A stretch of 64,000 nt of DNA from positions 110,610,001 through 110,674,000 of the forward strand of contig NC_086097.1 of assembly GCF_963921235.1 (NCBI RefSeq), given 5' to 3'. Origin of the DNA: Mobula hypostoma. Its lineage: Eukaryota. Position 1 is the stretch's first letter. Each line of letters begins with the position of its first letter. The position numbers were made by a program, and so were the translations under genes. Under the pieces are notes generated by a model. It did no database searches. It worked only from the letters and a program-made list of their open reading frames with translations, and was not told the DNA's origin. This document shows positions 1 to 64,000 of this stretch, in pieces.

Positions 1-329
1 AGTACAGTGCAATACGCAATTACAAAAAACTATCATTTACAATAAGAAATAAATAGGTAGTGCAAAAAGACAGCAAAAAAAGTGAGGCAGTGTACATGGA
101 TTCATTGTCCATTTAGAAATCTGATGGGATGAAGCTGTTTCTAAAAGCTTGAGTTTGTGCCTTCAGGGTTCTGTACATCCTCCTTGATGGTAACAATGAG
201 AAGAGGGCATGTCCTGAGTGATTGTTCCTTAATGATAGATACCCAATTCACCAGTGTGAGCAGGGCATGACGAGGGGATACTCAGCAAAGCGCATGGCAC
301 AACGCACAAGAACGGGGATATATGAAATT

Positions 330-950
330 AATGTTTAGGCCATATCTGTGGTTTTGCATCCAATTCTGGTCACCTGATTTTAGGAAGGAGGTGACTATCA
401 GGAACAATATGAGAAATGATTTAATAGAGGTGAAAGATTTTTAGTGTAGTACTGGAGTTATTCTCTCTGTAGCAAAGAGGAGGATATCTGAGGGAAATGT
501 TCAAGACCGGTTAATGCATGATAAATAGAGGGATGATGAACCCAACAGTAGATGGACCATTGATCAGAAAATACAGACTTATTGCAAAAGAGGAAGAAAT
601 GTGAGGAGAAAATGGATTTGTGTAGAGAATATCATGATCTACAAGGATATTCAGAAGGATGTTGCCAGGACTTAAAAAAACTCATATTATAAGGAAAGAT
701 TGAGTACGTTAGGACTTTATTCCTTGAAGCATAAGGGAATCAGGGGACATTTGATATAGGTATACAAAATTATGAGAAATGCAGATAGGGTAGGCTTTTT
801 CCACTGAAGTTGGGTGGTACTAGAGCTAGAGGTCATAGGTTAACAGTGGAGGGCTATGGTCCAAGTGCAGATCGATGGGACTAGGCAGAATAACATTTTA
901 GAATGGACTAGATGGGCTGAAGGGCCTGTTTCTGTGCTGTAGTGTACTAT
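330..950 (+). mobile_element. Degraded CR1 LINE 3' fragments
   Basis: caattctggtcacctgattttaggaagga (QFWSP.FRK) and GLYSL-type motifs. Ends in the CR1 3' motif gaagggcctgtttctgtgctgt. Confidence 0.6.
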
Positions 951-1812
951 GACACAGTTTGAATCACGACCCCTGGAAACAAAGTAATTCAGGGTTCTCA
1001 GCAGAGAGGTGGTGAAGCAAGAAGAAAAATAATTTTCTGGGCAATGAGGAAAACTAGAGGAATAGTCCAACAGTTTGCTCCATTAGGAATTATCACAGAG
1101 TGGAAGGGCCGAGTGTTTTCCTTCTGTGCTACACTCCTACTGACTTCATGATCACAATGGTGACTGCCTGATTACATATATTACTTGCACTTTATGTTAA
1201 GTGTTAATCTTCTTCACACAAAGTGTGATTAATGTATATAACAATAGTCCTCCAGCAAAAAAATGTAAAAAATGTAGAGTGGTATACCGCTTAAACTACT
1301 AGAATTACCATCCATTAGCCTAATTGTTCATCTAGACTCATGATCCTCTCATGCTATTTGAGGAAGTTCAAGCAAGTATATTTTTAAATATCATTGGAAA
1401 TAAAAGTTTCACTTTTTTACTATAAAGAAAATACAATTGTTGGTAATTGTGATCATGAAATGGACTGTCATAGAAAAGATCTGGCTACAGATCTGCCAAC
1501 TTTACCTCATTTGGTTTAAGTGATTGAACACTGCTCGTGTCCCACCAAATGCCTAGCTACCCACTCACTTCAAAAAGAAAACATTTTGCAGGCCTCGCCA
1601 GTGACATTAATAAATAAGAGAAGTGCTGAAATGGATCACATTTTTAAGAAATAATTGTTTGCTGAAGTGATCACATTGTGGAATATCTGTTGATGGGTGA
1701 ATAAAATGTAAATAAATGGCTTTCCTATTCCTCAATTACTTTGTCCACATCAGCCTTAATTAAGTTATTTATGCTTCATTTTTTAATATAATAACTTTGT
1801 GCATTAATTAAA

Positions 1813-2372
1813 TGTAACACCCTGGGAAAGGTTTCACTGCTGATGTAATAGTCTTTCTGTAGCAGCAATGATTGTGTTATGGTTAGAGACAATGGGTGCT
1901 TTGGAAGGTGAGCTGTTCAACGAGGGGAGTGATTTTTTGTGTTGTGTGCCGGACACCGAGGGGATCTGGGTCTTTTGATCAGCGGAAGATGCCAGAAAGG
2001 AGAGGTCGTAGACATCGAAAGGAGTGGACTTGGAGTGGGGCCAGGAGTCGATGAAGCCCGGGGAAATCAATGGAGGATCAGAGAAAGGGAAACCATGTGC
2101 TCCAACTTGTGCACATTAGACCGTTTCATTAAAATAGGCCCTTTTCTTTTTGTTTTACTTCACTAACCCTTTAGTCAAATTAAGAATTATAAAGCTAGTT
2201 CTTTTAATTGCATATGGTGTTCTGCCTGTTATTTCGTGGTACTGATTTGTAACGGGGGAACAGATCATATAGCATCCAAACAGGAGATTTGCACCTCAAA
2301 ATTTCACATGTTTGGTGGGGCCAGAAATTGTCTTCCCTAGACTTACGCAGCCAACAGAACCGGAGGGATACA
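1813..2372. mobile_element. Possible solo LTR
   Basis: Begins TGTAACACC and ends ...GGGATACA, about 560 bp, GC-richer than the flanks. No convincing TSD. Confidence 0.35.
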
Positions 2373-2586
2373 CAAAAAAATAACAATGGTTATAAAAATG
2401 CAAGCATTGTAATTCTATTATCAAAAGATTTCCTGTATTCTAAAAATAAAGGGTAACCCTCAGCAAAAGCATATCTAATAACCTATGCAAAGCTCAGATG
2501 ATAAGCTCTTTGGGGCAGTAATTGTTCTGACTGCTGCTCTGCTGTGTAAGTGATGCTGTGGACATCATTTGAGCCCTATCACGTAC

Positions 2587-2663
2587 CTGGACAGGAACAG
2601 CTTGCCTTGAAGTTGCAGATCGGCAGCACAGTCATCTGACATACAGTTCCTTTCAAACACAGT
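2587..2663 (-). CDS. ITGA9: Integrin alpha-9 internal exon (77 bp; TVFERNCMSDDCAADLQLQGKLFLS + 2 nt)
   Basis: Minus strand reads ctgtatcattctccag|ACTGTGTTT...CTGTCCAG|gtacgt (AG/GT). The peptide closely matches ITGA9 TVFERNCRSEDCAADLQLQGKLLLS as recalled. Its phase 0 start joins the exon at 14191-14039 in frame. Confidence 0.93.
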
Positions 2664-3343
2664 CTGGAGAATGATACAGAAATTAAAGATTAGCCAAAGC
2701 GCACACTGAGTTGCATCATTGACTGAGATGAGCGGTAATGTGAAATGGAACTGTTTAGCAGAGAAGCATCCTAAGTTGCTTTACAATGGCATTTTAGATG
2801 TTTTCAAACTGATTTCAATAAATTTCACTCCTGTAAACCAAGCAGAGTTTTTAACATGTTAATTCCAAGCCTCATTAGTTTCTAGAGCTGGTTAACATCA
2901 GGAGCAATAGATTCCTAGACCATTAGATGGAGCAGCATACTCTGGCAACACAGTGTTTAAAACTTGCTGAAGGAGCTCACAGGAAGCCAAAATGAAGGGC
3001 CACACGTGAAAACTCTGTAATTCAGCAAGTACAACGCACCAAAAGGAGGCCATGGAAAAGCTGATGCCTGGACCAATTTAAAAGGAAATTAGCTTGACCC
3101 ACCCTGAAGGTGCTTGCGGAAAAGCAAGAAGTCAAATACTAAAGCTCAGAAATTGAGAGACCTTGTAAGACTACTTTCAGGAAAGAATGCTATGTCAAAC
3201 TGTTTTAAAACATTCTCTGAGACAACATAGCACTTGCCACATTTTGACCAAAATAATTATGTAAATAATCACATTATTTTGGCATGATGTAACTAGTGAA
3301 TAATAGAAAAACAGAAAACTATCAATCAAATATGGGCCATACT

Positions 3344-3630
3344 GGGGGCCACAGTAGCATAGTGGTTAGCGCAAGGCTATTACGGCTCAAGGCATTGGAG
3401 TTCAGAGGTCAATTCTGATGCCATCCTGTAAGGAGTCCGTACGTCCTCCCTGTGAAGCGCGTAGGTTTTCTCCGGATGCCCCAGTTTTCTTCAACAATCC
3501 AAAGGCGCACCTGTTAGTAGGTTAATCTGTCATTGCAAATTGTCCTTTGATTAGTCTAGGGTTAATCGGGGGTTGCTGGGCCGCACAGCTCAAAGGGCCA
3601 GAAGGGCCTATCCGGACTGTATTTCAAAAA
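3344..3630 (+). mobile_element. tRNA-derived V-SINE (HE1-like)
   Basis: A-box-like tagcatagtggttagc, B-box-like ggttcaattc, central gtaggttttctccggatgccccagtttt core, and a CR1-like 3' end gggccagaagggcct. Confidence 0.7.
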
Positions 3631-3740
3631 CAACAATACTTCATAGTTGCTTTAGTTGTATATTCAACTGAGTTTGTTTAGTTTCTTTAATCACATAGAT
3701 AATTCTTCCTTCACTTCAAGATATGTAACCAAAGCAATCT

Positions 3741-4209
3741 TAAATTCTTAGGCATTCCCGCAAGATGGGATTGACTTGGTTCCTCCCCAGAGTTTTGTGG
3801 ATTCTGAGGTGACTGATGAGACCAAAATCAGAAGCACATACTCACAAATATCCAGAAAGGGTTCTCCACACCATGGGAAGACACAGTGACATACCTACAT
3901 GTTAACTGCTCTCCACCAGGGACAGTGAGACCCTCTGTTGATGGGGGTCAACCATGGATGTTGTGACCCAGCTGTCTATGTGATACGCAAGTCAGGGCAG
4001 TACGATATGGAGAGCAAGCTGTTGCCCACGTAGCAGGCTCCCTCCCCCTCCCCTTCCCCCAGCAATCTGTCTTCCCATGGTGTGGAGAACCCCTTCCAGA
4101 TATTTGAGAGTTTGTGGTTCCTATTGTGGCCTCATCAGTCACTCAAAATCCACAAAACCTTGGGGAGGAACCAAGTCAATCAGATCTTATGGGAATGCCA
4201 AAGAATTTA
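3741..4209. repeat. About 142-bp inverted repeat (3741-3883 / 4068-4209) within an RTE-derived repeat region
   Basis: taaattcttaggcattcccgcaagatgggattgacttggttcctcccc...ccatgggaagaca is the reverse complement, with scattered mismatches, of tgtcttcccatgg...ggggaggaaccaagtcaatcagatcttatgggaatgccaaagaattta. Confidence 0.85.
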
Positions 4210-4504
4210 TGACAGAGACCAACACAGTTTGGCAGCAGCAGCATTGCATGAGTTGCCAGTTAGCATTGAGCTCAACATAGAACTTCCTCAGGGACTCCAA
4301 CCCCAGAATTTTCCTCAGCGCATACTCCCAAAGCCTTCCCCATGAGTGGATATGGCCTCAAGGCAGCAGAAGTTTGAGATTAGAGTTTCCCTTCTCCTAG
4401 ATGAGCTGTCAACCACAGCTGATGAGCCTCATCTGCACGAAACAGGCATAACAAGAGCTAGCAAAAATAAACATAATTTTCTGAGGACAAACATTCAGAA
4501 GTCC

Positions 4505-4760
4505 AACAAAACTAAGGACTGGTGTGAAGATACCCAATAACACTGAGGACTGGTGCATAGTGACACAAAAGTGCTCAGACTGCTGTGAAGACCCTAAAAA
4601 CACTGAGGACTGTGTACAGTGGCCAACAGCACTGTGATTGGGACACTGAGACCAGCAACACTGAGGACTTGTGATGAAGCTACCAACACGGAGGATGGTA
4701 TACTGACGACTGGCGTACTGAGCCCCGACAACTCACTGATAGCCGCTGTACTGAACTTTG
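4505..4760. repeat. Degenerate minisatellite, unit about 29-31 bp (aacactgaggactggtgtgaagatacc-like)
   Basis: The core cactgaggact recurs at regular spacing; about 7-8 diverged units. Confidence 0.7.
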
Positions 4761-6385
4761 ACAGCACAGCAGGAGAGCCCATGCGAAGAGAAAGCAAAGA
4801 ATAGCTAGTGGGAAGCTTTTAAGAGTAAGATATCCAGTGTTTAGGAGAACCTGGCAACCTTGCAAACAAATAAGATAATGGTTTCAGTATTCCCAATTGT
4901 ACCACGCTGCTTTTAACTTGTAGTACACAAAGGCAGCAAAAATAATATTAAGGTACTTAGGCCGAAAGCTGAAAAAGCTGTTAGACCCATACTACGACAG
5001 TTATCCTATTCCGTACAAGGTGTATATATGATAGGAACATCTTATCAATGTTCCTCATCGAAACTTGGCCTGTGTCTACTGAAGAAGAATGAGAGGAGAT
5101 CTCATTTAACCTACAAAGTTTTTAACTGGATGCAAAGAGGATGTTTCACTTGATTGATTCTCAGAGCAGAGCCACAGTCTCAGAATGAGGGGCTGAAAGA
5201 AAAGTCAATGCACAGAGTGGTGAATCTTCAGAGATCTCCACCAAGAAAGGGTTGAGAATATTTCCTCATTCCAGTTTATTCAAAACAAAGGTGGATACTT
5301 TTCTGAATCTAAAGGATAACAAGGGACATGGGGCTCATGCTGGAAAACTGCGCAAGCTGAAAATCAGCCATGTTCTTGATGAATGGAAGAACAGATTTTA
5401 AAAACAACATCTGGTCCACTCCAGATCCTAAGTCTTATGCTCTCGATAGTGCGCCGCAGTGTTGCTTGGTTACAGCCACCAAAAGAGAGACAATGGAGTC
5501 GGTGCACTCCACCAGGGACAGTGTGGTGCGGCATCAAGGCTGCAGTCAGTGCTACCCCCCAGTGTTCGCTTGGAAGAAGACAGGTTGTATTGTGGTCGAC
5601 TGCAGATTTCTGCGGCATTCACGGATTGATGTTTCTGGACGTTTTTTTTTGGCATGGCTGTATTTTACTGATACCTTGCATGTGCTTGCTACCTTGTGTG
5701 TGCTATGTGTGTTTTGTGCTGTGTGTGTGTCTATTGGTACTACGTTTCGCATCTTGGCTCTGGAGTAACAGTTTCTTTTGGCTATATTCAAGGGTATTCT
5801 TGCATAGTTGAATGACAATTAAACTGGAATTGAATTGAGAGTAGGCGAGGCACATTTGGAAGACAGGAAAACTAGAAAACAGATTCTTTTGGATTCTGCT
5901 TAATATACGTCAACACCCTATTGCATTATTTTGCCTTTGGTTCTTAGCCACAGTCCTCCAGATTGAGTCTAGTTGGGTTCAGGTGTTTGGCGTCTGGCCA
6001 TGGCTGGTGGGGAGCTACGGCTTGAGAATGTATGAAGAGGCATGACAATTTTGCGATACCAGGGAAGAGGCGAGGGAAACCAGAAACAGATTTAACATTT
6101 CAGGTCAATAGTTACATACTTCTGAAGAAAATTCAACAATGCGAAAGGTTAACTAGGCCTTTTTTCTCCACAAATGCTGCCAGCATTTTTTGTTTTGATA
6201 CATCTTTCTGGAACTTGAAGTCTTGTGCTTTTGGATTGGGATATCTTTGATTTTAAGGTGGCATAAAAAGCTATGGCAAGCTGGGTGGATGAGACCAACA
6301 GAGAGATCCAACAGCTAGGAAAGCAGTTCTGTAATGCTTCATGGAGAGTGAAGAGCATAACAAGGCACAGAAGTAGTCATTGGTC

Positions 6386-6888
6386 ATAGAAACATAGAAA
6401 CATAGAAAATAGGTGCAGGAGTAGGCCATTCGGCCCTTCGAGCCTGCACCGCCATTTATTACGATCATGGCTGATCATCCAACTCAGAACCCCGCCCCAG
6501 CCTTCCCTCCATACCCCCTGACCCCGTAGCCACAAGGGCCATATCTAACTCCCTCTTAAACATAGCCAATGAACTGGCCTCAACAGTTTCCTGTGGCAGA
6601 GAATTCCACAGATTCACCACCCTCTGTGTGAAGAAGTTTTTCCTAATCTCGGTCCTAAAAGGCTTCCCCTCTATCCTCAAACTGTGACCCCTTGTTCTGG
6701 ACTTCCCCAACATCGGGAACAATCTTCCTGCATCTAGCCTGTCCAATCCCTTTAGGATCTTATACGTTTCAATCAGATCCCCCCTCAATCTTCTAAATTC
6801 CAATGAGTACAAGCCCAGTTCATCCAGTCTTTCTTCATATGAAAGTCCTGCCATTCCAGGAATCAATCCGGTGAACCTTCTTTGTACC
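6386..6888 (-). mobile_element. CR1 LINE 3' end (young)
   Basis: ORF 6465..7022 contains VQRRFTGLIPGMAGLSYEERLDELGLYSLEFRRLRGDLIETYKI. A (catagaaa)n tail lies at 6385-6408. Confidence 0.9.
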
Positions 6889-9604
6889 GTAACAAGGAAG
6901 ACCCCAGTTGTGATGACTATTTGTACCACTGGATCCAGACTTCCGAGGTTGAGAGAGCAGAACTGTCTCAGTGCTACGGTTTTTCCACTTCTAAAAGGTC
7001 TCCTGTGCGGGTTTCTTGTCATTCCTGAATATAATGGACAACCAACATTGAAAGCACTCAGAGAAATAATCTTTATAATTTCTCCTCAATATTGTGCCAA
7101 GTTTATGGGAAGTTCTTGTTGAATTTAATTATACTATTGATCTGTCACCTAAAGCAATAGTAGCATTCAGAATAATATTTAACTTTTATCTCGTTACCTA
7201 GCACTGATTCCAAAGTATTAAAGAGTCCAATCCTCTCTAAATTTATCTCGCTTGACATTTGTAAAGTTCACTATCTCACTTCTTATTTTCTTGCTGAAAT
7301 TATGAGATGGACACAATATTCAAACAGTTTTTAATCACCATGCTGGATTTCCAGTGTCCTAAGGGTGTAAGAGCATCTGGAGACCATATGGAAGTATTAA
7401 TTGCCTTTCAAAAATGTATTTTCCAATTTGAATTTTTTCAACAAAAGAATGGAGATAGTTGCTGAGAATAACTTCAGTGAGTGCTGAAGAAGTTTTGGAA
7501 AATTGAGAGATTAAGGAAATCAAGTGCTATTTTAGATGACCAGATCTCAGAGCTATTCACGAACTGTTTATTCTCAGAAAATAAGGCAGCTGTTTTGTAT
7601 TACAAATTTTGTCCAAGTAACACTGTTCCTAGGCAAAGAACCTTTGTTTCTTGTTTAAAGTCTGGTGAGAGCTGAATCAAAGAATTTAAATAAGAACGCT
7701 TCAAACATCAGCATATTATGGTAAAACATTGATAAACATGTCTGTACCTGATCATCTTCCACCTTTCAGCAGTCACTCATGTCACTATCCTATACTGCAG
7801 CTTAGACACCAATGTGAAATTATCTTACTTTAACCTCGAGATACAGAAGACAGTATCAAATCTCCTCCAATGTGATTTCCCAACAGATAGGAGTTATACC
7901 ACAGAAAAATGTAATAGCAATCAGGAGTGATAGAATTTCAAATAATCCCAAGAGCTTGCTGGAATTTCAGTGACACTTTGAAACCTTGAGTGAAACTTTT
8001 TTTAATGCTTTGGAAATGCAGACACATTTGCAATCTTACGAATGTCACCTTCAGTGATATTTTAAAGCCTTGAGTGGAATTTTTTAAAAAATGTTTTAAA
8101 ACGCAGACACACTTTAATCTTAGCATTATAGCTTGCTGTGGGAATGGTAGATCATACCAAAAATGTGCATTTTTAATAAGACTCTTTAACATTGTTAAAT
8201 GCCCCAAGGTGCTTCGCAGGAGTGTATCTTGGATCAAGTAACTGTGCATTCATCAGAGTTCTAAGTGTGGAATTCCAAAGTGCTGCTCACAAATTTTGGT
8301 CATTGTTTAGAAACACGCCAAACATTTTACATTGCATTCAAAGGCCTTAAATCTTTTCAACCTTTCTCAGCCAATAATGATGACGTTGCAATCAACCTCA
8401 TCAAAGATGCTGATACTTCGATCTTATACCTTAAGATTCAAGTGCTTCTTTAGTAGTTTATTCCTCTATCAGAATATCCCACATTGAGATTAATACATCA
8501 GTCAAGAATCAATAGAATAGATACATTGTCCTTAATCCTCCCTAATTCTTGTTGTACTTTCTTTCTTCCTTCATCCATTTCTGCAACAGACCCTAAGTCG
8601 TTCTGAGCACTGGTGCCAAGACCTTAAAGAAAGGGAACAGATCACAATAAAGTTGGATGGTTTGGTAACATGAGGATATTTTAGTTATAAACTGGATCAG
8701 AAAAGAGACAGAGTATGTGAACTTGAGCCAGAATGCATTAAACTACAGAAATAAATTACATGCCTTAGGTTTAGATATGCTGGTAGGTTGGTATGCATGG
8801 AGAAAACTTGTTTTCAGGTCTCCAGAGGCTTAAGGGTACTCTAATCTAACATGTAATTTACCTGAGGGGATAAGGCCATGAAACACTAAGAGATCACTGA
8901 AACTGAAAAAGAGGAATGAGGCTGAATCATGTGTTTTTTATTTATTCCACGTGGATGAGGGCCATGGCAAGGGAAGATGCAGGAAAGATGAGTTTCCGAT
9001 GTTGATGTCTAAGAAATCACTAAGACTGTGTCTTTTGACCTCATAATAAAGCAGGCTCCAGTTTCAACGGACTTACCACTATATGAAGCTCAAAGTTCAA
9101 AGTAAATGCTATCATCAAAGTACATAACTGTCACCATATACAAGCATGAGATTCACTTTCTTGTTCGCATATTCGGCAAATCTACAGAATAGTAACTATA
9201 ACAGAATCAATGAACAATCAACCAGAGCGCAGAAAACAACAAACTGTGCAAATGCAAATACAAATAAATAATGAGAATGTCAGATAATGAGATAAAGAGA
9301 CATCAAGGTGAGATCATTGGCGAACATTTGTGGTATGGGATTAAAGTCTTTGTCCCCTCCAGATATGACTATTCCAATGCATTTATTGCAGGCCATGAGT
9401 ATCCAATCCCAAACAGAAATGTTGCTGCCTTTGTCCTAATTCACAACTTGTCTTCCAATTCACATCTGCTCACTTTTCTTCCCCAAATGTAATGGCTCCT
9501 ACTCTCTTTCCTCCTCTGAAATGAGTCAGAAACCACCATCTCTGACCATGGTGTTAATCATTTTCCCTTTACATGTAAACATCAAATTTTATTCCATTAA
9601 TAAC

Positions 9605-10715
9605 CATAAGATCATAGGAGCAGAATTAGGCTTTTTGGCTCACTGAGTCTGCTCTGCCATTCCATCACGTCTGATTCTTTTCTCCCCTCCCCATAACCTT
9701 TGATGCCATGTCCAATCAAGAAACTATGAAGCTCTGCCTTAAATACACCCAATGACCTGGCCACCACAGCTGCCTGTGGTAATGTCTCCCCCACTATGGG
9801 AAACATCCTTTCCACAACTACTCTGTCTCGGCCTTTCAACATTCTAAAGGTTTCAGTGAATCCCCCCTCATCCTTATAAATTCCAGCGAGTACAGACCCA
9901 GAGCTATCAACTGTTCCTTGTATGATAATCCTTTCATTCCTGAAATCATTCTTGTGAACCTCCTCTGAACCCTCTCCAATGCCAGCATATCTTTTCTTAG
10001 ATGAGGAGCCCAAAGCTGTTCTCAATATTCAAGGTGAGGCTTCACCAATACCTTATAAAGCCTCAGCATCACATCCCAACTCTTGTATTCCAGACTTCTT
10101 GAAATGGTTAGGGGAGTTGAGAAGGTTATTGGGGTCTCCTTACCTTCTGTCCAAGACCTCTTTCGGAGTCGATGCCTCCAGAAGACACGGTACATCATTA
10201 AAGACCCCTCACACCCTCTCCATGAACTGTTTACTCTTCCGCCATCAGGCAAACATTACAGGAGCATCAAAACTAAAACCACAAGGCTACTAATAGCTTC
10301 CTCCCACAGGCAGTCAGACTGCTAAATCGCTGCTCTACCTGGCTGCTTTGGACACCTTTAACTTGCACTGGACACTTATAACTGATTTTAACTGACATGT
10401 GGCTGTTGTGTTTTACTATTTATTGTTATGTTTATTATTTAGTGTTGCGTTTGTTATGTTATGATTGCACTGCTCCTGGGAAACGCTGTCTCATTCTGCC
10501 CTGCAGAGCTGATGTACGGTTAGAATGACAATAAAGTTTTTTGAATCTTTGAATCTTGAATGCTAACATTACATTTGTCTTCCTCACCACCGGCTCTACA
10601 AACAAGTTAACCTTTAGGATGTTCTGCACAAGGACTCGCAAGTCCCTCTTGCACGTCAGGTTCCTGGATTTTCTCCCCATTTAGAAAATAGTCAGCACAT
10701 TTATTTCTCCTACCA
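9605..10715 (-). mobile_element. CR1 3' fragment interrupted by a Rex1/Babar fragment
   Basis: LRLYKVLVKPHLEY and DLRVLVQNILKV motifs lie either side of the insertion at about 10107-10560. Confidence 0.75.
10107..10560 (+). mobile_element. Rex1/Babar-type LINE 3' fragment
   Basis: EKVIGVSLPSVQDLFRSRCLQK...DPSHPLHELFTLPPSGKHYRSIKTKTTRL, followed by aataaa and a (tgaatct)n-like tail. Confidence 0.75.
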
Positions 10716-11169
10716 AAATCCAGAAATGATACTTCTGTGAAACTTTCTCAGTCATTTTTCTATGACAAGCATTCTCTATGAGCACAGGTTGCTATATTTT
10801 AAAAGCTAAGTATTTTGACTGGATGTCATGTGAGAAAAATCACACAAACACTACAATAAACAACACTTTGCTTTCACATTCAGTTCAGCAAGTCACTGTA
10901 TTTCACTAGCATTATCATCTAATTACCTACCATGAAATTAGCCATTATCCAAACATTATTATTTACAGCACTTCAGTATTCAGTACTTTTCAATCAATGT
11001 TCAGTAATTTCATCTTGCTCGAACTGTAAAGGATTGCTTTGTGACTGGTTATTAAAGTGATATGCTTATTAACCTTTCAACTTCTCAGATACCAGTACCT
11101 TACTACCTACACTTCAAACTTCAGGGCCAGGGAAGTTGTGATCACTTCAATCACTTTCAGCTTCCTAAC

Positions 11170-13490
11170 TACCCCATTTTCATTATGGGTTCTTCCCTTC
11201 TTTCTGGACAACAGACCTAACCAGTTTCCCACAAACCATCACCCTCCACACTCAACAATTTCTCTTTTGGCTCCTCCCACTTTCTCCAAACCCAAGCTGT
11301 AACCATTGGTACCTGCATAGACCCCAGACATCCATGCCTTTTCATCAGCTATGTGAAACGTTCAGTGTTCTAACTACTACTACTACGATGTCGACTCAGG
11401 CCTAGGGGGCTGGTGTCGGGCGCGATGACGGACTCTCCACTTCTCCCTCTCCCTCATCAGTGTGTTCAGTTCATCTACATTAGCCACGCCGCTGTCTTCT
11501 AGGAGCATGTTGACCATTGTCTTGGGAGGGTGCCCAGGGTTTATCCTCCCGTGCTTGGGCTCCCATATGATGAGTAGGCTGGCAGGTAGCTTGGGGTGGC
11601 GTAGTCAGTGCCCCACTAGTTGCAGTCTTCTCGCCTTGATTTTAATGGTGAGCATCGGTAGGTCATCATAGAGCTCGACATTCGTCATGTGCTGTTGCCA
11701 ACTCACATCAAGAGCCATCCGGAGCATTCGTGTATAGCAACCACCTGGAGACTTTTACATAGTCTTGGTGAGTGTCCACATCTCGCATCGATATGTGAGA
11801 AGGGACTCTATGACTGCTATGAAAATCCTCTTTTTAAGCCCTCTGGTCAGGTTCAACTTCCAGATTTCCTTCATGTCGTTCATAGCCCTCCATGCCAGCA
11901 ACTTCCATATCTTTATGTCCTTCTCCGAACTCATCATTCTTGACCCGAGGTACTTGAAGTCAAAGACTTTCTTAATGGTATCATTCTTTACGGACTTGAA
12001 AGTACCTTTGTCGCAGTTAAACGCCATGTACTCCTAATTGGTAACACTCCCCAACACTTTCTGCTCTATATTGATGATTGCACTGGTGCTGCTTCCACAA
12101 CTTTGCCTCCAACTTCCAACGTCCCCTCACTTTCTACTTGGTCCATCTTTTGACAGCTATCTCCCCTTTTCTCCATCTCTTCGTCTCCATTTCTGGAGAC
12201 AGACTATCCACTGATATATTTTATGAACCGACTCACTCTCATCTGTTATCTTGACTATATCTCTTCCCATCCTGTAATTCATAAAAGTGTTATTACCTTT
12301 TCTCAGTTCCCCCACCTCCAGCACAACTCTTCTGTGTGAGGCATTCCATTCTAAAACATCTGGATGTCCTTCATTTTCAAAGAACACAATTTCCCTTCCA
12401 CCACTATCAATGCTGCCCTCACATGCACATTCTTCATTTTATGCATGTCTGCCCTCACCCCAACCTCCTGCCACCATAACAAGGATAAAGTTTCTCTTTG
12501 CCTTTAGCTACCACCCCACACACCTCCATATCCAAAACATCATTCCCTGTAAGTTCTGCCATCTACAACGGGATCCTACCACTAAGCGCATCTTTACCTC
12601 TCCCACCTCCAATCTCCACTTTAGATAGGAATCACTCTTTACGTGTCCACTTGTCCCTCCCCACTGATCTTCCTCCTGTTTCTTATTCCTGCATGCATGG
12701 CAAGTGTTACACCTGCCCCTACACCTCTTCCTTCATCACCATTCAGGGCCCCAAACAGTTCTTCCAGGTGAGGTGACACTTCACTTGTTGGTATGTCAAG
12801 GTTATTACACCCAATACTCATGGTTAAGACTCCTCTAAATCAGTAAAACCCAATGTAGATTTGGGGACAGCTTCACCAAGCTGCAAAGCTGTAAAAGTGG
12901 GTCTTCCCAGTGGCAATTCACTTCAATTTGGCTTCCCATTCTGACATGTCAGACCATCTACTGTCATGATGAAACGAGATGCAGGTTGGAGGAACATCTG
13001 CGGATTTTCTCGTTTCCATCTGGACAGCCTTCAACAGATAGCATGAACATCGATTTCTCCACCCCTTCCCTCTTTTGTCATTCCCATTCTGGTTTCTTCC
13101 TCATCCCCTCTCTTTTCGCCTGCCCATCACTTTACACTGGTGCTCCTCCTACTTGGCTTTCTTCCATGGCGCACTGACCTCTTCTATCAGATTTTTTTCT
13201 ATGTCCTTTACCTCTTCCACCTATCACATCCCAGATTTTCAGTTCACCCCCTCCCCAATCCACCCATCTTCCTCCTTACCTAGTTTCACCTATCACCTGC
13301 CAGTCTGTACTCCTCCACCACCTTCTTAATCTGGCTTCTGCCCCCTTCCTTTCCAGTCCTGATGAAGGGTCTCAGCCCAAAATGAAGGTTGTTTATTCCC
13401 CTCTGTGGATGTTGCCTGACTTGCTGAGTTCTTCCAGCACTTTGCTTGTATTGCTCAAGATATCAAGCATCTGCAGAATTTCTTGCGTTT
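11170..13490 (+). mobile_element. Old Penelope-like element remnant (RT pieces, linker, GIY-YIG, pLTR)
   Basis: FFLDNRPNQFP, YHPTHLHIQNII...LQRDPTTKRIF and CMHGKCYTCP fragments, homologous to the element at 44584-47084. Decayed hammerhead core cctgatgaagggtctc at about 13358. Confidence 0.8.
11372..12032 (-). mobile_element. RTE-clade LINE 3' fragment inserted in a PLE remnant
   Basis: VFDFKYLGS...KKRIFIAVIESLLTYRCEMWTLTK RTE C-terminal motifs, with a (tac)n tail at 11372-11386. Confidence 0.7.
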
Positions 13491-14038
13491 TTCAAATACT
13501 GTCAACTTCTAAACAATACCCTCTGAGCAATATTTGTAAATTATTAATGTAACCTTTGGAGAACAGAACTTCAGTTAAAGAATCAAGTTACACTGCCTGT
13601 GGGATGATCTTGCATCAGTTTTAAGAGATCACAGCATCAAAGAGATGCAGTGCAAAATAGGATTTGTGGCCCAATCTGCACCATTTCTGACTCACCTAAA
13701 CACCATGGGCAATTTATAGTGGTCAATTACCTACCATCCAGATGTTTTGGGATGTGGGAAGAAGCCAGAGCACCCAGAGGAAACCCATTGAGTCACAGGA
13801 AGAACATCCTCAAGACTGCAACTGAGATGAGGATTGAACCTGTGAGGCATGAACTTAACTTCTGGTGTCACTGTTGGATATACAAATGCAATCATAGCCT
13901 TTAACAGTTTATAGTGGATGGGTGCATGTTCACAGTGCAACCCTACACAGAACTTATGTTTTCTTTTGGAAAACTACAGCAATGGGTTAAGAAAAAAAAC
14001 ACGGAATATGCTATTTGTTGTACAATCTTAAAATTCAC

Positions 14039-14191
14039 CTGGTTTCGATGAGCAAGTTTATGACCTTTCTTCCAGCGAAGGATTGGTTGTAAAGCTGGAA
14101 GATCCTTCAGAGTCTTGTCACCAATTTTGTGCTTGCCCAAGCTGTATGATACTTCAAAGACAATTGGTGCAATCACATCCTTCACCTCCCG
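14039..14191 (-). CDS. ITGA9: Integrin alpha-9 internal exon (153 bp; REVKDVIAPIVFEVSYSLGKHKIGDKTLKDLPALQPILRWKKGHKLAHRNQ)
   Basis: tttgttttcatctacag|CGGGAG...AACCAG|gtgaat. The peptide resembles ITGA9 RRVQDVISPIVFEAAYSL...LPPLTPVLRWKKGQKIAQKNQ (recalled). It splices phase 0 to the exon at 2663. Confidence 0.93.
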
Positions 14192-15109
14192 CTGTAGATG
14201 AAAACAAATAATTTATTTAAATTTAAAGCATCACCAAAAACTTCCAAAAGACAATCTAAATCTAAAAGCAGAAGCCCGTGTAGCTCAATAAATAGTAAGA
14301 ACTGATTCTCACCTTCATCCATTAGAAACTACTGGAATTTGACTTTTATCTTTTAGGAGTTGGGTTTCAGTTGTATAAGTTAAAAGAAGATCATATTTAG
14401 TTTTAATTTCAACACGTCTTTGACATAAAGTAGGTTCTGGAGCCAAGGCATAGTCTTGGTCTAACTGTTTCAGCTGATTAGCTAAATCACTTCTCTCTTT
14501 ATTAGCTTTCCTCTTAATACTTGCAGTATAAGAAATAATTCGTCCTCTAATATACGCCTTAAAGGCATCCCATCTTATAAGACTTGAAGTCTCCTCTAAC
14601 GTATTCTCTTCAAAAAAAAAGGTCATTTGTCTCTCCATAAACTTTAAAAACTCTTTATCACATAACAAAGTTAGTTTAAATCCCCAAAATTTATTTGTTT
14701 GAAGAAGACCAGGAAGATTTAAAGATGGAAACACAGGAGCGTGATCTGAAATAGCAATCTCTTTATATTCACAGGATCACACTAATGGAATCAGTTGGCT
14801 ATCAGTAAAAAAAAATAATCAATCCTAGAATATGTATGATGAACGTGAGAAAAAAACCGAATATTCCTTATCTACTGGATGAGAAAAATGCCAGGCATCA
14901 ACAATAAAAAAGATTTAATAAACACAGCTGATTTATTTGGTATCATTGATTTAAAAGATGAACGATCTAAAACTGGATCTAAGCAACAATTAAAGTCTCC
15001 ACCCATCACCAATGAGTACAGACCTAGATCTGGCAAATGAAAAAAAACGCTCAAAGAAACCTGGGTTATCTATATTCGGAGCATACACATTGGCAAATAC
15101 CATTAATTT

Positions 15110-15208
15110 GTTAGTCCTGACGAACGGTCTCGGCCTGAAACGTCGACTGCACCTCTTCCTATAGATGCTGCTTGGCCTGCTGCGTTCACCAGCAACTTTG
15201 ATGTATGT
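15110..15208 (+). mobile_element. Short hammerhead-bearing pLTR insertion 1 (99 bp) in the L1 endonuclease
   Basis: Flanked by the 12-bp TSD taccattaattt (15098-15109 / 15209-15220). The sequence matches PLE pLTR 46942-47039. Confidence 0.9.
15113..15148 (+). ncRNA. Minimal type-I hammerhead ribozyme motif
   Basis: AGTC-CTGACGA-acggtctcggcct-GAAA-C-GTC-GACT. Stem I is AGUC/GACU; there is one substitution in stem II. Confidence 0.7.
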
Positions 15209-15929
15209 TACCATTAATTTATTATTTAGTTTCCCTGATACTATAACAAAATGCCCATTAATATCAGAAATTACTTTATGTTGAACAAAGGGAACTTTAT
15301 TATCTATAAGGTTTGAAACTTCTCTTGCTTTGGCCTGAAATGAAGAATGAAAATGAGATTCCCTCCGTCAATAAAAAAGCGTGAATTGTCACACTTGCGT
15401 ACATGTGTTTCTTAAAGAAAAACAATGGGTACCTGAAGTTTTTCAATATAGGCAAAAATCGTATTTCTTTTCACAGGATGATTTAGTCCTTTTACATTAA
15501 AAATAAGTAAATTAATACTTTGATCCATTTTAAGGCCCTTTATACGAAAGATTAAAATAGCAATCAGAAAAATGTATATCAAACCCAAATAATAAACCTT
15601 GAAATATATTAACTAAGCAACAGAATTGACTAAATTCCCAAACCAGCTTCAAGAAAAAAAGACTCCCTATCCCTCCTCCCCCTCCCAAAGAAAGAAACTT
15701 CGTCATAGAGCAACCATTATCTACTTCTCCTAAACACATTCCCTTAGAAAGCCTGTTGGAACCGCTCCCAAGAATTCAGGGTTATTTACTTTCCAACCTA
15801 GACCAAATAATACAGTGAGAAACAAGCTCAGACAGGTTTATCAAACAGAAATAATAATTATTCATACTAAAAGATACTAAACAGTCTTTTTTAATATGTG
15901 GTATTTCTGTTTTGCAAGATTTTTAGTCT

Positions 15930-15969
<40 letters not shown>

Positions 15970-16026
15970 TACAGTCATTGACTTTTTATAAGTCTAAAAA
16001 TTCTTGCCATGTTCCTTCATATAGAA

Positions 16027-16729
16027 CTACTTAAATAATCCATCTTCCAATGTAATCCTCAGTCGAGCCAGAGAACAAAGAGAGGGTTTAAAATTTTGAC
16101 TGTATAACTGCATCATAACTTTTTTGAACCTAGCATGTTCTGCCATAACTTCTGATGAATAATCTCCAATACGTATCTTTTGATCTTGATAGTCAGTCAT
16201 ACCTTCTCTATGGGCAGCATGAATCAGACGATCCTTTATTTGATATTCATGGAAACAGAAAATGACTGATCTTGGTTTAGATTTTGATGCCGATTGGTAG
16301 ATAGGTGACCTGTGAGAACAATCAATCAAAGGCACAGACTTTATAACATCAGGGAATAATTCCATCAAAAGATTTGCAAAGAATTCTTCAGGATGATCTC
16401 CTTCCGTTTGTTCTTTAAGTCCCAGGATTCGTAAGTTGTTCCTCCTACTTCTGTTTTCCAAATCAATAATCTTCTGGTCATCATTTCATTAGTCTTAAAT
16501 TGTTTTTCATATAGCTTTTGCATATCATCCATTCTCCCATCCAGTAAAGTAATAACATCTTCACGTTCCTTATCTTCTTATCATGTTCGGTTAGAATTAC
16601 TTGAATATCTTCTAGTTTCGTACCTATTTGTTTAATTTCAGTGCTGATTTCCTTTCTAAAATGTTGAAACTCCTCAGTAAGCTTTTGAATTGAACTCGTA
16701 ATAGCTTCCAAAGCTGCTTTGGTAGTCAT
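16027..16729 (-). pseudogene. L1 ORF1 (frameshifted)
   Basis: Coiled-coil N-terminus MTTKAALEAI..., followed by the L1 ORF1 motifs LENRSRRNNLRILGLKE, IDCSHR and KPRSVI. Confidence 0.85.
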
Positions 16730-16832
16730 ATTAAAATAATATCCTGTCTAACAATAGTCTTTCAAAAGGTTGAAGAGAAAAGTAAGTAAATTAGGAGCAG
16801 CAGTAGAGAGCTGTTACCCCATCAGCTCTCTA

Positions 16833-19505
16833 TTTTATATTCATGGAGATAAAACAGGTAAATTATTGGCTGATCAAATTAAAACCTGTAGAGCTAAACA
16901 ACAGATTAAGGAAACATGCAAAGCTAATGGCGATAGGACAACTGATTATTTAGAAATAAATGATACTTTCAGAGAATTTTACTCCGAACTTTATAGTTCT
17001 GAATCTTCTAAGGATCATACTGTAGTGAACAATTTTTTTAGATCAGATAAATATTCCTACAGTTTCTGCGAACAACAGAAAATTGTTGGAACAACCAATT
17101 TCTTTTGAGGAAATTGTCGAGGTTGTGCGCTCATTACATTTGAGGAAAGCTCCGGGTCCAGACGGATTTTCTGGAAAACTTTACAAGACCTTTTCCTCAC
17201 TGCTTATGCCTCATTTATGTTCAGTTTTTTCGGATTCATTTAAGTCGGGCAGACTCCCTCAATCTTTTTATGAGGCTTCCATTTCGCTTATTCTTAAGAG
17301 GAATAAGGATCCAACTGAATGCTCTTCTTATAGACCAATTTCTTTACTTAATGTTGACGCTAAGATCTTATCTAAAGTTCTGGCCCATAGGATTGAAAAT
17401 ATTTTACCATCTGTCATTTCTGAGAACCAAACCGGATTCATCAAAAATCGATATTCTCACTTTAATATTCGCCGGTTATTAAATGTTATTTATTCTCCTT
17501 CTAACACGGTATCGGAATGTGTAGTATCTGTAGATGCTGAGAAAGCTTTCGACAGAGTTGAATGGAATTATTTATTTAAAACTTTAGAAAAATTTAATTT
17601 TGGACCTGTTTTCATTCAATGGATTAAATTACTTTATTTAGCCCCTTCTTCTAGGGTTATCACTAATTTTGATAACTCCAAACCATTTAAGCTTCAACAT
17701 GGCACTAGACAAGGTTGTCCATTGAGCTCTTTGCTTTTTGATCTGGCCTTAGAACCCTTAGCCATTGCTTTTTGAAAATCTAATGATATCACCAGTATTT
17801 TAAGGAGAGACATAATTCATAAAGTCTCGCTGTATGCCGATGATTCCCTGCTATTTATTTCTAATGTTGAGACTTCATTACCCCATGTGCTTTCTTTACT
17901 CTCCTGTTTAAGCCAGTTTTCAGGTTATAAATTAAACCTACATGAAAGTGAACCTTTCCCTTTGAACAATTTGATACCAACAAATTTTAACCTTCCTTTT
18001 AAAATTGTAAGAAACCAATTTACTTATTTAGGTGTAACAATTACTAAAAATTATAAGTGTCTATTTAAAGAAAAAATTTTTAGTCTATTGAATCATGTAA
18101 AAAGAATACTATTAAATTGGTCACCTCTTTCGTTATCGTTAATCAGTCGAATTAACTCTATCAAAATGAATATATTACCTAAATTTATATATCTTTTTCA
18201 GGCATTGCCGATTTTCATTCCTAAATACTTTTTTGATTCTCTTGACTCTATTGTATCTTCTTACATATGGAAGAATAAGCATTCTAGATTAAATAAAATT
18301 CATCTTCAGAAATATAAGAAGAATGGAGGATTAGCCTTACCAAATTTTAGATTTTATTATTGGGCAGTTAATATAAGAAATCTTACATTTTGGTTATATT
18401 ATATAAATTGTGAAGATTGCCCGATGTGGGTTTTCTTAGAAGCTAATTCTGTTAATAAATTCTCTATTATTTCTCTTCTTGGATCCTCACTTCCTTCGTC
18501 TTTGAGTAAGTTAACTGATAATCTGGTAGTTAAACACACTATAAGGATTTGAATACAATTCTGAAAATATTTTGCCTTATTGAGATTTTCTCTTTTGAGT
18601 CCCATTTTTTCTAATTTTTTTTAAACCCTCTATGATTGATGTGGCTTTTAAAGAATGGGATAGATTAGGTATTAAATGCTTTCAGGACTTGTTTGTAGAG
18701 GGAAGTCTTTCTTCGTTTGAACAACTGTCAACTAAATATCGTTTACTCAAAACTCATTCTTTTCAATATCTACAAATAAGAGATTTTTTACTGTCTCAAA
18801 TAAGTACATTTCCTAAAAGTCATGATAAGAATCTACTAGATGTAATTTTTAATCTGAAACCTTTTTATAATAGATCTATATCTAATATTTATAATATGCA
18901 ATTGGGAATGAGAAGTGTTCCTTTAGATAAAGCTAAAAATCTTTCGGAACAAGATTTACAGACTTCAGTTTCTGAGGAAACTTGGAATCAAATTTTTAAA
19001 TTGGTCAACACTTCATCGTAATGTGCCCGTCACTCTCTCCTTCAACTTAAAGTGGTCCATAGGGCCCATATGACTAAGGATAAATGGTCTCATTTTTACT
19101 CAGATATATCTCCGTATTGTGATAAATGGAGAAGCTTCACTCATTCATATGTTTTGGACATGTCCGAGTCTTGGAAAATATTGGAAAGAAGTATTTCAAA
19201 CCTTTTCGATACTTTTTAAAGTAAATTTCAAGCCTAGTCCTTTGACTGCTTTATTTGGTATTGTTGGAGGAAAGGATATTATTTTGGAACCATCTGATTT
19301 GCACATTTTGGCTTTTATGTCTCTTATGGCCAGAAGGACGCTTTTGCTTAAATGGAAAGATGTGGCCCCTCCTATTCACGCCTAATGGTTACATGATGTG
19401 ATGTCATGTTTAAATTTAGAGAAGATTTGATGTTCAAACTTTGAATCTAGTCAAGACTTTCAAACATTGTGGGGACCTTTTCTGAGTTATTTTAAAAACC
19501 TTTGA
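16833..19505 (+). pseudogene. L1 ORF2 RT and C-terminal region (stops and frameshifts)
   Basis: ORFs 16770-17108, 17083-17775, 17887-18552, 18632-19021 and 19119-19385 form a colinear L1 ORF2. Confidence 0.9.
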
Positions 19506-19728
19506 TTTGCTGTTAAAGCACAGATGATGACTCACAATCTTTTTTTCTTTTTTTCCTACTAATCAGCTTCAGTCTTGGTAGCGGGTTAGATTTTTTTAAT
19601 ATAATAAAATTATTATTTTTCAATGTTACGAACTAATTGACTTATACTAATATAGGGTAAGCAGTCTTTATATGCGATTTAGCTTAATGTATTGACGTAT
19701 ATTTTTTTCCTGTATTCTGTATTCTTTT

Positions 19729-19766
<38 letters not shown>

Positions 19767-20294
19767 TAATAAAAATATTGAAAGAGAAACGAATGGAGTT
19801 TGGATTATTATTAATACAAGGCATAAAGTGTCTTTGGTAATAAAGATACTTCTCATTTTGATAATGAGACTTCATCAACTCTTTACATTTTCATCCATAT
19901 TTTTATTCTGAATATCTTTAAAAGTAATTTGTCCGCACTGCTGAAACAACCATCCTGACCAAGAATTAAAAATTGCATTTCTACGTGTACCTCTGCGGCC
20001 TCCTACGCATCCAAATATGATGTTTAGTGATCAGGAAGATGCTCTAGGTTTAGTAAACCACAAAGGGGAAAGTACTTTGATCTAAAGTGTTGAGTAATTT
20101 CAACCAAACAGCTGTCAAAAAAAAACTTTCTTTCTTTCTTTGACGTACCAGTTCCTTCTGCGGCATCAGCAGAGACTTCCAACAAGTAAATAGATTTCTG
20201 GGGTAGCTATCCAGACCTGTGCAGACTGCTCCTGCGCAGTTTCAGCATCTGCCTCTATACTGTAAAGTACTTTGAAGAGAATGCAAAAGTTCGG

Positions 20295-20750
20295 ACATTA
20301 TCCCTGAATCATCAGGAGCCTGATGGCTGACTGGTTAAAACAGTTCCTGAACCTAGTGACATGGATCCTGCTCCCGTACTTCCTTCCTTATGGCAGCAAG
20401 AAGAGAGCATGCCATGGATGGTGGGGGTCCTTGATGATGGATGCTGATTTCCTGCAAAAGTACTCCCTGTAACTGTGCTCAGCGGTGGGGAGGGCTCAAC
20501 CCGTGACGGACTAGGCTGTATCCCCTACTGTTTGTAAGCATTTCTATTCGAGGGTATTGGTCTTTCCATACCAGGCCATGATGCAACCAGTCAATATACT
20601 CTCCACCACACACCTACAGAAATTATCACAGCTTTAGATGACATGTCGAAATCTTTGCAAACTTCTAAGGAAGTAGAGGCACTACTGTCCCCTCTTTGGA
20701 ATGACGCTTAAGTGCTGAACCCAGGACAGACCCTCTGAAATGATAAACTC
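20295..20750 (-). mobile_element. Rex1/Babar-type LINE fragment
   Basis: The reverse strand resembles the Rex1 C-terminus (ESILTGCIMAWYG, IIKDPHHP), matching the other copies in the window. Confidence 0.6.
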
Positions 20751-22675
20751 CTTCTAATCCAGGCAGTATCCTGTTAAATCTCTTCAGCACCCTCACCAAA
20801 ACCTCCACATCCTTCCGATAATCGGGCAACAAGAATTCAATGTAATTTTGCAGATGTGGCCTAACCAGAGCTTATAAAAATGTAGCAACTTACTGACTCG
20901 ATGACAATGCCTTAACTAGTAAAGCAAGTATGTCATTGGCCTTCTTTACCACCTATTAACCTGTACAGTCACGTTCAGTTGCTATGGACTTGGACCCTAA
21001 GGTTCATTAGTACATTAGCACTGTTAAAGGTCTGTCCCTTTATATTTGATCTCCCAACGTGCAAGATCTCACACTTGCCCAGATGTAACTCCACCTGCTA
21101 CTTCTCCACTTATATCTGCAACTGCTCCATATCCTGCTGGCAAACATCCACAATCTCTGCATCATTCCTGAAGTTACTAACCCACCCATCCACATTATAT
21201 ACATCACAAACAGCAGAGGTCCCAGCATGGATCCATGTGTAGCACCACCAGTCACGGACCTCTAGCCAGAGTAAGCCCCTGTCTTCTAAGGGCAAGCGAA
21301 GTCTAAATCTAAATGGCCAAGTCATCATGTATCTTAATCTTCTGGAAGAGCCTATAACTTAGTAGATTGCATAGATTTATGGTAACAACATTCTTTACAC
21401 ATAGTATCTAAACACATCACAACCTTGTATACTAACAAATCTCTGCTCCAAGAACAACCTAATTTTTCTAACTTATGCTTGCAGCTGAAGCTGTTCAGCC
21501 CTGTAATCTTCTTCTGCATCCTCACAAGGAGCTTTACACCTTTACTAATGTCTAAAGACAAGAACAGGACATAAGTAAGTTATTTATATACAGATTAGCC
21601 CTGTTACTACCCCTTGTGGAATACTGTGCATTGCCTCCATTCTCACTACTTTCGGTCCTTCAATCATGTTTTTAATCCAATCCATTCTAATCCTAGGCTT
21701 CAATTTTGTTCCTTGGAATTTTATGTGGTACTTGGTTAAACACTTTCTGAAAATCCATGGGACAACATCCATTATATTTCCTTCATTAACCTTCCTTGCT
21801 ACTTCATCAGACAACTGAAAAAATGGTTTAATATTTACGGATTGATTCTAGCCCCCCTTAATTAATTCAAATTTCTCCAATTGCCTTACAAGTTCTTCCC
21901 TGATTGCCATTCCATGAAACTTCTTGAGCCCCTCAATTTAACAGCCTCCTTCCTGTGAGAAGGATTCACCCCCTTTTAAAAAAAATGTCATATTTTCTAA
22001 ATCCTTTGCCTTCTAAAGAACCTTGCTTGGGTTCCCCTTTTACCTTGTGTTGCCTTGGCAAGCAAGTCCACCTTCCTGAATGTGGCTGATATCCCTTGGA
22101 ATCTTTACTAACCATGTACCTGTCTAAGTGCTATTTAGATGTGGTTAATATTCCTTCCTCAGCTACTTCCTCTGGTAGCTCATTATATATACTGACCAGA
22201 CCATCCTCAGTGTGAAGAAGGCGCCATTGCAGGTTCCTATTAAATCTCACCCCTCTCACCTTAAACCTATGCCCTGTAGTTTTACATTCCCCATTTAGCC
22301 TATCTGTGTCCTTCCTTTTATACACCTCTATAAGATAACCCCTCATTCTCCTATGCCCCAATGAAAAATGTCCCAACCTGCTCAAACTCCTCTATAACCC
22401 AATCCCTCAGTCACAAATTCTTGTACTCAATACCCTAACTGAAGGCAAGAATGCCAAAGTTTTTTCACTCACCACTACATCCACCTTCAAGGAAAGTGTA
22501 AATGAGCAAAAAGCTTGGCATAGATGCGTTGAGCCCAATGACCCACTTCAGTGCAGTAAAACTCTACAACTCTAACTAACTAAGCATGTTTTTTAAAATG
22601 ACTGGAAAACTGTTAATAAATTATCAAATTACATAATTATCTCTTTAAATTGTTATACATCTCATTCTAGATCTT

Positions 22676-22889
22676 CGTCTTTCACACATTCCAGTAGTCT
22701 CATTTTCCTTTATCTCCACACCAGAAGTTGTCAATATATTGAAATTAAATGATCATTAAACCAATAAGCAGGCTGTATCTCATCCCAAACACTTACGTCT
22801 TTCACATACTCCAGTAATCTAATTTCTCTGGATTTCTGCATCAAGATCTTTCAATGTTTTGAGATCAAATGATAATTAAACCAATGAGC
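22676..22889. repeat. Diverged direct tandem duplication, 120-bp period
   Basis: cgtctttcacacattccagtagtct...gatcattaaaccaataagc aligns without gaps to cgtctttcacatactccagtaatct...gataattaaaccaatgagc 120 bp downstream. Confidence 0.8.
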
Positions 22890-22958
22890 TTGTCATATTC
22901 CAAGAAGTATGAAAATCCAGATTTTAGTTTTCTGTTCCACTGGAGTCAAACCCTAGAG

Positions 22959-23017
22959 CAGGGGTTCCCTTGCTTAATAGTATTGGTCCATGGCATAAGA
23001 AATGTCGGGAACCCCTG
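22959..23017. mobile_element. Tiny hAT (Charlie/MER5-like) MITE
   Basis: TIRs caggggttccc / gggaacccctg. The 8-bp flanks ccctagag / ccccaaag match at 6/8. Confidence 0.6.
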
Positions 23018-24049
23018 CCCCAAAGCTTCATAATCGCAAAGTCTACAGAAGTTCATGTCTTATTCACTCAATCAATGAATAACCTCCGCATAATGATTTT
23101 AAATTAGATTTTATTGAAAGCTGTTAGCTTTCAGGATCTGAGCTAAATTAAATTAGGAGTGTAAAGTTCAAATTCTAATTCATTATCTAATTAAATACAG
23201 CTTTCAACTCCAAAGCTGTTTAACTTAAACTATGGATTTAAGCAAGTAATTCTATTAATTTAAAAAAAATGTAATAAAGCAAAGTACTGTATTAGCTACA
23301 AGGAGATACTGGAGTAGGAATTTACCTCAGGTCATATTAACATAGTCGTGCTTGATTTCAATGGAAAAATATTTTTTAGCCAGAGAACAATGTTCATTCT
23401 ACAACCATGTGCTTACTGAACATATCTCCAAGGTCGTGCTCCTACTCCATCAAAATTAATTCTGAAATTCGGGTGCAGATCCCACAATCCTGAGATCACC
23501 ATGTCACTACATTCCAAACTTTTCGGCTTCCATGTCTGAACACATCTGCAATCTCCTGTCACTTAGTATGATTGTTCCAAAATGCAGGATTTGATATATA
23601 AATACATATCTAATATCTACATTATTGCAGTGAAGTTAAGATAAACTCAAAGGGTTAGTCTTTGAAACTACCATAGTTTGAAAAGTAGATCTACTGATTT
23701 AGATGGAACTTATAGCTAGTGCTCTCAGTGAAAGAAGCACGAGTGGAAAACACAGCCAATTTAAGAACAACAGCCACAAGTTGAATACAATACCCACCCA
23801 AATGCTCCACTAATCTTTTCATCGTGGAAGGACACAAGATGTACACTTACACCCATTTTGAAGAAACTGCAAGTTAAGATGTGTGCACAAACAGTAAAAC
23901 ACATTCTTTATCAATCAGACTCAAGGATGTCACAGTCTGAAATGCTGCCTCGCTGCTGAGATCCACCAGCATTTTGTGTGTGTTCCTTTAGATTTCCAGC
24001 ATTTGCAGATTTTCTTGTGTTTAGAATAGAGTCTCATGTAGAGCCTCAG

Positions 24050-25452
24050 AATGCAGCTATGAATGGCCATGAATGAGTTAAACCAATTCTTTAATAGGTT
24101 TTACTATTGTCCTCCTGCTCACACCCCCCCCTCAGCACACCAGTCCAGCCATTGCTCCCTCAGCACCAACACTTCCCCTCCTCCATCCTCTCCCTAGAAT
24201 TCAACATGTGGATGAACAACACAGGCTACCACTATCTACATCCCCTTACTGCCCTGCACCTACCATCCACACCTCCATATACCACCTGCTATCGTCCCGA
24301 TCTTCACCTCCCCCAGCCCCCACCTTCTATCAACCTCACAGTCATCATGGACTCACTTTCACCACCGAGCAGGGAGAAGGGCTCTGGGGAAACTCAGACA
24401 CGGCAAAGCATTGGGACTGGATGGTGTGAACCCCAAGGTCCTGAAGGAGTGTGCTGAGCAGCTGTGTGGAGTTCCCCAGTGTATTTTTAATCTGAGTCCC
24501 AGCCTGGAATGGGTCCCTACTGTACGTAAAACATCAAGCGTGGTCCCAGTACCCAAGAAGGGCCAACCAAAAGTCTTGAATAACTACCATGCAGTGGCCC
24601 TGACCTCACACATCATGAAGACCCTAGAGAGACTGGTCCTGGCTCACCTCTGACCCCTGATTATTGACTACAGGAGGAGGAAATCAAAGGGCCTTGAGCC
24701 AGTCTTCATTGGGACATCATAGGTGGAAAGAGTCAATAACTTTAAATTTCATTTGAGAAGATCTGTCCTGAATCCAGCACACAAAGAAACTGCCATTACT
24801 AAGAAGGCTTAGCAGCATCTTTACTTTCTAAGAAGTCAGTGCAGACTTAGCATGTCATTTAAAAATTTGACAAACTTCTTTGGACACTTGGTAGACAGTA
24901 TACTGACTCAGTACATTATGGCCTGGTATGGAAACACTAATGTCATTGAATGGCAAAATAAACTACAAAAAGTAGTGGATATGGCTCAGTCCATCACAGG
25001 CAAAGCCCTCGCCACCAGTGAGCATATCTACAAGGAGCACTGTCACAGGGAAGTAGCCTCCATCACCAAGAAACCCCACCATCCAGGCCATGCCCTCTTC
25101 TCTCAGGAGCCTCAGAACCCACATCACCAGGTTCAGGAACAGTTATTACCCCTTAACCATCAGCTTCTTTGACCACAGGGGATGACTTCAATCATCCCAA
25201 CGGAGTCCACAACATATGGACTCATTTTTAAGGGTTCTGCAACTTGTGTACTCAATATTTATTGCTTATTTATTTTTATTATTCTTTTTGTACTTGCACA
25301 GTTTGTTCCCTTCTGCACATTAGTGGTTTGTCCATTTTTGTTGTGTGCGTTTTTTCATTAATTCTATTCTGTTTCTTTCTATTTATTGTGAATTAAGAAA
25401 ATGAATCTCATGGTAGCATATGGTGACTTTGATAATAAATTTACTTTGAACT
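24050..25452 (+). mobile_element. Rex1/Babar-type LINE fragments
   Basis: GLDGVNPKVLKECAEQLCGV...VVPVPKK...YHAVALTSHIMKTLERLV and VDSILTQYIMAWYGN...KPHHPGHALF, with aataaa and a tttgaac tail. Confidence 0.8.
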
Positions 25453-26769
25453 AAATGTCTCCCTCCTGTACATCATTCATATCTTCCACTTCCCCCCCCC
25501 ACCCCGTATTCGTGTGACTATTTCAAAGCTTATTGAATGCCAATTCCTCACTATGCTTGAGAACTCTTCAGGAACCCACCAATATTTATATAAAAAAAAC
25601 ATGGCCCTCATGTTGCCTTTAAACTTTCCCCCATCTAACCTTAAAAGCATGATCCTAGACTGTCCTTCTGATGAAAACTTCCTCGCCATGTGCACTCTGT
25701 TCTGGCTTTTCAGAATCCAGGAGGATTCAATGAGATAACCCCACCCCCATCTTCATCCTTCTGAGTTCCACCAAATCCAGGCCCAGAGATTTCAGACTCT
25801 CCTCATACGTTAACCCTTTCATTCCCAGATTTTTTCTTGTGATCCTCCTTTGGGTCATCTCCACAGCCAGCACATTCATTCTTTGATATTGGGCTCAAAA
25901 TTGCTCACAATAAAATATTCCAAATGTCATCTGAGCAATGCCTTATAAAAGCTCTCTTTGTAATTTTGATTTCTAAATGTTTCTTCCCATTTAGAAAATA
26001 GTCTAACAGACAAAATGGTGGAGATGAGGCAGATTCTATAAACAGTCATCATTTCAGGCTGAGACCATTCATCAAGACTTCTCAGTCCAAAATGTCACCT
26101 GTTTATTCCTCTCCACAGATGCTCCCTGACCTGCTGAGTTATCCCAGTATTTACGTGTGTGCTACTCCAGATTTCTAGCATCTGACGAATCTCTTCTGTT
26201 TGGAAAACTGACGAGACCTCTATTCTTCCTATTGAAGAACATTATCCCACACTTCCCTACACCATCTGCCACTCCTTTGCCATCCTTCTGTGGATTCTCC
26301 AATCTTGGTATCATCTGCAAACTTGACCACAATGCCCTGTCAGATCCTTCATCTAGATCATAAACACATGTGAAAGGTTGCATTCCAACACTGGCCCCTG
26401 CAGAATCCCACTAATCACTGGCAGCTGAAAAGGACCCCTTTATTCCAACTCACTGACTTCTGTCAGAGAGCCAACCTTTCATCCACCTTGACTCTAACAC
26501 CACAGGCTTTTACCTTGCTTAGCAGGATGTACAGCACTTTTTCAAAGGCCTTCTTAATATCCAAGTTATTAATGTCTACTGACTCTTTTGACAAACCTAC
26601 TCAATACCTCCTCACAAATTTCCAACAGATTTGTCAAAAAATCCTCATAGATTTTTCATTTCTTAATGAAACTATACTGACTTTTCCCTATTTTATGTTG
26701 AAGTTCTAAGTATTCTGTAATTTCATCTTCAATAAGCAAACATAATTGTGCGCTAAAGTTGGATGCAAT

Positions 26770-27437
26770 TAGATTAGATTATTAGATTATGAGGACACGC
26801 AGTCCTCTTTTATTGTCATTTAGTAATGCATGTTTTAAGAAATGATACAATGTTTCCCCAGAATGATATCACAGAAGCACAAGACAAACTGACTGATAAA
26901 CTGACAAAAACCACATAATTATAACATATAGTTACAACAGTGCAAAGCAATACCGTAATTTGATGAACAACAGACCATGGCACGGTTAAAAAAAAGTCTC
27001 TCGAAAGTCCCATCATCTCATGCAGATGGAGAAGGAAGAAAAACTTTCCCTGCCATGAGATTCCAGCGCCGCAAACTTGCCGATGCAGCATCCTGGAAGC
27101 ACCCGACCACAGCCGACTCTTGAGTCCGTCCAAAAACTTCAAGCCTCCAACCAGCCCTCCGACACCGAGCACTACCTCTGCCGAGTGCTTCGACCCCAGC
27201 CCTGGCAACAGACAATAGGCAAAGCCTAAAATTTGGGGGCTTCCCCTCCAAAGATTCTCAATCGCACAGTAGCAGCGGCAGCGAAGCGGGCATTTCAGAA
27301 GTTTCTCCAGGTGTTCCTCCGTGCTTCTCATGTCTGTCTCCATCAAATCAGAATTGTGCACGGCCCCTAGTTAACACATACGATATCATTTTGGAGCAGC
27401 CGCACGCATTGCGTCGCACCGCCATCTTCTCCTCCCC
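26770..27437 (-). mobile_element. Non-autonomous retroposon with a simple-repeat tail
   Basis: On the reverse strand: CpG-rich 5' end ggaggagaagatggcgg, then acaataaaag and an (aatct)n tail at 26770-26789. Confidence 0.5.
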
Positions 27438-28286
27438 CTTTAATGTTTCAGCATGTTTTTGTATATGTGTAAAATGAACTTTCTTCTCATGTGGGCAGTC
27501 TAGGACCAGAGGACACAGTATCAGAATACAAGGGGTTCCCTTTAGAACAGAGATTGGAGGAATTTTTTTTTTTAGCTAGAAGGTGGTGAATCTGTGGAAT
27601 ACATTGCCACAGTAATTGGGTATATTTAAAGTCGAGGATGATGGGTTCTTCATTAGTAAGGGGCGTCAGATGGGGAGAAGGCAAAAGAAGGTGGTTGAGA
27701 GGAATAATAAATCAGTGACCAATGGTGACGACCTGCAGGCAGTTCACAAAACTGCTTCTTCTTCGCCTTTTCAATATATTTCTACTACTAATCTGTGTCC
27801 AATTGAGCCTGTATTTTACTTTTTGATAATGTGTCTTGGGGCCAATTGAGCAGTCTGGCACTTTTGTTGTCTCAGAGATTGAGAGCAAAATTGAGAATAG
27901 AGTGTGCGGCCTAATGGTAGAGTGCAAACATACGACCGGCTCCATTACTCACCGATTAAAGCACTGAGCAAAACTGAAATCAATGAGAACAAGTGAGTGT
28001 TCAATATAATCTGCCTGAGATTAACCCATCTCCCTCTCCCTCTCACTCGCTGCTACTGGAGGGAAATGCAGGAGTCTTGGGTCTTGGGCAAGGATTGATT
28101 GGTGCGGCTTGTGGATTGGACTTGTTTTTAAGAGGACTTTGCGGTTCATGTTGCATGTGTTTCTGGTTTCTGGTTACCCTTTTCTATTGCTATTCTGTGG
28201 GATTTTAATAGAGGCAGCAACCCCCAACAACCCCCAAATTAACACTAAACTAATCATGGGACAATTTACAATGACCAAACAAGCTA

Positions 28287-29625
28287 CACCCTATCCTCGT
28301 TATATGCGAGGGATACATTCCTCGAAGTTGACGCATAATGTGAAATCGCATAACGTGAGTAATTATTTAAATGGAGAAAATAGGGATGTGTTCTAGAGGG
28401 CTTCCTAAATATGTTTTATCTGTAACTTATTCACATTTTCATACCAATTCGACATAAAAGCAGTACTACAAGTCAACATTTGTATTATATTTAATCAATT
28501 TAAGGTAATATTCAATGTAATAAATCATAGAAAGTTAACATCCTCTAGTGTACAGTACTCACCAACAGTGGCAGGTGTGTTGGCTCTGGGAGATGAGTGG
28601 TTATTGTGGTGTCGGGCAGCTTTACACAGATAAGGTGGATGGTTGTGGTCATCAGGATCATATCAAGCGCAGCAAGGGGTGAAGGAAGACTCAAGGAACT
28701 CTTAGAACTGTCGGCAGCAGAAGATTACAGCAATTTGAATAAAGTGGTGAGGGTTGTTTGCTTGACAGCATTTTGTTTTTCAGCATAAATTTGCTTGTAG
28801 GGAAGAAGGGTTGACGGCAGGGAACGACTGAAATGTTGACTCCGTTCTAAACTTGGGTCCACGTCCATCGCCATTTGTGTCAAGTGTTCCCACTTCCACC
28901 ATTCCCTCACCGTTGGTAAACTCCTAGGATTTTCAAAATCGTCTGTTGCTTGCAGCATCTGAGAGATAGTTCACCGTAAAAAAATACGTACGCCTTGAAT
29001 GTGGATCACACCGGTCAAGTGGTTGAATCAGCGATGTTGTGTTAAGCGGAGGAAACGCACTGTTATGTTAGGATGAATGCTGTCCAAATGTTTAGGATGG
29101 GCTGGCACATTGTCAAGCAACAAAGGAATTTTAAAGGGAAGTTTCTGTTCCCGGCAGTAGCGTCCCAGAGCTGTGTTACCTTCAGCTGATGCTGCGCTGT
29201 TTATAATTTCCAACTTTTTTTCAAGTGTTAAAGCGGTTCTTTGCCGCTCGGCTGACGGCCCAAGACATGACGTCAGATGCTTAGGAGACATAGTTAAATA
29301 TTTCAAGCACAAAATCACTGCACCATAGGTAAAACCAACAAAAGTTTAAGATCGCGCATCCACACCTTGCCAAAACCAATGCGAGAGTGGCGGGACAGAG
29401 ATTGCGAGGCACGTACACCTGTCTTGTATTGGCAGGAAAGCGGTGCTTCTCATCCCAACAGTGAGACTGTGAGACGTGTGCACGTGACTAGTATTGGTGG
29501 GAAGGCAGTGCTCCTCGCATAACTGTGAATTTTGACGCATATAACGAGACGTTGGTAGAAATAGGTTCCTCACATAACTGTGAATCCCCGCATAGTCTGA
29601 AGACGCATATAACGAGGATAGGGTG
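28287..29625 (-). mobile_element. Internally deleted Tigger/pogo DNA transposon (1339 bp)
   Basis: Perfect 22-bp TIRs caccctatcctcgttatatgcg (28287-28308 / 29604-29625) with TA on both sides. The minus ORF has the HTH motif RQRTALTLEKKLEII fused to the DDE_1 fragment LLLDNVPAHP. It is inserted into a V-SINE. Confidence 0.92.
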
Positions 29626-30354
29626 TACTACCTGATATGTCTTTGGACTGGGGGAAGAAACCAAAGCACCAGGAGAAAACTCACATATCCCTGGGGAGGT
29701 CATACAGACACCTTACGGATGATATCAGAATTGAACCCAAAGCTGTAAAAGTGTCGCACTAACCTCTACACTACCACGGCGCCCCATTACATTATTAATT
29801 TAGTGCATCTTCCAATGTCCTCTCTAAGCCAGCTTTTGGTCCCTTTCATTTTGTTCATATAGTTTCATATAAGCACTAAATCCCAAATCTATCCTGAAAA
29901 GCACTGGAAAATGTATACACTTGACAATCCCAGTAATATTTCCTCAACTTTGTAATTACACAGCACTGAAGGAAAACATCTCTGCCCTTTCACAGCAGCT
30001 AGAAATTCTGATCAGGCCATAGGTCTTTAAAATTAAATATAAACCAGTTTGTTTTCTATTCCCAGCCAGACATGCATGTAGTAAGTGTATTGTTAGATTT
30101 GACTAAAGGAGAAGAGGAAGTATACAACCATGCTTGCAGTTTCCTAACAGGAAAATGTATAGAGAACTACAAGCCTATTCTGAGGAGTTTTCTGTCCATT
30201 AATGGCTGGAAATGCATCGGGCTTGCAAGTATAATTTGACAACCTTTGATGGCGATTATTTATCAATCCCTGACGCATGCATTCACACATTTTACTCCCT
30301 GAGGCAGTTAAGCAGAATAGAAAAAGACCTGAACAACAGGAATTGTCAATGTTA

Positions 30355-30920
30355 TCGATCCAAGATTCTTCTAGTACACAAGTGCACAGGAGAACAAAAT
30401 AATTGCTACTCCGGATCCAATGCAGCACAAAAAAAGGCAAAGAAAAATAATAGAAAAAACACCACACATATAAATGTGTCAGACATTTTATATACACAGA
30501 TTGATTATATATACATAAAGTGATATGTACATAAGTTAGAGATAAAGTAGTGGAGGTTGGGGTGTGGAGGGGTGGGTGATTGGGCAGAGGTGTTGATCAT
30601 ACTTACTGCTTGGGGGAAGTAACTGTTTTTGAGTCTGGTGGTCCTGGAATGGATGCTACATTGTCTCACTCCCATCAGGGAGGAGGCTAACAGTCCATGA
30701 GCAGAGTGGGTGGGATCCCTCATGATGTTACTTGCCATTTTCTGGCACCTTTCTGTATATACTGTATGTCCTTGATGGTAGGTAGGTTGGTACCAGTGAT
30801 GCAGTTTTGACGACCCGTTGTAGAGCCTTGCTGCCCACTTGCTACCGTGCAGTGATGCAACTTGCTTGGATGCTCTCTACTGCACATCTGTAGAATGACA
30901 CGTGTATGGATGTGCATCTG
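30355..30920 (-). mobile_element. Rex1/Babar-type LINE 3' fragment
   Basis: ASNIMRDPTHSAHGLL...SIHSRTTRLKNSYFPQAV. Confidence 0.7.
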
Positions 30921-32784
30921 AAAGGAATGAAACTGATCACTGATCATGCTGACCTGAACTATAAATATCGTTAATGTGGACATTCCCTAGACTAGGTCTC
31001 TGTGCTCCTGCCATTGGCCGGTCTCCACAAGAGTGAACTTCCATGTTGCCGACAAGATTCTGGCCAGGCCTAAACAACCAAAGAGGTAAAACGTTGTGCG
31101 TTGGCCACATAAACAGGAGGACTGATGGATCAGGGAGGTTGGGTCTGGGAGTGCTCAGCATGAAATGCCAGAGCTAAGGAGGGGGAGTAAGGTCAAGCAG
31201 CATGAGGGATCTATCCAAAGTCGTGCCTGCACTCATCCAGCTATTATAAACATGGGAGACTCTGCAGATGCTGGAAATCCAGTGTAACACACATAAGATG
31301 CTGGAGGAACTCAGTTGCACAGGGAGCATCTACGGAAATGAATGAAAAGTCAACATATTGGGCCAAGGCCCTTCACCAAAACTCCGAGCAGGTCAGCCTG
31401 TTTATCTTTATCCAACAGTTAGCGGTGGGAGGAAACAGAGAGAGATGCTAGATAGATGATATTTCAAATGTTCCTTCAAAGTACGTTCAATTTGCAGTAT
31501 TCATTAAAGAAAATAGTTTCAACATGGTTTCAAAGTTGACTTCTTGAATGCAAATAATTAACTTTTAAATCACCTGCAGAATGCACACATCAAGATGGGG
31601 GATTTTAACTTACACACAGAATAAAAAACTCAGGTGGAAAAAGGAGATTAAGAATAAGGAGTCTATAGGATGCTATCTACATCAGAGCCAACCAGAATGC
31701 AAGCCATTCTACAGCCGCTATTGGGCAGTGAGACTGGATTAATCAATTGTTTCATTGTGATAGTAGGTTTCAGTGATCAGATTCACATTTATTTATTGAA
31801 ACATGCAGTGAAATGCAAGTGCTAACAACCAACACTCCCAAGGATCTGCTGGGGGCAGCCCACAAGTGTTGCCACACATTCCAGCGCCAACATAGCTTGT
31901 CCACAGTGCTCGGCAGGGCCACACAGAACACAAGAAGCAACAAAACAACAACTGCAAAACAAGCCCCATTCCTCCCTCCCACCTACCATAACGTGTTCAA
32001 TTTTACATTTGACTAATGGGAGAGATAACTAGCTCTGAGACTAATATTTTAAACTTAAACAAAGACAATTACTAGAATATGAGAGCAAAGATTTGCAAAT
32101 TAGGTTAAACTATCAGAGTATTATCAGATGTTTAAAGGGGCCTTTCAGTATATGCAGAAAAGATACATCCTGGCAAATAAAAAAAAATCCAAAGGGAGAG
32201 CCAGTTATCTATGGTTAAATAAGAATGCTAAAGCTAGTTTCAACCTGAAAGAAAAAAAAACACCTTTTAAGTGAATAAAGGCAGTTGGCAGCTCAGAAGA
32301 TCAGACAAGATATGTACGACAAGTGACTTGAGAGTTATTAAGAAAGCATGGGTATCAAAGGAGGCAGAGATAATGAGAAGGGAAATGGAGATGCTTGCCA
32401 GGTGAATATCCATTGAAAACCAGGTTAGTGGGAAGCTGAAAAGGGAACGAATTGTGAGTACAATAAAATGGCAGTAAACATAGAAGCGAATCTGGAAGTC
32501 CATCGACAAGGATGTGAATCAAAAGGGAATGGCAGATCAGATAAAGAAAATGCTTTTTTTAGAAAGAGGTAAAGACATAGAAGAGAGGGATGCAAATATC
32601 ATAGGAGAAGGGAAAGAAATGAAAATAAATGTCGTGAAGATTGATAAGGAGGAAATATCAGAAATACTGCCTATTATTAAACGACAATAGACTTGAATAT
32701 TATGTAATCTAGGCTACAGAGAGACTGGAGATTGCAGGATTTCCTACAGTGTTCCAATCCATCTGAAGTACATATGGAGTTTAA

Positions 32785-33018
32785 TTTTAATTTAATTTAG
32801 CACAATTAACAAGCCCTTGCAGCCCAATGATCCCACGCCACCCAATTACACCTATTTTACCAAATAATGTACTAACCCACATGTCTTTGGAATGTAAGTC
32901 GAAACCCAGGTGGTCACGCAGACAACGTGCAAACTCCTTACAGACAGCAGTGGGAATTAAACCCTGGTTGCTGTCGCTGTAAAACGATGCATTAACCACT
33001 ACACCACTGTGCTGCCCC
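32785..33018 (-). mobile_element. tRNA-derived V-SINE
   Basis: The reverse strand starts ggggcagcacagtggtgtagtggttaatg with a B-box-like ggtttaattcc. The core resembles 3344-3630. Confidence 0.65.
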
Positions 33019-33679
33019 ATGGTAGTTCCAGAGGAGTGTTAAATGGCAAGTGTACACTTGCTCAAAAAAGGGAGCAAGGACATGCCAGACAATTGAAGGT
33101 CTATCAGTTAAACTTCAATTTTTGGGGAAGTTACCAGAAAAAATAACCTGGACAAAAAATAACCAACAGGCAGTTCAAGAAGTATGATAAAGGAAAGCCA
33201 GTGTAGAGTTGACTAAGGATTGAATTTCTTGATGGGATGGCAGAGAAGGAATTTCAATGGATTTTAGATAGTATTTAATAAAGCTTGATACAAGATTATG
33301 GGTGACTTGGTAGGATAAAAAGAAATAAACTTTCTGATGGTTTTGGTAATAAAAACTGTGGGGGAACAGTGAAAATTTAGGGCAAAAGAAGACAACAAAA
33401 AACAATGATAGTTATTTCTATCCATGGTAGTAATGATCTAGATTTGATATTTCACAGGGATAATGGAAACATAATTAGGAGGATATTCACACATGAATTG
33501 AAAAACAATTTGCAGAGAATAGTTTGTAGGACTATGTGGAAAGAGTGGGAAATGGGACTGAGGAGATTGCTGTAACAAGTACAAATAGATTCAATGGATC
33601 AAATTACTTCATGTTATGCTACAATCATTCTATCATATTTGCATTCTATCATATTGCTGGCTTTATTTTCCATGGTGAA

Positions 33680-34210
33680 TAGGGTTGCCAACTTTCTCAC
33701 TCCCAAATAAGGGACAAAAGTAGCAGTCAAATATGGGACACTTGTGTTTACCCTGAGAAAGACTACCATGACCATGAAGCCTTGTGCGGGCACCTGTATG
33801 CGTATGCGTGACGTGCGCATTGCACATGCGTGTACGTGCCAATTTTTTCCTACAAATCGGTTTTGGCTTAATCTTCCCGACTACCCTGTATATACATCAT
33901 TTCTACTTTATATAGGCTGTGTATTTATCATATCATTCCTGCTTTTACTATATGTTAGTGTTATTTTAGGTTTTATGTGTTATTTGGTATGATTTGGTAG
34001 GTTATTTTCTGGGTCTGGGAAAGCTCAAAACTTTTTCCCATATAAATGGTAATTGCTTCTTCGTTTTATGCCATTTCGGCACAAAAGGTTTCATAGGAAT
34101 GCTCTACCTTAGTGGGGGAAATACGGGACAAGGGCGGTCCCGTATGGGACAAACTAATTTAGCCCAATATACGGGATGTCCCGGCTAACAGGGGACAGTT
34201 GGCAACTCTA
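33680..34210. mobile_element. hAT-superfamily MITE (531 bp)
   Basis: TIRs tagggttgccaact / agttggcaactcta. Perfect 8-bp TSD atggtgaa (33672-33679 / 34211-34218). Subterminal gggaca repeats. Confidence 0.88.
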
Positions 34211-37200
34211 ATGGTGAAATATGTCAGATGTTCTAAATCGGTAGGAAATATTAAGGCAACAAAAGAATTTTTGTCTGATTAGAGACAACACAATCTTTTG
34301 AATTTATTTACACTAAGAATGGTAACCCATTAAAAAAAATGGCCTCCTACACAACCGACCAGCTACCGTGGGGCAGCATAGTAGTGTAGAGGTCATTTCT
34401 AGTATAAAGTACAAATGTTATCCAGTCTTCCTCTGCCAGAGCTTGGCTGGGGATCTCCTTGCAAAGACTTACTACTATCAACAGCAATGTGTTCTTCCAT
34501 TGAGTAACAGGGTAAACCTGCCTATGCACAGGGTGTGTGTCAGAGATGGGAAGATATGACTGTGGCGATAAAGAGAAGGTGAATTGCAGCATAGGTGACC
34601 TCTAGATTGTACAACATAGGGTGAGCTTTGGGGGATTTGGAGGAACTGTTCAATGTAGTGGCAGCAGTTGTTGGATTGGGAGCGATGGGCCGCATGAGGG
34701 CGAGGGAATGCATTTCTCTGATCAACGACTTCCTCACATCTCCCTGCTAGACTGGACCATTTTGTTACCATGGCACTCAACAAAGATGTCAGAGGGTCAA
34801 CAAGGCTGAAGTTGCTGCACAATGCTTCAAAATGGAATGATATCATTCAGTAGATTTCAGGACCCTTAGGAGGACTGATGCAGAGCGGTTCTTGCAAGTC
34901 CATACTGCTGTGAAAGTGGTGACACAAGTCGCTGGGACAGTAAAGAAGGTGAATGGTATGCTGTCTTCATTATTCAGGGTGTTGAGTACAGAAGTCAGGA
35001 AGTCATGTTACCACTGTGTAAAACTTCTGGCTAGGCCAAACTGGTTGTGTGAGGCATAGAGACTTAGTGTTCCTTGTACACTGATAACCAAAAGCCAGAA
35101 GGGGGACGGAACAAGCAGAAAGTGGTCAGCAGAATGGGAAAAGAAAAAGGAACAGCAGAAGCTCTCAACTGGAAAATGCAATTCGACTAAAGTTCCAAAT
35201 GTCAGCAGTACACTTCTTTTCCGGCATATTCGGAAGAGGAAAAGTCCAAATCTGGAGACAGAGGTCCACTAATGCTGCAAATAGTGACTGATAGTTTTAT
35301 AGTAGATGGGTTTCACAATCAGTCTTAAGTTCCTATGAGTTTGCTGAGTGAGAAACATTATGATCATTTTAGAACCGGGGGTACAAAGGACAGGGGAGTT
35401 CCAAAAATTAAACAATAGCATACTGTTAAATAGAAAAGTGTTTTATAGGCTTATTTAACAGCCTGTGGTAAACATGGCTGATAGACAGCACTGTAATGAA
35501 TAAGTGCTTGCATTAAAAAAATACATTCTTCAGTGTGCACATGTGCTTCTGATATATAAATTGTATCCATGCTCCCAGTCCAAAATCCTAAGATAAGCCT
35601 CTAGCTGACGATCTTCTGCATTTATATGTCTTGGCAAATGTAAATGAAATGGAAGAGATAAATCGGAGAAGTGGGGTGAAATGAAAGAATCTTTTCACGT
35701 TTGGCAGTGGAAGAAATTGTTCCATCATTATAAACCTAAAAAGAGCCTAAAACCAGTGGACAATACATATGCAATATGCAGCAAATTATACTAACCATTA
35801 GTGATCAATGCTGACAAATGTGACCTGCCCAAAAACTCTACAGGAAAACAGATAACAGACATCAATGAATTTCGCTGCACTCTTCAGATTAAGAATTTTA
35901 AGGGAAATGTTCGAGAGCAAAGTGGCTGCACTGAGGGAAGAAGTCAGATCATATGGAAATATAAATGTTACTGTTTCTATTGCACCTTTAATCTAACAAT
36001 ATATTCCCAAGTCATGAGTTCAAATCCCAACACAGCAGGTTTCAAAATGGGATTCAATAAATCTGGCAATTTGTGCATTGGTAAAGTATTCAGGTTTGCT
36101 GCAAAAATGAAATTGATTTAAGACGTCCTTCAGTGAAGACAGCCTCCCAGGGGTATAGGAGACCAAGGGGGAACTTTGTAAAAGTGTAACAAATCATGAG
36201 GGGCATAGATAAGGAGAATAGTCACAGTCCTTTTCCGAGAGCGGAGGACTCTAAAACTGGACTGTATGAGTTTTATGAAATGAAACATTTGATAAGGACC
36301 TGATGGGCAACTCTCTCTACACAGAAGGTGGTGGGTATGAGGAATGAGCTAGCAGACAAAGTGTTAAGAGGAGGGTACAATAACAACATTTGCATGTCTC
36401 AGCAGGACCTGAGCCAAATGTGGGGAAATGGGTTGGTATAGATGAGTTGAGTCTGTTTCCATGATATATAACTCTATAATTTGTTTCAAAGTTACTTCTT
36501 CCCTTCTGCCATCCGATTCCTAAATAGACTTTGAAGCTTTGGACACTACCTCACTTTTTTAATATACAGTATTGCTGTTTTTGCACATTTTTAATAATCT
36601 ATTCAACATACATAATTGATTTACTTGTTTATTTATGTTTTATTTTATTTATTATTTTTTTCTCTCTGTTTCTGCTAGATTATGTATTGCATTGAACTGC
36701 TGCTGCTAAGTTAACAAATTTCACGTCACATGCCGGTGATAATAAACCTGATTCTGATTCTGAAGTTACTGTGTAACTAGCTTCACTAAACCTGCACACG
36801 TAACTCGTAATATCAGAAGTGACCGAGAAAGCCCATTAGCTGAAAATGAATAACTGGTGTTAAAATTAAAGGTCCTTTTCAGTGTAATTGATGGCACACA
36901 GATAATGCTTACATCCCAACCAAGGGAGCCAAAACTCTCCATCAAGCTATGATAACATTTCTTTCTGTTTCAGTTGCAACCTTTTGCCCAAGCAGAGTGA
37001 ATGGCCTGGCACCTATTCTATAAACTCGTTGCCTTTTATTTTTTTCCTATAACCCCAACAACCCCTACTCCAATCAGTTCAACCCATATGACCAATTGAA
37101 TTCATTCCAGCAGACAATGGACAAGAAGTGGAAACATTCAACAGAGCTCCATATGCAACTCATTGTTACGGCATCGTTTTCAGAGTTCTCCAGTGCTTTA

Positions 37201-39431
37201 ACATCCTTCCGACTGTGTGGTGACCAGATTTGTGTGCACTATTGCAATTGATATCTGACTAATTTTTTTAATGTATATAAAGCAGGAGCATAGCCTCTGT
37301 GGTCTTGTATTTCAATGTCCTGACTAATGAAGGCCAGTACCTCTAATGACTTAACTATGCTATCTACCTGCACTGACGTTTTCAAAGATCATTATATTTG
37401 CACACCATAGCCCTTCTGCTCCACAATGCTCCCAAGGACCTCACCATGACCTTACCTCACTAGAACTTCCAAACTGCATCACCAAACATTTATCTGGATT
37501 AAACCTGCTCTCCCATTTCTAAGTTATTTTGCCAACACACCATTATCACCATGTAGTTTACAATTAACCTCCACATTGATTAAAGCTTGGCTTTATTTGT
37601 CACATGTACATCAAAACATAGTGAAATGCATTGTTTGTGTCAAATCAAATCAGCGAGGATTGTACTGGGCAGCCCACAAGTGTCACAACATCTCCAAACT
37701 TAGTATCATCTACAAACTTCCTGATCATGCTGCATCCAAATTATTCACGTGCTATACTAACGGCAAAAGTCGCAGCACCACTAGCCAAAAGCATCCAACC
37801 TCAAGAACAATCCTATACCTCCAGCCTCCATCTCCCATTGTCTGCTTGAAATGCAAGTGAGTGGGCTGAAACAATCAGACACAGTGAGCCTAGATCTGAA
37901 GAAAATTTGTAAAATTTCACTTCAGTATGTAAGCATTTAAAAGGGAGAGTAGCTGATGAACAAACATTTCTGGAGGACATCTCAGCGCCATGCATGGGGG
38001 ACTCTGGATCAAGGACTCTTTGGGACTTCTGCTGTTGCTTGCATGGTAGGGAGGACTTTTGCTGCTGCTTGTGCGAAGAAGGGGGAGGGGTTTCGATGTT
38101 TCTATCATTCATTCCGTGGGGTTTCTTTGTTTCGTGGACGTCCGTGAAGAGGACGAATTTCAGGTTGTATACTGTGTACATACTCTGATATTAAACGTAG
38201 CTTTGAACCTTTGCACAGTGAAAAGGGAAGATAGTTCGGGAGTTAATAGCTTGAGGTAGGGGAATATGGGTCATGATACATACCAAGGATCTGTGCTGGG
38301 ACCTTTTCTTTTCTATCCGTGCAAATGATTTTGAGAGAAAAAAATATATTGTGGTGTGTGTATGCTACCAAATTAGGGAGAAAGAAAGAGATCAAGCAGG
38401 AGGCCAGACAGGTTGTGGATAAGGAGTTAAATTCCAAAGCAGTGAAATGTAGCATGTCTTGGAGAAATAGAAAGCATGTAAAGAAAAATGCCCTAAATGG
38501 CAAACATTTAAACCAAGTGAACAAACTGGAAATATCAGGTGTGGAAGGTAAATATCCACAGGGCTTCTCCTCATCACATCCTATATCTCTTGTGGACAAT
38601 CAGTAAGTAATCTCTGAAAGAATTAACTGGACTTCAGAGTGGGTATAGAAAATTAGAAAAAAAAATTAGAAAAAACCCTAATTTTTGGAAAATGACAATA
38701 GATCAATTTCATATCTGTCACTGCCACAAACCGCAGCCAACATCTCAATAACTCGGGCTGGTCTCCATCTCACATTATGCTTGGGTGGAGGAGAAGCAGG
38801 AGGAGCAGAATGAGGAGGAGAGACCAGAAAAAGGAGGAGAAATGAAGACCACCACTGGGAAGCATTCATCGGTATGCCTGTGGGGGTGCACGCTGCAGTG
38901 CTGACGCTCGATTAATGTCAATGAGAGTCCTTTCCTCAACCGATCACTCAGACAGTGCATTCAAAATTCCATCTAACATCTTGGTGACAATGGCTTCTAG
39001 TTATTGACACTTTGGCTACTGGGGAAAAGATTCCTTCTCCCTACCCTATCCAAGTCCTTGACAATTCCCTATCCTTCCATCAGATAGTACACACACCCCG
39101 CCCCACCCCTCCCCAACACTCGACCCTCCTCTCTGCAAGGAAATCAAACCTGCGATGCAGTCTCTCCTCATAACTGAAACATTCCATTTTGCCAATATCA
39201 TGGCGAGTCTCCTTTGCCACATCTCCAGTATAATCAAACGTATCCTCAAGTCAGGTGGCCAGAACTAGTCTTTATCTTGTATACCCTATGTAACGAAGCC
39301 CAGTATCCCTTCTTCACTAACTAGTCTACCTGTGTTGCACCTTCAGAGACCAATGTAAGCACACTCAGGTTCCTCTAGTTCTCAGTGCCCCCTAAAGTCC
39401 CACCATTTGTGATGCAGGTCTACCTTATTAT

Positions 39432-39840
39432 CTACTTACTTACTGCCCGTCACACCACTGGTGTTCAGGGCAGCAATGAAGGTTCTCCATCCCTGGCAGT
39501 GTGCAGGCCTTCCTTCACTCTGTCAGCAGTTTCCTCTGTTTTCATGACTGTCAGTCATGCAAGTCCCGGGCGGAGAATCAGGGATACCATCGCACTCAGA
39601 TACAGAAGGATTCTTCATTGCTGTTTCCATAACAACTTTGTTTTACCAGTCAGGGTTCTGAGCTGAACCTGAAGGGCCAATGGACCATTACTAGTCTGTC
39701 CTCTGTCCTTTGACCTGTTTGGCATGGGTGACCCTACCAAAAACCACAGCATAAAGCCCTGAATCCAGCCAGAACAGCTCTCCAGGTCACTGAGGTATGC
39801 AAACCTCCAAATCACAACAAGGTTGTGGTCCTCTGGGAGG
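39432..39840 (-). mobile_element. RTE-derived non-autonomous element (RTE 5'UTR plus tail)
   Basis: The reverse strand accacaaccttgttgtg...ggtagggtcacccatgccaaacaggtc resembles RTE/Rex3 5'UTRs as recalled. A (tact)n tail lies at 39432-39444. Confidence 0.5.
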
Positions 39841-39959
39841 CCTACTCTTATTAGACCTTCAAAAATGCTTCACCTCACATATCAGAAAAATTACAACTGT
39901 AAATGCTCTGTATAACATTCAACTTGTCAATATTATTCTATATTCAATATTATTTCTTC

Positions 39960-42900
39960 GACTCATAAGGGAGAATGAGGCAGTTATAGATGAGAACTAC
40001 AGGGAGGTAGTCACACCTAGGCTGTCGGAAGCAGGTCGTTGGGTGACAGTCAGAGGGGGGAAAGCGAAGGTGAGCAGACAGTTAGTGCAGAGCACCCCTG
40101 TAGCCATTCCACTGAACAATAAGTTTACCGTCCTGGATACTGTTGGCGGGGATGACCGACCAGGTGTGAGCCACGGTGCAGGGCCTCTAGCACTGAGTCT
40201 GAACCGGTGGTGCAGAAGGGTGGGACGGAGAAGAGGAGAGCTGTCGTCATTGGAGACTCTATAGTCAGGGGAGCAGACAGGAAATTTTGTGGACGTGAGA
40301 AGGATACCTGCATGGTTTGTTGCCTCCTGGGTGCCAGGGTCCGGGATGTCTCTGACCGGGTGCACGACATCCTGGTACGAGAGGGAAAGTAACCAGAAGT
40401 CGTGATACATGTTGGCACCAACGACATAGGCAGAAAGAGGGATGAGGTCCTGAAGTGTGAGTTTCGGGAACTAGGCAGGGCTGAAGAACAGGACCTCAAG
40501 GGTGGCGTTCTCAGGATTGCTGCCAGTGCTATGTGACAGTGATGGTAAGAATTGGAGGAGGTGGCAGTCAAATGCGTGCCTGAGGAGTTGGTGCAGGGAG
40601 CAGGGTTTTAGATTTTTGGATCATTGGGATCTCTTCTGGGGAAGGTGGGACCTGTACAGATTGGATGGGTTGCACCTGAACTCGAGGGGGAGCAATATCC
40701 TTGCAGGTAGGTTTGCCAGCATGGTTCGGGAGGGTTTAAACTAATTTGCAAGAGGGATGGGACCCAGAGCGATAGAGCAGTGAAAGAAGTGCATGGAGTA
40801 AAGCCAGATCTTAGAGAGACTTTGAGGAAAGAGAAGCAGAATAAACGGTGTAAAGGTAGTAAGGCAGGAAGGCTGCAGAGAAGGGGTGGCATTACTGGTC
40901 AGGGATACTATTACAGCTACAGAAAGGGTGGGTAATGTAGCAGGATCCTCTTTTGAGTCAATATGGGTGGAAGTCAGGAACAGGAAGGGAGCAGTTACTC
41001 TACTGGGGGTATTCTGTAGGCCCACTGGTAGCAGCAGAGATACAGAGGAACAGATTGGGAGGCAGATTTTGGAAAGATGCAAAAACAACAGGGTTGTTAT
41101 CATGGGGGACTTTAACTTCCCTAATATTGATTGGCACCTGATTAGTTCCAAGGGTTTAGATGGGGCAGAGTTTGTTAAGTGTGTCCAAGACAGATTCCTG
41201 TCACAGTTATGTGGACAGGCCGACTAGGGGGAATACCATACTAACCTAGTACTCGGTAATGAACCGGGTCAGGTCACAGATCTCTCAGTGGATGAGCATC
41301 TGGGGGACAGTGACCACCGCTCCCTGGCCTTTAGCATTATCATGGAAAAGGATTGAATCAGAGAGGACAGGAAAATTTTTAATTGGAGAAGGGCAAATTA
41401 TGAGGCTATAAGGCTATTGCGGGTGTGAATTGGGATGATGTTTTTGCAGGGAAATGTACTATGGACATGTGGTCGATGTTTAGCGATCTCTTGCCAGGAT
41501 GTTAGGGATAAATTTGTCCCGGTGAGGAAGATAAAGAATGGTAGGGTGAAGGAACCATGGGTGACAAGTTAGCTGGAAAATCTAGTCAGGTGGAAGAAGG
41601 CAGCATACATGAGGTTTAGGAAGCAAGGATCAGATGGGTCTACTGAGGAATATAGGGAAGCAAGAAAGGAGCTTAAGAAGGGGCTGCAAATAGCAAGAAG
41701 GGGGCATGAGAAGACCTTGGCGAGTAGGGTAAAGGAAAATCCCAAGGCATTCTTCAATTATGTGAAGAACAAAAGGATGACAGGAGTGAAGGTAGGACCG
41801 ATTAGAGATAAAGGTGGGAAGATGTGCCTGGAGGCTGTGGAACTGAGCGACGTCCTCAATGAATACTTCTTTTCGGTATTCACCAATGAGAGGGAACTTG
41901 ATGATGGTGAGGACAATATGAGTGAGGTTGATGTTCTGGAGCATGTTGATATTAAGGGAGAGGAGGTGTTGGAGTTGTTAAAATACATTAGGATGAATAA
42001 GTCCCCGGGACCTGACGGAATATTCCCCAGGCTGCTCCATGAGGCGAGGGAAGAGATTGCTGAGCCTCTGGCTAGGATCTTTATGTCCTCGTTGTCCACG
42101 GGAATGGTACCGGAGGACTGGAGGGAGGCGAATGTTGTCCCCTTGTTCAAAAAAGGTAGTAAGGAAAGTTTGGGTAATCATAGACCAGTGAGTCTTACGT
42201 CTGTGGTGGGAAAGCTGTTGGAAAAGATTCTTAGAGATAGGATCTATAGGCATTTAGAGAATCATGGTCTGATGAGGGACAGTCGGCATGGCTTTGTGAA
42301 GGGAAGATCATGTCTAACAAGCCTGATAGAGTTCTTTGAGGAGGTGACCAGGCATATAGATGAGGGTAATGCAGTGGATGTGATCTATATGGATTTTAGT
42401 AAGGCATTTGACAAGGTTCCACACAGTAGGCTTATTCAGAAAGTCAGAAGGCATGGGATCCAGGGAAATTTGGCCAGGTGGATTCAGAATTGGCTTGCCT
42501 GCAGAAGGCAGAGGGTCGTGGTGGAGGGAGTACATTCAGATTGGAGAATTGTGACTAGTGGTGTCCCACAAGGATCTGTTCTGGGACTCTACTTTTCGTG
42601 ATTTTTATTAACGACCTGGATGTGGGGGTAGAAGGGTGGGTTGGCAAGTTTGCAGACAACACAAAGGTTGGTGGTGTTGTAGATAGCGTAGAGGATTGTC
42701 GAAGATTGCAGAAAGACATTGATAGGATGCAGAAGTGGGCTGAGAAGTGGCAGATGGAGTTCAACCCGGAGAAGTGTGAGGTGCAACACACATCAAAGTT
42801 GCTGGTGAACGCAGCAGGCCAGGCAGCATCTCTAGGAAGAGGTACAGTCAACATTTCAGTGTGAGGTGGTACACTTTGGAAAGATAAACTCCAAGGCAGA

Positions 42901-43620
42901 GTACAACGTAAATGGCAGGATGCTTGGTAGTGTGGAGGAGCAGAGGGATCTGGGGGTACATGTCCACAGATCCCTGAAAGTTGCCTCACAGGTGGATAGG
43001 GTAGTTAAGAAAGCTTATGGGGTGTTAGCTTTCATAAGTCGAGGGATAGAGTTTAAGAGTCGCGATGTAATGATGCAGCTCTGTAAAACTCTGGTTAGGC
43101 CACACTTGGAGTACTGTGTCCAGTTCTGGTCGCCTCACTATAGGAAGGATGTGGAAGCATTGCAAAGGGTACAGAGATTTACCAGGATGCTGCCTGGTTT
43201 AGAAAGTATGCATTATGATCAGAGATTAATGGAGCTAGGGCTTTACTCTTTGGAGAGAAGGAGGATGAGAGGAGACATGATAGAGGTGTACAGGATAATA
43301 AGAGGAATAGGTAAGAGTGGATAGCCAGCGCCTCTTCCCCAGGGCACCACTGCTCAATACAAGAGGACATGGCTTTAATGTAAGGGGTGGGACTTCAAGG
43401 GGGATATTAGAGGAAGGTTTTTTACTCAGAGAGTGGTTGGTGCGTGGAATGCACTGGTGGAGGCAGATACACTTATGACGTTTAGGAGACTATTAGACAG
43501 GTATATGGAGGAATTTAAGGTGGGGGGTTATATGGGAGGCAGGGTTTGAGGGTCGGCACAACATTGTGGGCCGAAAGGCCCGTAACGTGCTGTACTATTC
43601 TATGTTCTATGTTCTATGTT
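39960..43620 (+). mobile_element. CR1 LINE, 5'-truncated, with SGNH-esterase ORF1, APE and RT (disrupted)
   Basis: ORF1 motifs VIGDSIVRG, VIHVGTND and DGLHLN. Endonuclease motifs IMGDFNFPNIDW and SDH. RT motifs KSPGPDG, HRPVSLTS, DFSKAFDKV, GVPQGSVLG and FADNTK. An (ttctatg)n tail lies at 43598-43620. Confidence 0.95.
42784..42857 (-). mobile_element. Short pLTR insertion 2 (74 bp, truncated inside the hammerhead core) in CR1 ORF2
   Basis: 11-bp TSD agtgtgaggtg (42773-42783 / 42858-42868). The reverse strand reads GAAATGTTGACTG...TTTGATGTGTGTTG. Confidence 0.9.
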
Positions 43621-44619
43621 TTTAAACTATTTGTTTTACTATCAATAACACTACCATTTTCTATGACCTGCAAACTTACTAATCATATCTCCAACATTCA
43701 CATCCAAGTGAATAATTAATGTATATGAGAAACAGTAAGAGTCCCAGTACAGAAACCTGTGATACACAACTGTCAAAAATCACTGCCTGGCTCCTGTTAC
43801 TAAACTAACTTTAGGTCCAAATTATACACTTACCTTGGATTTCATAGATCTAATGGCAGCATTGGGAAAATACTTTATCAGTGCACCATGCCCAAATTCA
43901 AGGCACTAACAAACAACAGGATGTTTATTAATGTAAATATGATGTTACAGTTTGAAAGAATTCCACTTGTTTTAATTGAAATAATTCAGTACAAATCTGC
44001 TTCAATTATGTACTAAGTCGAGTAATAATAGATAAACTAATGCCTTATAGAATTGTAGAATGATGTACAGCTATACACTTAGGATTAATGAGAAGTACAA
44101 AAGATCCTCCAGGATCACCAAGAAAAGCAACTGATAAAATTATTCTTTTTCATCATAAGAAGGTCTTTATTGTAATATAGACAAAAATTGTGTGTAATAA
44201 ATATCCAGAGAGCCCATTGAAGAGAGAAGTCACGCTTGCTGGTTATTCATCTTTACCAAATGTCATGAAGCTACATAACATGAAACAACATGATGATTCC
44301 TCACTTCAAGGAAATCACAGGTATTGCGTTTGAATGGTCATATTAATTGGCAGTATAGTCCTGAACAGCTGAATGGCCACTTTCCTCCTATTTTTCTGTA
44401 TTTTTTATAATTGTTTCTTGAACTACCTGACATGGCATCCATTGGCTCCGAAGAGGGCTCAGCAGAAACAGTAATTGTTACATATAATGCCCCAAGTGCA
44501 GCCTATCCAAGGTCTGATACAACTGCAACAATACTTCCTGACTCTTGTACTCTACAATGATAAGCTTGCTAATAAGCCTTCAACGCAGCAGGCCAGGCAG
44601 CATCTCCAGGAAGAGGTGC

Positions 44620-44655
44620 AGTCGACGTTTCAGGCCAAGACCCTTCGTCAGGACT
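44620..44655 (-). ncRNA. Minimal type-I hammerhead ribozyme motif in the left pLTR
   Basis: The reverse strand reads AGTC-CTGACGA-AGGgtcttggCCT-GAAA-C-GTC-GACT, with core and stem I intact. Confidence 0.75.
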
Positions 44656-44889
44656 AACTGAAGGAAAAGTGAGTAAGGGATTTGAAAGTTGGAGGGGGAG
44701 GGGGAGATCCAAAATGATAGGAGAAGACAGGAGGGGGAGGGATGGAGCCAAGAGCTGGACAGGTGATAGGCAAAAGGGATACGAGAGGATCATGGGACAG
44801 GAGGTCCGGGAAGAAAGACAAGGCGCGGGGGGACCCAGAGGATGGGCAAGGGGTATATTCAGAGGGACAGAGGGAGAAAAAGGAGAGTG

Positions 44890-46143
44890 AGATGCGGCGG
44901 AGACGGAGGAATTGCGAGAAGGGGATGGCGTTTTTGCAAGAGACAGGGTGAGAAGAGGAATAGTCCAGATAGCTGTGAGAGTCAGTAGGCTTATAGTAGA
45001 CATCAGTGGATAAGCTGTCTCCAGAGACAGAGACAGAAAGATCTAGAAAGGGGTGGGAGGTGTCGGAAATGGACCAGGTAAACTTGAGGGCAGGGTGAAA
45101 GTTGGAGGCAAAGTTAATAAAGTCAACGAGCTCTGCATGCATGCAGGAAGCAGCGCCAATGCAGTCGTCGATGTAGCGAAGGAAAAGTGGGGGACAGATA
45201 CCAGAATAGGCATGGAACATAGATTGTTTCACAAAGCCAACAAAAAGGCAGGCATAGCTGGGACCCATACGGGTGCTCATAGCTACACCTTTAGTTTGGA
45301 GGAAGTGGGAGGAGCCAAAGGAGAAATTATTAAGAGTAAGGACTAATTCCACTAGCCGGAGCAGAGTGGTGGTAGAGGGGAACTGATTAGGTCTGGAATC
45401 CAAAAAGAAGCGTAGAGCTTTGAGACCTTCCTGATGGGAGATGGAAGTATATAGGGACTGGACATCCATGGTGAAAATAAAGCGGTGGGGGCCAGGGAAC
45501 TTAAAATCATCGAAAAGTTTAAGAGCGTGAGAAGTGTCACGAACATAGGTCGGAAGGGATTGAACAAGGGGGGATAAAACCATGTCGAGGTATGCAGAAA
45601 TGAGTTCGGTGGGGCAGGAGCAAGCTGAGACAACAGGTCTGCCAGGACAGGCAGGTTTGTGGATCTTGGGTAGGAGGTAGAAACGGGAAGTGCGAGGTAT
45701 GGAAACTATGAGGTTGGTAGCAGTGGATGGGAGATCCCATGAGCGGATAAAGTCAGTGATGGTGTGGGAGACAATGGCCTGGTGCTCCTTAGTGGGGTCA
45801 CGATCGAGGGGTAAATAAGAGGAGGTATCCGCGAGTTGTCGCTGTGCCTCGGCAAGGTAGAGGTCAGTACGCCAGACTATAACAGCACCCCGCTTATCGG
45901 CGGGTTTAATAATAAGGTTAGGATTAGTGCAGAGGGAGTGGAGAGCAGACCGTTCCGAAGGAGTGAGGTTGGAATGGGGACAAGGTGCAGGGAAGTCGAG
46001 ACGGTTGATGTCCCGTCGGCAGTTAGCGATAAAGAGATCCAGAGCAGGCAGAAGACCAGAGCGGGTTGTCCATGAAGAAGAGGAGGGTTGAAGACAGGAG
46101 AAGGGGTCATCGGTGGGGGTGGAAGAGTCCTTGCCGAAGAAGT
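44890..46143 (-). CDS. PLE reverse transcriptase (open, truncated at both ends)
   Basis: Stop-free part of ORF 44654..46240: IKPADK, FYLLPKIHK, GRPVVS, FTMDVQSLYT, RYIDD, FLDL, VYYKPT, AIPFSQFLRLRRI. Confidence 0.85.
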
Positions 46144-46149
46144 CCTCCC

Positions 46150-46652
46150 CCCCCCTCTGCATTCTGTAGGGATCGCTCCCTACGCAACTCCCTTGTCCAT
46201 TCGTCCCCCCATCCCTCCCCACTGATCTCCCTCCTGGCACTTATCCATGTAAGCGGAACAAGTGCTACATATGCCCTTACACTTCCTCCCTTACTGCCAT
46301 TCAGGGCCCCAAACAGTCCTTCCAGGTGAGGCAACACTTCACCTGTGAGTCGGCTAGGGTGATATACTGCGTCCGGTGCTCCCGATGTGGTCTTTTATAT
46401 ATTGGCGAGACCCGACGCAGACTGGGAGACCGCTTTGCTGAACATCTACGCTCTGTCCGCCAGAGAAAGCAGGATCTCCCAGTGGCCACACATTTTAATT
46501 CCACATCCCATTCCCATTCTGACATGTCTATCCACGGCCTCCTCTACTGTAAAGATGAAGCCACACTCAGGTTGGAGGAACAACACCTTATATTCCGTCT
46601 GGGTAGCCTCCAACCTGATGGTATGAACATCGACTTCTCTAACTTTCGCTAA
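46150..46652 (+). CDS. PLE linker Zn-knuckle and GIY-YIG endonuclease (frameshifted linker)
   Basis: VIYCVRCSRCGLLYIGETRRRLGDRFAEH...VATHFNSTSH...LEEQHLIFRLGSLQPDGMN. Confidence 0.85.
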
Positions 46653-46944
46653 TGCCCCACCTCCCCCTCGTACCCCATCTGTTACTTATTTTTATGCACA
46701 CATTCTTTCTCTCACTCTCCTTTTTCTCCCTCTGTCCCTCTGAATACACCCCTTGCCCATCCTCTGGGTCCCCCCCCCTTGTCTTTCTTCCCGGACCTCC
46801 TGTCCCATGATCCACTCGTATCCCTTTTGCCTATCACCTGTCCAGCTCTTGGCTCCATCCCTCCCCCTCCTGTCTTCTCCTATCATTTTGGATCTCCCCC
46901 TCCCCCTCTAACTTTCAAATCCCTTACTCACTCTTCCTTCAGTT

Positions 46945-46980
46945 AGTCCTGACGAAGGGTCTCGGCCTGAAACGTCAACT
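46945..46980 (+). ncRNA. Minimal type-I hammerhead ribozyme motif in the right pLTR
   Basis: AGTC-CTGACGA-AGGgtctcggCCT-GAAA-C-GTC-aACT, with one stem I mismatch. Confidence 0.7.
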
Positions 46981-47136
46981 GTACCTCTTCCTAGAGATGC
47001 TGCCTGGCCTGCTGCGTTCACCAGCAACTTTGATGTGTGTTGCTTGAATTTCCAGCATCTGCAGAATTCCTGTTGTTTGCGTTTTAATAAGCCTTCAATA
47101 CCACTCTATCTATTTCTATTACCACTTTCTGGGGAG

Positions 47137-48370
47137 GTTATCTTGACTATAACTCTTCCCACCCTGTCTCTTGTAAAAATGCTATTCCACTTTCTCAATT
47201 CCTTCATCATTGTCGCATCTGTTCCCAGGACTCAGCTTTCCCTTCAGGACATTAAAGGTGTCCTCTTTCTTCAAAAGTTGGGGTTTCCCTTTCTCCACCA
47301 TTGATACTGCCCTCACCTGTATCTCCTCCATTTCCCAGACATCTGTGCTCACACCTTAGCCCTGCCTTAACAGGGATATAATTCCTCTTGTCTACACCTA
47401 CCACCCCGAGAGCCTCAGCATTCAACACATCATTCTCCACAACTTCCTCCGTCTTCAATGGGATCCTACCACCAAACACATCAATATCTTCCCCCCTCTC
47501 TGCCTCCCCCCACTTTCCACACTCCCTCCATGATTCCCTTTCCATTCGTCCCTCCCACAATCTCCCTCCTGGCACATGCGTACCACTGCAAGCGACTGAA
47601 ATGCTACACCTACCATTTACCTCCTCCATTCAGGGCCCCAAACAGTCATTCCAAGTGAGGCAACACCTCACCTGTGAACCTGTTGCGGTCATCTATTAAA
47701 TCAGGTGCTCCCAATGTGGCCTCCTCTACACTGGTGAAACCCAACATAAATTAGGAGACTGCTTTGTTAAGTATCTCCACTCCATCCGCCGAGAGCAGAA
47801 TTTCCTGATGGCTATCCATTTTAATTTCTATCCCCATTCCCATTCCGACAGGTTGATCCACAGACTCCTCTTTTACTGTAACGAGACCACTCTCAGAGTG
47901 GATGAGCAACGCTTCCTATTCTGTCTGGGTAGCCTCCAACTTGATGGTATGAACATTGATTTCTCCTTCTGGTAAAAAATTCCCTTCCCTCTTCTTCTAT
48001 TATCCATTCTGGCCTCTTTCCTCTTCTTCTCACCTGCGTATCAACTCCCCCTGGTGCCTCCTTCTTCCCTTTCTCCTATGTTCCACTCTCCTCTCCTATC
48101 AGATTCCTTCTTCTCCAGCCCTTTACCTTTCCCACCTACCTGGCTTCACCTATCAGCTTCTAGCTAGTCCTCTTTCCTCCCCCACCCTACCCGTCCTTTT
48201 TATTCTGGCGTCTTCCCCCTTCCTTATCAGTCCTGAAGAAGGGTCTCGGCCTGAAACATCAACATTTATTCATTTCCATAAATTCTGCCTGACCTGCTGA
48301 GTTCCTCCAGCATTTTGCCTGTGTTGTTCTGGACTTCGAGCATCAGTAGAAACTCTTGCATCTTTGACTT
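47137..48370 (+). mobile_element. Older PLE 3' remnant (thumb/linker, GIY-YIG, pLTR)
   Basis: IQGPKQSFQVRQHLTCEPVAVIY and decayed GLLYTGET motifs. Hammerhead-like agtcctgaagaagggtctcggcctgaaacatc at about 48229. Confidence 0.8.
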
Positions 48371-49164
48371 TCAGGGAGATATGGACTTGGACTACAATAT
48401 CCCTCTGAACTTAACAAGATTCACTTGGGTTGAAAGGAATATTGGCCAGGGTACAGTAGCATTTTCTCTGACCATTAGTGACAGTACAGAATGGTCAATT
48501 AGTTATACAGGTGCATATGTCGTAACATTTATGGAAAAATGATCAGGGGGGTTTAGAATAATTATTGGGCAATGAAATTATTTCTGATTATACATCAATA
48601 GAGAGCTTCACTTGGTACAGCACATGATCCCTGCTGTTGTGACTGACCCACTGCCCTCCTTCTCCTCAGGATCATCCTCCAGTTCATTCTGCTCCTCCTT
48701 TTGTTGTAGTCCTTCAAACAAGCGCTGTGCTGGTGGTTTTCTTGTACAGGAAACAGCAGATACTGATCACTTGGCTTTCGTGCACAAATGCACAAATGCA
48801 GATCAAGGAATCTCAACTTCCATAGACTGAAGACTACTGTGTGGTTATTGTAGCCCACAAAACTGAAAACTCTACTTGGTTAAGTTAGCTCAATTTCCAG
48901 AGAGGCATGATACAACGCAAAATGAACACAAGCATATTCCATCAGATATATAATGGATTTTCATTTCTGCGGTATTGCTAAAACACTCTGATCAAATTTC
49001 CAGGCAAATTATTGAGTTCACTGTAAAGGCATGTGTGACTTTGATAATAAAACTGGTACATTAGATGAAGAGAATCCATTTTCAGTTGACATCAAATAAA
49101 AATCAAATAACTGCAAACATTGGAAAAAAAATATAAACATTAAATGTAGGAAACACTCAGTAGA

Positions 49165-50330
49165 TCATAACACCATAGGACGTAAGAGCTGAATTAGGCC
49201 ATTTGGCCCATCAAATCTTCTCTGCTACTCAATCATGGCTGATTTATTTTCCTGCTCAATCCCATTCTTCTGCCTTTTAATAGTTAGGCTGTAAACTTTG
49301 ATTCCCTAACTAATCAAAAACCTATCCATTTCTATTTTATGTATATCCAATGACTTGGCTCCCACAGCCGTCTGTGGCAATGAATTCCACAGATTCACCA
49401 GCCCTTGGCTCAGGAAATCTCTTGTTATCTCTGTCCAAAAGGGACACACTTGTATTCTGGGGCCCTCTGGTCCTAGACCCTCCCAATATTGGAAACATCC
49501 TTCCAACATCCAGTCTACCTCAGACTTTCAATTTTTGGTATGTTTCAAAGACATTCCTCCCCGCCTCATTCTTCTAAACTACAGTAATCACAGGCTCAGA
49601 GCTATCAAACACTCTTCATATATTAAACTTTTCATTCCTGGGATCACACTCGCAAACCTCCTCTGGACTGTCCCCAATGCCAGCACACATCCTTTCTTAG
49701 ATATGGGGCCCAGAATTGCTCACAATATTCTAAATTTGGTCTGTCCAATGCCTTATAAAGCCTTATAAATGTAAGCATTACATTCTTACTTTTATATTCC
49801 AGACCTCTTAAAATGAAAGCTGAAGTCGCATTTGCCAGACCAACCCAGCCTGCAAGTTAACTTGTAGGGAATCCTGCATGAGGACTCACAAGTTCCTTTG
49901 CATCTGATTTCTGAATTTGTTTCCCATTTAGAAAATTGTCTACACTTTTACTCCTTCTACCAAATGCATGACCATACCCATTCCATCTGCCACTTCTTTT
50001 ATCCATTCCCCTAATCTATCCAAGTCCTTTTGCAGACTGTTTCTCAACACAGCATGCCCCTCCATCTATCTTTGTATCACCTGCAAACTTGGCAACAAAG
50101 CCATCAATTACATTATCCCAATCATTAACGTGTAACATGAAAAGTGGTGAAGCCAACACTGACCCCTGTGGAACACTAGTCACTGGCAGCTATGCAGAAT
50201 AGGCCCCCTTTATTCCCAGTCTCTGCCTTCTACCAAGTCAGTCAATCCTTTGTCTATGCTAGTATCTGTCCTGTAATATCATGGGCTTTTATATTGTTTA
50301 GCAGCCTTATGTGTGGCACCTTGTCCAAAT
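49165..50330 (-). mobile_element. Degraded CR1 3' fragment
   Basis: DFLSQGLVNLWNSLPQTAV motif and CR1 3' end. Confidence 0.75.
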
Positions 50331-50619
50331 AAACATTATATTTTTTGGTGGGCTACAATCAGCACAAGAGGCCAATCGTTGGATATACAGAGTGAGGTTT
50401 AAAAAGAGCTCGGCTGCTTTTCAGTGGGCTGCAATCAGCACAGAGCCAATAAAAAGAAGGGAGGTGTAAATGGAGCAGCCACTATGTAAGTGGGGCAGTG
50501 TTAGAATGGTCCGGCTTTGGCTCAACAAGCATAGGTGAGAACAGGCCTGGGCCAGCACAGGCAAAGATTCCAAGTAATTTGGATAATTCAGTGATTTTCT
50601 GAAAGATATCAACATTACA

Positions 50620-51650
50620 TAAAAGGAAGCATTGGTGGTCTTGAAGGGGTGACCAAGAGGATTGATGAGAGCAGGGTGATAGGTGATATCTGCGTAGACT
50701 TTAGCAAGGCTTTTGACAATGTCCCACATGGTAGTCTGGTCTAGAGATAAGAATACATGGAATACAAGGTGAACTGACCAAATGGATACAGAATTAGACT
50801 GATAGGAGACAAAGAGTGGTAGTAACACACATTAAAGTTGCTGGTGAATGCAGCAGGCCAGGCAGCATCTCTAGGAAGAGGTACAATCGACGTTTCAGGC
50901 CGAGACCCTTCGTCAGGACACCTGAGTGGTAGTGGAAGTTTGCTTTTCAGACTGGTAACCTGTGACCAGGGAAGCCCTGCAGGGATTATTGCTGGGCCCC
51001 TTACTATTTGTCTCATATATTGACAACCTGGATATGAACACAACTATGATTAGTGAATTAGCAGGTGACATCAAAAGTGGTAGTGCAGAGGTCAATGAAT
51101 AAAGTTGTTTAAGAGCTGGGATATTATCTTAGAGACGAACAATTTGCTGAGACAACACCTGGAGTATAGGCTAGGCCACCCTTGGGCGTATTGTGTACAA
51201 TTCCAGTTGCCATACTCTAGGAAAGATGTGATCAAACTAGTGAGGATGCAGGAGAGATTCACAAATGGACAGGAGAGCTTGAAATATGAGGAGAGTCTGA
51301 ATAGGCTGGGATTGTTTTTCCTGAAGTGAAGGGGTAACCTTAGAGTGGTTTATAAAATTAAAGGGAACAGACAAGGTGAATAATCACAGTATTTCTCCAA
51401 GAATAAGGGAATCGAAAGATAGATGAGAGGCTCAAGGTGAGAGGAGGGGAAAGATTTAAGGGGATCCTGCTGCCAGAGGAGGTGGTAGACAAGGGCACAA
51501 TTACAATGTTTAAAAGACATTTGGACAAGTACGTGGATAGGGAAGGTTAAGAGGGATGTTTACCAAATGCAGGCAAACAGGATTAGTTCAGGAGGGCACT
51601 TCAATTGGCATAGATTAGTTGGGTTAAGAGCCCTACATCCATGCCATACA
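50620..51650 (+). mobile_element. Degraded CR1 RT fragment (hosts pLTR insertion 3)
   Basis: VDFSKAFDNVPH, RRQRVVVE and LPYSRKDVIKL motifs. Confidence 0.7.
50824..50923 (-). mobile_element. Short hammerhead-bearing pLTR insertion 3 (100 bp)
   Basis: 10-bp TSD gagtggtagt (50814-50823 / 50924-50933). The reverse strand reads gtcCTGACGAagggtctcggcctGAAACGTCgat...tttaatgtgtgtt, with 4 extra nt at the 5' junction. Confidence 0.9.
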
Positions 51651-52904
51651 ACTCCAGAAGAAATAGCCACTTACAAAGTCTGTGCCACTGACTTTGTTTT
51701 TTCCTCTTTACATTAGTATAGCCTGACCTGCTGAGCACATCCTTCAGTACTGTATTTCACGGAGTTAATTCCCCTTCTTTTTGCATTTGCCCGCTCCACC
51801 GACTCCCAACCAACTAACCAGATGACCTCCACAATGTATCACACCAAGTCTGCCCTTACCCTCTCGCTTTCTCTATCCATCCCTTTCCTGCAATGTAAAA
51901 ACAACCTTGTTCCCTCTTTCTCAGTTATAACCAATGTGAAACTTTTAGCTCTATTTCTTTCCCATGACCTGCTGAGTGTTTTTTGTATCTTGTGTTTCTG
52001 TTGTCAGTTGGCATAGTGTATGAATGAATGTTTGTGCAATCAATTTCTGTCCTTTTTTAAGAGCCTCTTAATCCAATCTTTACTAACAGCTTCTGAATGA
52101 CACTGCTGAAACTTAAGGAGATTGTGGCTATTGCTTGGAATGGGCTTCTGGCAAAAATTACACTGCTTGTCAATCCAGGGTACAATTATTTATTATTGTG
52201 CTGTTCTGAAGTACATCTTACACTTCATTAGGTAGCAATGTCTGCAAAGAGTGACTTCTGGTGTTGGTCACCAATTTACATGTGTCTGAGAATTACATCA
52301 AGGGTATAGGGCTTGCATCCATCCCAGAAAAGGAAAATCTCTTCCTACCAAATCGTATCTTTAACTCAGTCTAGTAATCTCTTATTCACTGAAACAGACG
52401 CAAAATACTGGAGGAACTCAGCCAGTCAGCCAGTGTCTATGGAAATGAATAAGCAGACTATGTTTCAGGACGAGACCCTTCACTAGTCCTGCAATAATCC
52501 ACCTGCACTTCTCGGAACTATGAATCTCATCTGTTTCCTAGAAACTGTACAGATTTTCTTGAGTTATATACCATTAACAACCAGAGTCAAAGCGATGTTC
52601 GGAAATGGGCTCTTCCACGCAACATGTACATGTCACCCTCATTGGCATCTTTACGTTGATTCCATTTACCCACATAAGGACCATTTCCTTCTATGCTTTG
52701 CTGTTTAAGTGTCCATTTAGGTTCCTCTCAAACATACTGATTGCATCTGATTTCACTACCTTCGCTGATAGCACATTCCATCTTTACCCCTCAAATCCCC
52801 ATTAATGTCTTAACTCGCACCTTAAAACTATACTCACTTGCTTTTGACAGTCTTATCATAGGAGAAAGGTTTAAACTGTCTATTATAGCAATGGCACTGG
52901 TTTT

Positions 52905-53482
52905 ATAAGGCGCTGGTGAGGCCTCACCTTGAGTATTGTGAACCGTTGTGGGCTTCTCATCTTAGAAAAGATGTGCTGGCTTTGGAGAGGGTCCAGAGGA
53001 GGTTCATAAGGATGATTCCAGGAATGAAAGGGTTATCATACAAGGAACGTTTGAAGGCTCTGGGTCTGTACTCACTGGAATTCAGAAGGATGGGGGGGAT
53101 CTCACTGAACCCTTTCAAATGTTGAAATGTCTAGACAGAGTAGATGTGGAAAGGATGCTTCCCATGTTGACATAGTCTAGGACAAGAGAGCACAGCCTCA
53201 GGATAGAGGTTTCAAAACAGAGATGTGGAGAAATTTCTTTAGCCAAAGGGTGGTGAATTTGTGGAATTTGTTGCCACATGCAGCTGTGGAGGCCAGGTCA
53301 TTGGGTGTACTTAAGGCAGAGATTAATAGGTTCTTGATTGGACACGGCATCGAAGGTTATGGGGAGAAGGCCGGGAACTGGGGTTGAGGAGGAGAAAAAG
53401 AAAGGATCAGCCATGATTGAATGGCGGAGAAGGCTCGATGGGCAAGATGGCCTAATTCTGCTCTTACATCTTATGGTCTTAC
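52905..53482 (+). mobile_element. CR1 3' fragment
   Basis: RPHLEYCEPLWASHLRKDVLALERVQRRFIRMIPGMKGLSY. Confidence 0.85.
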
Positions 53483-55439
53483 AATAAGATGTTTCTATTG
53501 GGTCAGGGAAGAGGATCTGTCCATTTAAGACCTGCATGAATGCTGATGGGATACACAGAGTAAAATGAACAATGAAGGGAATCCTCGGACATATTCCGAA
53601 CAGCCACAGATAGCGTTGAAGTGGGTAGAAAATGTAGAGGTGAAATTAATGAAGAAATTAAAAAGCCAAAAAGGGTACATGAAGAAATGTTTGCAGCTAA
53701 AATGAAGAATAAACTTAAAATGTTCAACAATTACTTAAAAGGAAAAATAGAATACGATTGGAAGAAGGGATGTGTGCAGCTTGGCATCTGGCCCTTTACT
53801 TGTCATGACATATTTTTAAAAATGTTTGGACTTAAATAGAGGGACTGCAATTAAGAGGCTTGCCAATGATATTAAATCTGGCAAAGTGTTTGACAGGAAA
53901 TAAGTGCTAAGCTGCAGGAACATATCAGTGAACTTGCTAATTGAATATAAGAGTGAAAAACGGAATTCAGTCTGGAGATGCATGAAGTAATATGGTTCGG
54001 GGAGGACAAACACGGAAAAGGGAAATCTTGGGGCACATGTTTTCAGACCCTTGAAGGTAAACAGGTCAAGTGAATGAAGTGGTTGAGAAAGCATGTGTAA
54101 TGCTTGCCTTTCTAAGCCATGTTATTAAATACAAAAGGATGAAGATAATGCCTGAACATTTTACAAGAGTAGCTTGTCCACACTGGTGGTGCTGGTCACT
54201 GCACCTAGAAGAAAATGTAATAACACTGCAGATGGTGAAAGGACACCCATGAAGGATGCTGACAGGATAAGAAACTCAGAATTACAAGGAGAGTCCATCC
54301 AGATTAATTTGTTTTCTTTAGATAAATTGAATTAAGTTTGTCTTAATTGTTTTAAATTCTGAGGGGCGATATAAGGTAAATAAAATTGAGAGGAGCATGG
54401 AAAGGGAGGAATTATAAAATTGTCAATAACTGAAAGTTACTGACTTGTTTAACTGATAAAAGCATTAGAACGGAATTTCAAAATGCATTTCCAGGTTCCA
54501 AAATTCATTGACTAAAAGAACGCTGGAAATAGAAAACCTCACCACATTTAAAATATACCAGGATGAGTAAGTATGCACTTAACTGAGCAATGTTCATATT
54601 TTAGCACAGCATGAGGAACAATGAGGCATTTAAAAATGAACTTTTAAAACAAGCTGTAAGCTGAAGGGAATGCTAGAGGAATCCAGTTCTCAAGACTTAC
54701 AAATCCACAAAGTAGCAGCAACCTTTGGCTCCACCAAATCCGGAGTTCATACCCGAAAGTCTTTGGAAAAGTGAACACAGATCACTGTTGAAGTAAAATT
54801 CATTCATCAACCCTTCAAAATGCTGATAAACCCAGAACTTTCCCCATCAAAATACTTTGATTAATGATGGTCAAACATAAACAGAATGACATATTGAGAG
54901 TAAAGGATTAGTTCAGTCAATTAAAATTCATGATGAGCTCCAACAGACTCAATTCATTTGAAGTCCAAATTACTTGAAGCTGTGCAATCACTTGGATTGC
55001 ACAAATCAAATAAGAAGCTGACAAGAGTTCAGACTGAATGATTACAAATTTATGGCAAAGTGGTCAGGAAGCATCAGAAGTAAAATTTGAGGCTTGCAAT
55101 AAGGTCATGTAAACAAGACCAGACAACAAAAAGCTGTGGAGGCAACAGAATATGGCTAGTAAAATTTGATTTGGCCTTTAAATATGGGTTCTCAGCTACA
55201 AAGACACTCAGTCACGAAGAGAGTCTGCTGCTAAGTCACCAGAAAATGCATATCACTGGATTATCAGCAGGTTGACCATCAATTATGGCAATCTGTATGA
55301 GAGGATATGGTCAAAACTTCAAAAGGGAAGGAATCAGAGATAAGAGTTAGCTATTAATAATTATATATTTATTGTAATTAGATAGTCCTCCTGATTTCCC
55401 CTTGTGTTCTCCTGCAGTTCTTACACTCTTGCCCTATTT

Positions 55440-56940
55440 GTTCCTTCCTGCCTTTATCTGTGATGTATCTCCTTTTTTCTCGTTAACAAGGGCCTCAGTT
55501 TCCTTCAAATACCAAGGTTACCTAAACCTGTTGGCCTTTTTTTTATTCTAGTAGGAATATACAAATTTTGCACTCACAATGTTTCACTTTTGAAGTTACC
55601 ATGTACAGCTTTGCCAGAAAACAACCTATCCCAATCCACACCTGTCTGATGCTTTCTGATGCCATCAAAATTGACCTTTCTCCCATTTAGAATCTCAACC
55701 CAAGGACCAGTCCTATCTTTCGCCATAATTACCTTGAAACGAATGGAATTACGATCACTAGATCCAATGTGATCCCCCACACACATTGTCATCTGCCCTA
55801 TCTAAATCCCTAATACAAGATCCAGTATCACACTCTCTTTAGTTGGGACCTGGATACATTGATTAGGGAAACATTCCTGAACACATCTGACAAACTCTAA
55901 ACCATCCAATCCTTTTACTGTATGGGAGACCCAGTCACCATATGGAAAGTTAAAATTACTACCTATCTCTGCCATATTTTTTTGTCTGTGATCTGTCTAC
56001 ATACTGTATTTGCTCCTCTAAATCCCACAGTGTTGGGTGGTCTATAATATAAACCCATTAACATTGTCATTCATTTCTTATTCCCGAGTTGCATCCATGA
56101 AGCCTCAATAGACAAGCCCTGTAAAACCACACTTCCCCTTTAATCCCTTCTGCTCTATTACGTCTAAACAAGAGAAACCTGGAACTTTGAGCTGGCAGAC
56201 CTGCCCATCATGCAACCAAGTCTCACTATTGGCTCCAATATTATAATTCCATGTGTTGGTCCATGCTCTAAGCTCATCTACTTTTGCTACAATACCCCTT
56301 GCATTGAAAGAGACCCCACTCAGAACACTAGTAACACCATGCTCAACCTTTCGGTTCCTATCTTTGCATGTAGGCTGAACATCTACTTTCTCCACCACCA
56401 GCTGCCCAGGCACTCTGGTGTCCATCCCCTTGCAACTCTAGTTTAAACCGCCCACCACCACCCTCAGAGCAGCACTAGCAAACCTTCACACAAGGATACT
56501 GATCCCCCTCCGGTTCAGGTGCAAACCATCCTGTTTGTATAGGTCACACCTTCCCTGGAAGAGAGCCCAACGGTTCAACAATGTGAAGTCCTCCCTCCTA
56601 CATCACTAGCCTCACTAGCACATGGCACAGGTAGCAATCCTGAGATTACCTCCCTGGAGAACCTGTCCTTTAGCTTAGCATCCTACACCCTGATTCACTT
56701 TGCCAGACCTTGTCACCCTTCCTGCCAATGTCATTGGTACCCTGGACCACGATCCCTGGCTGCACACCCTCTCCCTTAAGAATTCAATGGACTCAGTCCA
56801 AGATATCCCTGACCCTGGCAGCTGGGAGGCACCATACCATCCGGGAATCTCATTCTTGTCCACAGAACCTCCTGTCTGTTCTCTTAACTAATAAATGCCC
56901 TATCAACACAACTCACCTCTTCTTCCCAAGTCCCTGCTGA
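55440..56940 (-). mobile_element. Degraded CR1 5' region (esterase ORF1 and APE remnant)
   Basis: FNARGIVAKVDELRAW...SETWL, DHIGSSDRNSIRF, and an esterase remnant at 56675-56870. Confidence 0.75.
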
Positions 56941-56949
56941 GACTAGACT

Positions 56950-57300
56950 GGTATGTATTTAATAGTTCAGTAATATTGTAAATATATTGTTGGGTTAAGC
57001 ATTTGTGTTTATTTAAACTAATTCAAAGGAAAATAAGAGAGCTGGGAATGCAAGTCTAACTCCAAGACGTGCACCTATCACATGGTAGCGTGATGATATG
57101 TGCAATTCATATATTTATACTTATAATCCATAATGAATTATGTAAGTGAACAAGAATGCTTAATTAAAATTTTGAATTACATCATCACGCTACTGCACGA
57201 TATGTGTGTACCTCGCTTACAGTAAAGAGTAAACTCATATTCCTGGCTCTCTTGTTTTCCTTTGAATGAGTTTAATGTTTTGAAGTTACAAAATATAATG
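56950..57300. repeat. AT-rich LTR-like repeat containing an inverted partial copy of itself
   Basis: 57013-57108 is the reverse complement of about 57173-57275 (ttcaaaggaaaataagagagc / gctctcttgttttcctttgaa; gtagcgtgatgat / atcatcacgctac). ttaagcatt (56996) pairs with aatgcttaa (57155). Confidence 0.65.
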
Positions 57301-57339
57301 CTGGTTGCTATGGCATTCCTGTTAGAGCCAGGGTGCTAC

Positions 57340-58295
57340 CCCCCCCCCCCACTATAGTATTGGGAATGTTATTGGAAACTAAACATCTCTGAGGTAGAGG
57401 GTGAATTGGTGAATCTCCAATTGGAGAGGATGGAATTAATTTGAGATAGCACCCTGGCTCTGTCAAGAGCAAATCTTGCTTGACTAATTGACTGAGGTTT
57501 TTGGAAGAGTGAATAAGATATATTGTTGAAGACAGTAGAGTAATTGTGGTTTAGTAACTTCAGTAAGGACTCTGACAAGGTCTCAAGTGGAGCTCAGAAA
57601 CTGGCCACATGGGAGAGACTAGTCCATTTGGGCAATTTAGATCAACATCTGGCTTGGCAATTGGAGATAGAGGTTGATAGCAAACACGTTTCTTGTGTGT
57701 GATTGGATGCCTATGAATAGTGGTATCCCATGGGGACTGGTGCTATTTGTAATGTGTATGAATGATTTGGATGTGGATAATCAGCAAGGCTATGGATAAC
57801 ATTACAATTGGTGGAGTTATTCAGAGTGTGGAGACGACAAGCTAATGGCGAGATGTTGGTGAAATGGACTGAGAAATTGGCAGATGGACTTTAATTTTGC
57901 CAAATGTGAAGTGATATATTTTCAGAACACTAATGAGGCTATGTCATACACTGTGAGAGGCAAAGTCATAGGGAGTACTCAAAAACTCAGTATTCAGTAT
58001 CCAAAAGTCCTTAAGAGTGTCAGCAGAGCTAGAAAAATTGCTAAGAAGACAAATGGGATGCTGGCCTTCATTAGTCAGGGCAGTGAATACGAGAGCAGGG
58101 AGTTTATGCTCCAACTCAATAAAACATTGGCCAGATCTCAGCTGGAGTGCTGCATGTTTTTCCAGTCTCCACACAACAGGAAGGATGTGACAGTGCAGAG
58201 GGTGGCGGAGAGAGTTCACCAAACTGCTGGAGAGGCTGTGTATGCATGTCCATGTTCTCCAGTGCAGATGAGGTTAGGAGGGGACATGAAAAAGT
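57340..58295 (+). mobile_element. Degraded CR1 RT fragment
   Basis: MDFNFAKCEVIYF...GMLAFISQGSEYESREFMLQLNKTLARSQLECC. Confidence 0.7.
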
Positions 58296-58413
58296 GAACA
58301 GGGCCCATTGGGAACTTCTGCAGAGCTCGATATTGCAGCAATATTCCTTGTGCAGAGTAACACTCCAGATTTAACCTTATCCTGGCACACTACTCTCTAC
58401 TTGTGGAGAGTAA

Positions 58414-58928
58414 AGCCTGATTTATACTTCTGCGTCAACTCGACGCCGTAACCTACGCAAGTGGCCGACGCGCGTTGTGAGCATTTATACTTGTGCATTG
58501 GTGTGTCTGCGTCGCTCTGCAATTCAGGCACGTCGCACATGCCCACACACCTGCCTGCGCAAGGCTTCATGGTCATGGTAGTCTTTCTCGGGGTAAACAA
58601 GTTTAAAGTGAGCATCTTTTTTCGTAAAAGCAAAATGTCCCCTCCATAATTTCGGAAGTCTGTAAAGCTTTATAGAAAGCATTGCAGCCAGAGTCCCTTC
58701 CCTGCCCTTCAGTCGCCCAATGGGAAGCTATTGCAGTGTAGGAGGAAATGCGATGCTACCAGGCGGACCAATCACAGCTGTTGCGGTCTGCGTTGCCACG
58801 ACACACAGTTACATTTTGGGAGAGGTGCGCGTCAGGCTGTGGCGTAGGGATCCGCGTAGGCTCTGCGTAGGGTTCGCAGTGACGCCGTACCTACGGCGTC
58901 GAGTTGACGCAGAAGTATAAATCAGCCT
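58414..58928. mobile_element. PIF/Harbinger-type MITE (515 bp)
   Basis: About 37-bp TIRs ag(c/g)ctgatttatacttctgcgtcaactcgacgccgta, with a 3-bp TAA TSD (58411-58413 / 58929-58931). Confidence 0.88.
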
Positions 58929-59039
58929 TAACATGCAAGAATTAAATACCAGATTGGCACCTCATTTGTGCAAAAAGAGTAGATGGGGCGGAATTTGTTT
59001 GGTGTGTCCAAGATGGATTCTTCACATAATAAGCAGACA

Positions 59040-59385
59040 GGAATTGAATTGACTTTATTTCTTACAACCTTCACATACATGAGTAAAAATCTTTGCGTTA
59101 TGTCTCCATCTGAATGTGCAATGTGCAATTTATAGTAATTTGTAATGAATAGTATGTACAACAGAACAGTCACTATAGCTTAGAAATACAATTGTGTCAG
59201 CGTGAATTAATCAGTCTGATGTCCTGGTGGAAGAAGCTGTCCTGGAGACTATTGGTCCTGGCTTTAATGCTGTCGTACCATTTCCCAGATGGTAGCAGCT
59301 GGAATAGTTTGTGGTTGGGATGACTCGGGTCCCCAATGATCCTTCGAGCCCTTTTTACACAACTATGGTTGTAAATGTCCTGAAC
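59040..59385 (-). mobile_element. Rex1/Babar-type LINE 3' fragment
   Basis: VQDIYNHSCVKRARRIIGDPSHPNHKLFQLLPSGK...LQDSFFHQDIRLIN, with a (gaatt)n tail. Confidence 0.75.
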
Positions 59386-61084
59386 TACTGAATCTGGTAC
59401 AACCCAATAAACCTGATCATGTGCCAGATCCATCAGTGAGTGAACAATGACCAGAACTCCATATCATTGGACAGGGATAGGAGCAGATGGAATGGGAAAG
59501 TATTAAATTAGGAGAGGGTGAATTATGATGCTATTAGGTAGGAACTTGAGAGCACAAGTTGGGAACACCTGTACTCAGGGAAATGCAAAATGGACATGTG
59601 GAGGTTGTTTAGGGTGCACTTGCATGGGGGTTTGGATAGGTTCGTCCTATTGAGGCAGGGGAAGGATGGTTGACAAGAAATATGAAACATCTAGTCAAGA
59701 GGTAAAAAGAAACATACTTTGTTTAGGAAGGAAGGATCAGACAGGGCTCTAGAGAATTACAAGGTAACCAAGGAGCTTACGAATGGATTTAGGCGAGCCA
59801 GAAGGGACCATCAGAAAACATGTCGAGTAGAATTATGGAAAAAAAACAAGGTAATTGCACACCATTCGCCACCAAAGACTCCAGCAAATTTCTACAGATG
59901 TAACGTGGAGAGCATTCTGACTGGTTGCATCATCATCTGGTATGAAGGCACCAAAGCACAGGGTCAGGAAAAGCTGCAGATAGTTATAAAGTCAGCTAGT
60001 TTCCATCAAGAGCATTCACCTCCCCACCATCAAGAATATTCAATAGGCGATACCTCAAGAAGGCAGCACCCATCGTGAAGGACCCCCGTCACGCAGGGAC
60101 ATGCCCTCTTCTCATTGCCACCATGAAGGAGGAGATATGGGGCGGGGGGGGGAGAGGGGAGAGGGGGGAGAGAGAGAAGGGGGGGGAGAGAGGGGGGGAG
60201 AGAGAGATAGAGATTCTTCCCCTCCACCATCAGATTTCTGAACAGATCATGAAACCATGAACACTACCTCACTTTTCGGGCTCTAATTTTGCGTTATTTA
60301 AATTTTTATGTGTTTTATTGTAACTTATATTTTTTATGTATTGCACTGTACACCTATTGCACAACAAACCAGTAAACCTGGATCAGATTCTGTGAGGGTT
60401 TGCTGGGGAGAGTGTCATATCAAAAAATCATGTAGTGAGGAAAGTGGTGCAAAATGCAAAAATATGAGCAACAGCCAGAAAAACGAATGAGGATCCAAGA
60501 ATTCTCAGACACAACAAAATAAATTTAAAAAAGTATTAAGTGTTATGTGATTCTTCCAATCGCAGTCTCAAATAGAAACATAACAGGAATATGATTCATA
60601 ACCTCCAGATGTATCAGCTGCCAACCCAATGTCGGACTGATTTTAAGAAGCTAGTAGCCACTTTGGCTCAATGACAGGACAATTTGCAGGACTCTGAAGG
60701 TGATGATACAAACCCAGCTATATGCTGGAAACAGAATCTTCTACAGAACTTTGGGACAGTGGTGAAGCAGCTATTGATTTCAGTAACTTTTGGAGGAGGC
60801 ATTAAACCAAATGAAAACAAGCAAGAGAACACTAAGAACCCACAAAGTAAATGGGTGGAACATATATGCATGAATGAAGAAGACCAAGCAAAGAGGAAGG
60901 AGGAACCTGCAGTACATGTTGGCGAATAAAATCAGGTGTAAATGATAGGAACGGAACATAAAATTTCTGATCATCTGCTCTTCAGTAACTTTCATAATGC
61001 ATTTTTATGTCCTGAAATTAAGTATTAAATTAAAATAAAAGCAATCAAAATCAAAATCTGCTGAAATTACTGAAATAATTTAAA

Positions 61085-61842
61085 AAGGCATCTCACATGT
61101 GAAGTGGCAATTCCAGACCAAACTTGAATCACTGAAGGATGCTCGACAGCGGTGGCAGGGTTTCAATGCTATTATCTCTCACAAAGTGAAACCAATCAAC
61201 AAGGCTTCACTCACAGATGAGCTCAAAGCCTTCTATGCTCACTTCAACAGTCAAAATATGGAGGAACCTTCACAAATTCCCACAGTCCCCGATGATCCTG
61301 CAATATCAGTCTCTACAGCTGACACGAGAGCATCCTTCAGAAGGGTGAACCTACAAAAAGCATCCAGCCCAGATGGGAGACCTGGCTGAGTACTAAATAC
61401 CTGTGCTGATCAGCTGGATGGACTGTTCACCAATATCTTTAACCCCTCAATTCGGCAGTCTGAGTAACCACCTGCTTCAAGCAGGCTTCAACTAAACCAG
61501 TGCCCAAGAAGAATGTGGTAATCTGCCTCGATGACTATTGTCAAGTAGCGCTTGCATGCACTGTGATGTAGTACTTTGAGAGGTTGATAACGAAACTTAT
61601 CAACTCCTGCCTGAGAAGCCACTTGGATCCACTCTGATTTAGCTACCATCGCAATAGATCCATAGAAGATGCCACTTCATTGACTCTTCACTCAACCCTG
61701 GAACATCTGGACAGCACAGACGCATACATCAGGATGCTCTTTATTGACTACAGCTCGGCATTCAATACACTCATTCTCTCAAAATTAATGAATAAGCTTA
61801 AATGCCTTGGCCTTCTTGTGCAATTGGATCAATTCCTCACAA
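61085..61842 (+). mobile_element. Rex1/Babar-type RT fragment
   Basis: RQRWQGFNAI, DELKAFYAHF, KASSPDG, YIRMLFIDYSSAFNTL. Confidence 0.8.
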
Positions 61843-61844
61843 GG

Positions 61845-63027
61845 AAACATAGAAAACCTACAGCACAATACAGGCCCTTTGGTCCACGAATTTGTGCTGA
61901 ACATGTCCTTACCTTACAAATTACTAGGGTTACCCATAGCCCTTTATTTTTCTAAGCTCCATGTACCTATCCAAAAGTCTCTTAAAAGACCCTATCGTAT
62001 CCGCCTCCACCACCGTTGCCAGCAGCCCATTCCACGCAATCACCACTCAGCGTAAAAAAACTTACCCCTGATATTTCCTCTGTACCTACTCCCAAGCACC
62101 TTAAACCTGTGCCCTCTTGTGGCAGCCATTTCAGCCCTGGGAAAAAGCCTCTGACTATCCAGACGATCAATGCCTCTCATCATCTAATACACCTCTATCA
62201 GGTCACCTCTCATCCTCCGTCGCTCCAAGGAGAAAAGGCCGAGTTCACTCAACCTGTTCTCTGCACCCTTTCGATGGCTTCCACATTCTTCCTGTAGTGA
62301 GGCGACCAGAACTGAGCACAGTACTCCAAGTGGGGTCTGACCAGGGTCCTATATAGCTGCAACATTACCTCTCGGCTCCTAAATTCAATTCCACGATTTA
62401 TGAAGGCCAATACACCATATGCCTTCTTAACCACAGAGTCAACCTGTGCTGCTGCTTTGAGCATCCTATGGACTTGGACCCCAAGATCCCTCTGATCCTC
62501 CACACTGCCAAGAGTCTTACCATTAGTACTATATTCTCCCATCATATTTGACCTCCCAAAATGAACCACATCACACTTACCTGGGTTGAACTCCATCTGC
62601 CACTTCTCATCCCAGTTCTGCATCCAATCAATGTCCCTCTGTAACCTCTGACAGCCGTCCACATTATCCACAACATCTCCAACCTTTGTGTCATCAGCAA
62701 ATTTACTAACCTATCCCTCCACTTCCTTATCCAGGTATTTATAAAAATCATGAAGAGATGGGGTTCCAGAACAGATCCCTGAGGTACACCACTGGTCACT
62801 GACCTCCATGCAGAATATGACCCATCTACAACTACTCTTTGCCTTCTATGGGCAAGCCAATTCTGGATCCACAAAGCAATGTTCCCTTGGATCCCATGCC
62901 TCCTTACTTTCTCAATAAGCCTTGCATGAGGTACCTTATCAAATGGCTAGATAAAAACCATATACACTACATCTACTGCTCTTCCTTCATCAATGTGTTT
63001 AGTCACATCCTCAAAAAATTCAATCAG
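61845..63027 (-). mobile_element. CR1 3' fragment
   Basis: WIQNWLAHRRQRVVVDG...GVPQGSVL and LVRPHLEYCAQFWSPHYRK, with an aaacatagaaaa tail. Confidence 0.88.
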
Positions 63028-63034
63028 GCTCAAT

Positions 63035-63615
63035 TAGTGTGGAAATAGCAGGGGCTCTGACAGAAATATTTCAAATGTCATTAGAAACGGAGATGGTGCT
63101 GGAGGATTGACGTATTGCTTATGTTGTTCCATTGTTTAAAAAGGGTTCTAATAGCAAACCTAGCAAATATCAGACTGCGAGTTTGACTTCAGTGGTGGGT
63201 AAATTGATGGAAAGTATTCTTAGAAATAGTATATATAATTATCTGGATAGACAGGGTCTGATTAGGAACAGTCAACATGGATTTGTGCATGGAAGGTCAT
63301 GTTTGACAAATCTTACTGAATTTTTTGAAGAGGTTACTAGGAAGGTTGACGAAGGTAAAGCAGTGGATGTTGTCTATACGGACTTCAGTAAGGCCTTTGA
63401 CAAGGTTCCACACAGAAGGTTGGTTAGGAAGGTTCAATCGTTAGGTATTAATATTGAAGTAGTAAAATGGATTCAGCAGTGGCTGGATGGGAGACAACAG
63501 AGAGTGGTGGTGGATAACTGTTTCTCAGGTTGGGGTCGGTAACTGGTGGTGTGCTTCAGGGATCTGTGCTGGGTCCAATGTTATTTGTCATATACATTAA
63601 TGATCTGGATGATGG
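63035..63615 (+). mobile_element. CR1 RT fragment
   Basis: SQHGFVHGRSCLTNLTEFFEEVT...DFSKAFDKVPH. Confidence 0.85.
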
Positions 63616-63624
63616 TAAATTGGA

Positions 63625-64000
63625 TTCTTCATACTTATACTTTATACTTTATTATTGCCAAAGAATTGATATTAGAACGTACAATCATCACAGCGATATT
63701 TGATTCTGCGCTTCCCGCTCCCTGGATTACAAATATTAAATATTAAAAATAGTAAACATTAGTAAATATTAAAATTCTATATTATAAATCATAAATAGAA
63801 AATAGAAAAATGGAAAGTAAGGTCGTGCAAAAAAACCAAGAGGCAGGTCCAGATATTTGGAGGGTACGGCCTAGATAGGGGTCAGGATCCGTTCAGCAGT
63901 CTTAACACAGTTGGAAAGGAGCTGTTCCCAAATCTGGCCATACGAGTCTTCAAGCTCCTGAGCCTTCTCCCAGAGGGAAGAGGACGAAAAGTGTGTTGGC
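63625..64000 (-). mobile_element. Rex1/Babar-type 3' end (runs off the window)
   Basis: The reverse strand reads RPLPSGRRLRSLKTRMARFGNSSFPTVLRLLN, with a (tactta)n tail at about 63630. Confidence 0.65.

Follow-up and report, generated by a model that had tools for sequence, protein, structure and literature searches.

Canonical EN+ Penelope-like elements (PLEs) are described as carrying a pLTR, an optional 30–40-nt tail and an inverted 5′-truncated partner, and 5′ truncation is frequent among them (PMC8557442, PMC3846280). In PAc, a Poseidon element from Anolis, RT starts at two internal sites and a tail is present (Frangieh et al. 2024, PMC11167929). In this sole in vitro PLE system initiation is internal, RNA well downstream of the start sites is required, and uncleaved RNA is used, cleavage being unnecessary. 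The Penelope element of D. virilis has a start site in its pLTR, about 120 nt upstream of helix I, and an intron that ends at helix I. The route from PLEs to retrozymes is inferred solely from phylogeny in a 2026 preprint, where the retrozymes of one chondrichthyan have a mean length of 363 bp (Li et al. 2026, 10.64898/2026.07.22.740005).

The window analyzed here is a 64,000-nt stretch of Mobula hypostoma DNA that harbors three short insertions of pLTR sequence (Table 1), which the initial annotation had titled independently mobile hammerhead mini-elements. All three are present with their TSDs, none carries poly(A), and they are 94–96% identical to 46942–47043. On an offset scale in which 0 is the end of TGTGTT and −1 is window position 47041, their 3′ ends lie at 0, +1, and 0, within 1 nt of each other as noted before. 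Two start at the 5′ edge of the hammerhead (−100 and −96) and copy 2 starts inside the GAAA core (−73), lacking the stem I 5′ strand, the CUGA core, and stem II. The flank of copy 1 is presumably an L1-type endonuclease; those of copies 2 and 3 are taken to be CR1-type RTs, whose frames run through the insertion sites in the flank translation.

Table 1. Features of the window discussed in the text, with offsets relative to the end of TGTGTT
Feature	Position	Strand	Remarks
Mini-insertion 1, tail-less PLE	15110..15209	+	offsets −100..0; last T common to insertion and TSD (15110-15208/9)
TSD of copy 1, TACCATTAATTT	15098-15109 left, 15209-15220 right		in presumed L1-type endonuclease frame on − strand
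Mini-insertion 2	42784..42857	−	offsets −73..+1
TSD of copy 2, 11-nt	42773..42783 and 42858-42868		in presumed CR1-type RT frame
Mini-insertion 3	50824..50923	−	offsets −96..0 plus 4 unmatched 5′ bases
TSD of copy 3, 10-nt	50814..50823 and 50924-50933		in presumed CR1-type RT frame
Long head-to-head insertion, same PLE	44584..47084	.	TSD 44570-44583 and 47085-47098
RT part of head-to-head insertion	44654-46240	−	within 44584..47084
GIY-YIG part of head-to-head insertion	46170-46652	+	within 44584..47084
Putative 3′-splice-site-like stretch	46925..46946	+	branch-like TACTCAC, pyrimidine tract, CAG/TAG
Putative Inr-like TTCAGT	in 46925..46946	+	just 5′ of stem I; A at −101
Predicted alternative hairpin	46930..46960	+	−112..−82; sequesters CUGA core; loop is stem I 5′ strand
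Zone matching 5′-end pile	46936..46962	+	−106..−80; mode −91..−99
Candidate minimal type I hammerhead motif	46944..46981	+	by eye against min-HHR description
Stem I 5′ strand	46944-48	+	−98..−94
CUGACGA core	46949-55	+	followed by stem II
GAAAC core	46969-73	+	predicted cut after 46976 (−66)
Optional tail	47042..47079	+	+1..+38, between the two 3′-end classes

The long insertion that had been regarded as the parent PLE is not the source element; it too is a broken head-to-head insertion, flanked by a 14-nt TSD. Its GIY-YIG domain is detected at 46170–46649 (E 9e-5, above the cut-off). The source protein is represented by a 1,016-aa ORF (L104:1984–5031) that combines an RT (RVT_1, E 5e-5, below the curated cut-off) with a GIY-YIG endonuclease at its C terminus, the arrangement of EN+ PLEs; the full-length protein has no exact match in the protein collection. 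Upstream of the GIY-YIG domain it contains a CX4CxxC linker, which corresponds to the CX2-5CxxC of Neptune/Nematis, and by this motif the element is classed as a Neptune-type PLE. The ORF begins past the tail, at about +75. In 9 of 20 long-ORF loci, pLTR/tail sequence that varies in length is joined upstream to the ORF start, forming a partial-tandem pLTR.

A PLE 30-mer has 42,666 plus 12,190 exact matches in the genome, which bears out the high copy number proposed before; ORF-start anchors are much rarer (674 and 547 matches), and an older PLE family has 21,506. Arms and insertions were sampled from the first listed places of contigs C1 and C2 with an exact anchor required, which biases the samples to young copies; the view of older families rests on 22 incidental copies. 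The 3′ ends cluster at about 0..+10 or +36..+39. They are bimodal in 100 unselected arms (39 at 0..+14, 61 at +27..+50), and a set of 254 arms, one subset of which was chosen for being tail-less, contains 126 tail-less and 127 tailed arms. The fixed internal 3′ start ascribed to the minis is one of these two internal PLE start sites. Their common 3′ end holds, but its novelty does not, as it is already described as the tail-less PLE end. An inverted partner accompanies 100 of 167 short arms, and 93 of these 100 have a TSD compared to 18 of 482 controls. Inverted insertions mostly join one tailed and one tail-less arm (66/73) and never two tailed arms (0/73). TSDs are 9–18 nt long (median 14) and AT-rich (67% AT versus 54% across the loci examined).

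The minis are the shortest tail-less class in a continuum of Neptune-type PLE insertions and have no lineage of their own. Plain tail-less minis make up 8 of the 100 unselected arms and grade into tailed, inverted, and long copies; from two anchors, their number is about 3,400 (95% CI 1,500–6,500) plus about 1,000, both lower bounds. TSDs are more frequent genome-wide than chance predicts (42/65 plain short arms versus 3/325 shifted controls). A 74–100-nt self-propagating ribozyme mini-retroposon, retrozyme- or SINE-like and mobilized in trans, would account for thousands of copies with TSDs and a common 3′ end, but is very improbable. Variants and their frequencies are shared between short and long copies, with no diagnostic variant (lowest Bonferroni p above 1). 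Each 5′ junction is unique among the 65 plain short arms, the 5′ ends are ragged, and 38 of 104 pile arms are truncated into the catalytic core. Retrozyme-like tandems, in which every unit keeps a complete hammerhead, are not seen in the minis, which are single, nor is a lineage of their own amplified in trans; all repeated small units found carry ORF-start sequence, which is missing from the minis. The earlier claim of a new mobile mini-family is not upheld. As the minis are without +5..+204, they would not be re-mobilized and are probably dead on arrival.

The expected 5′-end peak at the ribozyme is present. Counted with one arm per insertion, 32 of 132 at-risk insertions stop at −90..−99, an interval picked after data inspection, which amounts to 2.67%/nt compared to 0.16%/nt at −131..−850. 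A separate tally for this interval gives 33 ends observed versus 2.3 expected. A shoulder reaches −130, and the upstream edge of the pile is near −102..−106. The position of the pile is independent of the start site (tailed versus tail-less, p=0.36); a fixed-length RT product is rejected (p=1e-13), the pile being positional and not a length effect. Only 4 of 253 arms stop at −65 (0.41%/nt at −60..−70), which supports the earlier view that uncleaved RNA is copied and excludes the cleavage site as the origin of the 5′ ends. The proposal that RT halts at the ribozyme fold fits poorly, since RT, approaching from the 3′ side, is already through the entire motif when it stops. The stem I 5′ strand is complete in only 31 of 104 pile arms, and the motif is whole in 22 of the 31 that reach −98. 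An Rfam search of positions 40000–54000 of the window gave no hammerhead match, and the predicted RNA ensemble forms neither stem I nor stem II. A circular template is likewise unsupported, given the lack of a cut-site peak and two-round insertions that often stop at the first-round end. Three ends at −111 are too few to claim a lariat branch-point stop. Fold-back around a fixed hairpin centre is rejected, as the correlation of arm ends is positive and not negative (rho 0.41, n=66; within the pile, rho 0.09, n=30).

Rare TSD-flanked insertions have their first 5′ end joined to about +204, in the ORF start, and the module is copied again. Among 30 copies with a pLTR–ORF junction, 15 jump from +106..+225 back to −111..−326, with 12 distinct junctions. 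The second round ends ≤12 nt from the first-round end in 5/12 (outside the pile 3/10, p about 0.003) and, at 7 further loci selected by similarity, ≤4 nt from it in 5/7 (p about 5e-4), with exact +204 re-entry in 4/7. The positions of second-round stops are specific to the insertion, for example −151, −209, and −160. These jumps from the first end to +204, the second copying, and the frequent stop at the same 5′ position are new. Alignment ends at +180..+225 had been considered as a third 3′ end and were found to be internal junctions. In one array a 310-nt unit occurs four times, and tandem units with complete hammerheads occur only in rare jump units (L277 and the C2 array). Three exactly counted jump junctions occur 2, 2, and 1 times genome-wide and therefore are not amplified non-autonomous families. 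No jump in the unselected junction sample starts in the pile (0/12 at −80..−106), although, of the first-round ends within −330, 72% are no farther out than −106. Therefore, pile ends jump much less often; jumps out of the pile were found only through targeted search and in L174.

On balance, we lean toward the minis being one-off PLE insertions, in which the element's own enzyme starts at the inner internal site and, after about 100 bases, reaches the probable 5′ end of its RNA template, placed where the uncleaved hammerhead has its outer edge. The element endonuclease leaves the 9–18-nt TSDs, the 3′ ends lie at about 0..+10 or at +36..+39, and the 5′ ends gather at −80..−106 from either start site. 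RT would run off the template 5′ end and occasionally jump to the 3′ end and recopy, which would yield tandem units of about 300 nt. The template may often be bounded upstream by about −100, or in some cases by −110 to −330, and downstream by about +180..+225 with a mode of +204; it would hold the ribozyme, both start sites, and roughly 130 nt from the beginning of the ORF, and this is probably the protein-bound module. A linear template of about −100 to +204 with the uncleaved hammerhead as its 5′ edge is likely from the two-round insertions. This edge could be a transcription start or result from trimming back to the folded or protein-covered ribozyme; trimming is favored because both edges are ragged. 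The abundance of PLE sequence far above the ORF-start anchors agrees with one-off insertion from such a template, and the bimodal 3′ ends match the two RT starts and tail of PMC11167929. The requirement for downstream RNA is taken from a Poseidon-clade element, whereas the element here is Neptune-type. The scarcity of jumps from pile ends is left unexplained by a pure RNA-end model.

The same one-off PLE products could instead pile up through a stop of RT or of cDNA processing at each pass rather than at an RNA end, a reading that we consider somewhat unlikely. About 40% of cDNAs would be ended per pass, either by the hairpin at −112..−82 (loop −99..−94, in RNA or cDNA) or by splicing factors on the upstream pyrimidine tract/AG. 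The stop rate is indeed equal on both passes: in full-length copies, 7 of 26 second pLTR passes stop at −90..−99 compared to 33 of 138 first passes (p=0.8), an equality that suits this reading as well as the preferred one. The rarity of jumps from pile ends also fits. The mode of the ends falls in the hairpin loop, and 36-mer folds predict the hairpin in 85 of 87 long copies. The hairpin is weak, however, with z −1.97 in RNA, −0.55 in cDNA, and about −0.5 in older families, and the insertion-specific second-round stops are left unexplained. For splicing factors speak the D. virilis intron end and, also in older families, a pyrimidine tract and YAG ahead of the core; against them, the joints listed from four contig sets include none with GT..AG that enters −99 or −95, and one joint to −97 lacks a GT donor.

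Run-off at a promoter, in which Pol II would start at the Inr-like motif (A at −101) of the 5′ pLTR and RT starting in the same pLTR would run off the cap, is improbable. The D. virilis start site in the pLTR and the upstream pile edge are in line with it. Most ends, however, lie 2–20 nt inside −101 with the shoulder behind them, complete copies mostly extend further (18/27 continue past −130 on the second pass), and the D. virilis start lies well upstream of helix I. No consistent extra G, the signature of a cap, was seen by eye at TSD-defined junctions, which also weighs against the preferred reading.

Tens of thousands of young insertions in one genome are a record of template edges, which bears on how PLEs build pLTR tandems and what the hammerhead does. 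Should the edges at −100 and +204 be RNA ends, they would define the minimal template, account for most copies being about 100–140 nt long and dead, and open a direct path from PLEs to tandem repeats of retrozyme type. We tentatively suggest, as a possibility read from insertion ends, that the PLE RNP uses a linear RNA, discrete and about 300 nt long, that extends from the folded, uncleaved hammerhead to about +204, the ribozyme acting as a structural boundary and not as a cutter. End-to-end jumps would then make hammerhead tandems de novo, a birth route for animal non-LTR retrozymes. Neither the 5′-end pile at the hammerhead edge nor the re-entry point near +204 is described in the titles and abstract openings searched; such descriptions may stand in Repbase, in subscription journals, or in the PMC11167929 supplements, where Fig. 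S2 covers genomic insertion ends.

The element resembles canonical EN+ PLEs in its ORF with RT and C-terminal GIY-YIG, partial tandems, one-end tail, and TSDs; the pile and the re-entry near +204 set it apart from the descriptions in PMC8557442 and PMC3846280. Like PAc (PMC11167929), it has two internal 3′ ends, separated by about 35 nt and lying 100–140 nt downstream of an uncleaved hammerhead, and AT-rich targets. It differs in its CX4CxxC linker and in its ORF beginning past the tail, whereas the PAc ORF begins inside the ribozyme; genomic 5′ ends, which the main text of that paper omits, are mapped here. The putative hammerhead agrees with the minimal ones in PLEs of metazoans (Cervera and De la Pena 2014, PMC4209133) in having no real helix III, a palindromic ACGU, and an unpaired A before stem II, and, as there, motifs are mostly single in truncated PLEs. 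The model of PMC4209133 is cleavage and circularization at the cut site, which the ends and junctions here avoid. Non-LTR retrozymes (Cervera and De la Pena 2020, PMC7229834; Li et al. 2026, 10.64898/2026.07.22.740005) share with the minis a pLTR relation, a hammerhead, and a non-coding nature, but the minis are single, ragged, and often have an incomplete core. The ~300–440-nt jump units and the 310-nt x4 array resemble these retrozymes, with the difference being that the tandem units here are one-off and include ORF-start sequence.

The three short, tail-less insertions in the window have the strands and target site duplications (TSDs) that the initial annotation assigned to them (see table), and their shared 3′ point holds to within 1 nt. 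On an offset scale where 0 is the end of the common TGTGTT (−1 = window 47041, +1 = window 47042), their 3′ ends lie at 0, +1, and 0 and their 5′ ends at −100, −73, and −96; their identity to window 46942-47043 is 94-96%. The frames that they break resemble what we take, by family label, to be an L1-type endonuclease and a CR1-type reverse transcriptase (RT). The Penelope-like element (PLE) at 44584-47084, previously named as the parent, is not the source but a head-to-head insertion flanked by a TSD of its own.

A protein search of the genome returns many PLE copies whose open frames approach 1,000 aa, and the element structure was read from 20 of the longest. The unit of ~3.5 kb consists of the pLTR, a tail, an ATG at about +75, a 1,016-aa ORF with RT and C-terminal GIY-YIG, and a pyrimidine-rich 3′ UTR that leads into the next pLTR. 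Several copies keep uninterrupted ORFs of ~1,016 aa (L104:1984-5031 and others from the protein search), so the family was recently active and is usable for in vitro work. One locus, L112 (G000:C45:113958535-113967535), has a 1,625-aa open frame with a foreign N-terminal stretch in frame with the PLE ORF. The protein contains a CX4CxxC linker, the type that serves as the Neptune/Nematis criterion in PMC8557442 and by which the element is placed with that group; the architecture itself is already known. The 30-mer ending at TGTGTT has 42,666 exact genome matches (4,217 when followed by non-G) and its one-base variant 12,190, against just 674 and 547 for anchors at the ORF start. One 30-mer of the older pLTR type has 21,506.

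Arms were sampled from the first places of contig C1, taking 100 of 100 places listed for the 30-mer, 70 of 100 for the non-G set, and 70 of 100 for the one-base variant. This yields 254 distinct arms (100, 78, and 76 by set); rate tables use 253, excluding one that ends at −30. In the unselected 100 arms the 3′ ends are bimodal, with 39 at 0 to +14 and 61 at +27 to +50; the anchor conceals ends upstream of 0, which partner arms reveal in 7 of 73 inverted insertions. The stretch between both classes is the known optional tail of PLEs, which PMC11167929 locates between two internal start sites of RT. A tailed arm is paired with a tail-less arm in 66 of the 73 distinct inverted insertions, and none has two tails. 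Variants are common to both arms far above chance (e.g., 36/37 vs 14.8 expected), which indicates that a single template or a single cDNA gave rise to the pair. The median TSD length is 14 nt, and TSDs flank 42/65 plain short arms (controls, 3/325) and 93/100 inverted short arms (controls, 18/482).

The proposal of a large family of mini-elements holds for copy number, with plain tail-less copies estimated at no fewer than ~3,400 and ~1,000 for two anchors, but fails for a separate lineage. In the two subfamilies, 73 and 23 short copies were compared with 49 and 30 long ones, and after correction none of 49 columns distinguishes the length classes. Each of the 65 plain short arms has a 5′ junction of its own. 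Among all arms, plain tail-less ones no longer than 106 nt account for 8/100 and 6/74. An independently mobile family is therefore highly improbable. By analogy with the anole PLE (PMC11167929), binding would require downstream RNA that the minis lack, which would leave them dead on arrival.

The anticipated 5′-end peak at the ribozyme emerges when ends are tabulated for 167 insertions of the unselected sets, each represented by a single arm. Per base, arms stop at a rate of 0.21% at −31 to −59, 0.41% at −60 to −70, 0.94% at −80 to −89, 2.67% at −90 to −99, 1.2% at −100 to −106, 0.75% at −107 to −130, and 0.16% beyond. In the interval −90 to −99, picked post hoc, 33 ends are observed vs 2.3 expected (p ~1e-26). 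The pile is a 25-nt smear that retains the whole 5′ strand of stem I in 31/104 arms and has lost part of CUGA in 38/104; only 4/253 arms end at the cleavage site (−65). The pile does not shift with the presence of the tail (median −95.5 for tailed and −94 for tail-less arms) and is therefore set by position, not length.

Features and their locations
Feature	Location	Strand	Basis
Short insertion	window 15110-15208/9	+	
Short insertion	window 42784-42857	-	
Short insertion	window 50824-50923	-	
Branch-like motif, pyrimidine tract, YAG before hammerhead core	window 46925-46946; older copies 48190-48360, 13320-13490		
Older pLTR copies, related PLE families, 70-80% diverged	window 13355-13483, 23939-24029, 26087-26201, 31241-31374, 48219-48357, 52393-52481		
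Tandem array, pLTR + ORF-start unit, period 310 x4	G000:C2:157816519-157817673	-	match coordinates alone
Tandem array, pLTR + ORF-start unit, period 293 x2	G000:C5:167027225-167027687	-	match coordinates alone
Tandem array, pLTR + ORF-start unit, period 443 x2.3	L277		

Thirty copies span the pLTR-ORF junction; 19 of these exit the ORF at +79 to +255, with 10 of 16 distinct exit points at +182 to +225. Fifteen jump back in direct orientation to −111 to −326 and then run to the normal 3′ end (12 distinct junctions); three jump into the ORF and one inverts. A 9-14-nt direct repeat surrounds 6/14 jump loci examined. Three junctions have exact genome counts of 2, 2, and 1, and a DNA search across one finds at least 29 places matching across it (40 scored of 2,469 candidates), among them the four-unit array on C2 and the dimer on C5. 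The array locus L277 carries one junction twice, and the three tandem arrays apparently were made in single insertion events. In two pairs of nearby loci with unrelated flanks, L271/L273 (C1 36.21, 37.28 Mb; also the same inversion breakpoints) and L279/L280 (C1 47.22, 47.29 Mb), both members share a rare junction, which would reflect either local re-mobilisation or a single template that inserted twice.

First- and second-round ends agree within 12 nt in 5/12 unselected jumps (3/10 outside the pile, p ~0.003). Among seven further loci, selected by similarity to a +197/−111 junction, first-round ends lie at −97 to −112, re-entry is exactly at +204 in four, and in five the second round ends no more than 4 nt from where the first did. 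A covalently closed circle would give no such stop, and the circular template once suggested finds no support. The simplest reading is a linear RNA that has a 5′ end of its own. It would be copied up to that point, re-entered at its 3′ end near +204, and copied once more to the identical stop.

It is established that the insertions carry endonuclease-type TSDs, that 3′ ends fall at two internal points, that the 5′ pile is positional, that the minis form no lineage, and that re-entry at +204 occurs but is rare. We somewhat favor RT running off the 5′ edge of a template module of about −100 to +204: RT would start at an internal 3′ site, copy to the template’s 5′ end, and now and then re-enter near +204. 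Against a linear RNA end, none of 12 unselected jumps starts from the pile, although 84/117 comparable ends are no farther out than −106; L174 (+177 to −94) and the similarity-selected loci are examples of such jumps, which are rare. A stop of RT on each pass is a tentative alternative. In its favor, 7/26 second-pass copies reaching −90 stop in −90 to −99 (3.1%/nt vs 0.21% background, p 7e-7; the set comprises 66 copies from 70 of 100 listed places, with the anchor at +301 in the ORF). This rate equals that of the first pass (p 0.8). Second-pass copies reach −80 in 27 cases and run beyond −130 in 18 of them, so a single fixed start common to all templates does not account for the pile. Plain promoter run-off is unlikely; a candidate Inr, which we presume from the consensus, is TTCAGT with A at −101. 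In 4/56 ORF-anchored copies vs 0.27 expected (post hoc; L308, L313, L331, L350), the 5′ end falls at +199/+200, beside the re-entry point, and may reflect the identical boundary approached from the opposite direction.

Stem I begins at −98. A competing hairpin at −112 to −82 (loop −99 to −94) is predicted to conceal the CUGA core and dominates the predicted ensemble (pair probabilities ~0.65), yet its z is just −1.97. The core is preceded by a pyrimidine tract and YAG both here and in most of the older copies examined, an arrangement kept across PLE families; with the branch-like motif, they may form a pLTR intron acceptor by analogy with D. virilis Penelope, and no donor or spliced product was found for this stretch. 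Neither the 5′ pile nor the re-entry point was found in the text consulted of PMC11167929, PMC4209133, 10.64898/2026.07.22.740005, PMC3846280, PMC8557442, PMC2377424, and PMC7229834, or in the titles and abstract openings of further papers listed by literature searches. The tandem units resemble retrozyme repeats, and the YAG directly before the core resembles the D. virilis Penelope intron, which ends at helix I.
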